Below are positions 1 to 47,554 of a stretch of DNA of 47,554 nt, in pieces. Origin of the DNA: a bacterium UBA2214 (GTDB lineage: Bacteria > Zhuqueibacterota > Zhuqueibacteria > Residuimicrobiales > Residuimicrobiaceae). The notes beneath the pieces were generated by a model. That model was not told the origin of the DNA. It worked only from the letters and a program-made list of their open reading frames with translations, and made no database searches. The translations under genes were made by a program, and so were the position numbers. The stretch's first letter is position 1. The number at the start of each line of letters is the position of its first letter. Where the stretch lies: the NCBI GenBank assembly GCA_002327255.1, contig DCUM01000073.1, positions 1 to 47,554 on the forward strand, in the 5' to 3' direction.

Positions 1-252
1 ATACCTCTCGGCGCTCTTGGCGCTCTCGGCGGTTAACCAGGTACTCATTTGCCGGATGAACCTAAATATATCGTGGAAACGGTTCCGGGCATTGGGCGCA
101 ACGGTGAGACTACGTGAGGCGGCCAGGCGCCCTCCGGTCACACAGCAAACCTGTTTTGTGCTGCTCGGATGTGCTGGTGACAAGGCCCGTTCTTGCGGGA
201 ATGTCTTTCGCGGAATCCGGGTCAGCGCCCGGCGCTGCCCTCTCCGCACAAC

Positions 253-1233
253 TCAGGGGAGTGTGTCAGCGTGCCGCAGCGGAGAGAGACCGTGGAGATG
301 GAGCAAAGCAGGGGCGACATCGGTCAAGGCGCGCAGTTTCGGCAACAGCGCTGCAGCACCGCATCCGAAGAGCAGGGCCATGGCGGGATTGCGGGCATGT
401 CCTTTAACACGGAGATCTTCGATGTTGCCATGATCGCTGCAGACCACCACGAGCGTTGTGGTCAGATCGACGCTGTGGAGAAGGCTGTTGAGGAAATGTG
501 CCAGATCACCCAGAACCTGAAGGGCGCGCGGCCGGCTGCGACTGTGGCCGGCGATGTCGGTCTGAAAGTATTCGAACAGGCAGAAGGCGTAGCGGCTGCT
601 GGCACGGGCAACGATCTCCCCGGCTTTTTCCGGCGTAAAGAGCGGAACCTCAAAGCCCATTTCACGCAGTGAAGCACCGGTCAAATCCTGATAGACCGAA
701 CGTTCCGCCTTGAGATCTTCAAGATCGAAAAATCGCAGACCCGCATAGAGGTTGCACACCGTGGTCACGGAGAGATGGCGGATGATCTGGAAGGGATCGA
801 GATCGAAAAACGGTGGCCGGAACGTGTTGAGAAACGCCGCGCGCAAACCGCCCTGCGTGCATATTTTCAGTATCGAATGCACCGCAATAATCTGCCGCAG
901 GGCTTCGTTGGGGAATCCATTGAGATGGCGGCCAATGGCAGCCGCCGCATTGACACCGGTCAGCAGGGCGGTCTGACCGGTGGCACTTTGCGGCAATCCC
1001 TCGACACCCAGATTGGCATCCAGTCCCAGCGCATAGCCACTGAATATTATTTCTTTGGGGAACGCTTCGTCCCGGTGATGCCGGAACAGCGGGGATGTGA
1101 GGCTGAAGCATGGATTGATATCGGGATCGGCCAATCCCAATCCCAGACCATCGATGAAAAGGAGCAGGATATGATCGGGCCGTTCCCCAGGCGATGGTTT
1201 CACGCTTCCACTCATTTGGAGAGCTTGTACCAA
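253..1233 (-). CDS. Alkaline-phosphatase-superfamily metalloenzyme (cofactor-independent phosphoglycerate mutase / phosphopentomutase-like)
   Basis: 326-aa ORF. It has the N-terminal metal-site motif LLLFIDGLGLG and the C-terminal motif VVCSDHGNIED, both typical of the AP-superfamily metalloenzyme domain. The substrate cannot be assigned by eye. Confidence 0.6.
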   Translation of the reverse strand: MVQALQMSGSVKPSPGERPDHILLLFIDGLGLGLADPDINPCFSLTSPLFRHHRDEAFPKEIIFSGYALGLDANLGVEGLPQSATGQTALLTGVNAAAAIGRHLNGFPNEALRQIIAVHSILKICTQGGLRAAFLNTFRPPFFDLDPFQIIRHLSVTTVCNLYAGLRFFDLEDLKAERSVYQDLTGASLREMGFEVPLFTPEKAGEIVARASSRYAFCLFEYFQTDIAGHSRSRPRALQVLGDLAHFLNSLLHSVDLTTTLVVVCSDHGNIEDLRVKGHARNPAMALLFGCGAAALLPKLRALTDVAPALLHLHGLSPLRHADTLP

Positions 1234-1604
1234 TTGGTGGCGACGATGAGAATGCCGAGAAAGATCATCATGGCGCCAAAAAACAGGCGCAAATATATTT
1301 GCGGCAATTTATTGGCAAAATGGGCGCTGAGCCAGGCGCTGAAAAACAGGCCAACGGCGATGATGAGCGTTGCGCGCCAGTGGATGTGGCCATGGCAGTG
1401 ATATTCGAGGACAGCGGCCAATCCCACGGGTGGCAGCAGAATCGCCAGGCTGGTACCGGTGGCCATCTGTTGGGAAAATCCCAGGCAATAAACCAAAGCC
1501 GGGACGATGATTAATCCACCGCCGATGCCGAGAAAACCGGACAAGAGTCCGGCAGCGACGCCGATCAGCAGGAGCTGTGCCATGGAGGGTTCTTGAAATG
1601 GCAT
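1212..1604 (-). CDS. TauE/SafE (DUF81) family membrane protein, half-size (about 4 TM helices)
   Basis: 130-aa hydrophobic ORF with the family motif GFLGIGGGLIIVPALV. It overlaps the downstream gene by 22 nt. The start could instead be the internal MAQLLL. Confidence 0.6.
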   Translation of the reverse strand: MPFQEPSMAQLLLIGVAAGLLSGFLGIGGGLIIVPALVYCLGFSQQMATGTSLAILLPPVGLAAVLEYHCHGHIHWRATLIIAVGLFFSAWLSAHFANKLPQIYLRLFFGAMMIFLGILIVATNWYKLSK

Positions 1605-1607
1605 CGT

Positions 1608-3227
1608 TCAGTAGAGTTGTTTGATGGTTGTGCCAGGATAATAGGCGTGCAAAATATCGCTGACTTTTTGCCCCTCCCTGGCGCGGACAGCAGCGCCCAG
1701 TTGACAGAGTCCCACGCCATGACCCCATCCAGCGCCTTTAAAAATGACGGCATCGACGTGTCCTGCGGCGTCCAGCTCTTTTTCGATGACAAAACAGGCC
1801 GAATAGAGCGCAGAAGCGGACAAGGCGCGGCGGATATTCAATTCTTTTCGCACCACCACGTGATCTTTGCTGCCGGTGATATCGACCGCCATGAGGCGGC
1901 CGGAAACCCCGCGTTTAAGGAGAATGATATCACGAATTTCTCCCACATCGACACCGGTGCGATCTCTGACAACCCTTTGCAATTCCTCCTGAGTAACCTT
2001 CTGTTGCCAGCGAAAATATTTTTCCGCATAGCGGCCGAAATCGGGCTTTCCGGCGGACTCGAGGTTGCAGCAGACATCCGGTTTGCCCTCTATCCAGGTG
2101 CGCGCATTCTCCTCCCGCGTCAGATCCAAAGTGCCGAGGGTGGTTCGGGTATCCAGGAGACCCTGCAGATAGGGTTCGCCGTCGCTGTCCCATACTTCCG
2201 AGGCCCTGGCCGTATGGCCGCCGCACACCGCGGAATAGCTGGCCGTGCACAGCGCATCCTGATAAGTGAGCACCAATCCTTTGGTGTCATGTACAGCGGA
2301 TTCAACGGCCGCGGCATTACGGGGCAATCCCACATAAGCCTGGCAGTGCACATCATCGCAGACATCGAATTCGCTGTCGCGGTGAAAACGGCCGAAGGTA
2401 TTGAAAAAGAGTGTGCGTGACACGATGGCCTGCGCTTTGAGAGCCTCCACCGGAAACGAGTTGGCCATTTCACCGGCCACAACGCCGCGCAGATAGAGTT
2501 CGATTTCGACCACATTGATGGCGAGCAGTTTTCCGTCGGCGCCGATGCGCAATTCGATCTCGCCGCCATAGGTTCGGGTCTCGTTGCGCGCCCAATGATA
2601 GCCCGAACCAACTTCCACATTGCGCAGCGTTATGTTCGTGCCACTGAGCCTGATGGCGTCACTGATCAACGACGTATGGCCATTGGGTGAAAGCAGGGCA
2701 ATTTTCCCCAGGCCGGTCTGTGCCGGGTCGCGTTGAACCCGGCCCTGGATATCCGGATAGGCTTTGAGGAAAGTCTCCGCCTCGGATTTGGAACTGAAAT
2801 CGCGTTCAGCGCGGACGCGAAAGGTGCGGCGGTCCACCAGGTTGTGACCGTCGATAACCAGCGCTTCACCCCGTGGCTCGATGCGCACGGCGATGCCGCG
2901 TGCGCGCATGCGCCCGGCAAATTCATCGGCGCGCGCCCGCTCGCGCGAATCGTACAACAGCGCTATGTACCGGGCGCCTTCCGGATTGAACGCATGCACC
3001 GTGGCTTTCCACAATCCCCGTTCAAAAGCTTTGGCGCTCTCATCAGGATTCTGCGCGACGAGGTTAAAGTCGTCCGCCGTTTCAAAATAGATGGCATCCT
3101 GCCCCTCGAGGATGCCCACACGAATGATGGGCTGCGTGAGCGGCGGTGCATAGCGCATGCGGCTGCAGCCGCTCGCGATGATGCAGAGGCCCACCAACGG
3201 CCAAACCAATTTTCGCACAAGCGTCAT
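1608..3227 (-). CDS. SpoIID/LytB-domain lipoprotein (peptidoglycan remodelling / amidase enhancer)
   Basis: 539-aa ORF. It has a lipoprotein signal (LCIIASGC) and the C-terminal SpoIID hallmark GAGWGHGVGLCQLGA. Confidence 0.8.
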   Translation of the reverse strand: MTLVRKLVWPLVGLCIIASGCSRMRYAPPLTQPIIRVGILEGQDAIYFETADDFNLVAQNPDESAKAFERGLWKATVHAFNPEGARYIALLYDSRERARADEFAGRMRARGIAVRIEPRGEALVIDGHNLVDRRTFRVRAERDFSSKSEAETFLKAYPDIQGRVQRDPAQTGLGKIALLSPNGHTSLISDAIRLSGTNITLRNVEVGSGYHWARNETRTYGGEIELRIGADGKLLAINVVEIELYLRGVVAGEMANSFPVEALKAQAIVSRTLFFNTFGRFHRDSEFDVCDDVHCQAYVGLPRNAAAVESAVHDTKGLVLTYQDALCTASYSAVCGGHTARASEVWDSDGEPYLQGLLDTRTTLGTLDLTREENARTWIEGKPDVCCNLESAGKPDFGRYAEKYFRWQQKVTQEELQRVVRDRTGVDVGEIRDIILLKRGVSGRLMAVDITGSKDHVVVRKELNIRRALSASALYSACFVIEKELDAAGHVDAVIFKGAGWGHGVGLCQLGAAVRAREGQKVSDILHAYYPGTTIKQLY

Positions 3228-3236
3228 AGTAGTTCC

Positions 3237-4142
3237 CTATCCCTGGTAACCAAATTCCCTTAAAAAGGTGTCATTTTTACGCCACTTTTCGCGCACCGCA
3301 ACCCACAGTTCGAGATAGACGGGTCTGCCCAGCAGCGCTTCGATTTCACGGCGCGACTCGATCCCGACGCGGCGCAGCATGGCGCCTGATTTGCCGATGA
3401 TGATTCCTTTTTGTGAAGTGCGTTCAACGACGATGCGCGCCTTGATCACATCCTTTCGGCCCGCGGCCGCCTCGCGGAATTCATCGATCACCACAGCGGT
3501 GGAGTAGGGTATCTCGTCGCCATAGAGTGAAAATATCTTTTCACGGATGATCTCGCTCACAAAAAAACGCTCCGGATGATCGGTCACTGCATCCGCATCG
3601 TACAGGGGCATGCCGGCCGGAAGATGGGGTACAAGGGTTTCAATGAGGAGCGCGCAGTTATCACCGTGCAGCGCTGAAATGGGGATTATTTCTGCAAAGG
3701 TATGGCGCGCCTGATAAGCCTGGATCAGCGGCAGCAGTTGCGGCCTGGCGATCAGATCCATCTTGTTGATGACCAGAAAAACCGGTTTGCGGGTGGCGAC
3801 GAGAAAATCAAGAATCTCCAAATCACGGCTGGCGGGCTTTGCAGATGCTTCCACCAGCAACAGCAGGACATCGGCTTCGCCGAACGCGCGCTGCGCCGCT
3901 TGCATCATGACTTCCTGCAACCGGTAAGCGGGCGTTATCAGCCCCGGGGTGTCGAGGAAAATGATCTGGTAATCATCGCCGCTGAGTACGCCCATGATGC
4001 GATGGCGGGTGGTCTGCGGCTTGGGCGTGGTGATCGACAGCTTAAACTGCAGCAGGCGGTTGATCAAGGTGGATTTGCCCACGTTGGGCTGACCGGCTAC
4101 TGCCACATAGCCGGCCCGGAAGCGTTGCGCTTTATGTTCCAT
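3237..4142 (-). CDS. era: GTPase Era
   Basis: 301 aa. It has G1 (GQPNVGKSTL), G3 (DTPG), G4 (NKMD) and a C-terminal KH domain (VERTSQKGIIIGKSGAMLRRVG). Confidence 0.95.
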   Translation of the reverse strand: MEHKAQRFRAGYVAVAGQPNVGKSTLINRLLQFKLSITTPKPQTTRHRIMGVLSGDDYQIIFLDTPGLITPAYRLQEVMMQAAQRAFGEADVLLLLVEASAKPASRDLEILDFLVATRKPVFLVINKMDLIARPQLLPLIQAYQARHTFAEIIPISALHGDNCALLIETLVPHLPAGMPLYDADAVTDHPERFFVSEIIREKIFSLYGDEIPYSTAVVIDEFREAAAGRKDVIKARIVVERTSQKGIIIGKSGAMLRRVGIESRREIEALLGRPVYLELWVAVREKWRKNDTFLREFGYQG

Positions 4143-4160
4143 GCGGTCGGTCGGTTCGCT

Positions 4161-4613
4161 TTACAGGTAAGCGTCCAGGGTATGCGATTCATAGAGACGC
4201 TGCACCAGCTGTTCTCCGCTCACCAGTTTGAGATTATGGAACTGACAGCCATTGCGCAGGCAGCCTTCAACGATACCTCCCTGCGGCAGATGCATCACGA
4301 ACATGGGCGCCGAACACACGTTACAGCGCTGCCCCTTATCGCTCAGCAACACTTCGCAGGCCGGGCAGCGAAATTCGACGATTTCGCCATCCGGGACGTC
4401 GATCTCCGAGACATTTTTAAAACTGCCATAAATGGGATCGAGGTGAATCTGACCGGATTGATTCCTGAATGTTACAATCACCGTGACCGAACTGTAGCCG
4501 TTAATCTTGTGCTCATGGTCCATGAGAGAATGACCGTGCGGGCAGCTGGCGTTCTGGATGCGCAGTGCTTTGCTGGGGATCTCGATCGCAACGATCTCTT
4601 TTTTCTTTGCCAT
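4161..4613 (-). CDS. Hypothetical zinc-ribbon protein
   Basis: 150 aa from the ATG at 4613, preceded by AGGAG. It has Cys/His pairs CPHGH, CPAC, CNVC and C..NGC. I recognise no family. It is packed between era and proS. Confidence 0.5.
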   Translation of the reverse strand: MAKKKEIVAIEIPSKALRIQNASCPHGHSLMDHEHKINGYSSVTVIVTFRNQSGQIHLDPIYGSFKNVSEIDVPDGEIVEFRCPACEVLLSDKGQRCNVCSAPMFVMHLPQGGIVEGCLRNGCQFHNLKLVSGEQLVQRLYESHTLDAYL

Positions 4614-4673
4614 AAACGACTCCTGAGGGGAACATAATGAGGGTACGCCGGAGGTCCGGCGCACCTGTTTTCA

Positions 4674-6104
4674 TCAATAGGATTTGGCCACGAGAACGCG
4701 TCCCTTGGAGGGAGCGCCGCAGACGATACAGGCGCCCTGCTCTTTGGTTTCATCCAGCGGGATAGTGCGGATGGTCGCTCTGGAGGTCTCCTGAAATTTG
4801 TTTTCGCACAATTCTGAACCGCACCAATGCACCCGGAAAAAGCCGCCGGGATTTTCGATGCGCGCGCTAAAATCATCATACGCATCCACGGTGAAGGTAT
4901 TGTCATCGCGGAGCGCTCTGGCGCGCTGCAAAAGATTATTCTGAATCTCTTCGAGCAGGGCCTCTATTTTCGCCAGCAGATTTTCCTGCGGCATGGCGAT
5001 CTTTTCGCCGGTGTCGCGGCGGACCACGACCACCTGTTGAGCGGCGACATCTTTGGGGCCGATCTCGATCCGTATCGGGATGCCGCGTTTCTCCCATTCA
5101 TTGAATTTGTATCCGGGACGGTACTGGTCGCGATCATCAATTTTGAAGGAAATTTTTCCCTGCCATGACGCGGTCAACGCCTGCGCGTGCTGGCGCATAC
5201 GCTCCATTTCCGCATCTTCTTTCCAGATCGGAATGAGGACCACCTTGAGTGGCGCCAGACGCGGCGGCAGCACCAGGCCATTGTCATCGGAATGGGTCAT
5301 GATCAGCGCCCCCACCAGACGCGTGGAAACACCCCAGCTGGTGGCATAGACATGCTGCAGTTTGCCCTGTTCATCCTGAAAGGTGACATCAAAGGCTTTG
5401 GAAAAATTTTGGCCGAGGTTATGGGACGTACCGGCCTGCAGCGCCTTGCGATCCTGCATCATGGCTTCGATGCAATAGGTACGCACGGCTCCGGCGAACT
5501 TTTCCTTTTCGCTCTTGAAGCCGACATAGACCGGTGCGGCGAGATACTCCTCGGCGAAACGGCGATAGACATCGAGTATTTTCAGGGTTTCCTCTTCAGC
5601 CTCTGCGGCGCTGGCATGGGCCGTGTGCCCCTCCTGCCACAAGAATTCGGTGGTGCGCAAAAAGAGCCGCGTTCGCATTTCCCAGCGCACGACATTGGCC
5701 CATTGGTTGATCAGGATGGGCAGATCGCGATAACTCTGAATCCAGTTTTTATAGGTGGACCAGATGATGGTCTCCGAGGTCGGGCGCACAAACAGCGCCT
5801 CTTCGAGCTTTTTGCCGCCGCCATGCGTGACGACCGCGCATTCGGGGGCAAATCCTTCGACATGTTCGGCTTCCTTGTGCATCAGGCTTTCCGGGATGAA
5901 GAGCGGAAAGTAGGCATTGACATGTCCGGTCTCCTTGAACATGCGGTCCAGCTGCCCCTGGATCATCTCCCAGATGGCGTAGCCATTCGGCTTGATGACC
6001 ATACACCCTTTGACCGCAGAGTGTTCAGCGAGATCCGCGGCGGCGATGACATCCAGATACCACTGCGAATAATCTTCTTTTCTCGGTGTAATTCCCTTTG
6101 CCAT
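4674..6104 (-). CDS. proS: Prolyl-tRNA synthetase, archaeal/eukaryote-like (no INS editing domain)
   Basis: The N-terminus ([19 protein letters not shown]...[21 protein letters not shown]) and overall length are typical of this ProRS type. The ORF is open to 6155, so the start (6104 or 6119) is uncertain. Confidence 0.9.
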
Positions 6105-6179
6105 ACCCAATCGATCCATTCCTTGTTTGCGAATTCCAATTGACAGAACGAACACACTGTCAGGTTTATTCAGTGATGA

Positions 6180-7061
6180 TTAATCGAAGACACGTCCTGC
6201 GCAGAAGAGATCACGCTGCTCGAGCTGTTGCAGGGTGGTAAAATAGCAATCGTGTTCCTCTTTGATCCCCTGCAGGCACACCAGTTCGCGGCGTCTGGTG
6301 GTGCTGCGGCCATCGCGCTGGATGACATCGACGAGCGCGCCCTGGGGGCATTTGAGGCATTTGTGCGGCTGCTGCGGCAAGCTGCGCGCGGTGGTCTTGG
6401 CCACCAATGCCTGGCTGTTGCTCCAGGTGGGCCTGCCCGACCGGTCGCCGAGCTCGACCGCCCCTATTTTGGGAAAGAGAATGCGGCCGCGATCAAAGGC
6501 GAGAATGCCGCGCGCATCGAGGCGGTCGCCCGGCGCCAGGGCGAAGCGCTCCTGCTGCTGCGGAGTGATGGCCGCGTAAAAAGCATCTTCGATGCTTTCG
6601 CGGCCGATGAATCCACGCCGGGCAATGAGCAAGTAACCGTCGAGGCGCAGTTGGCCGCCATGGGGATTCAACACCTTGAGAAAACGCGGCTTCACCGCGC
6701 CGATCGTGAAGGTGATGTCCCATTCCCGCCCCTGGTACGCCATGATCCATTCATCAAAGTCGTGGCACTGTTCCCTGAAGCGCGCATCTTCCGCGGGTGA
6801 CAGGCGGAGCGTTGGCTGCTGGTGGATTTTTTCATCCCGATAATGGGCGCAACCCGGGCAGAGCCGGCCCATGCGTGTGAAGCCGCGCGAACAGCGCTTG
6901 CCTTTATTGAACAGAGCGCAGGTGTAGCGGTACATCAGACATCCCTGAGGATAGCATTTTTTCTCGACCAGCACATGGAAAGCGGAGACGCGATGGGCAA
7001 ACCGGGCGTGCTGTGCATAGTGGCAGGTGAAGACATCGATCCTTTTATAAGGATTTTTCAT
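6180..7061 (-). CDS. Cysteine-rich hypothetical protein
   Basis: About 293 aa from the ATG at 7061 (GAGGA 6 nt upstream). It has an N-terminal Cys cluster (C..C..C..C, CPGCAHY) and a C-terminal CLKCPQG ... C ... C. No recognisable family. Confidence 0.5.
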   Translation of the reverse strand: MKNPYKRIDVFTCHYAQHARFAHRVSAFHVLVEKKCYPQGCLMYRYTCALFNKGKRCSRGFTRMGRLCPGCAHYRDEKIHQQPTLRLSPAEDARFREQCHDFDEWIMAYQGREWDITFTIGAVKPRFLKVLNPHGGQLRLDGYLLIARRGFIGRESIEDAFYAAITPQQQERFALAPGDRLDARGILAFDRGRILFPKIGAVELGDRSGRPTWSNSQALVAKTTARSLPQQPHKCLKCPQGALVDVIQRDGRSTTRRRELVCLQGIKEEHDCYFTTLQQLEQRDLFCAGRVFD

Positions 7062-7409
7062 GTCTATCCTCATAACATCTTCAAATAATTTAAAATATAA
7101 AGAGATTGCATGTGATAATCAAGCAAATTCTTTGCCCCTTTTTGCAGCACCATCAGGATTTATCTTTGCAAATAGAGTGAATTTTTCTAAATTAGATTCA
7201 TTGAACCTGAATGATTCAGCGCCGGGGACGCCGCAAAGCGCAGCGCCTATAAATCACCAAAATGGCTGCAAGCGCTGACGAGCATGTCGAGACCGGGAAA
7301 TCCGCTTTCGCATCATTACCTGACGGCACCAGACCCAACGCGGCGGCCTCTGCCCCCTTTGTGGTTTATGAAGGGATCCGGCTAAAACCAATGGACGAGG
7401 AAACGGCTT

Positions 7410-8987
7410 ATGAATTTCTCTACGCTCGATGTCGCCATTCTCTTCAGCTACCTCACCGGCGTGGCGCTTTTTGGCGCCTGGTTGGGCAAACGGCAAAAAG
7501 ACACCACCGACTATTTCCTCGGCGGCAGGGATTTGCCCTGGCTGGCCATCTGTTTTTCCGTCGTTGCCACCGAAACCAGCACGCTGACGTTTATCAGCAT
7601 CCCCGGACTGGCCTATCTGACCAATCTCAATTTTCTCCAACTCGCGGCGGGGTTCCTGATCGGCCGCACGATCATCGCCTTCGTGCTGCTGCCGCGCTAT
7701 TACCGCGGTGAAATTCAAACCGCCTATCACCTGCTCGGCAACCGCTTCGGCATTCGCATGCGCCGTTTTTCCTCCATCGTCTTCCAGATCACCCGGCTGC
7801 TCGCCGACGGCGTGCGCCTGTTCGCGACCGCCATTCCTCTGGCGATCATCACCGGCTGGAGCTACAGCGTCAGCATCATCATCATCGCCCTGGTGACGAT
7901 TCTATATACCTATATTGGCGGCATTCGCGCGGTCGTATGGCTGGATGTGATCCAATGGTGTGTCTATGTGGGCGGCGCGATACTGGCCCTCATCATCCTG
8001 CTGGACAAACTGCCGCAGGGATGGGGCAGCGTAGTGGCGGCGGCAGAACCCGGCGACAAATTCAATCTCATTCAACTCGGATTCGACAAATCATTCAAAG
8101 AATTTTTCAGCTTGAATTATACCCTGCTCTCGGGTTTAATCGGCGGCGCTTTTCTCTCCATGGCATCCCATGGCACCGATCAGCTCATCGTCCAGCGTCT
8201 GCTCGCCTGCCGCGATCTGCGCGCCAGCCAAAAAGCCCTTATCGGCAGCGGCTTCATGGTCATCGCACAATTCGTGCTCTTCCTGGTTCTCGGACTGGCG
8301 CTGTACGCCTATTACGGCGGCGCGGTCATGCGCTCCGACGAGGTTCTGCCCCGTTTCATCGTCGAAGGACTCCCCGTAGGCGTCAAAGGCATCATCATCG
8401 CCGGGGTCTTTGCGGCAGCCATGGGCAACCTCAGCGGTTCGCTCAACTCCCTCGCCTCTTCCAGCATGCTGGACCTCTACAAATCGCATTGGGGCAAAAA
8501 AAACAGCGCCAAAAAGGATCTGCTCATTTCGCGCGCCTTCACCTTCATCTGGGGGGTGATCTTTGTCATCAGCGCCACCATGTTCACGGCGACCGAAAAT
8601 CCTGTGGTCGAACTGGGACTGGCCATCGCCTCTTTCACCTACGGCGGGCTGCTCGGCACTTTTTTCCTCGGCCTCAGCAACAAGCGCGCCACCGAAGAGG
8701 AAGGGCTGCTGGCGATGTGGAGCGCCATCTTTTTCATGATCTGGATTATCGGGCAGAAAGGCGCGGGGCTGTACATACCCCTGGGGTTGGCGTTGCTGGC
8801 GGGCGTATGGCTGTTGCGGCGGCTGCAGAGTCTTCACACCCGGACCTTTACGCTGCTGTGGAGCTTTGCCATGGTTCTGCTCATCCTCGGCATCGACTCT
8901 CCCCCCATCGCCTGGCCCTGGTATGTTCTCATCGGCTGCTCGATCGGCTATCTCAATGGCACCCTGCTGTCGCTGTGGCGCCGTTAA
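7410..8987 (+). CDS. Sodium:solute symporter family (SSF) transporter
   Basis: 525-aa polytopic membrane protein. Its N-terminus (DYFLGGRDLPWLAICFSVVATETSTLTFISIPGLAY) is characteristic of SSF. Confidence 0.85.
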   Translation: MNFSTLDVAILFSYLTGVALFGAWLGKRQKDTTDYFLGGRDLPWLAICFSVVATETSTLTFISIPGLAYLTNLNFLQLAAGFLIGRTIIAFVLLPRYYRGEIQTAYHLLGNRFGIRMRRFSSIVFQITRLLADGVRLFATAIPLAIITGWSYSVSIIIIALVTILYTYIGGIRAVVWLDVIQWCVYVGGAILALIILLDKLPQGWGSVVAAAEPGDKFNLIQLGFDKSFKEFFSLNYTLLSGLIGGAFLSMASHGTDQLIVQRLLACRDLRASQKALIGSGFMVIAQFVLFLVLGLALYAYYGGAVMRSDEVLPRFIVEGLPVGVKGIIIAGVFAAAMGNLSGSLNSLASSSMLDLYKSHWGKKNSAKKDLLISRAFTFIWGVIFVISATMFTATENPVVELGLAIASFTYGGLLGTFFLGLSNKRATEEEGLLAMWSAIFFMIWIIGQKGAGLYIPLGLALLAGVWLLRRLQSLHTRTFTLLWSFAMVLLILGIDSPPIAWPWYVLIGCSIGYLNGTLLSLWRR

Positions 8988-8994
8988 TAAAAAA

Positions 8995-9023
8995 GGCCGT
9001 TGCTTCGCCCCGAAACAACGGCC
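8995..9023 (-). terminator. Putative intrinsic terminator between convergent genes, possibly bidirectional
   Basis: GGCCGTTG (8995-9002) pairs with CAACGGCC (9016-9023). An A-run lies on the plus side, which gives a T-run after the hairpin on the minus strand. Confidence 0.4.
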
Positions 9024-9216
9024 TCTCCCCTTGCAGGGCTATTTCTTCCCCTCGGTACACAGGGAATCGCAATAATTATACCACTTTTGAGAAAAAAGCG
9101 CTTAATATCTATTAAATAATCAATTATCTCGCCTTCCTTTCGGGCTCATCGCCCTTCAAATGTTGTATTTTTGCAACACCTGGAGAGCCTGTTTGTTGCA
9201 ATAAATGCAACACCTT

Positions 9217-9705
9217 TCAAACGGCCTCAAAACGCAGGGCGCGGGCGATATCGATGGGTGTGCGTGTGGGCACGTCGCGTCCTTCAAGTTTTATGCCTTT
9301 ATCATGCAGACGGCGGAATTGAGCGATATCCTCATCGTCGACGAAGATAAACGGTGCGATCTGGTTTTTACCGGCACGAAAATGCATGCCGCCAACATTA
9401 ACTTCCAGGATATCGACTCCCGCTTCCACCAGATCGACGATACTTTTGGGTGTATCCACCAGCAGCAGGATACGTTCTGTTTTTACCTGATCCGAAAGCA
9501 GGACAGCGATCGTTTCCTTCAAGGTGAGGACCGACGCCGAGATATTGCTGGTGACTGCCGACATATAGATGGTCTTTTGCCAGTCGGAGGTTGCCACTTC
9601 GTCACTGCACAGCATGATGCGTTGCGGTTTGAGGACATTTTGCCAGCCCACCACCACCTGACCATGAATGAGCCGGTCATCAATTCGCACTTGAACCAAA
9701 GGCAT
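9217..9705 (-). CDS. PTS EIIB component, mannose/sorbose class
   Basis: The N-terminus MPLVQVRIDDRLIHGQVVVGW is the EIIB(Man) phospho-His signature. I preferred the ATG at 9705 (GGGAGAA upstream). The ORF is open to a TTG at 9759. Confidence 0.8.
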   Translation of the reverse strand: MPLVQVRIDDRLIHGQVVVGWQNVLKPQRIMLCSDEVATSDWQKTIYMSAVTSNISASVLTLKETIAVLLSDQVKTERILLLVDTPKSIVDLVEAGVDILEVNVGGMHFRAGKNQIAPFIFVDDEDIAQFRRLHDKGIKLEGRDVPTRTPIDIARALRFEAV

Positions 9706-9755
9706 GTTAAGTTCTCCCATCCTGCGGATAAATCGGTTTTTGCCGCGCCGCGGTA

Positions 9756-10157
9756 TCAACAGGGTTTGCCCGGCGTCAACAGACAGACACCGCGTACCCC
9801 ATCCTGATAGACTTCTTCCGCCAGTTCGGGCATTGCGAGGCTGTCGCGTTTGCTGATGAACGAGAGCACCATGGCGAGATTCAGGCCGGATAACACCTTG
9901 ATGCCGGGATACTCCTTGGCGATGCCCACGGACACATTCCAGCAGCTGCCGCCGCGCAGACTGGCCATGATGAGAACGCCATCCTGTTCGGCGGCAGGTG
10001 CCGTCACCAGGGCGCGCAGACGCGAGGCGATCTCCGTAATGGACATATTGGTGACCGAAATGGCATACAAGCCTTCGTCGATACCCATGATGGTGCGCAC
10101 GGCTTCAATCATGGCGTCTCCGACGGGGCCATGGGTTAACAATATTCCCTGTTTCAT
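9756..10157 (-). CDS. PTS EIIA component, mannose class
   Basis: 133 aa. The N-terminus MKQGILLTHGPVGDAMIEA carries the active-site His in a THG context typical of EIIA(Man). Confidence 0.75.
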   Translation of the reverse strand: MKQGILLTHGPVGDAMIEAVRTIMGIDEGLYAISVTNMSITEIASRLRALVTAPAAEQDGVLIMASLRGGSCWNVSVGIAKEYPGIKVLSGLNLAMVLSFISKRDSLAMPELAEEVYQDGVRGVCLLTPGKPC

Positions 10158-10202
10158 CTCTTTCCTTTATGGCAGGAACTGTAACGTTTCCTCCACGTCT
10201 GG

Positions 10203-11177
10203 TCAGGAGGCTGGATTTGATTTCCTGTTCTGGCCTTGCATTTTTTCGATCAATTGCGCATTGAATTCCTGAGCCGCGTTTTCCCCGAGATCGCGCAGTT
10301 TCTGATTCATGGCGATGACTTCGGCAATCACGGTGATATTTTTTCCCGGTAAAATGGGCAATTCAATCAACGGCAGTGAAACACCGAGAATTTCGATGAA
10401 TTTTTCATCCACGCCGATGCGTTCATACTCGCGTTCTTCCGAAAACTGCTCCAGGGCGACGACAATTCCGATGACTTTTTTCCCGCGTATGGCGCGGATG
10501 CCGAACATGCGCCGGATATCGATAATTCCCAGGCCGCGGATTTCCATGTGATGTTTGAGCACTTCGCTCGGTGCGCCCTCGAGCAGGTTCATGCCGAGGC
10601 GCGTGATGTGCACGACATCATCTGCCACCAATTGATGGCCGCGCTCGACCAAATCCAGCGCCAATTCGCTCTTGCCAATCGCTGCTTCGCCGGTGATCAG
10701 CATGCCCAGGCCGTAGACATCCACCAGCGAACCGTGAAGGATTATTTTGGGCGCAAATACGGTATCCAGGTATTCGGAAAGGTGGTGGATGACGGTGGTG
10801 GTGCTGAGGGGTGTGGAAAAGAGCGTGATGCCGTTCTGATTGGCGACTTCCACAAGCTCATGCGGGGGGATATTGTTGTTGGTGATGATGATGCAGGGTA
10901 ATTCGAAACCCAGCACCGTGGTGATGGTGGCGCGGCATTTCTCCGGGGTCAGCGTGCTCAAATAACCGATCTCGGTATTGCCCATTATCTGCACACGCCA
11001 ATAGGTAAAAACATCGACAAAACCGCTCAAGGCCAGACCGGATCGGTGCAGCTCGCGTTCGCGGATTTTACGGCTGAAACTGCCGTTGTTGTTGATGATC
11101 TTCAAGCCGACACGGGCGTGGTTGTTCCTGTACAAATCCTCGACCGTTATAAAGGGGATCTCTTTGTGTTCTGACAT
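10203..11177 (-). CDS. hprK: HPr kinase/phosphorylase
   Basis: 324 aa with the P-loop GEAAIGKSELALDLVERGHQLVADD and the downstream motif LEIRGLGIIDIRRMFG. Confidence 0.9.
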   Translation of the reverse strand: MSEHKEIPFITVEDLYRNNHARVGLKIINNNGSFSRKIRERELHRSGLALSGFVDVFTYWRVQIMGNTEIGYLSTLTPEKCRATITTVLGFELPCIIITNNNIPPHELVEVANQNGITLFSTPLSTTTVIHHLSEYLDTVFAPKIILHGSLVDVYGLGMLITGEAAIGKSELALDLVERGHQLVADDVVHITRLGMNLLEGAPSEVLKHHMEIRGLGIIDIRRMFGIRAIRGKKVIGIVVALEQFSEEREYERIGVDEKFIEILGVSLPLIELPILPGKNITVIAEVIAMNQKLRDLGENAAQEFNAQLIEKMQGQNRKSNPAS

Positions 11178-11306
11178 GACCGGTTTGATCGATAATTAAA
11201 AAGGGTTGAGACGGCTGCAAACCATTTGAATTCATCCAGCAGCAGAGCATGCTGCCAGCGAATGGACGCAAACCCGGCTCACAAACTGTCTCAACCCGCC
11301 CATGCC

Positions 11307-11645
11307 TTATGATTCTGAATTAATTGTGGTTTCCACATTCTCACTGATACGTTGATTTTCAAATTCGCGCAACTTGTCTTTATACTTTTTCAACTGACGC
11401 TCCATCTTGTCGACCGCCAGATCGAGCGATTTGTACATGTCTTCACTCTTTTCAACAACAGCCAGGCGGTTTCCATAGACCTTGGCAATGAGTTCTGCGA
11501 CCTGTTGTTGTTTAATATAATCCAGAATAATATCTATGTCAAGAATGCCATCGTAGTATTTTTTCAGTTTCTCCACTTGTTTATGCGCATGATCTTTTAA
11601 CCGTTCCGAGGGTTTGAAGTGACGAGCCGTGAAAGTGATTCGCAT
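11307..11645 (-). CDS. hpf: Ribosome hibernation promoting factor (short HPF/RaiA type)
   Basis: 112 aa starting MRITFTARHFKPSERLKDHAHKQVEKLKKYY. A strong SD (AAAGGAGG) lies upstream. Confidence 0.9.
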   Translation of the reverse strand: MRITFTARHFKPSERLKDHAHKQVEKLKKYYDGILDIDIILDYIKQQQVAELIAKVYGNRLAVVEKSEDMYKSLDLAVDKMERQLKKYKDKLREFENQRISENVETTINSES

Positions 11646-11765
11646 GAGTTGCCTCCTTTCGGATAAAAGTACGGACCTGTGTTGCCTGATACATGCTTTG
11701 AGCGGTTTGCTTGATACTCCTCTGTTATGGCAAGTTAATAACCTTCAGCATCATTTCATTCTTTC

Positions 11766-12698
11766 TCACGCTTCATCGGCGCGCGGATGCGCCTGCTTGT
11801 AAATGCGACGCAGGTGTTCGGCGGAGACATGCGTATAGACTTGCGTCGTTGAAAGGCTGCTATGCCCCAGCAGTTCCTTTACCGAGAGAATATCAGCCCC
11901 TTCATCCAGCAAATGGGTTGCAAAGGTATGCCGCAGGGCATGGGGATGCGCTTTATGGCGATCCGCGACACGGCGCAAATAGCGCTGCAGGAGACGTGCG
12001 AGCTGCTGGCGTGTGAAGGGGGTACCATCATCCCGAAGCAGCAGGAAATCGGCGCCGGCGCCGCTCTGCATCAGCAGATGCTCTCTTTGCGGCAGATAGT
12101 GCCGCAAGGTTTCGATGACCTGGCGGCCCAGCGGCACAATGCGTGTCTTGTCGCGTTTGCCATGCACGCGCAAGGTCCCCTGCCACAATTGCACGTCCTT
12201 GATTTTGAGTCCGGCGGCCTCACTGATTCTAACGCCGGTGGCGTAAAAGAGTTTCAGGGAGAGCAGATCGCGAATACCGGCAAATCGGGTCGTATCCGGC
12301 AGGAGCATAACCTGACGCATTTCGCCCTGGGTCAGGAAAATGGGGAGACGCTTTGGCTGCCGGGGTGAGCGGATGGCGCGTACCGGATTGGTGATGAGAG
12401 CCGATTCCCGCACCAGAAAGCGGGCAAACGCGCGCAAGGTCGCCAGTTTACGCGCTATGGAACGTGCCGCGTAACCTTTTTGCAGAAGCGCGGCGAGATA
12501 ACCGCGCACCGCAGAACGCTCAAAGTATGCCAGTTCGGGATGTTCCGTATCAAAACGATCCGCCAGGTAGAGGATAAACTGCTGCAGGTCGTTCCGGTAT
12601 GCGGACCTGGTATGGCTGGTGTGGTGCTTTTCGATTTCCAGGTAGCGATCGAATCGCAGAACCCAGGTGCAAAGGATATTTTCTGCCGTTACCGTCAT
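11766..12698 (-). CDS. Tyrosine recombinase, XerC/XerD type
   Basis: 310 aa. The catalytic region is HALRHTFATHLLDEGADILSVKELLGHSSLSTTQVYTHV. XerC cannot be told from XerD by eye. Confidence 0.85.
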   Translation of the reverse strand: MTVTAENILCTWVLRFDRYLEIEKHHTSHTRSAYRNDLQQFILYLADRFDTEHPELAYFERSAVRGYLAALLQKGYAARSIARKLATLRAFARFLVRESALITNPVRAIRSPRQPKRLPIFLTQGEMRQVMLLPDTTRFAGIRDLLSLKLFYATGVRISEAAGLKIKDVQLWQGTLRVHGKRDKTRIVPLGRQVIETLRHYLPQREHLLMQSGAGADFLLLRDDGTPFTRQQLARLLQRYLRRVADRHKAHPHALRHTFATHLLDEGADILSVKELLGHSSLSTTQVYTHVSAEHLRRIYKQAHPRADEA

Positions 12699-12775
12699 GC
12701 GGACTCTGCAAACCGGATTTTAGTGGCAAATTATCTGGCTGTCAAGATTGCCGTGGAACGCCAGCACCGCAAACC

Positions 12776-13243
12776 TCAATGGGGCCAGTGATTGGCTGTA
12801 TATTGAAAATAACCTTCCGATGCGCTGTTTTCAAAATCGAGCACCACCAGCGCGATGAGATCCTGCATATCCTCAATATCCATGGAGGGCAGCTTCAGAT
12901 TTACAGCGCGCTCGATGATGCTTTCCATGTCCATATCGCTTAAAAGTTCCATCTCGCGCAAGTGAAACAGGTAACCATAGGCCTGCGGAGAGATCGCCAT
13001 ACGCTCATATTCATTGAGTTGGCGCCAGATCGGACGGGGCAAATCTGATATCTGATTCTGAATCAACCGGTCGATGGTTTCCCCGTGGTTGAACAGCCAG
13101 GACATGGCATGGGTGATCTCTTCCTCGGAAAACCCGCGTTCGAGCAGCAGATCCATAATAAATTGTAAGTCAATATTTTCAAGAGAATTATCGCGAATCT
13201 CCTTCATGGCGTATGCAATAATCTCTAACAGACGTCGGTCCAT
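12776..13243 (-). CDS. smg: Smg (DUF494) family protein
   Basis: 155 aa. Its acidic N-terminal half (LLERGFSEEEITHAMSWL) resembles Smg/DUF494. Confidence 0.65.
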   Translation of the reverse strand: MDRRLLEIIAYAMKEIRDNSLENIDLQFIMDLLLERGFSEEEITHAMSWLFNHGETIDRLIQNQISDLPRPIWRQLNEYERMAISPQAYGYLFHLREMELLSDMDMESIIERAVNLKLPSMDIEDMQDLIALVVLDFENSASEGYFQYTANHWPH

Positions 13244-13386
13244 GCTATCTCCATATGGGCGGTGGTGAATCGCACCGTTCTCTCATTTCAATATACAAAT
13301 AAAAATTCCAAAAGCAAGTGCTTTCGGTCACGCGATTGGAAACCGGATGGAATAGTGCTGGAACGCACATCCCGGCCGCATATCCA

Positions 13387-16300
13387 TCAGGCGTTTTTGC
13401 CGCAGCACTGCTTGTATTTTTTGCCGCTGCCGCACGGGCACGGATCGTTGCGACCGACGCGAGCCCCTCTGACCACCGTCGCTGTCCGGGCCGGAGCCGC
13501 TGCAACCGCTGCCGGGCTCTCGGCGTGGCTGCGTGGTGCACCCTGCTTGAACGTTTCCACCTGAGAATGCGTGGTCATAAAATTCTTGGGCTCGATGCGC
13601 CGCATCTGGCGCTCCTCCAATTCGCCACCGACGTCAAAATACTTGAAGAGGGTGGCGACCACGTCACGATTGATGCGATCGATCATCTTGACAAACAGAT
13701 TATAGGCTTCACTTTTGTACTCCAGCAGGGGATCCTTCTGGCCGTAACCCCGCAAGCCGATACCCTCGCGCACCTCATCGGTCGCATTGAGGTGCTGCCG
13801 CCAGTTTTCATCGATTTTTTCCAGGACAAAATAGCGCTCATAGCGCATCGCGCGTTCGCTGCCGAGTTCTTCAATGCGTTTTTGATAAATTTGCCGCGCC
13901 CAGCGATTCAGTTGCGTCATGATTTCATTGGGATCGTAGACCTGGCCGCTGTCGTCGCTGAGACGCGGCGCCTGGCGGAACACCAGACGGCACTCGGACT
14001 CGATGCGGCGCACCTTGCTGCTGTCAAGCTCGGTTTCTCCCTCCATGACGCCGCTGATCATGGCATACACCGTGTCCTCGATCATCATCAGTACCGAATC
14101 GCGCACAATCTCTCCACTCAGCGTCTCCTGGTGGAAGCGTTCTTCGCGTTCGGCATAGGTTTCGTACCATTTCAGCGCCCAGGCGACGATATCCTCGGCA
14201 AACGAGGCGATTTCTGCGCCATCCCGGGTATCGGGCATGGCCTTTGCCGGACGCTGCATGAGGACAAATCCAAGGCGGGATGCCAGATCCGCCTGCTTCT
14301 GCTCGATGGGCGACGGGCCTGCGGCGACGCTCCGGACCATGGCCGTGAGGGCTGCCGCCATGAATTCCTCGATGGAGGCCCGATGCAGCATGGCCTCGAG
14401 ATAGGCATCCCGCTTTTCGTCCATCTGCGTTCGGTATTGAATCGAAAGTTGACGTGAGAGGCGTTCTTCCAGTGGCTCTTCCGATGCCGCCGTCACATCG
14501 GGCAGCGTCACATCCCCAAAGAGGCGATGCAGGAACTTTATCTGGCGCTCATCGAGCCGGTCGGTTCTGCCGCTTCCCAAATCGATGAGGAGATAGCGCA
14601 CCACCACATCGATGAAATTCGCGAGGGAAAAGAATCCCACGATACGATGGCGCATGGCTGAGGCATCGAGATGCGGCAGGCGCTCCCGAATCCAGCTCTG
14701 TATCATCTGCAGCAACTTTTCACGACGAATGGTGCGAATTTCATGGATACCGACGGGGGGCTTGCCGGAGAAGACGCGATCCAGACCGTTGAGAAACTCC
14801 TCGCCTTTCCAGGCGTGCGGTGAAATCTTCTCCGGCAGATACGCTTCCATGAGGCCGCGCAGGTAAACCATCGCCATCTCTTCGGTTTCCAGTTTCAGGA
14901 AGAGGAGGAGATCGAGTCCTTCGCGGTTCCTTGCCACGTGCTCCTGGTAATGCCGGGCGGCCCATTGTACCAGGCGCTGCTCGAGCTCTGCGGCATCGGC
15001 CGGGATGTCCTTTGCCGCCAGCCATTGCGGCGACGTCCCATAGATTCGTTCAAGCTCGTCGCGAATGCCGGTGAGATTCCATTTGGCGGTATCCCGGGTA
15101 CCGGCGCTGTGCAAGCGGATTTTCAGGTGCACCAGTTCTTCCAGCGTCTGCGCAAAGGGCGTATAGCCGAGCAGGCGATGCCGCAGCTGCATCTGACGTT
15201 GCAGCCGTTCCGCCTCAATTTGTTCACCGATCCATTCGATCAGGAGTTCTTTGATCTCTGCAAATTTTAAAGGCTCGAGTTCCTGAACCGTAAAGCCGGT
15301 TTCGTTGTGGAAAAAGGCCTCCAGATTGGCCAGCAGTCCGGCCAGGTCCCATTCCGTGCGTTCGTCTTCTTCGTTAAAATAGCGTTTGGCTTTCGATTCG
15401 ACAAGATCTTCCGGACCGGCGAATCCCAGCAGATTTTGCCGCCGTTTGTAGATGATTTTGCGCTGTTCATTGAGGACGTTGTCGTAATCCAGCAGGTGCT
15501 TGCGAATCTCAAAGTTGCGTTCTTCCACTTTCTTCTGGGCTCTTTCGATGGAACGCGTGATGAGCGGATGTTCAATGCGCTCGTTCTCTTCCATGGGCCC
15601 GAGGCGGCTCATCATGGTGGTGATCCGGTCGGAACCGAACAGGCGCATCAGATCATCTTCCAGCGAGAGGTAGAAGCGCGACGAGCCGGGGTCGCCTTGA
15701 CGGCCGGAGCGGCCGCGCAGCTGGCGGTCGATACGGCGCGCCTCATGTTTTTCGGAACCGATGATGTGCAGTCCGCCGCGCCTGGCCACCTCATGATGAA
15801 GCTTGATGTCCGTGCCGCGGCCTGCCATGTTGGTGGCGATGGTGATGCTGCCGGGCAGACCCGCTTTGGTGACGATCTCCGCTTCCTGGCGGTGGAATTT
15901 GGCGTTCAAAACGGTATGGAAGCGGCCGGATTCCAATTCATGGGTGACATCGCCTTTCTTGAGCCAGTTGGCAATGGGAACGCCGCGCTGCGTCAGCATA
16001 TCGCTGAGCAGCTGGGAGACTTCCACGGAGATGGTGCCGACCAGCACGGAACGTCCCTGTTCATGCATGGAGATGGCTTCTTCGACGATGGCATTGTATT
16101 TCTCTTTCCGGGTGCGGTAAATGACATCGTTTTCATCGTTGCGAATGACCGGTTTATTGGTCGGTATGACCATGACCTCGAGTTTGTAGGTGCTGAAAAA
16201 TTCCTGGGCTTCGGTTTCCGCGGTTCCGGTCATACCCGCCAATTTATCGTAGAGCCTGAAAAAATTCTGGATGGTGATCGTAGCCAGCGTCTGCGACTCG

Positions 16301-19300
16301 GCCTGCACCTCCACGCCTTCCTTGGCTTCGAGGGCTTCGTGCAAACCATCGCTGTAACGGCGGCCCGGCATGAGCCGGCCGGTGAACTGGTCCACAATCA
16401 TGACCGCATTGGCGCCCTTTTTCCCGGAGACGCGTCCGCGCAAGTCGGCATCATCCAGGGCTTTGACGACATAGTCGACGTCGCGATGATAGAGGGTGTA
16501 GGCGCGCAGCAGCTGCGAAATATTCTGCACCCGTTCCTCGATGGCGGTGTACTCTTTCCAGAGGTTGTCGCGCTGCTCTTCAAGGAGGCGGCGCGGTTTG
16601 CGTTCAATATGAATCCGCAGCCAATGTTCGATCTCCTCGCTGGTCAGGGATGTTTTGGCGGAATGGGCTTTAAAAATCAGTTCATTCATTTCGCGGTCAT
16701 CGAGCTGAAAATGTTTGCCGCGCAAATGGGCTTTATCTTTGGCGAGCAGACTCTCGAACTCGGCCTGGGTCGTCGCTTTTTTCGTCGCCAGTAACAGCAC
16801 CTCCTCGCGAAACCGGTGCAGTTCATCGCGATAGGAAAAGAATGGCAGCCCTTCGAGCAGGAGAGCGCGCGCCGTCTTTTTCAGTGCAACCGGGAGGCCG
16901 TGATCGTCGAGAACAAAAAGGAGCTCCTGTTCCAGATCGGGACTGTTGGTGAGATGCAGCAGGCGCTCCCAGATTTGCTGACGCGAAGCGGAAGCGCCGC
17001 GCAGGAGGTTGAGCCCGTTGTCCGATAAACCGAGGAACGCGGTGCTCTCCGGCCTCAATTCATGTGCCGGGGCATCAAACTCAAAGTAGCGATGGAGATG
17101 GCGGCTTTTCTCCACAGCGCTCATATCCGGATTTTCAAACCATTCAAAGATAACCTGCATGGTGCGATGCAGGCGTTCGACCTCCTCAAACTGGCGTGAG
17201 AGACTCGCTACCGGTTGTTCCTGAGGAAATGCGGTGGCGAGAAAATGATCCAGGCTCAGGCGCAACCGGACGGGCGCCCCCCCCAAAGCGGCGGCGTTCT
17301 GCTGTTTCCATTCGCTTATTTTTTCCGCCACTGCAGCAAAGGGAAGGCCCAGCAGCCGATCCAGTTCCGCAGCCGCCAACCCGACATATCGTCCTTGCGG
17401 ATCGAGGTTAAAGATGCGTCCCGCCTGATTTTTTTCGCGACGGAGTTCCTCATCGAGTTGCTGGATGAGAGCGTGTGTTTGCGATGCGTGACCGGAGAGG
17501 ATGGCGGCCGCCTCCGTGGTGAATTGGAAGCGGCGTGTCCCCGGATCGATGCGCCACCAGGTATCGCCTGTGTCGAGCTTGTGGAGTTCATCGACATCGC
17601 GCTCGATCTCTTCAATCGCCATGACGCGTTCGGCGTAATCAAAGCCGCTTTGATTGAGGGTGCGGTCCAGCAGATTCTGGATACCGCGATCGCGTTCTTC
17701 GACCAGGCTGCGGTCCGGAAGGATGTATAAATCCGGGTTGCCGCCCAGCATGGCGATGCGTCCCTTTTCAGCGATGTGACGCGGTATGGCGCCTTTGCCG
17801 GTGAACTCGAAATACTCCTGGCGGCGTTCATCCAGCGTATCTGTGCTCCCGGTTGCCAGCAGTGCCGTCATCTTGCTGATAGCGGGCAGCAGGGAGAGAT
17901 CGCCGTCGAAATGGCGGATCAGGATCGCGGTCACGCCGTCGGGGCGCAGGGCCGTGGGGGCGTTGCTGCTCTTGTCAAGTTCGAACCACAAGCCGGCCCA
18001 TTCGCGGCGAAGCTCGGCTTCGACGCGATTCGCCGCATCGAAGGCATCCATATCCTGCAGCAAATCGGCGTAATTTTGCACCAGTTCCGTATAGAGGGGA
18101 GCGGCATTGCCCGCGAGCAGAAAACGCTTCGCCTCTTCGGTGAGGCCAACCACCATGCGCTCCAGTTTTCTGGAATTAAGGTAATAGTGCCGCCAGGCGG
18201 CGGATTTATCGATTTTTTGCTGCTGGGCGCTTTCCGATACCTGTTGGGCCAGTTGAGCGATACGGGCAGCCAGTGCAGCGGCGGCATCGATCAGCGCCTC
18301 ATCGGCTATTTTCCCGGGTGCGGCCAGCACAACCTGTCCAGCCGGGGTGATGCCGTTGCAGAGACCGCTGACGGGATCCTGGGTATAGAAACGCTGGACA
18401 TTTTTCTGCTCCGCCACAGCGCCGAGGCGTTCATCGAGGCGGTCCAGTAGCTCGATTTTGGCGACGAGGTCCTGATCGCGTCCGCCCGAAAGAAAAATGC
18501 GGCCTTTTTCCGTGATATCAACCACATGCGATTTCTCGTCGATGGTATAATAGAGTTCACCATCGACGCTGCCCATCTCCTTGTTGATTTCGTGTTCACT
18601 TTGGATGCCTTCGATCAATTTTTTGACCCAAAACTCGGAGGTGAGTAATTCGAGGAGCTGGGCATTTTTGGGATCACCGCGGTGTACGCGCAGGAGCGCC
18701 ATGCCGGCAGCCTCTTCGTCCTGCTCCAGCAACTCCTTGCCTTTACGCAGCAGTTCCGCGATCAAATCTTTCTGGCGGCGATAGAGATTGGCGACGATGG
18801 GTTTGAGTTCGTAATAAATGTTGCGCGGTGCGCCCACGGAACCGGAGATGATCAAAGGCGTACGGGACTCATCGATGAGCACACTGTCGACTTCATCAAC
18901 GATGGCATAATTGAGCTTGCGCTGCGCGACGCTCCAGACATCGGTGGCCATGTTGTCGCGCAGATAATCGAAACCGAACTCATTATTGGTGCCATAGGTA
19001 ATATCGGCGTTATAGGCCTGACGGCGTTCTTCCGGCGTCATTTCGCCGTGCAGCGCCGCGGCGGTCAAGCCAAGAAAATCAAATATTTTTCCCATCCATT
19101 CACAGTCGCGTTGGGCGAGATAATCGTTGACGGTGACCAGATGCGCACCTTTGCCGGTCAGTGCATTGAGATAAAGCGGCATGGTGGCGACCAGCGTTTT
19201 GCCTTCGCCCGTTGCCATCTCGGCGATTTTGCCCTGATGCAGGACGACGGCGCCGAGAATCTGGACATCATACGGCACCATATTCCATACGATTTCCTGG

Positions 19301-19572
19301 CCGCGGACCAGCCATTTGCGGCCGATGAGGCGACGGCAGGTCTCCTTGACGGCAGCATACGCCTCCGGCAAAAGGTCATCGACCGTCGCGTCTTCACGGG
19401 AAAGCCGATACCTGAATTCCTGGGTCTTGGCTTTCAGTTCGTCATCGCTGAGTGATGCAAACGCCTCGGCATGGCGATTGACTTCCGCGACAACAGGCCA
19501 CATCCGCTTGACTTCGCGTTCGGTGCTGGTGCCGCCCATAAATTTGGAAAAAAAGGTAGAAATTGAACTCAT
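13387..19572 (-). CDS. secA: Preprotein translocase ATPase SecA, giant 2,061-aa form
   Basis: All canonical motifs occur in order: Walker [90 protein letters not shown] and the C-terminal zinc finger [14 protein letters not shown]. The start is an ATG at 19572. Confidence 0.9.
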
Positions 19573-19582
19573 ATTGGATTCC

Positions 19583-19617
19583 TTAAAAAGAGAACGCCGC
19601 TCGCACCTGGAGCGGCG
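19583..19617 (-). terminator. Putative intrinsic terminator/attenuator between nusB and secA
   Basis: On the minus strand, the CGCCGCTC/GAGCGGCG stem (19595-19602 with 19610-19617) is followed by TTCTCTTTTT. Confidence 0.5.
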
Positions 19618-19651
19618 ATGAAAAATATATGATTATGAAACGCACGATCAC

Positions 19652-20194
19652 TCAGGATGTTTCGCTGTTTTCCGGGCCATGTCCCTCTTGCAAGCCGCGC
19701 CCGGTTTTAACCAGTTGTTGTGTCTTTTTGAGATCGAGCAGCACCGCATCGAGGATACCGTTGACAAAACGGCCGCTCTGTTCCGTGCTGTAGAGTTTGG
19801 ACATCTCGATAGCCTCATCGATGGAGACCTTGGGCGGGATATCCCAGAAGTAGAGGAACTCACAAATCGCCATGCGCAGAATGATGCGGTCGATGATGGC
19901 GATGCGGTTAAAATCCCAATTGGTGACATGCTTTTTGATATGGGCATCGAGTTCGTCGCAATGAGTTGTGGTCTTTTCCGCCATCTCCTGCACGAATTGG
20001 ACGATGAGCGTGTCTTCCGCGTGGAAAGTCAACACGCTGCGCAGCACCTGAGCGATGGGATCGCCCGATAATTCATGGGCATACAGACCCTGCAAGGCGA
20101 TCTCACGGCCGCGCCGCCGCGATCCAGGCGCGGAGGCGTGATAGATGTCCTCATCTTCGTGAGGGGGATTAGCGGATGTAGTGATGCCAGCCAT
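19652..20194 (-). CDS. nusB: Transcription antitermination factor NusB
   Basis: 180 aa with the motifs [17 protein letters not shown] and [15 protein letters not shown]. Confidence 0.85.
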
Positions 20195-21098
20195 AGATGT
20201 CTTGTGTCTCGCCGTTTAGGTATTCGAAAAAGCGCGTCTGCAGTTTATGGGTGATGGGCCCGCAGCAGCCCGCACCGATCACTTCCCGGTCTATGGAGCG
20301 AATGGGGGTGATTTCAGCGGCCGAACCCGTGAAGAAAACCTCATCCGCGATATAAAGCATTTCGCGTGGAATCTGGGTTTCAACCACCGTGAGTCCCATT
20401 TCATGGGCCAGGGTGATGACGCTCGCCCGGGTGATGCCGATGAGAATGCTGGCGGAACCGGGCGGCGTATAGAGGACGCCGTCACGAACCACGAATACAT
20501 TTTCACCACTGCCTTCACTGATAAATCCGGCGACGTCCAGGGCAATCCCCTCGACATAGCCGTCCGCATTGGCTTCCTGCTTGATGAGCTGGGAATTCAT
20601 ATAGTTGGCGCCCGCTTTGGCCATCGCGGGCATGGTGCTGGGCGCCATTCTGCGCCACGAAGAGATGCGCACATCGACGCCGGTGGCCAGGGCTTCATCG
20701 CCAAGGTATTTGCCCCAATTCAGTGCAGCGACGGCCACATCCACCGGACAGTTGCGCGGATCTACACCCAGGGAAAAGTAACCGCGGTAGACGACGGGGC
20801 GCAGATAAGCCGCATTGAAACCATTCTTCTTGACGACATCGTTGCAGGCCTGTATGATCTCTTCCCGGGAATAGGGTACTTTCATCCGGTATATTTTTGC
20901 CGAGTCAAAGAGGCGCTGAATGTGTTCCTTGAGACGAAAAATCGTCGACCCTTTGGGCGTTTCATAACAGCGAATGCCTTCGAAGACACTGGAGCCATAG
21001 TGCACGACGTGCGACATGACGTGAATTTTTGCATCCTGCCACGGGATGAATTCTCCATTCATCCATATCAGGCTTTTTTCATCTCTCGGATCCATCAT
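20169..21098 (-). CDS. ilvE: Branched-chain-amino-acid aminotransferase
   Basis: 309 aa with the motifs [33 protein letters not shown] and [13 protein letters not shown]. Confidence 0.9.
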
Positions 21099-21159
21099 CG
21101 ACTCCTCTTTGTGCGTACATCATTCATTTCATGGCGCGGCTCGCGGCGGTGGCATGCCA

Positions 21160-22857
21160 TCAGCGTATATCCTTGAGCCGTAATTGTATCATTTTGCGCC
21201 CCATGTATTCATTCTCTTCCAGGAGGTAAGTCAAATCCAGGCCGCGCTCGGTCTGCTGCGTCCGCGGCAGATGAGCGCCCATGCCGAAGCCTATGGCTTC
21301 AAAAACGGCATTCCCTTCGCGCACCTTGAATTTGAGATGATTGCCGCCGACGATGACCGGATTGCCCACGACCTGCAAATTGCGCGACATGAAGACCGGG
21401 CGCATGTTTTGCGGGCCATAGGGGGCGAACATGCGCAACAATTTGATAAACGTCTCATCGATCTCCTGCAGATGCAGTTCCGCCTCGATGGCCAATTTCG
21501 GGATCAGCTGTTCACCATCGAGACGCGCGGCAGCCACCGCCTCGAATCTTTCACAGAAAGCGGGGATATTATTTTCCTCGATGGACAAACCCGCGGCATA
21601 CTTGTGGCCGCCAAATCCGATGAGAAGGTCTTCGCAACTTTTCAGGGCATCATGCAGATCGAACCCCTCGATGCTGCGCGCTGATCCTTTGCCCACGCCA
21701 TTTTCGATGGAGATCAGGACCGTTGGGCGGTAAAATCGCTCGACAACGCGCGAAGCCACGATACCGATCACGCCCGAATGCCATCCGCGTTGATATAAAA
21801 TCAATGCCCTGGTGCGTTCGTCCTGGAATTTCTGTTCGGCCAGTACCAGGGCCTGGCGGAAAGTCTCTTCGTCGACATTTTTGCGGTGACGGTTTTCCTG
21901 TTCGAGGACATTGGCGATCTCCAGTGCTTCAGCGGGGTCGGATGTACTGAGCAGTTTCACGGCGCGCTCGGCGTCTCCCATGCGCCCCACCGCATTGATG
22001 CGTGGTGCCAGGATGAAGACAATATGCCCGGTGCTGATATCCTTGCCGGAGAGTCCGGCGACCTGAAACAACGCCTTGATGCCGAGGTTTTCGCTCTCGT
22101 TGAGGCGATCGAGTCCCGCCTTGACAAAGATACGATTTTCATCGACCAGCGGCACGATGTCAGCCGCCGTGCCGATGGCGACCAGTTCGAGATAATTTTC
22201 GAGAATGGAGAGGTCATATTTCATGCGCAGCAGCAAGCCCTGGCAGAGCTTGTAGGTAACGCCCACACCGGCCAGCTCGCGGAAAGGATAGGGGCAGTCG
22301 TTGCGTTTGGGATCCAGGACAGCCAGTGCATTGGGCAGTGTTGGCCCGGGTTCGTGGTGATCGCTGACCAGCACATCCATGCCCAGACTGCGCGCCAGCT
22401 CGATCTCCGCGTGTCCGGTGATACCACAATCGACGGTGATGATGAGGCCGGTTCCCCGCTCTTTGGCCGCCTCGATGCCCTGGGGCGAGAGGCCGTATCC
22501 CTCCAGTTGGCGATCGGGGATATAGTAGTCGACATTGGCACCGAGTTCCCTGAGGATGAGATAGAGAAAGGAGACGGAGGTGATGCCATCGACATCATAA
22601 TCACCATAGATGAGAATTTTTTCATCGCTCAAGACGGCGCGGCGCAGGCGCTCCACGGCCTGATGCATATCCCGCATGATGAAAGGATCATAGAGAAGAT
22701 CGAGCGAAGGCCGGAAAAATCGTCTTGCGGCGTCAGCATCTGTAATCCCCCTGCGCAGCAACATCTTGGTGATGATTTCGGGAATTCGCAGGCTTTGTGA
22801 TAGTGAATTGACTTCCTGGGATGAAAATTCATCGAGAAGATCCCATCGCAGTTGCAT
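21160..22857 (-). CDS. recJ: Single-stranded-DNA-specific exonuclease RecJ
   Basis: It has the DHH motifs (ILIYGDYDVDGITS; VTVDCG; VSDHH) and a DHHA1 motif (GGHKYAAG). I moved the start to the ATG at 22857 because the longer ORF (to 22983) runs into rnpB. Confidence 0.9.
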   Translation of the reverse strand: MQLRWDLLDEFSSQEVNSLSQSLRIPEIITKMLLRRGITDADAARRFFRPSLDLLYDPFIMRDMHQAVERLRRAVLSDEKILIYGDYDVDGITSVSFLYLILRELGANVDYYIPDRQLEGYGLSPQGIEAAKERGTGLIITVDCGITGHAEIELARSLGMDVLVSDHHEPGPTLPNALAVLDPKRNDCPYPFRELAGVGVTYKLCQGLLLRMKYDLSILENYLELVAIGTAADIVPLVDENRIFVKAGLDRLNESENLGIKALFQVAGLSGKDISTGHIVFILAPRINAVGRMGDAERAVKLLSTSDPAEALEIANVLEQENRHRKNVDEETFRQALVLAEQKFQDERTRALILYQRGWHSGVIGIVASRVVERFYRPTVLISIENGVGKGSARSIEGFDLHDALKSCEDLLIGFGGHKYAAGLSIEENNIPAFCERFEAVAAARLDGEQLIPKLAIEAELHLQEIDETFIKLLRMFAPYGPQNMRPVFMSRNLQVVGNPVIVGGNHLKFKVREGNAVFEAIGFGMGAHLPRTQQTERGLDLTYLLEENEYMGRKMIQLRLKDIR

Positions 22858-22940
22858 CGATTGGCTACTCCGACGATATGGGCAAATTGCGCCGTTGATA
22901 TGGATAAATACATCATTTATTACTGCAGGAAATAATGAAT

Positions 22941-23316
22941 CTCCAAAGCAGGCCTGTAAGCCGAATTCTGTCATCCCGCACATGCGGGAGAGATGATCAT
23001 CTATCTAGGATGCGAGTTGCCCCGCACCTCCAGCGACCTACCCGAGGGTCGAACGAGACGAGCAGCCTCTTCCCTCCTATTTGGTCTTGCTCCGGGTGGG
23101 GTTTACCAGGCTCCTGCTGTCACCAGCAGGACGGTGAGCTCTTACCTCACCCTTTCACCTTAACCCCGGAAGCATCCGGGGATGTCTGCTTTCTGTGGCA
23201 CTTTCCCCGCCTCACGACGGGTCCGCGTTACGGACCACCCTGCTCTGTGGAGTTCGGACTTTCCTCATGCTGGTCTGCCAGGCAGTCAGCACGCGATCAT
23301 CCAGCCTGCTTTGGAG
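22941..23316 (-). ncRNA. rnpB: RNase P RNA, bacterial type A
   Basis: The minus strand reads ...GAGGAAAGTCCGAAC...ACAGAGCAGGGTGGTCCGTAACG...GTTAAGGTGAAAGGGTGAGGTAAGAGCTCACC...GGTAAACCCCACCCGGAGCAAGACCAAATAGG...ACAGAATTCGGCTTACAGG. This can be aligned block by block to E. coli M1 RNA. P1 is formed by CCAAAGCAGGC (5' end) with GCCTGCTTTGG (3' end). The ends are accurate to about +/-5 nt. Confidence 0.9.
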
Positions 23317-23347
23317 AATATTTTGTATCGCTGCGATCTGTCCCGCA

Positions 23348-24061
23348 TCACTCGCGTTCCGGGTCCCATAGCATAATGCGCCCGCAAACCTCGCAGAGGA
23401 ATAACCGGTTCATCATACGAATTTCAAGCCCTCTCTGCGGCGGGATGCGCGAGGAACACTGGTTGCAGGCGCCATCCTTGAGAAAAGCGACGGCGACACC
23501 GCTGCGCCCATGACGAATGCGTTCATAGGTGCTGAAAATGGGCCGTGACAGGCCCGAAGTAATTTCATGACGTCTGCTGAAGAGTTCGTGTTCCTGCTCA
23601 TGGGTTTTGGCCAGCATCTCGTCCAATTGGCGCCGGTTTTCGGAGAGTACATTGCGTTGCTCTTCCAGCTGTGGTATCAATTCAGCCAACTCCGTTTGCA
23701 GGGCCTTTTCCTGATCCTCAAGTTCCAGTACGTTGTATTCATGCTGGTTGATGGCGCTCTCAGTCGTCTCCAGTTCGAGGGTTATGGCATCGTACTCTTT
23801 ATTGGTTTTCACCTGATAGAGTTGGCTCTGGTAACGTTTGAGCTTTTCGCGCAATGTGTCGACTTCAGCGTTTAACGCTCGCATTTCGGCCTGCGCGGTC
23901 GCGATGCGCTGCTGCCGGTCTTTGACCGTCGCTTCCAGTTCGAGCAGCTCGGCCTCTAACGCATTGATTTTCTGTGGCAAATCGCCTTTGGAAAGTTCCA
24001 GGGTGCGGAGTTTGGCATCGATTTCTTGGAGCTTTATCAAAGCTGCCAGGGTTTCTCTCAA
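23348..24061 (-). CDS. COG1579-type coiled-coil protein with C-terminal C4 zinc ribbon
   Basis: 237 aa. A long heptad-rich coiled coil is followed by CNQC...CEVCGRI. Confidence 0.75.
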   Translation of the reverse strand: MRETLAALIKLQEIDAKLRTLELSKGDLPQKINALEAELLELEATVKDRQQRIATAQAEMRALNAEVDTLREKLKRYQSQLYQVKTNKEYDAITLELETTESAINQHEYNVLELEDQEKALQTELAELIPQLEEQRNVLSENRRQLDEMLAKTHEQEHELFSRRHEITSGLSRPIFSTYERIRHGRSGVAVAFLKDGACNQCSSRIPPQRGLEIRMMNRLFLCEVCGRIMLWDPERE

Positions 24062-24107
24062 AGAAGTCTCTCCTCAATTATGGCAAATCGGCTTGGTCCT
24101 TTGGCAT

Positions 24108-24138
24108 AAAAAAAGTGCACCTGAATGGATGCACTTTT
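24108..24138 (-). terminator. Strong intrinsic terminator on the minus strand (weaker on the plus strand)
   Basis: A 9-bp stem (AAAAGTGCA at 24111-24119 with TGCACTTTT at 24130-24138) has a 10-nt loop. On the minus strand it is followed by TTTTTTT. It lies only about 45 nt upstream of the start codon at 24061. Confidence 0.55.
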
Positions 24139-24268
24139 AAGCATAAACAACATGACGGGTTACGCCGGCAAATCCGTGTGCCTCGGGCTTTATTTCATTG
24201 GTTTTCTTTTGCATGCGTCCAATCAACATCATGGTAGAAAAGAACTAGACTGCAAATTCGTACAACAC

Positions 24269-24367
24269 AAAGGCCACAAAGAGCACGAAGGGAATTAATT
24301 GATTAAATATTATAAAATTAACACTTAAATTATAATTGTTATATACTTCGTGTGCCTGGTGGGCTTT
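24269..24367. repeat. Imperfect 22-bp inverted repeat flanking an extremely AT-rich 55-bp spacer
   Basis: AAAGGCCACAAAGAGCACGAAG (24269-24290) matches the reverse complement of CTTCGTGTGCCTGGTGGGCTTT (24346-24367) at 17 of 22 positions. A third, direct copy of the motif (CGTGTGCCT-C-GGGCTTTAT) lies at 24175-24193. Confidence 0.6.
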
Positions 24368-24513
24368 ATGTGAGAAAACAAGGTTTTGAAACCTGTCGTA
24401 CCAACTTATATTATATTCAAGTGCGTTACAGCTGTTGTTACCCTGTTTTATGAATAATTCAGGCTAACAAAGTGATAGAAAATACAGTTTTAATGGCAAA
24501 AATGCAAGAAAAA

Positions 24514-24613
24514 ATTATGCCGGTGAGTAATACCTCACTGACGGGGGGGAAAGCTGTTACAAGCGGCGGATAAGAATGTCCGCCCTCCCATGAGTGAGGT
24601 ATTATGCCGGTGA
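24514..24613. repeat. Palindromic element (12-bp perfect terminal inverted repeat) bracketed by a 13-bp direct repeat
   Basis: The direct repeat ATTATGCCGGTGA occurs at 24514-24526 and 24601-24613. The inverted repeat is TAATACCTCACT (24528-24539) with AGTGAGGTATTA (24593-24604). An inner GGCGGA/TCCGCC stem and a G7/C3TC3 pairing are also present. The right-hand copy covers the stop codon of the upstream gene. Confidence 0.6.
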
Positions 24614-25765
24614 AAAAAGGGTGTATGCCCCATCGCGCATAATTTCTTCCTCCCTTCCATCCTTGTACTGCAGCCTGACCGAGGAGACGAGGATGGCGGG
24701 CTGCGTTTGCGGAATGTAGATGCGGTCGATATGCACCAGTTCCCGGGGTGAGGAGAATTGCCCGGCCCCGACAAAACCGCCGAAGTGGTCACTGCGGCCA
24801 AAAGCGATATGTAATCCCAATTTTTCATCCAGCAATATTTCTCCGACCGGCATCACGCCAAAATCAGCGAGTACGCCGAATCCGAGTTCTGCAATGTTGC
24901 CATAGGCGGGTTCATTCTTCAGCTGCTCATTTTCCATTCTGGCGGCACGGCCCTCTCCATAAGCCTCACGCGCGCGATTTTTTTCCACATGATAGAGAAC
25001 GATTTCCTGACCAAATTGTACCGGCAAATCGCCCTGCGTCTGACTGACAACATCTCTCTCCCCTTCATAGGGAACGATGTAGGTTTCACCGCTGGGCAAG
25101 TTACCCACCATCCCCGCTTCCGGAAAACGTCCGGCACTCAAGTGGGCCGTGCGGTAGCGCAAATCGAGTTTGAAAAAATAACTGGCGGTATTGTTGACGA
25201 GAAAAAAAATGTGCGCTGCCTCCGCAACATCGAGCTTTTGCTTGATGATCTGCAGCCGCCGCGCAATTTCCCGGTAATCAACCTGCAAGGCCGGCAGCAT
25301 GGAGGCTGAAAAGCCGGGCATGGTGGCCGCACGGAAACCATGGGTACGCGCGGCAATTTTCAGAGGGGCCGTGGTCGAGTATTGCGTCGGCGCGAGGAAT
25401 AGCTGCGCCTCATCGAAAAGAGTCTGTGCAGAAATCGGATGACCGTGTGCTGCCAGTTCGTGGGCGTATTGGGGCAGTTCCGCCTCGATGCCATAAAAAT
25501 AATCGGGCAAATCGCCGTTATTGGTGCCGACATTGGCGTAGGCGTTCAACCAGACTTCCTCGAGTCTGAGGGTTTCGCGCGCCACGTGCAGCATATCCCG
25601 AAGCTGCACCGCAAAGGCGCGGCGTTGCTGCCATACTTTTTTATCTTCAGTGGAATCCGATGGCAAATCCACCAGAATCGCCAGCCGCTTGTCCTGAGGC
25701 AATCTCGGGAAAACGGCCTGGATCAGATCGGTTAGTTGTGACGCCCCAAGTTTCTCAAAACCCAT
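24602..25765 (-). CDS. M29 (aminopeptidase T/S)-like protein
   Basis: 387 aa. NLPSGETYIVP and NIAELGFGV...ILLDEKLGLHIAFGRSDHFGG resemble the M29 motifs (NLPGGE / E.G.G.N / LEDEK..G..H.A.G). The assignment rests on motif memory only. Confidence 0.5.
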   Translation of the reverse strand: MGFEKLGASQLTDLIQAVFPRLPQDKRLAILVDLPSDSTEDKKVWQQRRAFAVQLRDMLHVARETLRLEEVWLNAYANVGTNNGDLPDYFYGIEAELPQYAHELAAHGHPISAQTLFDEAQLFLAPTQYSTTAPLKIAARTHGFRAATMPGFSASMLPALQVDYREIARRLQIIKQKLDVAEAAHIFFLVNNTASYFFKLDLRYRTAHLSAGRFPEAGMVGNLPSGETYIVPYEGERDVVSQTQGDLPVQFGQEIVLYHVEKNRAREAYGEGRAARMENEQLKNEPAYGNIAELGFGVLADFGVMPVGEILLDEKLGLHIAFGRSDHFGGFVGAGQFSSPRELVHIDRIYIPQTQPAILVSSVRLQYKDGREEEIMRDGAYTLFSPA

Positions 25766-25985
25766 CTCATTTCCACCGTTATTTGATACTTCGATTCGGG
25801 TGTATATCCCAGCATTATTTTAACATAGTGTTGGCAACATTAAAAAGCAAGAACATTTTTCCCCATACCCTGCAGAGTACGCCCTTCAAGGGAAGCCGGT
25901 GATTATCTGCTTGCGTTACAGCAAATTTATCACTATTTTTTTCAAGTTCGTTATGGCTCCATTCACCAAGCAAGGAGTATCAAGT

Positions 25986-27125
25986 ATGAAACAAGGTGTA
26001 TCGCGCAGGGCGTTCTTACAGACCACGGCAGCCGCGGGACTCGCACTGGGAAGCGGTGCTCTTGCGCATCAGCCCCCTCTTGTCGAAGAGAATACGCAAA
26101 GCCCTGAAATGCCGTTTCGCACACTGGGTCGCACGGGTCTGAAGATGACCCTCCTCGGCTTTGGTGCCATGCGCACCTCTGACCCCGCCCTCATCCGCAA
26201 GGCCCTTGAGATGGGCATCAACAACATCGATACCGCACGCCGCTATATGGATGGACACAATGAGGAGATCGTCGCCAAAGCGGTCGCTGAATTGCGCAAG
26301 GACATCATCATCACCACCAAGATTCCGCCGGGGAGTCCGGAACAGATGCGTGCAGATGTGGAAGCGAGCCTGAAAGCGCTGAATACGGACTATATCGATA
26401 TTCTCCTTCTCCATGCCCTCAAACGCGAAACCGATCTTGCAAATCCCGACTGGCTCGCGTTTCTTGACGAGGTGAAAAAAGAAGGCAAGGTGCGATTTGT
26501 CGGTTTTTCCACCCATACCAATATGGATCTCTTGCTGCTTGAAAACCTCAAAGAGGCGTTTTTCGACGTCGTACTGACCGTCTACAATTTTAAAAGCAAT
26601 GAATCCCTCCGTGATGCCATCGTAGCGGCCGCCGAGGCCAATATCGGCATCATCGCCATGAAAACCCAGGCGGGTGGCTATGAAGATGCCGCCATGGGCG
26701 CCTTGAGTGCACACCAGTCCGCCCTGAAATGGGTCATGAATGATCCCCATGTGGCCAGCACCATCCCCTCCATGGTCACCTATGATCAACTCGAAGAGAA
26801 CTTTAAGGTGATCGACAGCAAGTTGGGCTGGATGGATCGCAAAACGTTGCATCGCTACGGACAGGTCATCGATGAAAGATTGTGCCGGATGTGCGGACGT
26901 TGCGCCGGCCAATGCTCCGCCGGCGTCGCGGTGGGCGACATCCAACGCTGTCTCATGTATGCGGAAGGGTATCGGGACATGGGTCTGGCGCAGTCGAACT
27001 ATGCCGCCTTGTCGGCAGCGGAGAATCTGCAGGCATGCCGCAGCTGCAATGGCTGTACGGTTACTTGTGCACACGGTGTCAACATAAGCGCCAATCTGCG
27101 ACGTGCGCAGCAAATTTTCACCTGA
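25986..27125 (+). CDS. Tat-exported aldo/keto reductase fused to a C-terminal 2x[4Fe-4S] ferredoxin-like domain
   Basis: The start is an ATG at 25986 after AAGGAG. It has the twin-arginine signal SRRAFLQTTAAAGLALGSGALA and an AKR core (IDTARRYMDGHNEE). It also has two CxxCxxCxxxC motifs: CRMCGRCAGQC and CRSCNGCTVTC. Confidence 0.8.
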   Translation: MKQGVSRRAFLQTTAAAGLALGSGALAHQPPLVEENTQSPEMPFRTLGRTGLKMTLLGFGAMRTSDPALIRKALEMGINNIDTARRYMDGHNEEIVAKAVAELRKDIIITTKIPPGSPEQMRADVEASLKALNTDYIDILLLHALKRETDLANPDWLAFLDEVKKEGKVRFVGFSTHTNMDLLLLENLKEAFFDVVLTVYNFKSNESLRDAIVAAAEANIGIIAMKTQAGGYEDAAMGALSAHQSALKWVMNDPHVASTIPSMVTYDQLEENFKVIDSKLGWMDRKTLHRYGQVIDERLCRMCGRCAGQCSAGVAVGDIQRCLMYAEGYRDMGLAQSNYAALSAAENLQACRSCNGCTVTCAHGVNISANLRRAQQIFT

Positions 27126-27135
27126 GAGGTATGGC

Positions 27136-28017
27136 ATGGGACGGATCATTCACTGGGTGCTGGGCTGCATGCTGATCGCCGGCTACCCGCTCGACGCCGC
27201 AAGCCTGGATCACTATTTGCCCATTCCGGATAGAGCGCAAGGATGGCAGTTTGATGTCGAACCAACCCGCTATACAGAAGAAAATCTTTTCGAATACATA
27301 AATGGCGAAGCCGAACTCTATCATGATTATGGTTTCGTGGAGATGATCACTGCGGCCTATGTACGCGGTGAGGAGTATTCTTTCACCTATAGCGTCGACA
27401 TCTACCATATGGGCTCGCCATTGAACAGCTTCGGGATCTACAGCAGCTATCGCCATCCCGGCGCCAACCTGATGGACCTCGGCGCAGAAGCGACGGTTTC
27501 CGAATTGAATTTGCGGTTTTACAAGGGACCCTTTTTTGTGCAGATCAATGCGGGATCGCTGGCGCCGGAGCTTCATGCCCTCATGATAGAGACCGCACGC
27601 TGGATCGCCGAACAAATGCCGGCATCGACGCGCCCCATGGAACTGGGCTTCCTGCCCGCCGCGGATCAAATCGAGAGTTCCCTGAAGTATATCACCAGGG
27701 GTTTTCTCGGCCAATCCGTCTTCCCGGCCGGCTTGACCGCGCTCTATGACGCCGGTTCGGATACCCTGCAAGCCTTCGTGGTCCTGACCAAGACCGCGGC
27801 AGAGGCGGAGCGTGCTTTTCAGGTCTACGGCAGCCACCTCCGCACTCGTGGAAAAGAGCTCGCCGCAGCCCCTGGTGAAGTGGAAGCGGACATACCCCAT
27901 CAGGGGCGTGTCCTCGCCGTGCGCCATCTGCACTGGATTGTGGGATGCATCGGACACCAGGAGCGCCGCAGTGCCGACACGCTGATCGGCCATCTCCTGA
28001 CGGCGTTGGGGGAATGA
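27136..28017 (+). CDS. Secreted hypothetical protein
   Basis: About 293 aa with a signal-like N-terminus (MGRIIHWVLGCMLIAGYPLDAAS) and the conserved-looking block ENLFEYINGEAELYHDYGF. No family assigned. Confidence 0.5.
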   Translation: MGRIIHWVLGCMLIAGYPLDAASLDHYLPIPDRAQGWQFDVEPTRYTEENLFEYINGEAELYHDYGFVEMITAAYVRGEEYSFTYSVDIYHMGSPLNSFGIYSSYRHPGANLMDLGAEATVSELNLRFYKGPFFVQINAGSLAPELHALMIETARWIAEQMPASTRPMELGFLPAADQIESSLKYITRGFLGQSVFPAGLTALYDAGSDTLQAFVVLTKTAAEAERAFQVYGSHLRTRGKELAAAPGEVEADIPHQGRVLAVRHLHWIVGCIGHQERRSADTLIGHLLTALGE

Positions 28018-28045
28018 AGAACCCATACCGGGGCGCGACAGGGTG

Positions 28046-29545
28046 TCAAAAAACGCCGGGCTTGCGAAAATAGAACCACTGCGGCTGGGTTTGCCAGCCG
28101 GTCTTGGGCCGCATCTCCCTTGTTGCCGCGAACGGCGCCACGCGGCGATCATATCTATCCAACAGCTCTTCTGCCAGCCACTCATCGTTCATCACAATAT
28201 GGGTAAATGGCCCGGAATGAATGGCCTGCTGCACTGCCTGGCGCAAGCCCGGATCTCCATGGCGCGCTGTGCTGCGCAGGACATCATCGATGGCGCAGCG
28301 ATGGGCCATGGCGGGATGCCCCGCCAGTACGGCGAGGTGTCCGCTGTCGGGCATCCACACAGGCCCTGCGACGACGGCCAACTGCCGTACCATTTCGTCT
28401 CGTACCCGAATCTCGTCCTTGTTTGGCGTCCAGTCACGCGGATCATAGAGCGCCATCAGCAGCTGCATGAACAGGAATCCCCACACCAGGCTGTTTTTCT
28501 TTCCCATGCTTTTCATCCCCTGATGGGCACCGCTGGCGGCCAGCATGGCCAAAACGGCGTGGCCGGGGATGGCGACGTTATGATAGGAGCCTGAGGGTAT
28601 CTGCGAAATCCAGCTGCCCAGCACGATCGCCCCCGCGAAAAATAACCAAAAAACGCCCTCTTCTGTCATGCGGATTACCCGCTTGATCAGAAACGCCAGC
28701 GCAAAGGCGGAAGCGATGGGCAACGGCTGGATGAAATAGTCCAGCCAAAAATGGTGAATGCGCCAGAGGATGAAGGGGTGATCCCGGGGAACCTGCACAC
28801 AATAATAAGAAAACCATCCGCCTGAACGCCACTCAAGCCAGAGAGTGCCCGCCAGGATTACCATCGCATACGCCACACTGAGTTGCCAGGCGCGCGCCCT
28901 GGGCAGGTGCCACCACGCATAAACGAGCATGGGCAGAGCGATCAGCACGCCGGTCTGCTTGCAGAAAAAGGCAAGAGCCAGCACGACGCCCGCCAGGATG
29001 GTTGAGGATGCCGCGCGGCCGTGGCGCAGCAGGAACCCGCCGGAGAGCAGCAGGGCCAAAAACAGGCTATCGACGCGCGCCAGGCTCCACCAGGCGCCGG
29101 AGCATTCATAGGTGGCGGCGAAAAGGGAGACGGCCAACCAGGCGGCAGCCCGCGAACCGGTTTCGCGCCAACTCCACCACGCCATCAGGCCCATGCTGAA
29201 CAATATCGATACAATCGATAGCAGCCTCAATCCCCACAATTCTGCTCCCCCCAGGGTTGCCAGGAAAGCGCCGAAGTAGAAATAGAGCGGTGTATAGGAA
29301 AATGGAATGAACTCCAGCGAGGGCGCCACATAGATGGCCTGGTGCTGCGCCAGACGGTGAACATGCTCCAACATCCCCCCTTCCATCCACTCCAATTCAT
29401 AGGGAAAGCCGAGATGATGCCAGGATATATAGAGAAAACCGGCAAGAAACAGAATCCCCAGTCCATGACAGGCCGCTGGCACGCCAAACCGTAGCAGGCG
29501 GTTGAAGCGCCATGAGGATATATGCAGGAATCGTACTGCTTGCAT
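28046..29545 (-). CDS. GT-C fold membrane glycosyltransferase (ArnT/PMT-like) with C-terminal soluble domain
   Basis: 499 aa with more than 10 predicted TM helices. An acidic motif sits in the first loop (YELEWMEGG), followed by a C-terminal domain of about 130 aa. Confidence 0.55.
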   Translation of the reverse strand: MQAVRFLHISSWRFNRLLRFGVPAACHGLGILFLAGFLYISWHHLGFPYELEWMEGGMLEHVHRLAQHQAIYVAPSLEFIPFSYTPLYFYFGAFLATLGGAELWGLRLLSIVSILFSMGLMAWWSWRETGSRAAAWLAVSLFAATYECSGAWWSLARVDSLFLALLLSGGFLLRHGRAASSTILAGVVLALAFFCKQTGVLIALPMLVYAWWHLPRARAWQLSVAYAMVILAGTLWLEWRSGGWFSYYCVQVPRDHPFILWRIHHFWLDYFIQPLPIASAFALAFLIKRVIRMTEEGVFWLFFAGAIVLGSWISQIPSGSYHNVAIPGHAVLAMLAASGAHQGMKSMGKKNSLVWGFLFMQLLMALYDPRDWTPNKDEIRVRDEMVRQLAVVAGPVWMPDSGHLAVLAGHPAMAHRCAIDDVLRSTARHGDPGLRQAVQQAIHSGPFTHIVMNDEWLAEELLDRYDRRVAPFAATREMRPKTGWQTQPQWFYFRKPGVF

Positions 29546-29586
29546 GAATTTCTTGATTTTGCCTGGTTATATGGTTAATTTCTGTC

Positions 29587-30891
29587 ATGAAAGACCATTG
29601 GCACATGGGCGCCTGGCGCGTGCGCCGAACCTCGATATGGTTCTGGAGCCTGCTCCTTTGTTTTTCCGGCACCGCGGATATGCTTTTCCGTCCGGCAGCG
29701 CCGCAATTTGATTTCAAGACGCTTTATTGTGCTGCGGCCGTTGCCCGGGAAGGGGGCGATTATTACGATCTCACCACCTTGCATGCCATGGCAGCGCATC
29801 ACGGTCTGCCGCAGCCGGTATGGCCCTACCTCTATCCGCCCTTCCTGGCCGAATTTGCAGCGCCTCTGACTTTTTGGCCCTATCAGGCCTGCGAGAAGGG
29901 ATGGATGATCGTCCATATTTTTGCGGGCGCCTTCATCGTGGCCTCGGGGGTGAAACTATCGCGCAGGCGCGATGCCGCCAAAGCGGCGACTCCCATCACC
30001 GTGCACCCGCTTCACCTGGCAGCGGTGGCCGGACTATTCCATCTGCTCGCGTTCCGTCACAATCTCTTCATGGGCCAGATCAATGTGCTGGTGCTCCTGG
30101 CGATATCGGCGAGCCTTGTTGCCTGTGCCGCAAAACGCGATGCGCTCAGCGGCATGGCGCTGTCGCTTGCCATCGTGATTAAAATGTCACCCTCCATCCT
30201 GCTGCTCTATTATGCCGTGTCAAGACGGCCGCGTATCCTGGTGGCCTGCCTGCTCTGCGCCGTCGTCCTCTTGCTGATGACGCTGCCTCTTTCCGGTCTG
30301 CAAAAATGGCTGCACTTTGGCCAGCTGCTGCCGCAACTCGCACCCGGAGAGACCGTGGCGGGACTTTTCCCGCCCGATTCCCTGTACAATTTTTCACTGG
30401 CTGGCTTTCTCAGCCGTTTGATTTCTTCCCACACCCTCGTGCGCGGGCTCGCTGCTGCGTTCGCTGCGATGCTTCTCATCGCCAGCTATCGCTGTGCGCG
30501 TCCGCACCTCCGCCAGGCTCCCGAATATCTGCTGCTGCCGCTCCTCACCCTCATGATCATCGCATCGCCGTTGAGTTATATCCACCACATCATCTATCTC
30601 TTCCCCGGCATCTGCTGGTTGGCAGGGCATACGGACAGCGCGTCAAAACGCGCGCTGATACTCTGCGGTTTGCTCATCGGCGCCGCTGCCGTGGCCGCGG
30701 TGGATTTCCCGTCGCGCTATCCCTGGTATCTCACCCGCCATGCACTGAACGGATGGAAAGCCATTCTCTTCACCTCACTGAATTTATATGCCCTGCTGCT
30801 GGTTCTCCTGTTCAGCTGTCTGCTGACCCGGATGCCCTCACAGACCCTTCCTGAAAACGCTCATAAATCAGCAGATTCTTGTACTCATTGA
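29587..30891 (+). CDS. DUF2029/GT87-like (PimE-type) polyprenyl-phosphate-sugar-dependent membrane glycosyltransferase
   Basis: 434-aa polytopic protein. YLYPPFLAEF in the first loop and IVIKMSPSILLLY resemble the GT87/DUF2029 signature. Confidence 0.55.
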   Translation: MKDHWHMGAWRVRRTSIWFWSLLLCFSGTADMLFRPAAPQFDFKTLYCAAAVAREGGDYYDLTTLHAMAAHHGLPQPVWPYLYPPFLAEFAAPLTFWPYQACEKGWMIVHIFAGAFIVASGVKLSRRRDAAKAATPITVHPLHLAAVAGLFHLLAFRHNLFMGQINVLVLLAISASLVACAAKRDALSGMALSLAIVIKMSPSILLLYYAVSRRPRILVACLLCAVVLLLMTLPLSGLQKWLHFGQLLPQLAPGETVAGLFPPDSLYNFSLAGFLSRLISSHTLVRGLAAAFAAMLLIASYRCARPHLRQAPEYLLLPLLTLMIIASPLSYIHHIIYLFPGICWLAGHTDSASKRALILCGLLIGAAAVAAVDFPSRYPWYLTRHALNGWKAILFTSLNLYALLLVLLFSCLLTRMPSQTLPENAHKSADSCTH

Positions 30892-32323
30892 GCGGGAAAG
30901 TCGCCAGCAAGCGATAGCCCCCCAAATGGTTCATGCGCTCGTAAAGGGCAAGGTGCATGGGGTGCATCGTGACATCCGCGGGCTCTTGCCGGTCATTGAG
31001 CGCGATAAAGCGCGGCCGAAAGGAAAAGACATAATCGGCATAGGCATCCAGATCCTGATTCTTCCAGAAACGGGGGATCGTCTTGTCGGTGAGACCGATG
31101 ATATCGATGATATGCGTTTCCGTCAAATACCCGATGACGCCCACTTCGTTGACCACCAGGACGTCGCCAGGGTCCGCATGGCGTCGCAGAAAGTGTGCGA
31201 TTTGCCGATGGGCACGGCTGTGCATGGCTGGATTGATGTTGGCGCCTGTTTTCACCGACTCGGCGCCGAACCAGAATGCGACCAGGTTAAAAACGATCAG
31301 CACAGTGAGCCCGGAGATCATTTTCCACGGCGCCGTGCGCACACCGGCATCGCCCTGCAGCAGCCGGCCGAGCGCTGCAAAAGCGAACAGCGCCATCAGG
31401 GGGAGCGCCGGGACGTAAAAGCGGCCGAAGCTCATCCAGTCGAAACCGCTGAACCAGATAAAAAATAACGGGCAGACGAGCACAGCCGCCAGCATGAGGT
31501 CGCATTTTCTGAAATAGTAAAGTACATACAAAATGGCAAAGAACAACAGCACTTCATTCCAGGGAAAGCTCGCCCAGGTATAGCTGATAAAAGTACGCGT
31601 GTGCCAGATCAGGTAGTCCAGGATACCCGACTGTGTCTTGATTTTTGCATAAAATGTATTGGGAAGAGGCGATTGATAATAGAGCATCCGCCACACGGTG
31701 AGAGCGCCGAGGCAGAGGATGGGGAGAGCCAGGGGGGTCAAGCGGCGCGGCCGGCGCATCCACAGAAAAAGGGCCAGCGGGGCGATGAACAAGAGGCCTT
31801 CCGGGCGGGTCATCAGCAAGGTGGCGGCGGTCACAGCCGCCAGCCAGGGTCTCTCCTTCACGATCAGGGCGGCAAAAAGAATGATCTGAAAGGCATAAAA
31901 GAGGGTTTCCATGCCGGATATGGCATAATAGACCATCCCGATGCTGGTGCTCAGATAGAGTCCGAGAAAAATAACCAGGGGTTCGGCGGCCCCAAAATGG
32001 CGGCGGAAAATATGCATCGCAAGCAGCAGCGTGGCGATGCCGCAGAACACGCCCATGATCTTGGATATCCCTTCCAGTTCCACACCGAGCGCGTGCCATG
32101 CCGCCAGAATCAGCACCCAGAGCAAATTGGAGTAGCCTTCGACGCGTTCCCCCGGATTGAAGACGAGTCCGTGACCTTCGGCCAGATGCACGGCGTAGCG
32201 GAAGGAGATGAAGGAGTCATCGAGGGTGGCATCCCGGAGCACGAGGCAGAGGATGATAAAGAGCGTCACGATGGCAACTGTGGCGCCCCCCTTTTTCAGG
32301 GAAGGAGAAATGTTCAAGGCCAT
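30812..32323 (-). CDS. GT-C fold membrane glycosyltransferase (arabinofuranosyl/mannosyl-transferase-like)
   Basis: 503 aa. The N-terminal loop motif is LDDSFISFRYAVHLAEGHGLVFNPGERVEGYSNLLW, followed by many TM helices. Confidence 0.55.
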   Translation of the reverse strand: MALNISPSLKKGGATVAIVTLFIILCLVLRDATLDDSFISFRYAVHLAEGHGLVFNPGERVEGYSNLLWVLILAAWHALGVELEGISKIMGVFCGIATLLLAMHIFRRHFGAAEPLVIFLGLYLSTSIGMVYYAISGMETLFYAFQIILFAALIVKERPWLAAVTAATLLMTRPEGLLFIAPLALFLWMRRPRRLTPLALPILCLGALTVWRMLYYQSPLPNTFYAKIKTQSGILDYLIWHTRTFISYTWASFPWNEVLLFFAILYVLYYFRKCDLMLAAVLVCPLFFIWFSGFDWMSFGRFYVPALPLMALFAFAALGRLLQGDAGVRTAPWKMISGLTVLIVFNLVAFWFGAESVKTGANINPAMHSRAHRQIAHFLRRHADPGDVLVVNEVGVIGYLTETHIIDIIGLTDKTIPRFWKNQDLDAYADYVFSFRPRFIALNDRQEPADVTMHPMHLALYERMNHLGGYRLLATFPLNEYKNLLIYERFQEGSVRASGSADS

Positions 32324-32329
32324 ATCGAT

Positions 32330-33595
32330 CTACTCAACGTTCTTCAGGATGAATTGTCTGATTTCATGCCGGGTGTTTCTCAGATCGCTGAAAGGCCAGC
32401 GCCGGCGGTCGTTGATATCGTATTTCAGAGTGGACTGATAAACAGGTTGGGTGAAACAGGCCTGTATCTGTCCGTTGATATGGAGCTGGCCGAGCAGATA
32501 GAGGAGCGCCATGAGTGCCAGCCGCGGGCGCCACGTCGTCGCGGCCTGCCAGAGTCGCACAAAAAGGGTCACCAGGAGCGCCGCCACGGCAAAAGCCGGC
32601 AGGCCGAGCAAGCGGGGTGAAGCATCGAGCATGTTGGGCAGCGTGGCGATCACCCACCATGCCAGCAGGAAGCGAATCACTCCGTAATCCTGTAGAAGGA
32701 TGTGCTTTTTATCCCGGACACTGCGGAGGAAGAGAATGACCACCGCAGCCAGGAGGATGGCGGTGAGCCAGCCTGGCATCAGGAAGAGCGGGTATATCGC
32801 CGTGAGCAGCGCCTCGAAGTAGCGGATCGCCATGCCTGCCCAGGCGATGAGGGGATGGCTGGCGACCCAGGCGTTTTCGGAAAAACCACGCTCCCCGACC
32901 GTACGCGCCCCGAGCACACTCAGGCGCCACAAAAAATAGCCACTCCAGAGCAGATAATGTGGCACCAGAAGCCGCCACATCCGTTCGCTCCGGACGGATT
33001 TGCCCGTCAGAAGCAACGAGGCTGTGAGTATCAGCGGCAGACTCAGGCTGATCTCTTTGCACAGCCAGGCCATGAGGGCCAATGCGCATGAAGCGATCAG
33101 CCAGGCACTCCGCTTTGTCTGCTCTTGCTGTGCGTGCATAAAAGCGAGCCAGGAAGCCATCATCAGCAGCAAGGCCCAAAGATCGATTTGCGCAGAAATC
33201 CAGGTTACCACAACCGCATTGCCGGGCAGAATCAACCACAGCAGCACCGCGGTCAATGCCTGCACCTGAGAAAATTCGAGACGCCGCAAAATGTGAAAAT
33301 AAAGCATCATCAGGAGGGTGGCCAGGAGCAGGTTAACGCCATGATAGAGCCAGGTCGTGTTGGAAAAGAGGGCATATTGCAGGGCAAAATGGTAATTGAT
33401 CAGGGGGCGGTAAAATCGCTCGGACCATGGTTGTGAAAAACCGGCTGACAACTCGGCGGAAGAGTAGTCGCGGATCAGCAGGGCATCATCGTAGCTCCAG
33501 CCAAAGGAGAGCGTGCCGCCGTAAAGTGCGGCCACCAGCAGAGGGATAACCCAGGCCGGGTGACGCGTGATCGTTGCGCTGTTCAGCCACTGCAT
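32330..33595 (-). CDS. GT-C fold membrane protein, PMT/TMTC (DUF1736)-like, without TPR tail
   Basis: About 421 aa from the ATG at 33595 (AGGTG upstream). The first-loop motif is FGWSYDDALLIRD ... FYRPLINYHFALQYALF ... YHGVNLLL. Confidence 0.5.
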   Translation of the reverse strand: MQWLNSATITRHPAWVIPLLVAALYGGTLSFGWSYDDALLIRDYSSAELSAGFSQPWSERFYRPLINYHFALQYALFSNTTWLYHGVNLLLATLLMMLYFHILRRLEFSQVQALTAVLLWLILPGNAVVVTWISAQIDLWALLLMMASWLAFMHAQQEQTKRSAWLIASCALALMAWLCKEISLSLPLILTASLLLTGKSVRSERMWRLLVPHYLLWSGYFLWRLSVLGARTVGERGFSENAWVASHPLIAWAGMAIRYFEALLTAIYPLFLMPGWLTAILLAAVVILFLRSVRDKKHILLQDYGVIRFLLAWWVIATLPNMLDASPRLLGLPAFAVAALLVTLFVRLWQAATTWRPRLALMALLYLLGQLHINGQIQACFTQPVYQSTLKYDINDRRRWPFSDLRNTRHEIRQFILKNVE

Positions 33596-33606
33596 TTTTG
33601 CACCTG

Positions 33607-34668
33607 TCAAAAAGCGAATGAGCCTGAAATCCGATGGGAATTATCCAGTTTATCCGCCACAAACGCATAGTCCACTGCAAAACCGAGAAAGCGCAGGCCG
33701 GCGCCGGCGGTCATATGATCCTGGTGGTAACCGCCGCGCAAACTGATGGCGTTGAAAAAATCGAGTTCAGCGCCGGCAAAGTTACCCTCTGTGTTCCAAA
33801 AGGCTCTGTCATAGGCGATGGTAATGCGGGTACGCCAGAACGCCAGCAGGTGTGAGGCGGCGACGCCCGTCACCAGGCCGCGCTCTATTTCATCTTTGTG
33901 CCGGGAATCGGTGTTCCAGCTCAATTGTGTCCTGGACAGATCGCGGATGACGGCGCCGGCGCCGAACCAGGTGCGCGGATCGGGCTCATCTTCCCAGTTC
34001 GGCATGACGCGTACCAGCACGCCGGCATCGATGCCCTGACCACTTCCGGCATACTGATCCAGTTTCTGGTGTATATACTTTCCGGTGAAGCCAACGGATA
34101 TTTCGGTTGGCAGGTAGACATCCGAGAAACCGCCGGCCATTTCCAGATCCAGGATGATGCTGCGCCGGAAAGAGAGCAGAATGGCGTCCTCCTTGTCGGA
34201 GAAATAGCCGAGGGCTTCTCCGCTGGAGCGGTGCTGACCGAGGATGAGGCGGTCGTAGCGGCTGCCCTCGAGCGCGCCATAGCGCGGGATGTCATCGACG
34301 CCGAGACGAATCCAGTTGAGGCTGATACTGGTGGAATAGTCAAAGGCGAGATGCGCACTCATGCTGTTATACTGTGCCAATCCGGAGAAGAGGGGTACAT
34401 GTTCGAGCTGCACAGCGATGCGGCTGACGCCCGCCCAACCGGCCGGATTCCAATAGGTTGCGCTGGCATCATTGGCAAGCGCCACATAAGCGCCGCCCAT
34501 GGCCATGGGACGCGCGCCAACACCGATGCGCAGGAAATCGGCGGCGTAATCACCCGGTGTCGCCGGGGGGGCCGCCATGAGAAGCAGAAGAAACACTGCT
34601 GCAACTGCCTTGATTGTTATCATCACAAACCTCATCTCCATTCCGTTTGCCCTTTCGAAATCGGTCAT
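33607..34668 (-). CDS. porV: T9SS outer-membrane shuttle protein, PorV/PorQ family
   Basis: A signal peptide is followed by the family motif DFLRIGVGARPMAMGGAYVALANDASATYWNPAG. The composition is beta-barrel-like and the protein ends in F. Its ATGA overlap with porU suggests translational coupling. Confidence 0.8.
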   Translation of the reverse strand: MTDFERANGMEMRFVMITIKAVAAVFLLLLMAAPPATPGDYAADFLRIGVGARPMAMGGAYVALANDASATYWNPAGWAGVSRIAVQLEHVPLFSGLAQYNSMSAHLAFDYSTSISLNWIRLGVDDIPRYGALEGSRYDRLILGQHRSSGEALGYFSDKEDAILLSFRRSIILDLEMAGGFSDVYLPTEISVGFTGKYIHQKLDQYAGSGQGIDAGVLVRVMPNWEDEPDPRTWFGAGAVIRDLSRTQLSWNTDSRHKDEIERGLVTGVAASHLLAFWRTRITIAYDRAFWNTEGNFAGAELDFFNAISLRGGYHQDHMTAGAGLRFLGFAVDYAFVADKLDNSHRISGSFAF

Positions 34669-37600
34669 TGCAGCCTGGCCATCTTTTCAATGCGTTCGAA
34701 CTTTTTCTCCCCGTTCCGCGCCGTAAATCTCAGGTAATAAACACCGTTGGCAACCTGGTTGCCATCTTCGTCACTGCCATCCCAATCCCACTCGTGATAG
34801 CCCGTCACACCCTGCATCGTAACCCGGCGTACCAACCGGCCGGATACCGTATAAATCATCATTTCGACTTCAGTGGCCGTTTCGGTCAACAGGAAGGCAA
34901 TGGTCGTCTCGTGTTGAAACGGATTGGGATGGTTTGCCAGACTGGCCAGACTGAAGGTACCTTCAACCCGGAAGAGCGTTTGCAGGCTGGCGGGATTGCC
35001 GTTAATGTCCCTGATTTCAATCATCAATTCATGTTCTCCGGCTGCGAGCTGCGGGGAATAGGTGAGTGTCATGACATGGCGCGTATCCGCATCCTGGAAG
35101 AGCTTATAGTGCTCTGCCGGCACTTCGACGCCGTCCAACTGCAGGCGCAGACCGGAATCCGCCACATCAAAGCCGCTCTGATCTTCGCATGAGACCGTGA
35201 AAACCGGGCGAGAAGAGACAACGTCTCCGGGGGCATAATTCTGTCCGCTGATACTGACACGGATGACAGGCCCATCGCTATCCTGGCTGGCCAGCAACGA
35301 GAAGCCTTTCATGGCGGACGGCAAATAAGCGCGCAGGGTGCCTTGGGCCGCATCAATGGTCGAGGGCAGTCCGTGCCAGGTATTGGAGGCCTCATTCCAG
35401 GCGTAAATGCGCAGCGTGTTATTCTTCAGCAGCTCTGCAATCTGGGTATCGGAGGCGTCAACCACTGCGACAATTGGAATCGCCTTGCTCAATACCAGTG
35501 TGGAATCGGATAATTTATAGCGGTACAGCAGCGGTTTGGTGGCGTTCTTCAGTTTGACCGGTGTCAGGCCGGAGAGTTCCGCGGCCCGCTTCTGTTCCGC
35601 CTCCCATTTCTGGCTCCAGCTCAAGGACACCGTTTGATTGATCGACCTGGGGGGAATTTCGAGGTAGCCGCTTGCGTCCGGCAAATAGAGCGCTCCTCCT
35701 GTGCCGGCCGATTCCGTCACAAGCCGGGATACGACCAGGGTGATATTGTTACCCTCGTTACTCTCCGTCACCTGCCGATCAACGTCCACCTGAAACCACA
35801 GCTTGGTTTCGCCGGCGGTTGGATCGGGCCATTCGATCGTCATGGTGGTATCCCGTTTGCCGGCGATCGTTGTAATGACCATTTTGTGGCCGATGGCTTG
35901 ATAACTTGATGCGTTGACGCCCTCGGTCACCGTCACAGCAAAAACCCCACTGGCTTTGTCACCGGTATTCCTGATGATAAAAGAGATTTTGGTGGGCTGC
36001 CCCCCCACCTTAACCGACTGAGGCGTAATCGACAGATCGGGACGGTATCCGATCTGGATCGTCGTGATATCGCCAACCAGTTGTTCGTTGGTGCCCGTAG
36101 TGACCAGTGTCTGGTATTGTACCGTTGCGCCTTCAATCTGCTGAACGGGTTCGGTCGTTCTCCAGACTCCGCTGGCCTGCTTGACGAGATTATAGCGCTG
36201 CCAGTTTTTGCGGTCCGGGGTGATGTTCATCTGTACCAGCTTTACGCCTCCCATTTCACCCAATGATGACTCGTCGACAGTGATATTGAAATAGAGATAA
36301 TCATTGTGGGTTGGTCTGGCGGGATCCATGGTCACCAAAATCGCAGCGATCGGATTGATCGATATTTCAGCCACATTGGCGGCATCGTTTTGGTCATCGC
36401 GGGCAAAGACGCGGATATACGCCTTGCCCTGCTGGCTTTTCCAGGCTTTGATGTTCTCTTCGCTGATGGTGTAGAGATCGCAGGAATAGGCGCCACCCTG
36501 CACGACGGCTTCCTTGCTGACCAGCAACGAATCGCGGTCGTTAGACAAGGTGACCGTGACCGTCCCCTGTTGGACATGAGCGGCCTTTCCCGTGACGCGG
36601 ATGGACTCTCCCGGCCGATAGGCAGATTTGCCGGGCTGAACCGTGACATCCGCAGCGGATAAATAATAGGGCAATGCGGGATCGCCGAGGAGAATGAAAT
36701 GGCGCACCTGATCCCAATAGCCATTGGTATTGGCAATGAGCAAAATTTTGCCCAATGTCGTGATTTCGCCGACGCGGCGGCGGTTTTCTTTATACATCGC
36801 ATCAAACAGGGCAATATTGAGGTAGTAATCACCATCGGCCGTCGCCCGCCCGGCAGAACCAAAGTGCGCAACGGCGCCCTTGTCCACCGCCAGCACCAGT
36901 TCTTCGCCCAGGGAATCCATTTCGGGATTATCAAAATGGCCGACAAAACAGGTCAGACTGAAAACCAGGGGATATCTGTTTTTATTGTGCAGCCGTGCAA
37001 TATCTTCAATCTGGAACAATTCGTTGTCAAAGTAAACACCCCCACCGCCATGGCCGATAAAATTGAGCAGCGTTTGTCCACGATTGATCATATCCGCAAG
37101 ATCCTGCGTCGCGCCAAAATAGGGTGAGGTCGGTTGTGTCGTCAGACGGTTCACCCAAACCCGTTTCGGCGTATACTTGTTGATCAATTCCTCGGCATCA
37201 TTGATGAAGCGGGAGCCGTCCGCGTAAACCATGGCGATATTGCGGCGCCAGCTGTCAATGATGGAGTGATCCTGATAGTTGAGCGTCTTGTTGACCATAT
37301 TTTCAGCCTGCTGCACCGTGCTGACGGGAAAGCGCCCGACGTAAAGATCGGGCAGAATATCGTTACCGCTCACCGCTACAAAAGCATTGTCTGAAGAGGT
37401 CATACCCCACGAACCCGTGAAAACCATCAAGGCGGGAATGAAGGTGGGCATGAAAGTTTTCTTGCCGGTTCCCTTGACGATACTGCGTTTGTTCATATAA
37501 TGGGTTGTATCGCCAAAAAGGAGAATATAGAGAGGCGCCGGTTTGGACCAATGATGATAGGCATAGGCAATGAAATCGCGAATGGCATTGGGATCATAAA

Positions 37601-39521
37601 TGCCGAAATTGAACTCATCATAGATGTCCTGCACATCGACGACCATGGTGCGCATGCCTTCGCTGTTGCGGCGCTGTGCCAGACGCTGTGCCTGGTTGAT
37701 AAAATCCTTATGTGAAATGATAATATAGTCGGCGCTCTGGGCGCTGTTTTTCAACGCAGAGGGTGCGTCCAGTGTGATGCTGGCCACGCGTGACAGGCGA
37801 TTCTCGCCGAGTATATACATTTTGCGACTGGTCGTGGCATGGAGGCTGAGGTAACAGGTGTAAGAGCTTTTTTCGCGTTTGATGGCAAAGCCCTTCAGCA
37901 GGTGTCCCTCCTCCGTGAATGCGTAAAGCCGGTCGCTGCTGAAGCCCTCGATGCGCACCGGGGCCATGGTTGCGGGCGGCAGTGTAAAGCGGATGGAATC
38001 TTTTTGGGCGATCAGCTTGCCGCTGTAGCCCAGCTCTATATAATTAACCAAAATTTTGTCCACATTGACCCCAGGCAAATCCAGGGGTAGTTTGATATTG
38101 AGCGTGTTGCCCGTCGTCGCAATCGGCGGTGCGTCGATGGTTTTGTCAAAAGTATATTGCGTCTGATTATCCCAGATGGCATCACCGACCGCCTGACCAT
38201 TAATGAAGAATCTGGCGTGATGGTCGGGATTGGCCTGATAGATATGGGTCAAGCCGAGCATGTCAATTTTTAATCTCAGCGGCGTATGCGGCAGCGCATT
38301 ATCCAGGGGCAGAGGCGTTGAAAAATCGTAATCATTCGACGCAGAACCCCAATACCAGCGGTCGAGGGTTAAATCGCTGTTTTCCAGGGTTCGTTCGTAG
38401 AGGTTGTCGTATTCCAGGTGCAGAGAAAAATCGCCATGCGTCAGGGTATCTGCTGCCGGAAAAGCGGGAGAAACATCCGTCTCTGCGAAACGGCTTCCGG
38501 TTGTGCCATCCACTTGCAGAAAGTAGATATTGAGATCGGAATATTGCGAGAAATAATGGTTGTTCGAGCTGTTGTGCTTGCCAATGAAGAGGATGCGATC
38601 ATCCGGATCGAGGCGGCCATCACTCGCGCCTTCGACCTGGATAGCCACGCTCTTGCCGCGGTTATACATGGCGAGCGCCTGGGGCGAAATGGAAGCCAGT
38701 GACAGTCCGGCCGCTTCGAGTTCCCGGCCGCTGATGGCATAGACGCCGTCATACTCCACCGCGATGCGGAGTTGCGTGACCGCCGCGGCAACTGCATTTC
38801 TGGCCAAAGCCGGGGCTGTTTGCGCCTGCCCGCGCCATTTTTTTGCTTCGCCATAGTTGGCCAGTGTCGCCTGCAGCATGTTCTCGAACTCGAGCCGCTC
38901 TGCGGCCGGACTCGTCTGTCTGGCCAGAGTGGATTCGGCACTCTTTTCATTGATATTAAAATCGATCCGGAAGCGAAGGCTGCGGGTGATGTGCAGCATT
39001 TGTTGCGCATGCAAATAACGCACCGGGTTCAGCTGCACCTGGACGATGCGCTGACTGCGGATGAAACCGTCCATCGCCAACTCTGCATTTGCAGAGGGGT
39101 ACCATCCCTCGATTTCCTGCAAGGGGAGAAGGGCTGCTTCTTCCTCTGCATTCAGCCCCGGGGCATAGACAGGCTTCCCGGCGAGACGCAGGGCGCCGCT
39201 CTGCCTCACGATGCTCTTTTCCTGCAGGATGGAAAAGTGCGCCTGGCCGGCAGCGGGGATACCGAGCAGAATGCCGGTCACCGGAAGTCTGGGCAACAGA
39301 TAACGATCGCTGTAGCTGCAGCCCGGCAAGGTTATGTCTGAAACCCACTGTCCATCCATCAACCGCTGCACGGTGCGCACAGAGTCGAAAACCACTTCGC
39401 CGATGAGGTAGCGATCGGTGCTCTCCAGCGTGGTATACTGATAGGGCTTTGTAGACGCGGCGAATCCGGTTTGCAGGCTCCCTAAAAGCAACATGGCCAA
39501 AATCCAAGATGCCCTCTTCAT
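34665..39521 (-). CDS. porU: T9SS C-terminal signal peptidase/sortase PorU-like (peptidase C25 family), enlarged
   Basis: The start is an ATG at 39521 after AAGGAG, with signal peptide MKRASWILAMLLLGSLQTGFAAS. The C25 core is DYIIISHKDF...VDVQDIYDEFNFGIYDPNAIRDFI. The His (LNFIGHGGGG) and Cys (LVFSLTCFVGHF) of the dyad are present. Ig-like repeats follow, then a C-terminal FlgD-Ig/Por sorting domain (NHPNPFQHETTIAF...WDWDGSDEDGNQVANGVYYLRF). Confidence 0.8.
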   Translation of the reverse strand: MKRASWILAMLLLGSLQTGFAASTKPYQYTTLESTDRYLIGEVVFDSVRTVQRLMDGQWVSDITLPGCSYSDRYLLPRLPVTGILLGIPAAGQAHFSILQEKSIVRQSGALRLAGKPVYAPGLNAEEEAALLPLQEIEGWYPSANAELAMDGFIRSQRIVQVQLNPVRYLHAQQMLHITRSLRFRIDFNINEKSAESTLARQTSPAAERLEFENMLQATLANYGEAKKWRGQAQTAPALARNAVAAAVTQLRIAVEYDGVYAISGRELEAAGLSLASISPQALAMYNRGKSVAIQVEGASDGRLDPDDRILFIGKHNSSNNHYFSQYSDLNIYFLQVDGTTGSRFAETDVSPAFPAADTLTHGDFSLHLEYDNLYERTLENSDLTLDRWYWGSASNDYDFSTPLPLDNALPHTPLRLKIDMLGLTHIYQANPDHHARFFINGQAVGDAIWDNQTQYTFDKTIDAPPIATTGNTLNIKLPLDLPGVNVDKILVNYIELGYSGKLIAQKDSIRFTLPPATMAPVRIEGFSSDRLYAFTEEGHLLKGFAIKREKSSYTCYLSLHATTSRKMYILGENRLSRVASITLDAPSALKNSAQSADYIIISHKDFINQAQRLAQRRNSEGMRTMVVDVQDIYDEFNFGIYDPNAIRDFIAYAYHHWSKPAPLYILLFGDTTHYMNKRSIVKGTGKKTFMPTFIPALMVFTGSWGMTSSDNAFVAVSGNDILPDLYVGRFPVSTVQQAENMVNKTLNYQDHSIIDSWRRNIAMVYADGSRFINDAEELINKYTPKRVWVNRLTTQPTSPYFGATQDLADMINRGQTLLNFIGHGGGGVYFDNELFQIEDIARLHNKNRYPLVFSLTCFVGHFDNPEMDSLGEELVLAVDKGAVAHFGSAGRATADGDYYLNIALFDAMYKENRRRVGEITTLGKILLIANTNGYWDQVRHFILLGDPALPYYLSAADVTVQPGKSAYRPGESIRVTGKAAHVQQGTVTVTLSNDRDSLLVSKEAVVQGGAYSCDLYTISEENIKAWKSQQGKAYIRVFARDDQNDAANVAEISINPIAAILVTMDPARPTHNDYLYFNITVDESSLGEMGGVKLVQMNITPDRKNWQRYNLVKQASGVWRTTEPVQQIEGATVQYQTLVTTGTNEQLVGDITTIQIGYRPDLSITPQSVKVGGQPTKISFIIRNTGDKASGVFAVTVTEGVNASSYQAIGHKMVITTIAGKRDTTMTIEWPDPTAGETKLWFQVDVDRQVTESNEGNNITLVVSRLVTESAGTGGALYLPDASGYLEIPPRSINQTVSLSWSQKWEAEQKRAAELSGLTPVKLKNATKPLLYRYKLSDSTLVLSKAIPIVAVVDASDTQIAELLKNNTLRIYAWNEASNTWHGLPSTIDAAQGTLRAYLPSAMKGFSLLASQDSDGPVIRVSISGQNYAPGDVVSSRPVFTVSCEDQSGFDVADSGLRLQLDGVEVPAEHYKLFQDADTRHVMTLTYSPQLAAGEHELMIEIRDINGNPASLQTLFRVEGTFSLASLANHPNPFQHETTIAFLLTETATEVEMMIYTVSGRLVRRVTMQGVTGYHEWDWDGSDEDGNQVANGVYYLRFTARNGEKKFERIEKMARLQ

Positions 39522-39588
39522 GCCGTCTCCTTTCATTCGCCTCTGATCGTCCCGTCGTTCACAGCTGCTGTATTTCACGAAACACCCA

Positions 39589-39849
39589 TTATTTTTCAGT
39601 TGGTCGTTGTATGTCATTCAATAAATCCATGCTCAAATCCGCCAGCCGCCTGGCATAATAGCTGACCCGCTCGAGAAGATGAACTTCTTCGGGCTGGAGA
39701 CGCGACGCGACTTCATCCTGATAGATACTGAGATAGCCCAGCAAGCCCTGAACCGTGGATCGCAGTTCGTGTCCAAGACGGCGCTGTTGTGCCGCGCGTG
39801 AAATTTCATGCTCCGCCGCATGATTATTTTCTTGCCTCACTTCCGTCAC
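39589..39849 (-). CDS. DHp (HisKA)-only mini-protein with H-box and no ATPase domain
   Basis: 86 aa from the GTG at 39849 (GGAG 9 nt upstream, 5 nt after the preceding stop). The H-box is RRLGHELRSTVQGLLGYLSIY. The frame has no ATG start. Confidence 0.4.
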   Translation of the reverse strand: MTEVRQENNHAAEHEISRAAQQRRLGHELRSTVQGLLGYLSIYQDEVASRLQPEEVHLLERVSYYARRLADLSMDLLNDIQRPTEK

Positions 39850-39853
39850 GTCG

Positions 39854-41170
39854 TTACTCCGGCACGCTTTTGCGCATTGCGGTTGCTCTTTCAAGCGTCT
39901 TTATCCGTGATGGCAGACGACCCGAGCGTGCGCGCATCTCCATCCACAGTTGTCCGCCGCCATACGCGGCCGCCATGATCAGAAAGTGATCGATGGGCAG
40001 ACGAAAGCGCACTTTTACAATCATGACAGCATGGATGAGTGTATATAAAAAGGCCATGTAAAACCACAACGTCATTTGCTTGCGTTTTTCTGTGGGGGCT
40101 TGCCAATATCCCCACAGGGCTAAACCGAGCAGAGGCGCGAAACTGAGCAAGCCGATGAGTTTGATCACCCCTCCCATCTTCACATAGGAAGAAGTCACGG
40201 GAGAAGGATCGGGCCGCCAAAAGTAGGCCGCTTTTAACAGTGTCCGCTGCACAAACAAGCCGGGGTGCTGTAAGATAAAAGCGCGCGCTTGCGCCGAGAA
40301 GAGGCTGTCGGCCACTATTTCCCATCGGTCGCCCGCGGCCACGATGTCTCGATGGAGCGTTTCCGGCGTCTGCACGCTGCAGGGATCTTCGATGGAGCTG
40401 TCGGCATGATTGCCCAGCCACAGATTATAGCCGCCATTGCTCGCCAGGGTCATTTTGCCGAGTTCGACCTGATTTCTGATCAACCACGGCGTAATGACGA
40501 GAAAGATACCCAGCAGCAGTGGTGCAAGCGTTGCTGTTTTCTTTTGCCAGCCTCCCGGGGCGTGTCGCAGATGCCACAGCAGTGTGGCGGCCACCAGCAC
40601 GACAGCCGTGGTGACCGTTAAAATGGCCAGGCCCCAAAGCAGGCCGCCAGAGAACATAACATATTTATTATATGAACTTACGGCCTTCAGATACAACCAG
40701 ACCGCAGCGACCAGCAGCAGACTGTAGAGCGTTGTTGCTAAAACCGTACCAGGAAGATAGATAAAATAGGGATAGAGACCGCCCAGCAGCAAGGTGCCCC
40801 ATGCAGCGGGAGGTCCCAGAAGCCAACGGGACATGGCAGCGCAGAGAAGCAGGGTGAACAGACTGATGAAGGCCTGCATCACGCGAATCCAGGTTGGCGA
40901 ATCGAGTCCGGTTTTATAAAGCAGGCAGATCCACCCGGGATAGCCGATGGGGATAATGGCCGTTGGCCGGCCATCTTCGAGCACATACCCGGCCCCCTGC
41001 GACATATTTTGCGCCAGGAGAATATTTTTTTGTTCATCACTCCAGATGACCCGATCACCCGGGCGCAGACTGAAGAAGAGGCGGCTGCCCAGAGCAAAGG
41101 CCAGAATGAGGAAAAAAACAAATGCCTTGATACCGCGACTATTTGCTTTCCACACACTTGAAGAGTCCAT
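39854..41170 (-). CDS. GT-C fold membrane glycosyltransferase (GT39/GT83 ArnT-like)
   Basis: About 438 aa from the ATG at 41170. The first-loop acidic motif is VIWSDEQKN, and the TM pattern is typical of ArnT/PMT_2. The longer ORF (to 41317) overlaps the upstream gene heavily. Confidence 0.55.
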   Translation of the reverse strand: MDSSSVWKANSRGIKAFVFFLILAFALGSRLFFSLRPGDRVIWSDEQKNILLAQNMSQGAGYVLEDGRPTAIIPIGYPGWICLLYKTGLDSPTWIRVMQAFISLFTLLLCAAMSRWLLGPPAAWGTLLLGGLYPYFIYLPGTVLATTLYSLLLVAAVWLYLKAVSSYNKYVMFSGGLLWGLAILTVTTAVVLVAATLLWHLRHAPGGWQKKTATLAPLLLGIFLVITPWLIRNQVELGKMTLASNGGYNLWLGNHADSSIEDPCSVQTPETLHRDIVAAGDRWEIVADSLFSAQARAFILQHPGLFVQRTLLKAAYFWRPDPSPVTSSYVKMGGVIKLIGLLSFAPLLGLALWGYWQAPTEKRKQMTLWFYMAFLYTLIHAVMIVKVRFRLPIDHFLIMAAAYGGGQLWMEMRARSGRLPSRIKTLERATAMRKSVPE

Positions 41171-42173
41171 GTTCCTTCGTCCCAAGATAAAGGGTGTTGT
41201 GGTTTCCGGATGCGATTTGGAACGAGGTGATGGTGACAGCCGGCAGATTATCGGTGATGTTCGTCCAGGAGAGGCCGGCGTCATCGCTGCGATGGATCCT
41301 CGTTGAAGTACAGGCATAGAGCCGGTCCGGCCGCCGTGAATCGGTGCGAATGGCTACGGCGTTTTTCCAGGCGATATTTTCGAACTTGCGTTGCCAACTC
41401 ACGCCCTCATTCAGGGAGAGATAAAAATAACCACTTTCACTCGCGGCATACAATCGACTTGAATCGGAACCACCGAAAGCGAACTGCCGCGGCGCATCAA
41501 AATACCCCCCACTGCCCTGAACACCTTCGTTCATATAAAACCATCTGGCGCCGTCATCGGTGGTGCGGGCAAACCCCGTGTACAACATGCCGAGGAGCAG
41601 CGTCGTGGGGTGCCGCGGCATTGATGTGACCGAGAGGATCAGACGGCTGTTTTTAAACATGCTGCTCCAGTTGACTTCCGCCTTGCTTTTGCGATAGATG
41701 CCCGTCGCCGTTGCCAGCCAGATGACATCGTCTTTCTGTCCGACCATATGCACGCCATTGACCAGCGTGTTTACCACTTCTCCACCGAGACTCGCCCAAC
41801 TGCCGCCGCCGTCTTCGCTGCGGCTCAATCCCCGGCCCCAGCTGCCGCAATACAGCCGTTGCGGGTTATCGATGCAAATGGCAATCGATTTGATATCGCG
41901 ATTGAGCAAGCCATCTTCCGCGGGGTACCATTGTTTGCCGCCATCGGTTGTTTTTAAAAGTCCGTCAAAGAGGCCCACATAAATAGTGGTAGCTGTGGCG
42001 GGATGCATCTCGATGCATTGCACCTTGCGCATCAGCATCGCTTCGGCCAGATTGACCCAGCCTGTCTCTTTCTCGGGAGCATTGGTTTTGGGTTCATCGC
42101 ATGCGAGAAGAGCCGCGCAGAGCAGCAGGCCGGTCACCATGCGATAGGTATTCCTGTTCATTGTGGTAGGCAT
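41139..42173 (-). CDS. BNR/Asp-box beta-propeller lipoprotein
   Basis: It has the lipobox LLAC. Five Asp-boxes are present: TTDGGKQW, SEDGGGSW, TTDDGARW, SLNEGVSW and SDDAGLSW. Confidence 0.7.
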   Translation of the reverse strand: MPTTMNRNTYRMVTGLLLCAALLACDEPKTNAPEKETGWVNLAEAMLMRKVQCIEMHPATATTIYVGLFDGLLKTTDGGKQWYPAEDGLLNRDIKSIAICIDNPQRLYCGSWGRGLSRSEDGGGSWASLGGEVVNTLVNGVHMVGQKDDVIWLATATGIYRKSKAEVNWSSMFKNSRLILSVTSMPRHPTTLLLGMLYTGFARTTDDGARWFYMNEGVQGSGGYFDAPRQFAFGGSDSSRLYAASESGYFYLSLNEGVSWQRKFENIAWKNAVAIRTDSRRPDRLYACTSTRIHRSDDAGLSWTNITDNLPAVTITSFQIASGNHNTLYLGTKEHGLFKCVESK

Positions 42174-42180
42174 AATTCTC

Positions 42181-43476
42181 TCACATCAGACTGGGTTGCA
42201 GATTCTTGTCAGCGAGTTGCAGCTGTTGCAGCGAGCGGGTAATTTTTACATCGATTTCAGCTTCCACAGGCGGCTGCAGAGAACGATTGAAAAGACGCGC
42301 ATAAGCCGCCAGCAGGGGTGTATGGGTGCAGGCCCAGGCCAATTCATGGACGACCCTGCGATGGCCGTAGGCGCCCATGCGGTGACGCAGCGCTGCATCC
42401 TCGAGGAGATGGTCTATTTTTTGCGCGAACTGGCTGATATCATTGGGCCGTGCGTATAGCGCAGCGCGTCGCGCCGAATTGTGGATTTCTTTCAAATCGA
42501 ATGCGACGATGGGTTTGGAGAAGACCATATATTCGAGGATCTTGTTCATCGTGGAATTATCCGCCCATTCGGAGTAGGGATCGGGATCGACGCAGACATC
42601 GGCTGTTGACAGATAGCGCGAAACATCCGCATCCGGGAGGCGCCCGGTGAATTCAACCTTGTCGGTGAGTTTTAACCGTTGATTCAGAGCCTGCAAATCC
42701 GGCACAGCCGGTCCGCCACCAATCAGCACAAAACGGACGTCCTCACGGCCCAGTTGGTGGCGCAGATAGTGAGCGGCGCGCAAAAGGTAGTCGACGCCAT
42801 CCTGTGGGCACATCTCTCCCAGGTAGCAGACGAGAAACTCCGCCCCCCGCTTTAACGCCGGCTCAGCCGGCACGGGCGCCAACTGTTTGAACTCGGGACC
42901 GGTGCGAACCACATAGATATCATCACGCTTCTTATGCCCGCGGCTTATGGCGATATCCCGGTACGATTCATTGGTCACCAGCACGACATCGGCCGTTTTC
43001 ATGGTGAGCTTTTCCAACAGGATCAAAAGCCGGTAAAGGACACCGCGGCGATGGGGAAATTTGGCCAAAAACATCTCCGGCGACAGGTCGTGATGATCAA
43101 AGATGAACTTTTTGCCGAAGACTTTGTATAGCCATCCCAGCAAAAAATAGGTGTCCGGCGGATTGCAGGCCTGGATGACATCGAATCCTTCGCGCCGCAG
43201 TACCCGGAGGGACAAACAGGCGGTCGCAAACCACGCATATAAAAACTCGGCGAAATAAGACAAAAATCCTTTGGCCTCAAAGGGTATATCATAGCGGTAG
43301 ATGGCAATATTTTCAACAAGCTGGTATTTTTCAGGATGTTCTTTAGACGTTGGACAAATAACGCTCACTTTGTAACCATGGTCCCGCAAGGTTCGCGATT
43401 CCAGCCATACTCTGCGATCCAGGGGGACAGGAAGATTCTGCACGATGATCAATATTTTACCAGCAAATCCCTTCAT
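42181..43476 (-). CDS. Glycosyltransferase family 4 (GT-B fold)
   Basis: 431 aa. The N-terminus is ILIIVQNLPVPLDRRVW, and the C-terminal EX7E-type motif is SEWADNSTMNKILEYM. Confidence 0.8.
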   Translation of the reverse strand: MKGFAGKILIIVQNLPVPLDRRVWLESRTLRDHGYKVSVICPTSKEHPEKYQLVENIAIYRYDIPFEAKGFLSYFAEFLYAWFATACLSLRVLRREGFDVIQACNPPDTYFLLGWLYKVFGKKFIFDHHDLSPEMFLAKFPHRRGVLYRLLILLEKLTMKTADVVLVTNESYRDIAISRGHKKRDDIYVVRTGPEFKQLAPVPAEPALKRGAEFLVCYLGEMCPQDGVDYLLRAAHYLRHQLGREDVRFVLIGGGPAVPDLQALNQRLKLTDKVEFTGRLPDADVSRYLSTADVCVDPDPYSEWADNSTMNKILEYMVFSKPIVAFDLKEIHNSARRAALYARPNDISQFAQKIDHLLEDAALRHRMGAYGHRRVVHELAWACTHTPLLAAYARLFNRSLQPPVEAEIDVKITRSLQQLQLADKNLQPSLM

Positions 43477-44779
43477 AATTGACCTCTTTTGCGTTCACAT
43501 GTTCGACGTTCTTGAGACCGGAAAGATCGATTATTTTGTGTCCGTTGCGCAAATCACCCAAGACCGCTTCATGTTCTTCCGCGGAGTTGCCGATGACCAC
43601 GATATCGGAATGTCGCAGGAGTTCCTCGAGGGAGCCGCACATGAGTTTGGCGATATGCGGGACCTCGCGTTCGATATATTCTTTATTGGCGCCCATCAAG
43701 CGCGCCAGAGAGACATTGCGGTCGTATATTCGCACGTCATAGCCCTTGCCCAGCAGTTGTTCGACCAGTGTGACCACGGGACTTTCGCGCAGGTCATCGG
43801 TACCATGCTTGAAGGAGAGTCCGAGCACGCCGATGCGCTTGCGGCCATAGGCTTTGACCATCTGCAGGGCGTAGCGAATATGTTCCGCATTGCTGTGCAT
43901 GGCCGCCTCGAGAAGCGGCACATTCACGTCCGATTGCCTGGCGTAATGCGCCAGCGCCCGTAAATCTTTGGGCAGACAGGAGCCGCCGAAGGCGAAGCCG
44001 GGTTTCAAATAGTACGGCGAAAGATTCAGTTTCGTATCCTTGACGAAGACATTCATCACCGCTCTGGCGTCCACACGAAAATTTTTGCACAGCCGTCCGA
44101 TCTCGTTGGCAAACGTCACCTTTACGGCATGCCAGGCGTTATCGGCGTATTTTATCATCGCTGCCTCACCAGGCTGCAGCCTGAACAGCGGGGCGGGCAG
44201 CCCGGCATAAAGAAGAGATAATAATTCCGCCGAGGGCTTGTCAAAGACACCAATGACGGTTTTGGGCGGATGGTAAAAATCATACAGGGAAGTCCCTTCG
44301 CGCAGGAACTCCGGATTCAGGGCGAATCCAAAGCCCTGCCCCAGTTTCCTGCCGCTGGAAGATTCCAGGCAGGGAATGGCGACCTCTTCCGCAACCCCGG
44401 GCAATACGGTACTGCGAAGCGCGATGGTCACACGGCGATCGATTTTACGCAGAACGGCACCGATCTCGCTGCAGACACGCTCCACATAACCCAAATGCAG
44501 ACTCCCGTTGCCGTTGCTGGGCGTGCCCACGCAGATAAAAATCACTTCACTCTCCCTGACTGCGGCAACCGTATCGGTTGTCGCCCTCAGCCGCGCCGCG
44601 TGCTTTTGCTGTGAAATCAACTCCTCCAGCCCATTTTCCACGATGGGCGATTGCCCCTTATTGATCAAATCCACTTTGTGTTCACTGATGTCCACACCGA
44701 TGACATCATGACCCATTTCCGCAAAACAGGCAGCGGAGACGCACCCCACATAACCCAACCCAAATACGCTAATCTTCAT
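43457..44779 (-). CDS. Nucleotide-sugar 6-dehydrogenase (GDP-mannose/UDP-sugar 6-dehydrogenase family, AlgD-like N-terminus)
   Basis: 440 aa. The Rossmann N-terminus is MKISVFGLGYVGCVSAACFAEMGHDVIGVD, and the catalytic Cys motif is FGGSCLPKDLRAL. Confidence 0.9.
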   Translation of the reverse strand: MKISVFGLGYVGCVSAACFAEMGHDVIGVDISEHKVDLINKGQSPIVENGLEELISQQKHAARLRATTDTVAAVRESEVIFICVGTPSNGNGSLHLGYVERVCSEIGAVLRKIDRRVTIALRSTVLPGVAEEVAIPCLESSSGRKLGQGFGFALNPEFLREGTSLYDFYHPPKTVIGVFDKPSAELLSLLYAGLPAPLFRLQPGEAAMIKYADNAWHAVKVTFANEIGRLCKNFRVDARAVMNVFVKDTKLNLSPYYLKPGFAFGGSCLPKDLRALAHYARQSDVNVPLLEAAMHSNAEHIRYALQMVKAYGRKRIGVLGLSFKHGTDDLRESPVVTLVEQLLGKGYDVRIYDRNVSLARLMGANKEYIEREVPHIAKLMCGSLEELLRHSDIVVIGNSAEEHEAVLGDLRNGHKIIDLSGLKNVEHVNAKEVNYEGICW

Positions 44780-44816
44780 CGAGCGTCACCTCCTGCGAAC
44801 AATTCTTTCATCATGC

Positions 44817-45767
44817 TCATGAATGCACCATCGTCTTGTGATGGCTCGAGCGCAAATAATATCCATAAACCATCCTGAACAATCTATTTGACACAGACAA
44901 CAGCAACGGCCGGCTCTGCCGTCCCAGAAAGGTCAAAAAGGGCACCGACCACCTGTTCACCAGGCTGACCTTGAGCCGGTAGCGCAAGCGTTCCTTGACC
45001 GGAAGACGGTGATCATAGAGTCCAAATTTCCCGGCAATTTCCCGGCTCATATCCGGGCGTTGCCGCTGCCAGATGGCCACCGCTTCGCCATAGAGAGAGC
45101 CCTTTTGAAAATAGGTGCGTATGGTAATCGGATGATGATGGGTAGCCACCACGCCGGCATGATAGTAAAAACGCATGCCGGATTCAGCGAGTCGATAGGC
45201 CAGTTCCAGATCCTCCGCCGCTTGCAGACTCTCATTAAAACCACCGGCGCGTTTGACCGCGGCCGTCCGCAGGGAGGTATTCGCCGTCCGGTATCGGCGG
45301 AAATCGATCTCCACATCATCGGCTTCCAGGTCCCTGAACTCCAGTTCATTCCAGCGCACCTGATCAGCATGCATCAATTCCTGCGACATGACGATTTTTC
45401 CCATATGACACACCAGCGCATCCGAGTTGCGGTGTAATTGCAGATGATGACGAACCAGGGAAGTGCCGGGTATGGTGTCGGCGTCCAGAAAAAGCACCAA
45501 ATCGCTATGGGCATGCGCGAGGCCTTTGTTGCGGGCGCCGGCCGCCCCCACTCCCGGAGCGTCGAGAATCTGCAGCTCAAAGGGGGTGTTCTCCACGCTG
45601 TGCAGATACGTTTGCGTCGCCGCGGCGGAGCCGTCATTCACCATGATGACTTTAAAACAGCCGGGGGCACTGTCCTGCAAGATCAGTCCGTTCAATACGC
45701 GGCGCAGCTCGGGGAGACGGTCACGCACCGGAATGATGACGCACAATGCCGGATGGGCGCGGCTCAT
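44817..45767 (-). CDS. Glycosyltransferase family 2
   Basis: 316 aa from the ATG at 45767, in an ATGA overlap with the wzx stop. Motifs are CVIIPVRDR, VIMVNDGS and FLDADT (DxD). Confidence 0.85.
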   Translation of the reverse strand: MSRAHPALCVIIPVRDRLPELRRVLNGLILQDSAPGCFKVIMVNDGSAAATQTYLHSVENTPFELQILDAPGVGAAGARNKGLAHAHSDLVLFLDADTIPGTSLVRHHLQLHRNSDALVCHMGKIVMSQELMHADQVRWNELEFRDLEADDVEIDFRRYRTANTSLRTAAVKRAGGFNESLQAAEDLELAYRLAESGMRFYYHAGVVATHHHPITIRTYFQKGSLYGEAVAIWQRQRPDMSREIAGKFGLYDHRLPVKERLRYRLKVSLVNRWSVPFLTFLGRQSRPLLLSVSNRLFRMVYGYYLRSSHHKTMVHS

Positions 45768-47203
45768 GCGACCCCCTTTTCTTCGCCTCGCAGACAGACG
45801 GTGAGCAAGCGGCGTAAATCTCTGCGATCCAGTGCCTGTGTGAACCACAGTGCAGCTCCATACACCAGACCCGACGCGAGGATGGCCAAAGCAGCGTCGA
45901 TTGGACTCAGCAGCCAAAGGCAGAGCGCCATCAATCCGGCAGCGACACCAATCCATAGTGTATGCCTATCCGGCACCAGGCGATATAAATGATGATGCAC
46001 GGAGAGGTATTCAACAGCTGCAAAGACGACAGCGGCCAGAGTCATTGCCACAGCAGCTCCGGTCGCCGACCGTTCGGGAACCAGGAGCGCGATGCCAGCC
46101 AATAACGCCATGGTGGCGGCGGCGTTGGCCCGGAGGTCGAGCCGCTGCTGGCGATGACTGATCAGCGTGAATGCCAGGGTTGGGATGATGCTGTAGGGAA
46201 TCAATATCCAGGCCAGCCAGCGCAATACCGGCGCTGCGGGCGCCATGGCCGAACCATAAAGCCAAAGAATGATGGTCTCCGCGCTCAAAGCGAAAATAAC
46301 GGCCAGAGCGGTGAAAGCCATCAGCTGATAACGCAAGGCCCGTTTTAAAAGCGCCTGATAGGTGACAGGGTCTTCCTGCGCCAGTCGCGACGCCACCGGC
46401 AGCAGCGCCTGTGCGAAGGCGAGAACGAGCATGATGGCATAACTGATTAACTTGTACGCAGCGCTGAAATAACCGGCTGTTTCCTCGCCGTGCAGACTCG
46501 TCAACAGGATGATGGTGATGGACCAGAAAGCGCTGTTGAACAACGCGATGAGAAAAAAAGAGGGCGTCTGTTTGAGCAGCGCGACGAGGAGAGCGCGTTC
46601 AAAACGCAGGACCGGTGCACCCGCGCGGCGGCAGGCCAGTATAAATGACACAGCGGCGGATATGATTTTGCTCGCAGCGATGGTCAGGATCAAGGCGCGC
46701 AGTCCGTGACCGGTCAGCAAACACGTGAATCCACCTGCGATCAGCACTGCGTTCTCGGTCAGAGTGGCCAGGCTGATATAGCGTATCTCCTCCACCGCCG
46801 TCAACATCACCTTGCTCCAGTAGCCAAAACTGGCCGGGATGAGCACGAGCACCATGACCTGAGCACTCCATCTGGACAGGGGGCCGGGCGACAACCAGTG
46901 GACGCAGAGAAGCATCAAGGCGGCGGTGATGGCGGTGGCCGCGAGACCGATAACGAGGGCATGCGCAAAGTATATTCCAGCACGCGCACGGTTCTGGGCG
47001 GCATCCCGGGTGATGGGGGATCCGAGTCCCAGCGTCGAGATCAACTCAAAAAAGCTGTACAGCGACAGGGTGAAAGCGATGGCGCCAAAGACGCCGGCAC
47101 CCAAATAACGCGCGACCAGGATCCAAAACACGGCAGATCCCAATCGCGACACCATATCCGCGCCGGTTCTCCAGAGTGTATTTCTTATCAAGGAGTGCAG
47201 CAT
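45764..47203 (-). CDS. wzx: Wzx-type oligosaccharide/polysaccharide flippase (MOP superfamily)
   Basis: 479 aa with about 12-14 TM helices. The N-terminus RNTLWRTGADMVSRLGSAVFWILVARYLG is typical of polysaccharide biosynthesis flippases. Confidence 0.8.
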   Translation of the reverse strand: MLHSLIRNTLWRTGADMVSRLGSAVFWILVARYLGAGVFGAIAFTLSLYSFFELISTLGLGSPITRDAAQNRARAGIYFAHALVIGLAATAITAALMLLCVHWLSPGPLSRWSAQVMVLVLIPASFGYWSKVMLTAVEEIRYISLATLTENAVLIAGGFTCLLTGHGLRALILTIAASKIISAAVSFILACRRAGAPVLRFERALLVALLKQTPSFFLIALFNSAFWSITIILLTSLHGEETAGYFSAAYKLISYAIMLVLAFAQALLPVASRLAQEDPVTYQALLKRALRYQLMAFTALAVIFALSAETIILWLYGSAMAPAAPVLRWLAWILIPYSIIPTLAFTLISHRQQRLDLRANAAATMALLAGIALLVPERSATGAAVAMTLAAVVFAAVEYLSVHHHLYRLVPDRHTLWIGVAAGLMALCLWLLSPIDAALAILASGLVYGAALWFTQALDRRDLRRLLTVCLRGEEKGVA

Positions 47204-47226
47204 CTTTTATAATCGACGGATTGCGG

Positions 47227-47554
47227 TCAGGGCCGTTGAGCCACTACCAGCAAGCCATTGCCTTCTTCATTTTTGCGATAAAAATCCACCAACATCAAAA
47301 TCATCACAAAAGGATGGATGAGGATGAGATAAACAGGAAAAATGACTTTAAAAAATCGGCTGAATTGAACCATCGTCACCACATCGTACGCCAGCCGGCC
47401 CCAGGGGCCATAGCTGATTTCAACGCCGGTGATATCAAATCCCGTTTGCGCCAATTTTTGGAGCAATGCCGGGGGCTGATCATAACGAACGTGCCCATGC
47501 GGCAGAGCCTCCCCAAGGGCGCGGGTCATGACAGCGATCTTGTTCTCCAAACAC
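47227..47554 (-). CDS. Partial CDS (C-terminal part only), possibly a methyltransferase with a C-terminal membrane hairpin
   Basis: The frame is open to the window edge. The listed start is only a TTG, so the gene very likely continues upstream of the window. A hydrophobic tail (VIFPVYLILIHPFVMILMLV) is present. Confidence 0.35.
   Translation of the reverse strand, partial: CLENKIAVMTRALGEALPHGHVRYDQPPALLQKLAQTGFDITGVEISYGPWGRLAYDVVTMVQFSRFFKVIFPVYLILIHPFVMILMLVDFYRKNEEGNGLLVVAQRP

Follow-up and report, generated by a model that had tools for sequence, protein, structure and literature searches.

A 2,061-residue SecA of the KSB1 lineage with putative tandem arrays of its own clamp modules

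The secA locus and its motor

The window, a stretch of 47,554 nucleotides, includes a complete secA open reading frame (ORF) of 2,061 aa plus a stop codon on the minus strand (13387..19572), which opens with ATG and runs uninterrupted, and whose product has an N-terminus lining up with the N-termini of its homologues. The host lineage is KSB1/Zhuqueibacterota within the FCB superphylum, in agreement with the initial annotation, which had taken the DNA for part of an FCB-group metagenome-assembled genome (MAG). The same annotation had described a single uninterrupted ORF with all SecA landmarks in their normal order, and the ORF itself, the motif positions and the Pfam matches bear this out: 7/7 of the motifs it named are present in the expected order (aa 119-132, 225-235, 1247-1258, 1279-1296, 1360-1378, 1939-1953 and 2045-2058), and the Pfam domains SecA_DEAD, SecA_PP_bind, P-loop_SecA, SecA_SW and SEC-C follow one another as they do in canonical SecA. 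Pfam returns no match to an intein, to a transposase or to any other domain foreign to SecA. The protein also lies above the cut-offs of two NCBIfam SecA equivalogs (PRK12904, 961.2 vs 814; TIGR00963, 913.1 vs 800), as expected from the earlier claim that this is a true SecA whose motor is intact, and its best match among the SecAs of the PDB has an E-value of 4e-203. In a phmmer comparison, B. subtilis SecA (PDB 1tf2) aligns in three pieces (aa 17-286, 1017-1427 and 1880-2059), so the extra residues are internal, situated within the PPXD and the wing region. The gene also contains long ORFs in antisense, for example at 15307-16794 on the plus strand; they were regarded as shadow ORFs produced by the GC-rich coding sequence.

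NBD1 occupies aa 14-250 (18823..19533, minus strand; Pfam SecA_DEAD, E 2.6e-119), with Walker A GEGKT at aa 122-126 and Walker B DEVD at aa 226-229. Aa 998-1399 (15376..16581, minus strand) comprise the canonical C-terminal half of the PPXD, the stretch leading back into NBD1, then NBD2 and the first helix of the scaffold. The SecA_PP_bind match (aa 980-1082, E 1.5e-20) covers profile positions 40-110 only, and the N-terminal part of the PPXD was identified through profile-profile (HH) comparison to the modules of the normal-size family and of E. coli. In NBD2 (IRA2), P-loop_SecA matches from aa 1141 (E 8.3e-69), the conserved motifs stand at aa 1247-1258 and 1279-1296, and an insertion of 19 aa at about aa 1200-1218 is specific to the giant protein in the alignment with the normal-size family. 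The scaffold, wing and two-helix finger region (IRA1) is covered by SecA_SW at aa 1815-1977 (E 6.6e-59), with motifs at aa 1360-1378 and 1939-1953; within it, aa 1850-1985 (13618..14025, minus strand) hold a sixth wing unit at the canonical position together with the scaffold helix and the two-helix finger. The protein ends in a basic tail (aa 1986-2061; 13390..13617, minus strand; net charge +8) with a SEC-C zinc-binding motif at aa 2041-2059 (Pfam E 1.6e-9), which the PDB zinc-finger peptides 1sx0 and 1tm6 also match. A zinc-binding motif of this kind is found at the C-terminus of many SecAs, though not of all.

The neighbours of the gene are nusB, ilvE, recJ, DUF494, xerC and hprK, and neither secY2 nor asp-type accessory genes lie beside it. 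Because the order ilvE-nusB-secA-DUF494-xerC is common to the giant and the normal-size KSB1 loci, the giant gene is the positional ortholog of the housekeeping secA, and its essentiality would follow from this orthology. In a single scan of genome contigs with six exact 8-residue motor patterns, of which DCEWMGKI also occurs in normal KSB1 SecAs, none of the 12 giant-bearing assemblies gave a second match.

Proteins of the same architecture form about 44 independent clusters (2,049-2,111 aa, 100% coverage, 53-80% identity) in NCBI, JGI, ENA and Logan assemblies, and ten full-length giant SecAs come from GTDB species genomes. These proteins constitute one clade, both of the two giant-bearing MAGs that were classified belong to the GTDB order UBA2214 (Residuimicrobiales), and the giant-bearing MAGs are 85-96% complete with genomes of 4-7 Mb. 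The secA DNA contains neither tandem nor long direct repeats, and its GC content is even along the gene. In one MAG the gene is broken into two overlapping ORFs (1,429 and 639 aa), which indicates that frameshift errors do occur in these assemblies.

Repeated modules in the PPXD and the wing region

Relative to the nearest normal-size SecAs, the PPXD block comprises two insertions (aa 364-610 and 651-997) with an island at aa 611-650 between them, and the wing block spans aa 1400-1849. The initial annotation had placed two internal blocks in the PPXD and the HWD; their internal location holds, and the first of them has to be divided in two around the island. That annotation did not recognise the inserts as tandem copies of modules of SecA itself.

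Repeats were detected by a window-by-window HH scan with a threshold of at least 80% HH probability. Window pairs at or above it numbered 16 of 190 inside insert 1 and 22 of 120 inside insert 2, with 0 of 915 between categories. The units further matched independent profiles of the normal-size family, with negative controls at no more than 1.1%, and the normal-size SecA family itself shows no internal repeats. When the giant SecA was compared with itself by BLASTP, no off-diagonal matches appeared, and the repeats are thus too old for sequence-sequence detection. Five units (U2, U7, U9 and wing units 4 and 5) have no direct match to a canonical module and are connected to it via chained internal HH links and the secondary structure of the AF2 models. 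Profiles and predicted structures show the extra ~1,000 residues to be ancient tandem copies of two clamp modules of SecA itself and not foreign; the insert-1 profile, searched with hmmsearch against 1.84 billion proteins, matched nothing outside giant SecAs and their fragments.

The PPXD region starts with a helical segment (aa 251-335; 18568..18822, minus strand) that lies within the profile alignment to the normal-size family and has four helices in the AF2 model; it is common to the ~1,055-aa KSB1 SecAs and missing in B. subtilis SecA, whose 1tf2 match ends at about aa 286. It is followed by the hairpin+helix module U1 (aa 336-363; 18484..18567, minus strand), placed in the ancestral position by HH and AF2, with its strands and helix present in the AF2 model. 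U1 matches the module of the normal-size family with an HH probability of 99.2% and aa 257-282 of E. coli SecA ('prong 1') with 79%, and this E. coli segment overlaps the stretch of aa 250-275 that has been defined as 'prong 1' of the PBD (bioRxiv 10.1101/2021.01.18.427065). Insert 1a (aa 364-610; 17743..18483, minus strand), a gap in the normal-family profile alignment, holds U2-U4 as well as the hairpin and helix of U5, with hairpins at aa ~396, 464, 530 and 588. Its modules are joined by HH links of 95% (U1-U2), 94% (U2-U3), 94% (U2-U4), 95% (U4-U5) and 93% (U1-U5), and AF2 models them as beta-hairpin+helix repeats with pLDDT mostly of 80-95.

The conserved ancestral island (aa 611-650; 17623..17742, minus strand) is the continuation of the single module of normal-size SecAs, and the 50-aa bin that contains most of it (aa 601-650) has 79% column identity across the family. 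An 11-residue part of the island aligns with 'NEPEMFILPDLGER' of the normal-size SecA L027, the remaining island being without counterpart in that protein. Insert 1b (aa 651-997; 16582..17622, minus strand), delimited by AF2 and the normal-family alignment, contains U6-U9 and their linking helices, with hairpins at aa ~673, 721, 830 and 886, and runs into a helix of about 50 aa (978-1027); the HH links here are 91% for U3-U8, 89% for U6/7-U8/9 and 84-87% for U1-U6. The AF2 model of the array has nine hairpin+helix modules (pLDDT 81.6), and profiles and model together show that the beta-hairpin+helix module of the PPXD, with some eight additional copies in this block, is present nine times. Iterative HMMER seeded on U1 recovered only U1 and U5, the other modules needing profile-profile comparison or structure. 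A Foldseek search of the PDB with the 886-residue model of insert 1 gave no significant match (best E 0.05), a whole-array comparison of long repeats being uninformative.

Insert 2 (aa 1400-1849; 14026..15375, minus strand) is predicted to hold five extra helical wing-domain units of about 90 aa, recognised by their 90-aa register, HH and AF2 and starting at aa ~1400, 1490, 1580, 1670 and 1760. Unit against unit, HH probabilities reach 98.3%; units 1-3 match an independent wing-domain profile with 91-96%, and the sixth unit matches the normal-family wing domain with 97.6% and aa 737-789 of E. coli SecA with 94.8%. The AF2 model of the array shows six helical units (pLDDT 88.3, pTM 0.82), and SecA is the sole kind of match returned for this model by Foldseek. 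The wing block thus adds five units to the canonical one, and the helical wing domain is present six times. A protein search with insert 2 alone returned one 639-aa fragment and no known giant SecA, which we read as a word-index limit in long proteins and not as absence.

Origin and possible function of the arrays

The giant protein is probably the housekeeping SecA of the KSB1 lineage, having doubled in size when two of its peripheral modules were amplified in tandem long ago. There is hardly any chance that it is an artefact of assembly or gene calling or a chimera, arising from collapsed repeats, fusion of neighbours, a foreign domain, an intein or a mobile element. The gene that is split in one MAG would fit such an artefact, but independent assemblies repeat the architecture and the length in ~44 clusters, and the inserts have their homologues among the modules of SecA itself. 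Insertion of an intein, a mobile element or a foreign domain was rejected on the Pfam result and the insert-1 search of 1.84 billion proteins. Mis-assembly with collapsed repeats and a chimera of independent genes had both been raised in the initial annotation as grounds on which the protein might prove unreal; the lack of DNA repeats, the even GC content and the length conserved across assemblies speak against the former, and the restriction of insert 1 to giant SecAs against the latter. It is also quite improbable that the giant protein is an accessory, substrate-dedicated paralogue of the SecA2 kind with a normal secA elsewhere in the genome. Accessory SecAs are known in other phyla, and the completeness of the MAGs (85-96%) would leave room for another gene; against this, the giant gene sits in the same syntenic slot as the sole secA found in the sister orders, without a secY2 or asp-type neighbour, its motor is 80-90% identical within the giant family, and it falls below the cut-offs of 4/4 SecA2 models of NCBIfam while passing those of two SecA equivalogs.

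Whether the arrays matter to the protein can be approached through their constraint. The inserts have dN/dS of 0.14-0.18 vs 0.02-0.05 for the motor, or 0.14-0.35 vs 0.02-0.08 when the ranges are taken more widely (by part, NBD1 0.05, insert 1b 0.18 and aa 998-1399 0.02), all of these values being approximate with dS saturated (>1.1), and both inserts appear from these ratios to be under purifying selection. Their evolutionary rate is about 4-7 times that of the motor, and their identity within the family is 27-45% vs 80-90%; this faster evolution is also compatible with weak function. Possible but unlikely is the reading of the arrays as tolerated, largely functionless expansions that arose by slippage or unequal crossover at two surface sites, became fixed on the stem of one lineage and were kept only because their removal would destabilise the fold. 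It would agree with the several-fold faster evolution, with the peripheral position of both insertion sites in SecA structures, and with the absence of intermediate array copy numbers among the searched relatives, which fits one historical accident. It is, however, difficult to reconcile with a length constant within about 2% although identities in the clade go down to 53%, with the dozens of invariant residues that the family alignment has inside the inserts and with their consistent acidic charge. Across the family, insert 2 measures 444-454 aa and insert 1 636-681 aa, with net charges of about -28 and -20 vs 0 for the motor. Nor does it readily account for dN/dS well below 1, for about 3 kb of extra coding sequence retained in genomes of 4-7 Mb, or for the joint growth of both partner domains of the wide-open clamp.

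In current models of SecA, the PPXD swings between the wing domain, where the clamp is wide open, and NBD2, where it is closed. The ATPase motor, the PPXD stem, the scaffold, the two-helix finger and the zinc-finger tail are intact and strongly conserved in the giant SecA, which would still act as a SecYEG-coupled translocation ATPase. The multiplied prong 1 module would be the part that touches NBD2 on clamp closure, and the multiplied wing domain the docking site of the PPXD in the wide-open clamp, so that with the two arrays both clamp walls may be enlarged to long platforms for the preprotein. Our working hypothesis, put forward tentatively, is that the arrays most likely serve as built-in docking surfaces for clients or partners (holdase-like), or else make up a longer pair of clamp arms. 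A rather doubtful proposal is that the PPXD array and the wing array are co-evolved partners, lying docked side by side while the clamp is wide open and moving apart as it closes, and forming long acidic arms that would work as a holdase or tweezer for unfolded preproteins. If true, such co-evolved arms would elaborate the mechanics of the Sec motor in a new way, and could replace a dedicated export chaperone or allow the motor to cope with the very large secreted proteins encoded by these bacteria.

A full-text literature search found no published account of a SecA with amplified clamp modules, which sustains the earlier claim that the architecture lacked a description; no sign was found that SecAs of this length are common and already described. 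SecA is among the most intensively studied molecular machines, and here its prong 1 module and its wing domain have been multiplied and then kept under selection throughout a bacterial order. The giant SecA represents a natural experiment on clamp geometry, with regard to the load on the swinging domain and the role of the bulb periphery and the wing domain, and raises the question whether client-holding can be built into the motor itself.

Comparison with known SecA types

Accessory SecA2 proteins (mycobacterial, Listeria, Bacillus and streptococcal) are SecA-fold ATPases that are shorter than SecA1 and often without parts of the wing domain or the C-tail, and the giant protein scores below the cut-offs of their models (TIGR03714 646/930, TIGR04221 525/725, TIGR04397 746/1,085 and NF012136 551/1,100). 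Giant proteins that combine SecA DEAD and preprotein-binding domains with many transmembrane regions, and that exceed 30,000 aa, have been described from Omnitrophota and Actinobacteriota; these are without scaffold or wing domain and separate from canonical SecA (bioRxiv 10.1101/2023.11.21.568195). Kinship with this type was considered and rejected, the KSB1 giant having scaffold, wing and SEC-C, no foreign domains, and the housekeeping slot.

The FCB-type long SecA (PRK12901, ~1,118 aa) gives the top NCBIfam score for the giant protein, 1,065.6 bits in four stretches, which is below the cut-off of 1,493 because the inserts break the alignment. In public databases giant SecAs are named 'hypothetical protein', 'SEC-C domain-containing protein' or 'DEAD/DEAH box helicase, partial', and, given this misnaming and the failed cut-off of the FCB SecA equivalog, secA may score as missing or aberrant in surveys of KSB1 genomes. 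FCB-type long SecAs such as that of Rhodothermus marinus (1,136 aa, P0058), with motors 46-57% identical to that of the giant, also have a PPXD larger than in E. coli and B. subtilis, but they are about 900 residues shorter than the giant, and in none of six proteins inspected individually did the unit HMMs find more than one prong module or more than one wing unit.

The normal-size KSB1 SecAs of the sister orders (~1,030-1,065 aa; e.g. Ca. Zhuqueibacter pondensis, L027) have about 55% identity with the giant over 968 aligned columns and share with it the FCB-type helical PPXD segment, the long PPXD helix, the motor, the two-helix finger and the zinc-finger tail. They possess one hairpin module and one wing domain, to which the giant adds aa 364-610, 651-997 and 1400-1849, whereas an NBD1 insertion of about 57 aa and a Cys-rich NBD2 insertion of 28 aa are present in the normal-size proteins and lacking in the giant. 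Canonical SecAs (E. coli, 901 aa; B. subtilis, 841 aa; PDB 2fsf, 1tf2 and 3din) have the same domain order, motor motifs, two-helix finger and zinc finger, and in E. coli SecA aa 257-282 correspond to U1 and the wing domain and scaffold at about aa 700-790 to the last wing unit of the giant. They are less than half as long as the giant, and each of their clamp-wall modules is single, compared with nine and six in the giant SecA.

A complete SecA in a housekeeping neighbourhood

The secA ORF (13387..19572, minus strand) begins with ATG and runs uninterrupted for 2,061 aa, with an even GC content of 0.52-0.61. All seven SecA motifs listed in the initial annotation were found in canonical order (7/7), and a Pfam scan recovered SecA_DEAD, SecA_PP_bind, P-loop_SecA, SecA_SW and SEC-C with no foreign domain. 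The protein scores above the cut-off of two NCBIfam SecA equivalogs, PRK12904 (961 bits against 814) and TIGR00963 (913 against 800), and all four SecA2 models stay below their own cut-offs; the top scorer is the FCB-type model PRK12901, yet it remains below its cut-off. The alignment to B. subtilis SecA (1tf2) breaks into three blocks, at query 17-286, 1017-1427 and 1880-2059, so the extra residues are internal, in the preprotein-binding domain (PPXD or PBD) and the wing region, as the initial annotation had observed. Antisense ORFs of 224-495 aa on the plus strand (13318-14457, 15307-16794, 17776-18450 and 18682-19455) are most probably not genes but shadow ORFs of GC-rich coding sequence.

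The neighbours in the window are housekeeping genes: hprK, xerC/D and DUF494, then secA, nusB, ilvE, recJ and RNase P RNA. The bacterial class A RNase P RNA (22941-23312, minus strand) was matched over its full length (306.9 bits, E 1.2e-99) and is located just downstream of recJ (21160-22983). The Smg-like DUF494 gene (12776-13243, minus strand) lies directly downstream of secA, and this pairing, kept in giant loci and most normal-size KSB1 loci, suggests DUF494 as a putative conserved secA operon partner.

Nine prong modules and six wing units

To locate the inserts, we aligned the giant family (44 members) with a profile built from 21 normal-size KSB1 SecAs. The extra sequence comprises inserts 1a (aa 364-610) and 1b (aa 651-997) and insert 2 (aa 1400-1849). 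A highly conserved island (aa 611-650) separates 1a from 1b; its start continues the single ancestral module and matches 'EKGREYLSP|NEPEMFILPDLGER' of L027, the normal-size secA of Ca. Zhuqueibacter pondensis. Two smaller giant-specific insertions lie in nucleotide-binding domain NBD2 (15916-15972, aa 1200-1218; 19 aa, highly conserved within the family) and in the canonical PPXD half (16414-16452, aa ~1040-1052; ~13 aa).

In a profile-profile scan run window by window over the giant family, strong off-diagonal matches were confined to each insert: 16 of 190 window pairs within insert 1 and 22 of 120 within insert 2 plus the wing domain reached a probability of at least 80%, against 0/915 between the regions, and the same scan found no internal repeats in the normal-size family. 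Insert 2 has a period of 90 aa, with six units starting at about aa 1400, 1490, 1580, 1670, 1760 and 1850 that share a W-x-L-x-G...F...W...Y pattern when aligned by eye. Units 1, 2, 3 and 6 match an independent normal-family wing-domain profile at 91-98% (negative controls <=0.5%), units 4 and 5 connect to the array via units 2 and 3 (links of 96-97%), and an HMM built from the units reaches 2e-7 against aa 700-783 of E. coli SecA, its wing domain. The insert 1 modules, U1-U9, are irregular (48-109 aa); the normal-family module is recovered in U1, at the ancestral position (99%), in U5 (95%) and in U3 and U6 (69-74%), with the remainder joined by internal links (U1-U2 95%, U2-U4 94%, U3-U8 91%, U6/7-U8/9 89%). 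When 1.84 billion representative proteins were searched exhaustively (hmmsearch) with an insert-1 profile of 14 sequences, seven matched: one full-length giant SecA and six giant-SecA fragments. Insert 1 is not a foreign domain.

The AlphaFold2 model of aa 225-1110 (mean pLDDT 81.6, pTM 0.66, 441 residues at pLDDT >=90) contains nine successive modules, each a beta-hairpin, a short helix and a long helix, with hairpins at aa ~342, 396, 464, 530, 588, 673, 721, 830 and 886 and then a 50-residue helix; the sole poorly modelled part is the canonical C-terminal PPXD half, because it was taken out of context. This model had no Foldseek match in the PDB. The model of aa 1380-2000 (pLDDT 88.3, pTM 0.82) is all-helical with six-unit periodicity, and in the PDB Foldseek matched it to SecA only (E 1.7e-4, probability 1.0).

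Two peripheral clamp modules underwent ancient tandem amplification, reaching nine and six copies. With the unit HMMs, six longer ordinary SecAs (1,172-1,233 aa) carry at most one prong module and one wing unit each, and no intermediates between ordinary and giant copy numbers occur among these individually listed proteins. Two matches were seen in a few sub-2,000-aa sequences (1/14 for the wing unit, 2/14 for the prong module, in the 1,160-1,300-aa class), which may be split matches.

Distribution, orthology and selection

That the giant gene is an artefact or a chimera is scarcely conceivable. Among 5.8 billion protein clusters, 43 others of giant length accompany the window protein (2,049-2,111 aa; 53-80% identity, 100% query coverage), from NCBI, JGI, ENA and Logan assemblies, and below them length falls abruptly to ~1,130-1,230 aa, the Rhodothermales-type SecAs. 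Scanning GTDB species genomes gave ten full-length and two truncated copies, in MAGs labelled candidate division KSB1 or, for some, 'uncultured Cytophagia'. Collapsed-repeat mis-assembly, raised earlier as a possible explanation, is excluded by the DNA repeat search: no tandem repeats were present, and the direct repeats amounted to no more than four families of 20-28 nt at chance level, whose copies are mostly just 73-77% identical to the reference. In the 55,429-bp MAG contig L059, the giant secA is broken into overlapping ORFs (3731-8020 and 8001-9920; 1,429 and 639 aa) in its usual context, with the neighbouring ilvE truncated (151 aa), probably through assembly frameshift errors and not as a pseudogene. 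When insert 2 (aa 1400-1849) served as query in a word-indexed protein search, the sole match was a 639-aa fragment and all 43 known full-length relatives were missed, which suggests that the index leaves out regions far into long proteins and that distal-segment negatives are untrustworthy for giant proteins.

Records L002, L005, L006 and L008, all giant-SecA MAGs, are titled 'uncultured Cytophagia bacterium'; their SecA and local synteny assign them to KSB1/Zhuqueibacterota. The protein itself goes by public names such as 'hypothetical protein', 'SEC-C domain-containing protein' and 'DEAD/DEAH box helicase, partial'.

An accessory paralogue is quite improbable. The order ilvE-nusB-secA-DUF494-...-xerC is common to all giant loci and to KSB1 loci with a ~1,030-1,065-aa secA, which makes the giant gene the positional ortholog of ordinary secA. 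A pattern scan found no second secA match in giant-bearing assemblies (one pattern, DCEWMGKI, also occurs in normal KSB1 SecAs), hinting at a single copy per genome. The giant gene is an intact, conserved SecA ortholog. A neighbour-joining tree built on 833 shared columns unites the giant SecAs in one clade with a long stem. For those MAGs included in the supplementary tables of PMC11683472, the giant-bearing RBG_16_48_16 and Zod_Metabat.28 belong to two different families of GTDB order UBA2214 (Residuimicrobiales), and the normal-size hosts to orders DRLW01 (Zhuqueibacterales; Z. pondensis, S140_5) and AABM5-25-91 (Thermofontimicrobiales; JZ4_201803_bins_154, BS750m-G10). The amplification took place a single time, along the stem of the giant-SecA clade, among whose members are representatives of order UBA2214.

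It is unlikely that the arrays are tolerated passengers. Compared with L001, its closest relative at 80% identity, the window's secA shows dN/dS of 0.18 in insert 1, 0.14 in insert 2 and 0.02-0.05 in the motor, values that are approximate given saturated dS (1.1-1.7). Across the family, insert lengths are 444-454 aa (insert 2) and 636-681 aa (insert 1), dozens of positions within them are invariant, and both are consistently acidic (mean net charge -28 and -20), with a neutral PPXD-C/NBD2 segment. The amplified arrays are maintained by selection.

The clamp and comparison with known SecAs

U1 aligns to E. coli SecA 257-282, overlapping 'prong 1' (aa 250-275), which together with a second PBD element binds NBD2 in the closed clamp (bioRxiv 10.1101/2021.01.18.427065); with the clamp wide open, the PBD docks on the wing domain (bioRxiv 10.1101/2021.01.18.427065; PMC11610655). 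The amplified modules are therefore both partners at the extremes of the PPXD swing. The giant SecA would be the working translocation motor of these bacteria, and the arrays may form enlarged acidic clamp walls, serving client or partner docking or acting as longer clamp arms. Big clients for export by this Sec system are exemplified by the 1,650-aa product of 34665-39617 (minus strand), which has Peptidase_C25 (gingipain-like, E 4e-89), propeptide, CARDB and C-terminal FlgD_ig-like domains and resembles a protease of very large size, secreted or on the cell surface.

In line with the initial annotation, which knew of no described example, full-text search of open-access papers and preprints found no description of such a SecA, an earlier mention elsewhere being possible; the Zhuqueibacterota paper (PMC11683472) nowhere mentions Sec. 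The normal-size KSB1 SecA of the sister orders (~1,055 aa) has insertions of its own, absent from the giant form: ~57 aa in NBD1 (L027 aa ~55-112) and a 28-aa Cys-rich NBD2 segment (CALVNVKPGEESCPHLEEYNCYDNVPC; L027 aa ~672-699) resembling a small metal-binding knuckle. The nearest report found concerns Omnitrophota giant proteins, which share SecA_DEAD domains with the giant SecA but differ from it in lacking a scaffold or wing domain, in having many transmembrane segments and in occurring alongside a normal SecA.

Follow-up and report, generated by a model that had tools for sequence, protein, structure and literature searches.

The stretch of DNA analyzed here (the window, 47,554 nucleotides) carries on its reverse strand an intact secA ORF of 2,061 aa, more than twice the usual SecA size. 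The window also encodes a 1,650-aa C25-peptidase cargo-like protein. Below, we describe the motor domains of this giant SecA and then focus on two arrays of repeated modules, one in the PPXD and the other within the helical wing domain (HWD).

The secA gene and its motor domains

Matches to Pfam, NCBIfam, and PDB together cover NBD1, PPXD, NBD2, HSD/HWD, and the SEC-C motif. Pfam scores were 398 bits for SecA_DEAD (PF07517, the DEAD-like NBD1; E=2.6e-119), 232 for P-loop_SecA (PF21090, NBD2), 200 for SecA_SW (PF07516, scaffold/wing domains), 74 for SecA_PP_bind (PF01043; 74.2 against a cutoff of 23.5, residues 980-1082), and 38 for SEC-C (PF02810, the zinc motif). The PPXD is inserted in NBD1 and has its two stem strands. 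Walker A (MATGEGKT) and Walker B (DEVD) are readable in the ORF and align to Bacillus subtilis SecA, a PDB match of the giant SecA at E=4e-203. The two-helix-finger motif and the zinc motif are both found in the translation, and both align with solved SecA chains.

Accessory SecAs exist in other phyla, and the giant SecA could be a SecA2-like paralogue for special cargo, with a normal-sized housekeeping SecA elsewhere in the genomes; the C25-peptidase cargo-like protein in the window would fit such a role. The accessory SecA2 proteins of Gram-positive bacteria and mycobacteria are, like the giant SecA, lineage-specific variants with altered clamp and wing regions, but SecA2 is shortened, with the HWD and C-terminal tail reduced, whereas the giant SecA is enlarged and keeps its SEC-C tail. 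The ORF passes the NCBIfam equivalog cutoffs for SecA (PRK12904, 961.2 against 814; TIGR00963, 913.1 against 800) and falls below all SecA2 cutoffs (TIGR03714, 646 against 930; TIGR04221, 525 against 725; TIGR04397, 746 against 1,085; NF012136, 551 against 1,100). It lies in a housekeeping neighborhood, recJ, ilvE-like, nusB, secA, whose order is common to the window and a 2.45-Mb contig, and its core is under extreme constraint (dN/dS 0.02-0.05). Altogether, we regard an accessory role as rather unlikely, and we treat the giant SecA below as an apparently complete SecA motor.

Repeat units in the PPXD and wing domains

The initial annotation had proposed a PPXD insertion of about 650 aa at window positions 16513-18480 (residues 365-1020 of the 2,061-aa ORF), built from 7-8 degenerate copies of the bulb motif, of which seven were listed. 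All of its peptides were found in the ORF at the residues given, and the insertion itself holds, with about 640 aa lying within the PPXD bulb. From the end of the LTExG motif (residue 357) to the start of DVDY (1029), the window's giant SecA spans 672 aa; this distance is 665-709 aa in 38 giant orthologues, whereas 29 FCB-type SecAs (1,133-1,233 aa) have a median of 100 aa and a range of 67-194 aa. The insert (residues 366-1002) comprises eight diverged copies of one module, and the canonical bulb hairpin is the ninth copy (Table 1). In each module of ~50-70 aa, a beta-hairpin (aromatic-aromatic-x-x-D ... G-L-T) leads into a short helix (x-x-G-x-x-x-L-x-G), which is followed by a longer one. 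Six of the seven copies listed initially stand, two further units starting at residues 395 and 529 had been overlooked, and the segment HFQLDD is not a copy. This last segment (954-967) was rejected as a repeat, with hhalign P>0.08 to every unit and a plain helix in the AF2 model. The canonical C-half that follows the insert contains the long helix, the DVDYVV strand, and the substrate-contact loop region.

Table 1. Features of the giant secA gene, with window positions, the evidence for each feature, and AF2 secondary structure elements (residue numbers refer to the 2,061-aa ORF).
Feature	Residues	Window position	Strand	Evidence	AF2 elements
secA ORF, all canonical SecA domains intact		13387..19572	-	Pfam, NCBIfam, PDB matches	
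PPXD N-terminal part, FCB-type, single copy	241-340	18553..18852	-	alignment with orthologues and Rhodothermus-type SecAs	
Unit 1, canonical PPXD bulb hairpin-helix	341-394	18391..18552	-	hhalign P=4.5e-11	strands 342-344 and 351-353, helix 355-361
Insert proper, eight repeat units and C-terminal helical linker	366-1002	16567..18477	-		
Unit 2	395-462	18187..18390	-	P=8.3e-10 vs unit 1, 49 columns	hairpin 396-408, helices 410-417 and 425-452
Unit 3	463-528	17989..18186	-	P=1.7e-7 vs unit 2, 6.7e-6 vs unit 1, 2.2e-7 vs unit 8	
Unit 4	529-586	17815..17988	-	P=7e-8 vs unit 2, 4.6e-8 vs unit 5	hairpin 530-542
Unit 5, best-conserved copy, ancestral flank kept	587-671	17560..17814	-	P=5.5e-6 vs canonical FCB profile	
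Unit 6	672-719	17416..17559	-	P=1.9e-6 vs unit 1, 9.5e-6 vs unit 3	
Unit 7, plus ~70 aa of extra helices to 828	720-~760	17089..17415	-	P=1.7e-5 vs unit 9, 62 columns	hairpin 721-732, helices 734-741 and 745-758
Unit 8, longer hairpin loop	829-884	16921..17088	-	P=2.2e-7 vs unit 3, 5.4e-5 vs unit 2	strands 830-832 and 846-849, helices 851-858 and 860-875
Unit 9	885-935	16768..16920	-	P=1.7e-5 vs unit 7, 2e-4 vs unit 4	hairpin 886-897, helices 899-905 and 914-929
Helical linker, contains non-repeat 954-967	936-1002	16567..16767	-	no hhalign unit link, P>=0.08	helices only: 936-952, 959-970, start of long helix 978-1028
Canonical PPXD C-half, single copy	1003-1090	16303..16566	-	SecA_PP_bind 980-1082; B. 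subtilis alignment 1017-1427	
Wing-domain array, six copies of ~90-aa helical wing domain module	~1400-1930	13783..15375	-	hhalign, dot-plot	

The relationship among the units was assessed by profile dot-plot and by hhalign. In the dot-plot, the best off-diagonal 22-mer (345 vs 592) scored 40.0 against a column-shuffle null with mean 18.7, sd 2.8, and maximum 28.2 (z ~7.6), and the top pairs fell in register between the proposed units. Alignment of unit profiles built from 46 sequences gave 12 pairs at P<1e-4 and 17 at P<1e-3, the best at 8.3e-10; none of 180 controls fell below 1e-4, with minimum P of 8.7e-4 for 45 reversed and 1.6e-3 for 135 shuffled comparisons. Units 7 and 9 join the main cluster at P=2e-4, only a few-fold better than the best control, and in these comparisons unit 7 appears as the weakest link to that cluster. 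Judged by their sequences, then, the insert units are homologous copies. The serial internal duplication of the bulb motif suggested initially is thus borne out by the dot-plot, the hhalign unit pairs, and the AF2 hairpins, with dot-plot and hhalign signals beyond those of the reversed and shuffled controls.

An AF2 model based on 49 sequences (pLDDT 87, pTM 0.69; 494 of 716 residues at pLDDT >=90) placed a strand-strand-helix(-helix) element at each of nine anchors, 342, 396, 464, 530, 588, 673, 721, 830, and 886. Most of the insert had pLDDT 85-97, and the hairpins at the motif positions exceeded 90. A run on a shallow alignment again gave eight insert elements, while the canonical hairpin was unfolded (pLDDT <50). 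In the prediction, the units have a common fold and pack together as a defined and largely rigid body, with pTM only an indirect indicator of rigidity. Foldseek searches of PDB with the whole shallow and deep models returned no SecA PPXD or other match (best E 0.3-0.7), and the array would represent a new repeat architecture, predicted at high confidence, with no structural neighbor in PDB. Charge and hydropathy point to mildly acidic, soluble inserts and are uninformative about function.

The giant SecA has eight extra copies of the bulb module and, in a second array, five extra copies of the wing domain. Wing copies align to each other strongly by hhalign (H1-H3, P=2.5e-17; H2-H4, 2e-12; H1-H2, 2.4e-10; H2-H6, 5.8e-9), and H6 and H2 map to canonical HWD positions 876-999.

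Origin and conservation of the PPXD array

To relate the units to the canonical bulb, each was compared with a 1,136-position canonical SecA profile. For units 1, 5, 3, and 6, the best match lay exactly at the bulb hairpin. Unit 1 matched P0072 positions 406-439, unit 3 had its top match at the bulb helix (P=3.8e-3), and unit 6 matched positions 410-442 (P=3.2e-3). Unit 5, which is near-invariant across the giants, aligned with the FCB-type pattern YFALDEK..TEKG..G.D.DFFVLPD, and its residues 620-646 also resemble the canonical C-half helix (P=2.3e-4). Unit 4 landed at the canonical bulb hairpin as well, without significance. Units 2, 7, 8, and 9 had no significant direct match to this profile and are connected only through other units. 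In the reverse direction, the best match of an HMM of the eight insert units, with unit 1 excluded, fell on the canonical hairpin for 43 out of 68 SecAs of non-giant size, with a top score of 7.0 bits vs 1.8 for reversed or shuffled sequences.

Pfam's PPXD model hit an isolated N-half hairpin fragment (residues 328-358, E=0.084), and when ten segments of 55-80 aa were scanned with E allowed up to 10, a test too insensitive to be decisive, it matched no extra unit. Searching 1.84 billion cluster representatives with a profile of the insert alone recovered no ordinary SecA and no other family, only seven giant-SecA pieces; this profile covered the first ~470 insert positions, as partial sequences had thinned the C-terminal columns. 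When the seven most degenerate units were combined in a profile and compared with PDB sequences, no SecA was recovered, and the MarR and cytochrome matches were non-significant.

These results bear on whether the insert might be an unrelated captured domain or repeat family, for example a winged-helix-like "wing + LTxxG helix," that was amplified and came to resemble the bulb by convergence. The lack of a direct canonical match for units 2, 7, 8, and 9 would be expected in that case, as would the weak PDB-sequence matches of the most degenerate units, which fall on wing-helix segments of MarR (E ~0.7) and not on SecA. Against this, canonical unit 1 aligns with unit 2 at P=8e-10 over 49 columns and with units 3, 5, and 6 at P of 1e-5 to 1e-7, and unit 5 retains the ancestral FVLPD flank seen in FCB-type SecAs. 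No unrelated domain family matched the insert in Pfam, among cluster representatives outside the giant SecAs, or by Foldseek against PDB folds, with the MarR matches non-significant. We therefore consider a captured domain quite improbable. An intein or mobile-element insertion was likewise rejected, as no Pfam family, Hint and endonuclease domains included, matched any of the 10 insert segments and there were no tandem or long direct DNA repeats.

Within the duplication reading, copy 1 sits in the ancestral N-terminal context and copy 5 has the "GxxDxFVLPD" flank, which suggests that the array grew from inside a single FCB-type bulb element, at its distal tip. One bulb module would have been copied serially until nine tandem copies were present.

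Across 46 giant SecAs, which fall into 44 database clusters (2,049-2,111 aa), the architecture is fixed and the anchor spacing near-constant. Two of the giants, P0048 and P0031, lie on contigs of 2.45 and 1.16 Mb. No intermediates were found, as match scores fall straight from the giants to SecAs of 1,133-1,233 aa. An extra PPXD segment in P0071/P0090 was tried as a one-extra-unit intermediate and rejected (P of at least 0.008). Estimates of dN/dS were 0.18-0.22 in the insert vs 0.02-0.08 in the core, and a search for tandem or direct repeats at the DNA level found none. Fixation of the arrangement predates the radiation of the giant-SecA clade, and purifying selection maintains it.

The same data speak to the idea that the repeats are a chance or compositional likeness among amphipathic helices and that the insert is a low-constraint spacer. 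The copies share little identity, and the insert, which is alanine- and leucine-rich, evolves at 4-8 times the rate of the core, all of which a spacer might show. Yet column-shuffled and reversed controls lie far below the observed scores, unit matches are in register at the hairpin and not at the helices, AF2 places beta-hairpins exactly at the motif positions at pLDDT >90, and a dN/dS of ~0.2 and fixed spacing over 46 sequences indicate constraint. This explanation is already largely refuted, and we consider it very improbable. That the length is an assembly or gene-calling artefact (chimeric contig, read-through fusion, or collapsed repeats) is hardly conceivable: some database entries are truncated or frameshifted (P0004, 794 aa; P0059, 1,429 aa), but the ORF is single and uninterrupted and has each insert flanked on either side by canonical SecA sequence, the architecture recurs in the 44 clusters, which come from independent assemblies (NCBI, JGI, ENA, and Logan) with contigs as long as 2.4 Mb, and there are no DNA repeats able to mislead an assembler.

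Altogether, we consider it likely that this is the gene for a complete and apparently functional SecA motor of a KSB1-lineage bacterium, with two mobile domains enlarged via ancient serial internal duplication.

Comparison with known SecAs and possible function

Few bacterial machines are as well conserved or as closely studied as SecA; the PPXD and wing domains are its moving parts, and their roles in substrate capture are still debated. The giant SecA shares with canonical SecA (Escherichia coli, B. subtilis; PDB 2fsf, 1tf5, 1m6n) the same NBD1, stem, bulb, NBD2, HSD, HWD, two-helix finger, and zinc tail. Its unit 1 is the ordinary bulb hairpin-helix, with the B. subtilis counterpart YTYDIKTKAVQLTEEG. 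Canonical SecA has a single hairpin-helix ~45 aa before DVDY, whereas the giant has nine modules over 672 aa, and the full-length SecA chains matched in PDB are 778-997 aa long compared with 2,061 aa.

The nearest non-giant relatives are long SecAs of the FCB type (PRK12901-like; e.g., Rhodothermus marinus, 1,136 aa, P0072). Nearest non-giant SecAs score up to ~967 bits, and two Rhodothermus entries score 890-891 bits. In both types, the N-half of the PPXD is extended, the hairpin helix is followed by the "G.D.DFFVLPD" motif, and a helical segment is inserted at the same bulb tip; the FCB type has one hairpin module and a ~100-aa helical segment, whereas the giant has eight extra modules. The giant SecA lacks the N-terminal NBD1 insertion that Rhodothermus SecA has. 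It is related to the Bacteroidota-type long SecA (NF009536/PRK12901) but falls below that cutoff (1,065.6 vs 1,493 bits, in four stretches).

A 1,166-aa metagenomic SecA, P0069, carries two tandem copies of a PPXD bulb block that contains the hairpin (128 aa, 35% identity, E=7e-24). Unlike the giant array, it has one extra copy only, its duplicated block also takes in the helices before the hairpin, and its copies are far less diverged. The P0069 duplication is an event independent of the giant array, and it indicates that the bulb tolerates duplication of this kind. A literature search for giant or large SecA, PPXD duplication or insertion, and KSB1/Zhuqueibacterota SecA found no description, though this does not prove absence.

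In a substrate-engaged SecA-SecY structure, the chain is gripped by the two NBD1-PPXD stem beta-strands, a PPXD loop, and segment 326-331 (PMC6599042); the PPXD contact loop corresponds to B. subtilis residues 314-325 (PMC6599042). In our B. subtilis alignment, DVDYVV at ~306-311 corresponds to query residues 1031-1036, which places the contact loop downstream of the insert. The substrate-contacting elements thus lie outside the duplicated block and are single-copy in the giant SecA. The initial annotation had described the copied element as the part of the clamp that contacts substrates, which does not hold; what was copied is the hairpin of the distal bulb together with the helices following it.

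Tentatively, both arrays may act as enlarged extensions of the mobile domains on the two flanks of the clamp, adding surface on which unfolded clients or partners could be bound or held, and the ATPase, stem strands, contact loop, and two-helix finger would work as in an ordinary SecA. There is a somewhat more doubtful possibility that the PPXD and wing arrays form a rigid, extended platform for holding/anti-folding or partner docking, which would alter how clients are captured and fed by the Sec motor in this lineage. If so, the giant SecA would operate in a mode unseen in any studied system, and candidate clients would include, e.g., the very large proteins that FCB bacteria typically secrete.

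Across the clade, a SecA has been kept in which the bulb module is present nine-fold and the wing six-fold while the ATPase core is almost unchanged. The giant SecA therefore offers a natural experiment on the role of the bulb and wing surfaces, as well as a clean case of an essential protein more than doubling by internal module duplication. In databases, giant SecAs are now labeled "hypothetical," "SEC-C domain-containing," or "DEAD/DEAH box helicase."

Domain make-up of the giant SecA

The window protein is unambiguously a SecA. Its gene is a single unbroken ORF, and Pfam, NCBIfam and PDB searches recognized a complete SecA in the 2,061-aa product, which exceeds the SecA equivalog cutoffs (PRK12904, 961 > 814; TIGR00963, 913 > 800) and falls below the cutoffs of the Bacteroidota-type PRK12901 and of all NCBIfam SecA2 models. 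B. subtilis SecA aligns with it in three blocks, leaving residues ~290-1016 and ~1428-1879 unmatched; NBD2 also carries a 19-aa insertion relative to B. subtilis SecA, which is kept throughout the giant clade. The peptides quoted in the initial annotation were each located in the translated ORF at the residue assigned to them. ORFs at 15307-16794, 17215-17730, 17776-18450 (+) and 17316-17831 (-) were rejected as genes, as they are overlapping-frame or shadow ORFs inside the G+C-rich secA.

Features of the giant SecA and of the window, with protein residues and window coordinates
Feature	SecA residues	Window position (strand)	Source
secA ORF, 2,061 aa		13387-19572 (-)
NBD1	14-292		Pfam/NCBIfam/PDB searches
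Insertion range of the initial annotation	365-1020	16513-18480
Unit anchors	341 (canonical), 395, 463, 529, 587, 672, 720, 829, 885
Strand-strand-helix elements, positions	342, 396, 464, 530, 588, 673, 721, 830, 886		AF2, 49 sequences
Helical linker	936-1002
PPXD C-terminal half	980-1082		Pfam/NCBIfam/PDB searches
NBD2	from 1141		Pfam/NCBIfam/PDB searches
NBD2 19-aa insertion	1200-1218	15919-15975 (-)	B. subtilis SecA
Wing-domain array	~1400-1930	13783-15375 (-)
Scaffold and wing domains	1815-1977		Pfam/NCBIfam/PDB searches
SEC-C zinc motif	2041-2059		Pfam/NCBIfam/PDB searches
Peptidase_C25 protein, 1,650 aa		34665-39617 (-)

In the window SecA, the bulb motif LTExG ends at residue 357, 672 aa before the DVDY strand (residue 1029). 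This distance is 665-709 aa in 38 giant orthologues; for the 29 nearest ordinary SecAs the median is 100 aa, with a range of 67-194. The insertion of ~650 aa first proposed is thus correct with E. coli as the reference, while the net gain is ~570 aa when measured against the closest relatives.

Repeat units in the PPXD insert

The repeated module consists of a beta-hairpin (aromatic-aromatic-x-x-D, turn, G-L-T/S), a short helix (x-x-G-x-x-x-L-x-G), and then a longer helix. We name units by their anchor residue; unit 341 is the canonical bulb hairpin-helix and the other eight lie in the insert. Additional helices come after units 587 and 720; a helical linker of ~70 aa joins the array to the canonical long helix.

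The internal repeat signal is beyond chance both in a profile dot-plot and in unit-versus-unit hhalign. In the dot-plot (22-mer windows over orthologue columns, with a column-shuffle null), the best off-diagonal pair, 345 vs 592, scored 40.0 against a null mean of 18.7 (sd 2.8, max 28.2), and ranks 2-10 each lay above the null's mean score for equal rank. In the top pairs, proposed units line up with each other in register (530/588, 592/889, 350/474, 395/529, 720/885, 341/672). For hhalign, unit profiles were taken from the 46-sequence alignment, built on the 44 giant SecA clusters of the full-length search. Twelve pairs reached P < 1e-4 and 17 reached P < 1e-3, all in register, including 341-395 (P = 8.3e-10, 49 columns), 529-587 (4.6e-8), 395-529 (7e-8), 395-463 (1.7e-7, 62 columns), 463-829 (2.2e-7), 341-587 (3.4e-7), 341-672 (1.9e-6), and 720-885 (1.7e-5, 62 columns). 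The lowest P values among controls were 8.7e-4 (45 reversed templates) and 1.6e-3 (135 column-shuffled templates). Six of the eight insert copies had been recognized in the initial annotation, which overlooked 395 and 529; its tentative copy at 954-967 has no hhalign tie to any unit (P ≥ 0.08) and is predicted to be a plain helix.

We also compared the units with a canonical SecA profile (1,136 positions, from 74 non-giant FCB-type SecAs), which unit 341 matched at P = 4.5e-11. The canonical bulb hairpin was matched by unit 587 (P = 5.5e-6) and by units 463 and 672 (P ~3e-3); unit 529 also falls there, without significance. Four insert units are tied to the canonical element solely via other units, and units 720 and 885 have the weakest tie to the main cluster. 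When an HMM of the eight insert units, with 341 left out, was run against 68 non-giant SecAs, its best match fell on the canonical hairpin in 43 of them. Scores were low, with a maximum of 7.0 bits; reversed or shuffled targets gave 1.8 bits.

AF2 structure prediction with only 7 sequences reached a pLDDT of 68, yet eight hairpin-helix elements were already visible in the insert; with 49 sequences (residues 330-1045), mean pLDDT was 87 (≥90 in 494 of 716 residues) and pTM 0.69. Because this pTM is high for a 716-residue chain, the model argues, indirectly, for a defined and packed array instead of loose beads on a string. Foldseek returned no significant PDB neighbour for either AF2 model, solved PPXD included (best E 0.3 and 0.7); therefore, no unrelated fold claims the insert.

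Origin, distribution, and age of the array

The nearest ordinary SecAs, such as the 1,136-aa SecA of Rhodothermus marinus, have one element, YFALDEK..LTEKG..G.D.DFFVLPD, followed by a helical stretch of ~100 aa. Unit 341 of the giant retains the ancestral upstream context, and unit 587 retains 11 residues of the ancestral downstream flank, across which its alignment to the canonical element runs. Similarity to the canonical C-half helix is also seen at residues 620-646 (P = 2.3e-4). The array therefore arose by duplication inside a single FCB-type bulb element, and we regard the structural and evolutionary description of the giant SecA given here as very probable. A two-copy analogue is found in P0069, a metagenomic SecA of 1,166 aa in which a 128-aa block of the PPXD bulb, hairpin included, was independently duplicated in tandem (35% identity, E = 7e-24); this case shows that the bulb tolerates duplication of this kind.

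The two database hits of intermediate length, P0059 and P0060, are truncated giants: P0059 (1,429 aa), aligned in full, covers residues 1-1427, and P0060 is annotated as partial at source. P0071 (1,194 aa) and P0090 (1,195 aa), with a PPXD of 384 aa that includes an extra hairpin-like segment, FKVRVERDGKRIDLAPETKRML, could be intermediates, but no significant similarity links this segment to units of the giant (P ≥ 0.008). Another giant SecA called as a truncated protein, P0004, is 794 aa long, lies on a 552-kb contig, and has an out-of-frame-looking tail (SGCRTGCSRT). The truncated calls P0004 and P0059 could be frameshifts, MAG assembly errors, or genuine pseudogenes.

Searched against 1.84 billion cluster representatives, the insert profile gave only seven matches, every one a giant-SecA fragment. 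The full-length search gave 44 clusters (2,049-2,111 aa, 53-80% identity), those named being candidate division KSB1 or "bacterium," and below these the scores fell directly to SecAs of 1,133-1,233 aa. Full-length giant secA is present in three GTDB species genomes. Anchor spacing differs by only a few residues across the 46 sequences, so all copies are older than the clade; no DNA-level repeats are left. With dS near saturation and ratios therefore approximate, dN/dS is 0.18-0.22 in the insert and 0.02-0.08 in the core, so the insert evolves faster than the core yet is clearly constrained. Unit 587 and its flank are almost invariant among giants.

Possible function and gene neighbourhood

In substrate-engaged SecA-SecY, the chain is gripped by the two NBD1-PPXD stem strands, the PPXD loop (B. 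subtilis 314-325), and segment 326-331 (PMC6599042). Their equivalents in the giant are single-copy and sit outside the insert or downstream of it. The structure thus does not support the initial annotation's reading of the copied piece as a substrate-contacting clamp element; the piece multiplied here is the hairpin of the distal bulb, together with its helices.

A second insertion of ~450 aa holds six ~90-aa copies of the helical wing domain (HWD) module (motif W-[DN]-L-x-G-L...; hhalign P between copies down to 2.5e-17), with copies H2 and H6 mapping onto the canonical HWD. Since this protein has multiplied its wing domain as well as its PPXD, both mobile domains flanking the clamp may have been extended into large rigid bodies, whose added surface could hold unfolded clients or dock partners while the motor proper works conventionally. 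This is our best inference on function, offered tentatively and with a low probability.

Literature on KSB1/Zhuqueibacterota SecA, PPXD duplication or insertion, and giant SecAs yielded no description of such proteins, which source databases label "hypothetical," "SEC-C domain-containing," "DEAD/DEAH box helicase," or plain SecA. The protein carries two lineage-specific repeat arrays for which we found neither a published description nor a PDB structural neighbour.

The secA neighbourhood is housekeeping: recJ, Aminotran_4 (ilvE-like), nusB, secA, then a xerC-like gene (window 11766-12698, 19652-22983; L005). This gene order recurs on a 2.45-Mb KSB1-type contig of another member, where DUF494 and topA, both absent from this position in the window, lie between secA and xerC. 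Elsewhere, the window encodes a 1,650-aa protein in which Peptidase_C25 (gingipain-like, 300 bits) is combined with CARDB and a C-terminal FlgD_ig domain; it is probably one of the large secreted proteases that FCB bacteria export.

Follow-up and report, generated by a model that had tools for sequence, protein, structure and literature searches.

Gene content of the locus

The window analysed here is a 47,554-nt stretch of DNA from the uncultured KSB1-type bacterium UBA2214 (GCA_002327255.1). Using an open reading frame list, Pfam and NCBIfam scans, and gene calls on the source contig (ERZ27315072:k141_1148089), we found that twelve minus-strand genes lie between 47.5 kb and 30.8 kb, either overlapping or separated by 71 nt or less (Table 1). 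The observation made in the initial annotation, a co-directional glycan-biosynthesis string containing porU and porV, therefore holds in the gene order it gave, as do all of its gene identities, including the DHp mini-ORF and the lipoprotein. Two ATGA overlaps, wzx/GT2 and porU/porV, were read directly from the sequence. Several of the longest open reading frames overstate gene length, namely those of wzx, GT2, GT-C1, and PorU; the called lengths are given in the table. A sigma-70 promoter and terminator scan, which is weak evidence for this lineage, returned no intergenic terminator on the minus strand inside the string.

Table 1. Predicted genes of the string and its downstream neighbors, with the distance to the next gene of the string (negative values are overlaps).
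Position	Strand	Predicted product	Length (aa)	Distance to next gene (nt)
47227..47554	-	SAM-dependent methyltransferase, 3' part (full gene continues to 48033 on the contig)	268 (full gene)	71
45764..47155	-	Wzx-type flippase (MOP family)	463	-4
44817..45767	-	GT2 glycosyltransferase	316	37
43457..44779	-	Nucleotide-sugar 6-dehydrogenase (UGDH)		-20
42181..43476	-	GT4 (GT-B fold) glycosyltransferase	431	7
41139..42173	-	BNR/Asp-box beta-propeller lipoprotein	344	-32
39854..41170	-	Polytopic membrane protein, GT-C-like (GT-C1)	438	4
39589..39849	-	Cytoplasmic mini-protein, DHp-like	86	67
34665..39521	-	PorU-like C25 cysteine peptidase (clade A)	1618	-4
33607..34668	-	PorV/PorQ-family outer-membrane protein (clade A)	353	11
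32330..33595	-	Polytopic membrane protein, weakly GT-C-like (GT-C2)	421	6
30812..32323	-	Polytopic membrane protein, GT-C-like (GT-C3)	503	
29587..30891	+	GT87-family (GT-C) mannosyltransferase-like; overlaps the 3' end of GT-C3 by 80 nt		
28046..29545	-	PMT_2/GT-C-like membrane protein	499	

The cytoplasmic and flippase genes were assigned by profile scores. The methyltransferase gave Methyltransf_23/25/31 Pfam hits as a full gene on the source contig, whereas the in-window fragment alone gave no Pfam hit. The flippase scored 74.6 bits against Polysacc_synt (cut-off 28.2) and has about 12 hydrophobic segments. The GT2 enzyme scored 63.2 bits against Glycos_transf_2 and lacks a hydrophobic segment; its best NCBIfam hit is EpsD-like, at 158 bits and below cut-off. 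The dehydrogenase scored 413 bits against TIGR03026 (cut-off 189.8), with the AglM and TuaD UDP-Glc dehydrogenase models at 322 and 241 bits and the TviB/WbpA-type model at only 71 bits. It is thus most like UDP-glucose 6-dehydrogenase, rather than a WbpA-type enzyme, and would make a uronic acid. The GT4 enzyme matched Glyco_trans_1_4 (90.7 bits) and Glyco_transf_4 (48.1 bits), with the PEP-CTERM/XrtA-system GT 'stp3' as its best NCBIfam hit (84 bits, below cut-off).

The lipoprotein has an LLAC lipobox with a Cys25 that is invariant in 16 homologues and scored 34.6 bits against Sortilin-Vps10; a profile search against the PDB matched GH74 (5e-29), Ycf48 (1.5e-17), a BT4663-type sensor (6e-14), and PorZ (3e-6), meaning it resembles many propellers far more than it resembles PorZ. 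The 86-aa protein resembles a free-standing histidine-kinase DHp domain, with the H-box 'LGHELRSTVQGLLGYL' and an invariant His27. An alignment of 13 homologues showed invariant H27, R30, and LLGY; its best PDB profile hits are histidine-kinase DHp domains at a marginal E of 0.008, and no Pfam or NCBIfam hit was returned.

The GT-C assignments rest on borderline PMT_2 scores and a DD/DE motif. GT-C1 scored 24.0 bits, just under the 26.1 cut-off, has at least 7 hydrophobic segments with Asp45-Glu46 after the first (invariant in 12 homologues), and gave no PDB hit by profile. GT-C2 scored 25.9 bits against the same cut-off, carries an invariant Asp36-Asp37, was not significantly similar to GT-C1 by hhalign, and was found only in the closest relatives. 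GT-C3, with an invariant Asp35-Asp36, gave weak NCBIfam hits to arabinofuranosyltransferase and to a cell-surface glycopolymer family, and hhalign to GT-C1 gave a probability of 67% (E 5e-5). The GT87 gene on the opposite strand (84.8 bits, cut-off 25) is present in the same position only in one other locus (L003). The fourth PMT_2-like gene (31.5 bits, cut-off 26.1) belongs to the same conserved neighborhood and directly follows GT-C3 in relatives that lack the GT87 gene (loci L002, L004, and L005).

The 1618-aa C25 protein is PorU-like. It has a signal peptide, a Propeptide_C25 region, a C25 domain with a His/Cys dyad, CARDB, and a T9SS type-A C-terminal domain, with scores of 299.8 bits for Peptidase_C25, 51.7 bits for FlgD_ig, and 25.5 bits for Por_Secre_tail (cut-off 23). 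Its nearest solved structure is Porphyromonas gingivalis PorU (6ZA2, E 8e-32), with gingipains at about 1e-8, and the dyad aligns to that of PorU and is invariant in 12 homologues. The protein nevertheless falls 17 bits short of the NCBIfam PorU cut-off (403.4 against 420), and the PorU model also matches Chloroflexota and Poribacteria proteins without a PorV neighbor, so being PorU-like does not guarantee sortase function. Its neighbor passes the PorV_fam threshold (95.2 bits, cut-off 90), and a profile of 20 homologues hits PorV 6H3I at E 5.6e-7.

Extent and conservation of the cluster

The co-directional run does not start at 47.5 kb but continues about 13 kb further on the same contig, so that it starts outside the window, giving a unit of 21 genes over 29.6 kb. 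Ahead of the methyltransferase, in order, are genes for an fn3 protein, a 357-aa protein with a T9SS type-A tail, a glycosidase-like protein, Wza, Wzz/GNVR (a chain-length determinant), an HTH protein, an ExeA-like ATPase, a tyrosine kinase, and Wzy_C. The 357-aa protein, a candidate cargo, passes TIGR04183 (32.6, cut-off 23) and is 42% identical to its counterpart in the JAFGJN01 cluster, whose PorU-A is 38% identical to that of the window; the whole 30-kb order is kept between lineages at this distance. The order fn3, cargo, Wza, GNVR, HTH, AAA, kinase, Wzy, wzx, GT2, UGDH recurs in 4-5 metagenome contigs. A sigma-54-type element, TGGCAY-N5-(A/C)TGC(T/C), lies about 90-135 nt upstream of fn3 in 5 of 5 loci with upstream DNA, and an NtrC-type activator gene lies next to it.

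The initial annotation had proposed synteny across relatives as a test, and the outcome was positive. The core of UGDH, GT4, BNR lipoprotein, GT-C, DHp mini-protein, PorU, and PorV recurs in 16 other loci with PorU identities of 33-70%, the individual genes being present as follows: PorV 16/16, BNR 16/16, GT4 15/16, UGDH 14/16, GT-C1 14/16, and DHp 14/16. Both the head of the cluster and its PorU core are conserved across lineages whose PorU proteins are only 33-40% identical. Wza orthologues lie on the same contigs as PorU-A, judged by matching sizes of 1003560, 292419, 89459, 36160, and 31897 bp. The closest locus belongs to a KSB1 MAG, and the lineage is not Bacteroidia. As independent support for a functional link, porU-porV are followed by Wza/Wzc-type genes in Zixibacteria and in 9 of 12 Cloacimonadota loci, and by a small SLBB protein in 4 of 4 Calditrichia loci.

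Two PorU/PorV lineages

The pair in the window forms its own clade (A), distinct from a second clade (B) to which it is 25% (PorU) and about 32% (PorV) identical. A neighbor-joining tree without support values, the identities, and adjacency to the SprA translocon separate the two, with clade B lying beside SprA in relatives. Both clades occur in one MAG, CAYSNA01, whose two contigs have matching composition (GC 48.3% and 49.5%, tetranucleotide r 0.95). This is the only MAG in which co-occurrence was shown, in a genome scan that could detect clade B only through a single 9-residue motif. In a clade-A genome, the MAG that carries clade-A locus L022, SprA and another tail-bearing protein are on contig JAPDPN010000083. 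The alternative that the C25 protein is ordinary T9SS cargo, with a separate PorU elsewhere, is thus borne out only by half: a second lineage exists, and the present pair may be an extra, dedicated one rather than "the" T9SS sortase, yet the protein is not ordinary cargo, being PorU-like rather than gingipain-like and keeping its own PorV partner. On present evidence, the window's own organism is about as likely to have a clade-B pair as to lack one.

A putative polysaccharide-linked attachment branch

The interpretation offered in the initial annotation, a self-contained system in which one locus makes a dedicated anchor glycan and ligates it to T9SS cargo, is partly supported. porU-porV do sit inside one tightly packed glycan cluster, and the export genes, the conserved tail-bearing protein, and the sigma-54-type promoter extend the evidence. 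"Self-contained" fails, however, as the 30 kb encodes no translocon, no initiating phosphoglycosyltransferase, and no aminotransferase, FemAB/VimA-like, or asparagine-synthase-like enzyme that could install the free amine needed for a PorU-type transpeptidation.

We propose, with moderate confidence, that the locus encodes a polysaccharide-linked branch of the type IX secretion attachment machinery. What the analysis establishes is the 21-gene co-directional cluster and its order, the conservation of its head and core, the catalytic dyad and T9SS tail of the PorU-like protein, and the separation of clade A from the SprA-adjacent clade B. The mechanism, by contrast, is inferred from sequence alone in uncultured organisms, and co-transcription is inferred from spacing only. 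In this view, cytoplasmic enzymes would build a uronic-acid-containing repeat unit on a lipid carrier, Wzx would flip it, Wzy would polymerize it, GT-C enzymes would decorate it in the periplasm, and Wza and the Wzc-like proteins would export it. Transcription would start at the sigma-54-type promoter ahead of the fn3 gene. The tail-bearing protein, and PorU itself, would cross the outer membrane through a SprA translocon encoded elsewhere, with PorV-A carrying the cargo to PorU-A. PorU-A would then remove the tail and, like P. gingivalis PorU with A-LPS, join the new C-terminus to the polymer of the locus, while the BNR propeller lipoprotein may present the glycan. The mechanism of PorU, PorV, PorZ, and A-LPS is published (PMC10202324, PMC7468200); we found no published description of a distinct PorU/PorV pair kept within a polysaccharide-export cluster.

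A doubtful but surviving alternative, closest to the initial annotation, is that PorU-A and PorV-A are the organism's only T9SS sortase and shuttle, serving all tail-bearing cargo, with the surrounding genes making the general cell-surface anchor glycan, an A-LPS analogue. Of about 20 genomes with clade A, only one showed a clade-B pair in the scan, although its reliance on one exact 9-residue motif makes absence uninformative. A SprA contig (L090-L092) matches window-type relatives in composition (tetranucleotide r 0.97-0.98) and lacks the clade-B pair at the position it holds after SprA in loci L070 and L038, and PorU-A scores as high on the PorU model as clade B does, or higher. Conversely, CAYSNA01 has both pairs, and clades A and B are only 25% identical while SprA of A-bearing and B-only genomes is 53-65% identical, meaning the split predates these genomes. 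The conserved cargo gene at the head of the cluster also suggests a dedicated role.

Slightly less likely is a co-regulated matrix program without covalent anchoring, in which PorU-A only removes the sorting tail and releases or matures the secreted proteins of the locus, which then associate non-covalently with the exported polysaccharide. Here the genes would be clustered for co-expression, not because the glycan is the sortase's substrate. The lack of an amine-installing enzyme in the locus, the single sigma-54-type promoter heading the whole cluster, and the release of many T9SS cargo proteins after PorU cleavage in known systems (PMC10202324) favor this reading. Against it, a canonical pair could do plain tail removal, yet a separate PorU/PorV lineage is kept inside glycan clusters across deep divergence, and Wza/Wzc-type genes also follow porU-porV in other phyla.

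Protein glycosylation in place of an anchor polymer is very unlikely. The four to five GT-C-like genes surrounding porU-porV, whose best Pfam family is the protein-mannosyltransferase-related PMT_2, could glycosylate the secreted proteins, or PorU and PorV themselves, in the periplasm, resembling protein O-mannosylation or the Bacteroidota O-glycosylation of T9SS cargo. However, the PMT_2 scores are borderline, the family also contains lipid A and glycan transferases, only GT-C1 belongs to the widely conserved core, and Wzx, Wzy, Wza, a chain-length determinant, and a tyrosine kinase point to a polymer. That the pair sits in the locus by historical accident has nothing specific in its favor beyond the plasticity of polysaccharide loci, which often collect unrelated genes, and is the least likely reading, disfavored by the conserved, tightly packed core and 30-kb order, the 33-70% PorU identity range arguing against recent transfer of one island among closely related genomes.

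Together, these findings indicate that an uncultured KSB1-type bacterium keeps a distinct copy of the type IX secretion "sortase" PorU, here PorU-like, and its shuttle PorV inside a conserved 30-kb polysaccharide-export gene cluster that also encodes a secreted protein with the matching sorting tail. This arrangement suggests, as an inference from sequence, that surface proteins may be fastened to a secreted sugar polymer.

Gene content and extent of the cluster

To confirm or refute the initial annotation, we combined ORF, Pfam, and NCBIfam searches with the gene calls of the source contig, of which the window covers bases 467-48020 (ENA ERZ27315072:k141_1148089; 100,100 bp). The described gene string is correct. 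All on the minus strand, it reads methyltransferase (cut by the window end), wzx, GT2, nucleotide-sugar 6-dehydrogenase (UGDH), GT4, BNR lipoprotein, GT-C-like protein (GT-C1), 86-aa DHp-like protein, PorU-like, PorV-like, and two more polytopic GT-C-like proteins, with spacings of 71, -4, 37, -20, 7, -32, 4, 67, -4, 11, and 6 nt, and both 4-nt overlaps read ATGA. The lipoprotein assignment holds, as the lipobox is LLAC and Cys25 is invariant in 16 homologues. The DHp assignment also holds: 'LGHELRSTVQGLLGYL' is an H-box and His27 is invariant in 13 homologues, although database support is marginal, with no Pfam hit and a histidine-kinase DHp at E 0.008 as the best PDB profile hit. A 62-aa ATG ORF was considered as the mini-ORF and rejected, because tblastn and the contig's gene calls show that the conserved gene is the 86-aa GTG ORF in another frame. 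Two minus-strand ORFs were likewise dismissed as shadows of plus-strand genes. A scan for sigma-70 promoters and terminators gave nothing decisive.

Coordinates of features in the window and in related loci (L numbers denote individual loci in our comparison set)
Feature	Sequence	Position	Strand
SecA gene	window	13387-19572	minus
Shadow ORFs of DUF6599 and aldo-keto-reductase genes (plus strand)	window	27118-28185 and 26016-27149	minus
GT87 gene	window	29587-30891	plus
GT-C3 gene	window	30812-32323	minus
86-aa DHp-like gene (GTG start)	window	39589-39849	minus
Rejected 62-aa ATG ORF	window	39633-39821	
Sigma-54-type element	L093 (source contig; about 60.5 kb in window-equivalent coordinates)	3814-3829	
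CapK-like gene	L001/L014 (compact version of the locus)	3433-4800	
Tandem array of the 357-aa protein family	L103 (metagenome contig)	4289-14576	

The remainder of the window holds housekeeping genes (Era, ProRS, HprK, a Xer-type recombinase, SecA, NusB, a class IV aminotransferase, and RecJ), and it is therefore chromosomal. The SecA gene encodes 2061 aa, about twice the usual length, with all SecA domains present but split by two large insertions at roughly aa 293-979 and aa 1458-1814. The first insertion has no relative among solved structures, so no match to solved intein structures was seen. The GT87 gene is inverted relative to the cluster and its 3' end overlaps the 3' end of GT-C3 by 80 nt. 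It is present only in the window and in locus L003, whereas relatives have a PMT_2 gene directly after GT-C3, so this is a recent insertion into the cluster's tail.

The unit is larger than initially annotated, as the co-directional string on the same contig starts about 13 kb beyond the window. The upstream genes are, in order, an fn3/DUF4998 protein (425 aa), a 357-aa protein with a T9SS type-A tail (TIGR04183, 32.6 against 23), a 1193-aa glycosidase-like protein, Wza, Wzz/GNVR, a 70-aa HTH protein, an ExeA-like AAA ATPase, a tyrosine-kinase-like ATPase, Wzy_C, and the methyltransferase, after which the genes of the window follow. Together they make 21 genes in 29.6 kb, with every gap 87 nt or less. 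A tail HMM search for cargo found none in the window plus 10 kb; the candidate cargo lies further upstream. The family of the 357-aa protein can also expand outside the PorU-A cluster, as at least five paralogues lie in tandem on one metagenome contig (L103).

A histidine kinase, an NtrC-type sigma-54 activator, and a single-domain receiver lie just upstream of the cluster. Next to them on the source contig, ahead of the fn3 gene, is a conserved sigma-54-type -24/-12 element (TGGCAY-N5-(A/C)TGC(T/C)T(A/T)AG). The pattern TGGCAY-N5-(A/C)TGC(T/C), with GG-N10-GC kept, lies about 90-135 nt before the fn3 start in 5 of 5 loci with upstream DNA (L093, L094, L095, L098, and L099), while the strict pattern occurs at 0.014 per kb in all loci. 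A free-standing DHp-like protein of 75-95 aa, with an invariant H-box histidine and no ATPase domain, lies between GT-C1 and porU in 14 of 16 glycan-linked loci (L002-L012, L014, L018, and L019), and it could be a phosphotransfer or kinase-modulating mini-protein tied to these two-component genes.

The PorU/PorV pair and its lineages

We next examined the membership of the porU-porV pair, hereafter PorU-A and PorV-A. The 1618-aa PorU-like protein carries Propeptide_C25, Peptidase_C25 (299.8 bits), CARDB, and a C-terminal sorting domain (FlgD_ig, 51.7 against 27; Por_Secre_tail TIGR04183, 25.5 against 23), and the porV-family gene overlaps its stop codon. Residues H824 and C858 are invariant in 12 homologues and align with the GHGG His and TC Cys of P. 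gingivalis PorU (6ZA2), in which C690 is the published catalytic residue (PMC5562754). In a phmmer search of the PDB, PorU 6ZA2 is the best solved relative (E 7.9e-32), far ahead of the gingipains at about 1e-8. The protein nevertheless scores 403.4 bits on the NCBIfam PorU model (NF033707), 17 below the equivalog cut-off of 420. Other clades score 238-424, including Chloroflexota proteins with no PorV partner, so the model is not discriminating outside Bacteroidota.

The neighboring protein passes the PorV/PorQ family cut-off (NF033709, 95.2 against 90), and a profile of 20 homologues finds PorV 6H3I at E 5.6e-7. Its scores on the PorV equivalog (NF033710, 30.3 bits against 250) and on PorQ (42.5 bits) are far below the cut-offs. 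The PorU2 (NF052324) and PorV2 (NF052325) models, which NCBIfam describes as a putative second type IX sorting system, embody the same concept of a second PorU/PorV-like pair, and PorV2 is the best-scoring model for the PorV-like protein. However, the scores are 259.9 against 450 and 107.8 against 325, and PorU-A scores higher on the canonical PorU model. The same holds for clade-B (see below) and Cloacimonadota proteins, so these models do not describe this clade. None of the non-Bacteroidota homologues that we scored reaches the PorV, PorQ, PorU2, or PorV2 equivalog cut-offs, and these scores together with those for PorU do not separate the clades defined below or name a canonical pair. Single-sequence AlphaFold models of PorV-A and of the BNR protein, computed without alignments, had mean pLDDT values of only 31.6 and 33.7 and were discarded.

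To test whether the arrangement is conserved, as had been proposed beforehand, we scanned one genome per species, which gave 554 PorU relatives, of which the best 80 were kept. The closest related locus (70% PorU identity, same gene order) comes from a MAG labeled candidate division KSB1, where taxon labels here and below are those written in the MAG records. Using tblastn with the window's proteins, the core UGDH-GT4-BNR-GT-C1-DHp-PorU-PorV was found in 16 other loci with PorU identity of 33-70% (PorV 16/16, BNR 16/16, GT4 15/16, UGDH 14/16, GT-C1 14/16, and DHp 14/16). GT-C2, GT-C3, and the PMT_2 gene are kept only in the nearest relatives. Wza orthologues sit on the same contigs as PorU-A, judged from contigs of identical size, including contigs of only 36 and 32 kb. 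In JAFGJN01 (PorU-A 38% identical), the whole order recurs from fn3 and the tail-bearing protein to GT4, and continues into BNR-DHp-PorU-PorV, while four to five metagenome contigs keep the head of the cluster.

A neighbor-joining tree of the PorU core, without support values, and pairwise identities separate three lineages. Clade A contains the window pair and the other glycan-linked pairs; clade B contains other KSB1-labeled MAGs, Calditrichia, Latescibacteria, and Cloacimonadota; and clade C contains two KSB1-type proteins and Chloroflexota proteins, none with a PorV neighbor. PorU identity is 33-64% within A, 40-55% within B (KSB1-type members), and 25% between A and B, and PorV mirrors this (45-67%, 53-76%, and 31-33%), so the pair diverged as a unit. 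In loci L038 and L070, clade B follows SprA-M28-PrmA-DUF4390. MAG CAYSNA01 holds both clades on contigs of matching composition (GC 48.3% and 49.5%, tetranucleotide r 0.95).

Comparing the sizes of contigs among 120 hits to the SprA translocon with those of the clade-A contigs gave no match on the same contig, and SprA was not found in the 67 kb seen of the window's own contig. Four look-ups gave one hit in a clade-A MAG (JAPDPN01), where SprA and another tail-bearing protein lie on a different contig from the pair. SprA was also found on a contig that matches window-type relatives in composition, where it is not followed by a clade-B pair. As the genome scan detects clade B only through one exact motif, absence of clade B elsewhere means little.

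Other PorU-like proteins have different partners. Chloroflexota (Anaerolineae) encode proteins that score 288 bits on the PorU model and have no PorV neighbor (loci L044, L047, L053, L056, L058, L059, L062, L065-L069, L073, L074, and L077-L079). The one that was checked (990 aa; L086, the contig carrying protein P0013) shows no T9SS-tail Pfam hit and sits in a PqqD, radical-SAM, ScmC, C25, cohesin neighborhood, which looks like peptide maturation rather than T9SS. Poribacteria (L024-L026, L029-L031, L033-L035, L040, and L052) have full-length PorU-like proteins (394 bits in L025), with no PorV-family gene detected by tblastn within 10 kb. Clade-B porU-porV (L027, L038, L041, L042, L045, L051, L070, and L071; also L048, L050, L054-L061, and L080-L082) are followed by conserved genes of unknown function, one a lipoprotein of about 250-274 aa and, in KSB1-type and Calditrichia loci, also a protein of about 374-401 aa with no Pfam or NCBIfam hit. 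These may be unrecognized attachment-complex parts, but the two that were compared (u274 and d398) show no similarity to PorV or to the BNR propeller, which leaves no evidence that they are PorQ or PorZ equivalents.

The porU-porV genes are followed by polysaccharide-export-type genes in several other phyla. In Zixibacteria SM23_81 the following genes are an epimerase, Wza, Wzz/GNVR, an ExeA-like ATPase, and a kinase; in 9 of 12 Cloacimonadota loci, an unknown lipoprotein, a small SLBB protein, and a Wzc-like protein; and in 4 of 4 Calditrichia loci, an unknown protein and an SLBB protein. A link between the attachment pair and polysaccharide-export-type genes is therefore general in these phyla.

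Comparison with characterized sorting and export systems

The P. gingivalis T9SS attachment complex (PorU sortase, PorV shuttle, PorQ, and PorZ), with the A-LPS anchor of the Wbp/Vim pathway, shares with this locus a PorU-type C25 peptidase with the catalytic His/Cys and its own T9SS tail, an adjacent porV-family gene, a uronic-acid-forming dehydrogenase, a Wzx flippase and a Wzy_C protein nearby, and a beta-propeller protein. In P. gingivalis, the glycan genes are scattered and the anchor is an LPS delivered by Lpt and PorZ, whereas here everything is in one cluster, with Wza/Wzc-type export genes typical of capsule or EPS. No PorQ is present, the phylum is different (KSB1-type), and the pair belongs to a lineage separate from the translocon-linked pair of related genomes. 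The propeller is a single-domain lipoprotein without a tail, while PorZ is built from two seven-bladed propellers (PMC5121618). No Wbp or Vim enzymes are present: the dehydrogenase fits UDP-glucose types, with the TviB/WbpA-type model giving 71 bits against 592, and no aminotransferase, AsnB-like, or FemAB-like gene lies in the cluster. A CapK-like adenylate-forming enzyme immediately precedes UGDH only in L001/L014, the compact version of the locus (PorU-A 38% identical). An enzyme of this kind could amidate a uronic acid, which might supply the nucleophile that the window's own cluster lacks.

The PEP-CTERM/exosortase (XrtA) system likewise comprises a protein-sorting enzyme embedded in an EPS locus, target proteins with a C-terminal sorting signal, and an adjacent sigma-54-dependent activator, as with PrsR. 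The export gene, chain-length determinant, ATPase, and GT4 of the present locus have PEP-CTERM-system models as their best NCBIfam hits (pepcterm_export, pepcterm_ChnLen, pepcterm_ATPase, and stp3), and pepcterm_TyrKin also hits the tyrosine kinase, though not as its best match. All of these hits are below the curated cut-offs (106 against 180, 174 against 279, 245 against 324.5, and 88.5 against 231 for export, chain length, ATPase, and tyrosine kinase). No exosortase was found among the called genes and Pfam hits over the 33 kb from the regulators to PMT_2. Moreover, the sorting signal is a T9SS beta-sandwich tail rather than PEP-CTERM, and the predicted sorting enzyme is a surface-exposed C25 peptidase rather than an inner-membrane exosortase.

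With Wzx/Wzy-dependent assembly of capsule or EPS (group 1 capsule type), the cluster shares Wzx (Polysacc_synt), Wzy_C, Wza (Poly_export + SLBB), Wzz/GNVR, and a separate tyrosine-kinase-like ATPase, all co-directional, with the kinase scoring just under the cut-off of the tyrosine-kinase family eps_fam (105.8 against 108.05). No initiating phosphoglycosyltransferase of the WbaP or WecA type was found, as no called gene of the cluster gave a Bac_transf or Glycos_transf_4 hit. The cluster also holds four to five GT-C-like membrane proteins, a PorU/PorV pair, and a T9SS cargo gene (a candidate, from its tail), none of which belong to classical capsule loci. A GT-C1 profile found no hit in the PDB, and GT-C1 against GT-C2 by hhalign was not significant.

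Proposed function and implications

Given these results, the protein families, the conserved gene order, the tails on PorU-A and on the head-of-cluster protein, the promoter motif, and the existence of two PorU/PorV lineages are established by the sequence analysis, whereas every function is inferred. By analogy with the P. gingivalis model (PMC10202324, PMC7468200), PorV-A would shuttle tail-bearing cargo from SprA to PorU-A, which would remove the tail and join the cargo to the polymer that the locus builds and exports. The BNR propeller as a PorZ-like glycan presenter is only a suggestion, as its profile hits PorZ at 3e-6 but GH74 enzymes at 5e-29 and Ycf48 at 1.5e-17. Against the strict analogy, neither an initiating transferase nor an amine-forming enzyme lies in the cluster, the dehydrogenase is of the UDP-glucose type, and the GT2 has no membrane segment, which leaves the donor for the GT-C enzymes unexplained. 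The interpretation in the initial annotation, that one locus makes a dedicated anchor glycan and ligates it to T9SS cargo, is partly supported.

A bolder reading, which remains doubtful but compatible with the data, is that PorU-A and PorV-A form an EPS-directed protein-sorting system, a T9SS counterpart of PEP-CTERM/exosortase. Specific tail-bearing proteins, starting with the conserved 357-aa protein, would be covalently joined to a Wza/Wzc-exported uronic-acid polysaccharide, giving a protein-polysaccharide conjugate matrix. In this view, the pairing of porU-porV with Wza/Wzc-type genes in Zixibacteria, Cloacimonadota, and Calditrichia would mean that anchoring to an exported polysaccharide, rather than to LPS, is the common state of T9SS attachment outside Bacteroidota. 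Veith et al. speculated on a link between the linking-sugar pathway and PEP-CTERM EPS loci (PMC7468200). Full-text searches found no description of T9SS in KSB1 or the candidate phyla, of PorU/PorV paralogues, or of porU-porV inside glycan or EPS loci, and no paper on PorU2 or PorV2.

Covalent anchoring of T9SS cargo has been worked out in only a few oral Bacteroidota, where the anchor is A-LPS and its genes are scattered. The present locus places a PorU/PorV pair, a candidate cargo, the glycan-building enzymes, and a capsule-type exporter behind one predicted promoter, and it is conserved over deep divergence in uncultured phyla. It thereby offers a compact, testable model for how the sortase finds its glycan. 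For annotation, PorU hits outside Bacteroidota fall into at least three lineages with different genomic partners, which matters for annotating secretion systems in MAGs. Together, these findings point to two further ideas, namely that T9SS cargo may be fastened to exported polysaccharide, and that the PEP-CTERM/exosortase idea of proteins sorted onto EPS, itself still unproven, may have a T9SS analogue.
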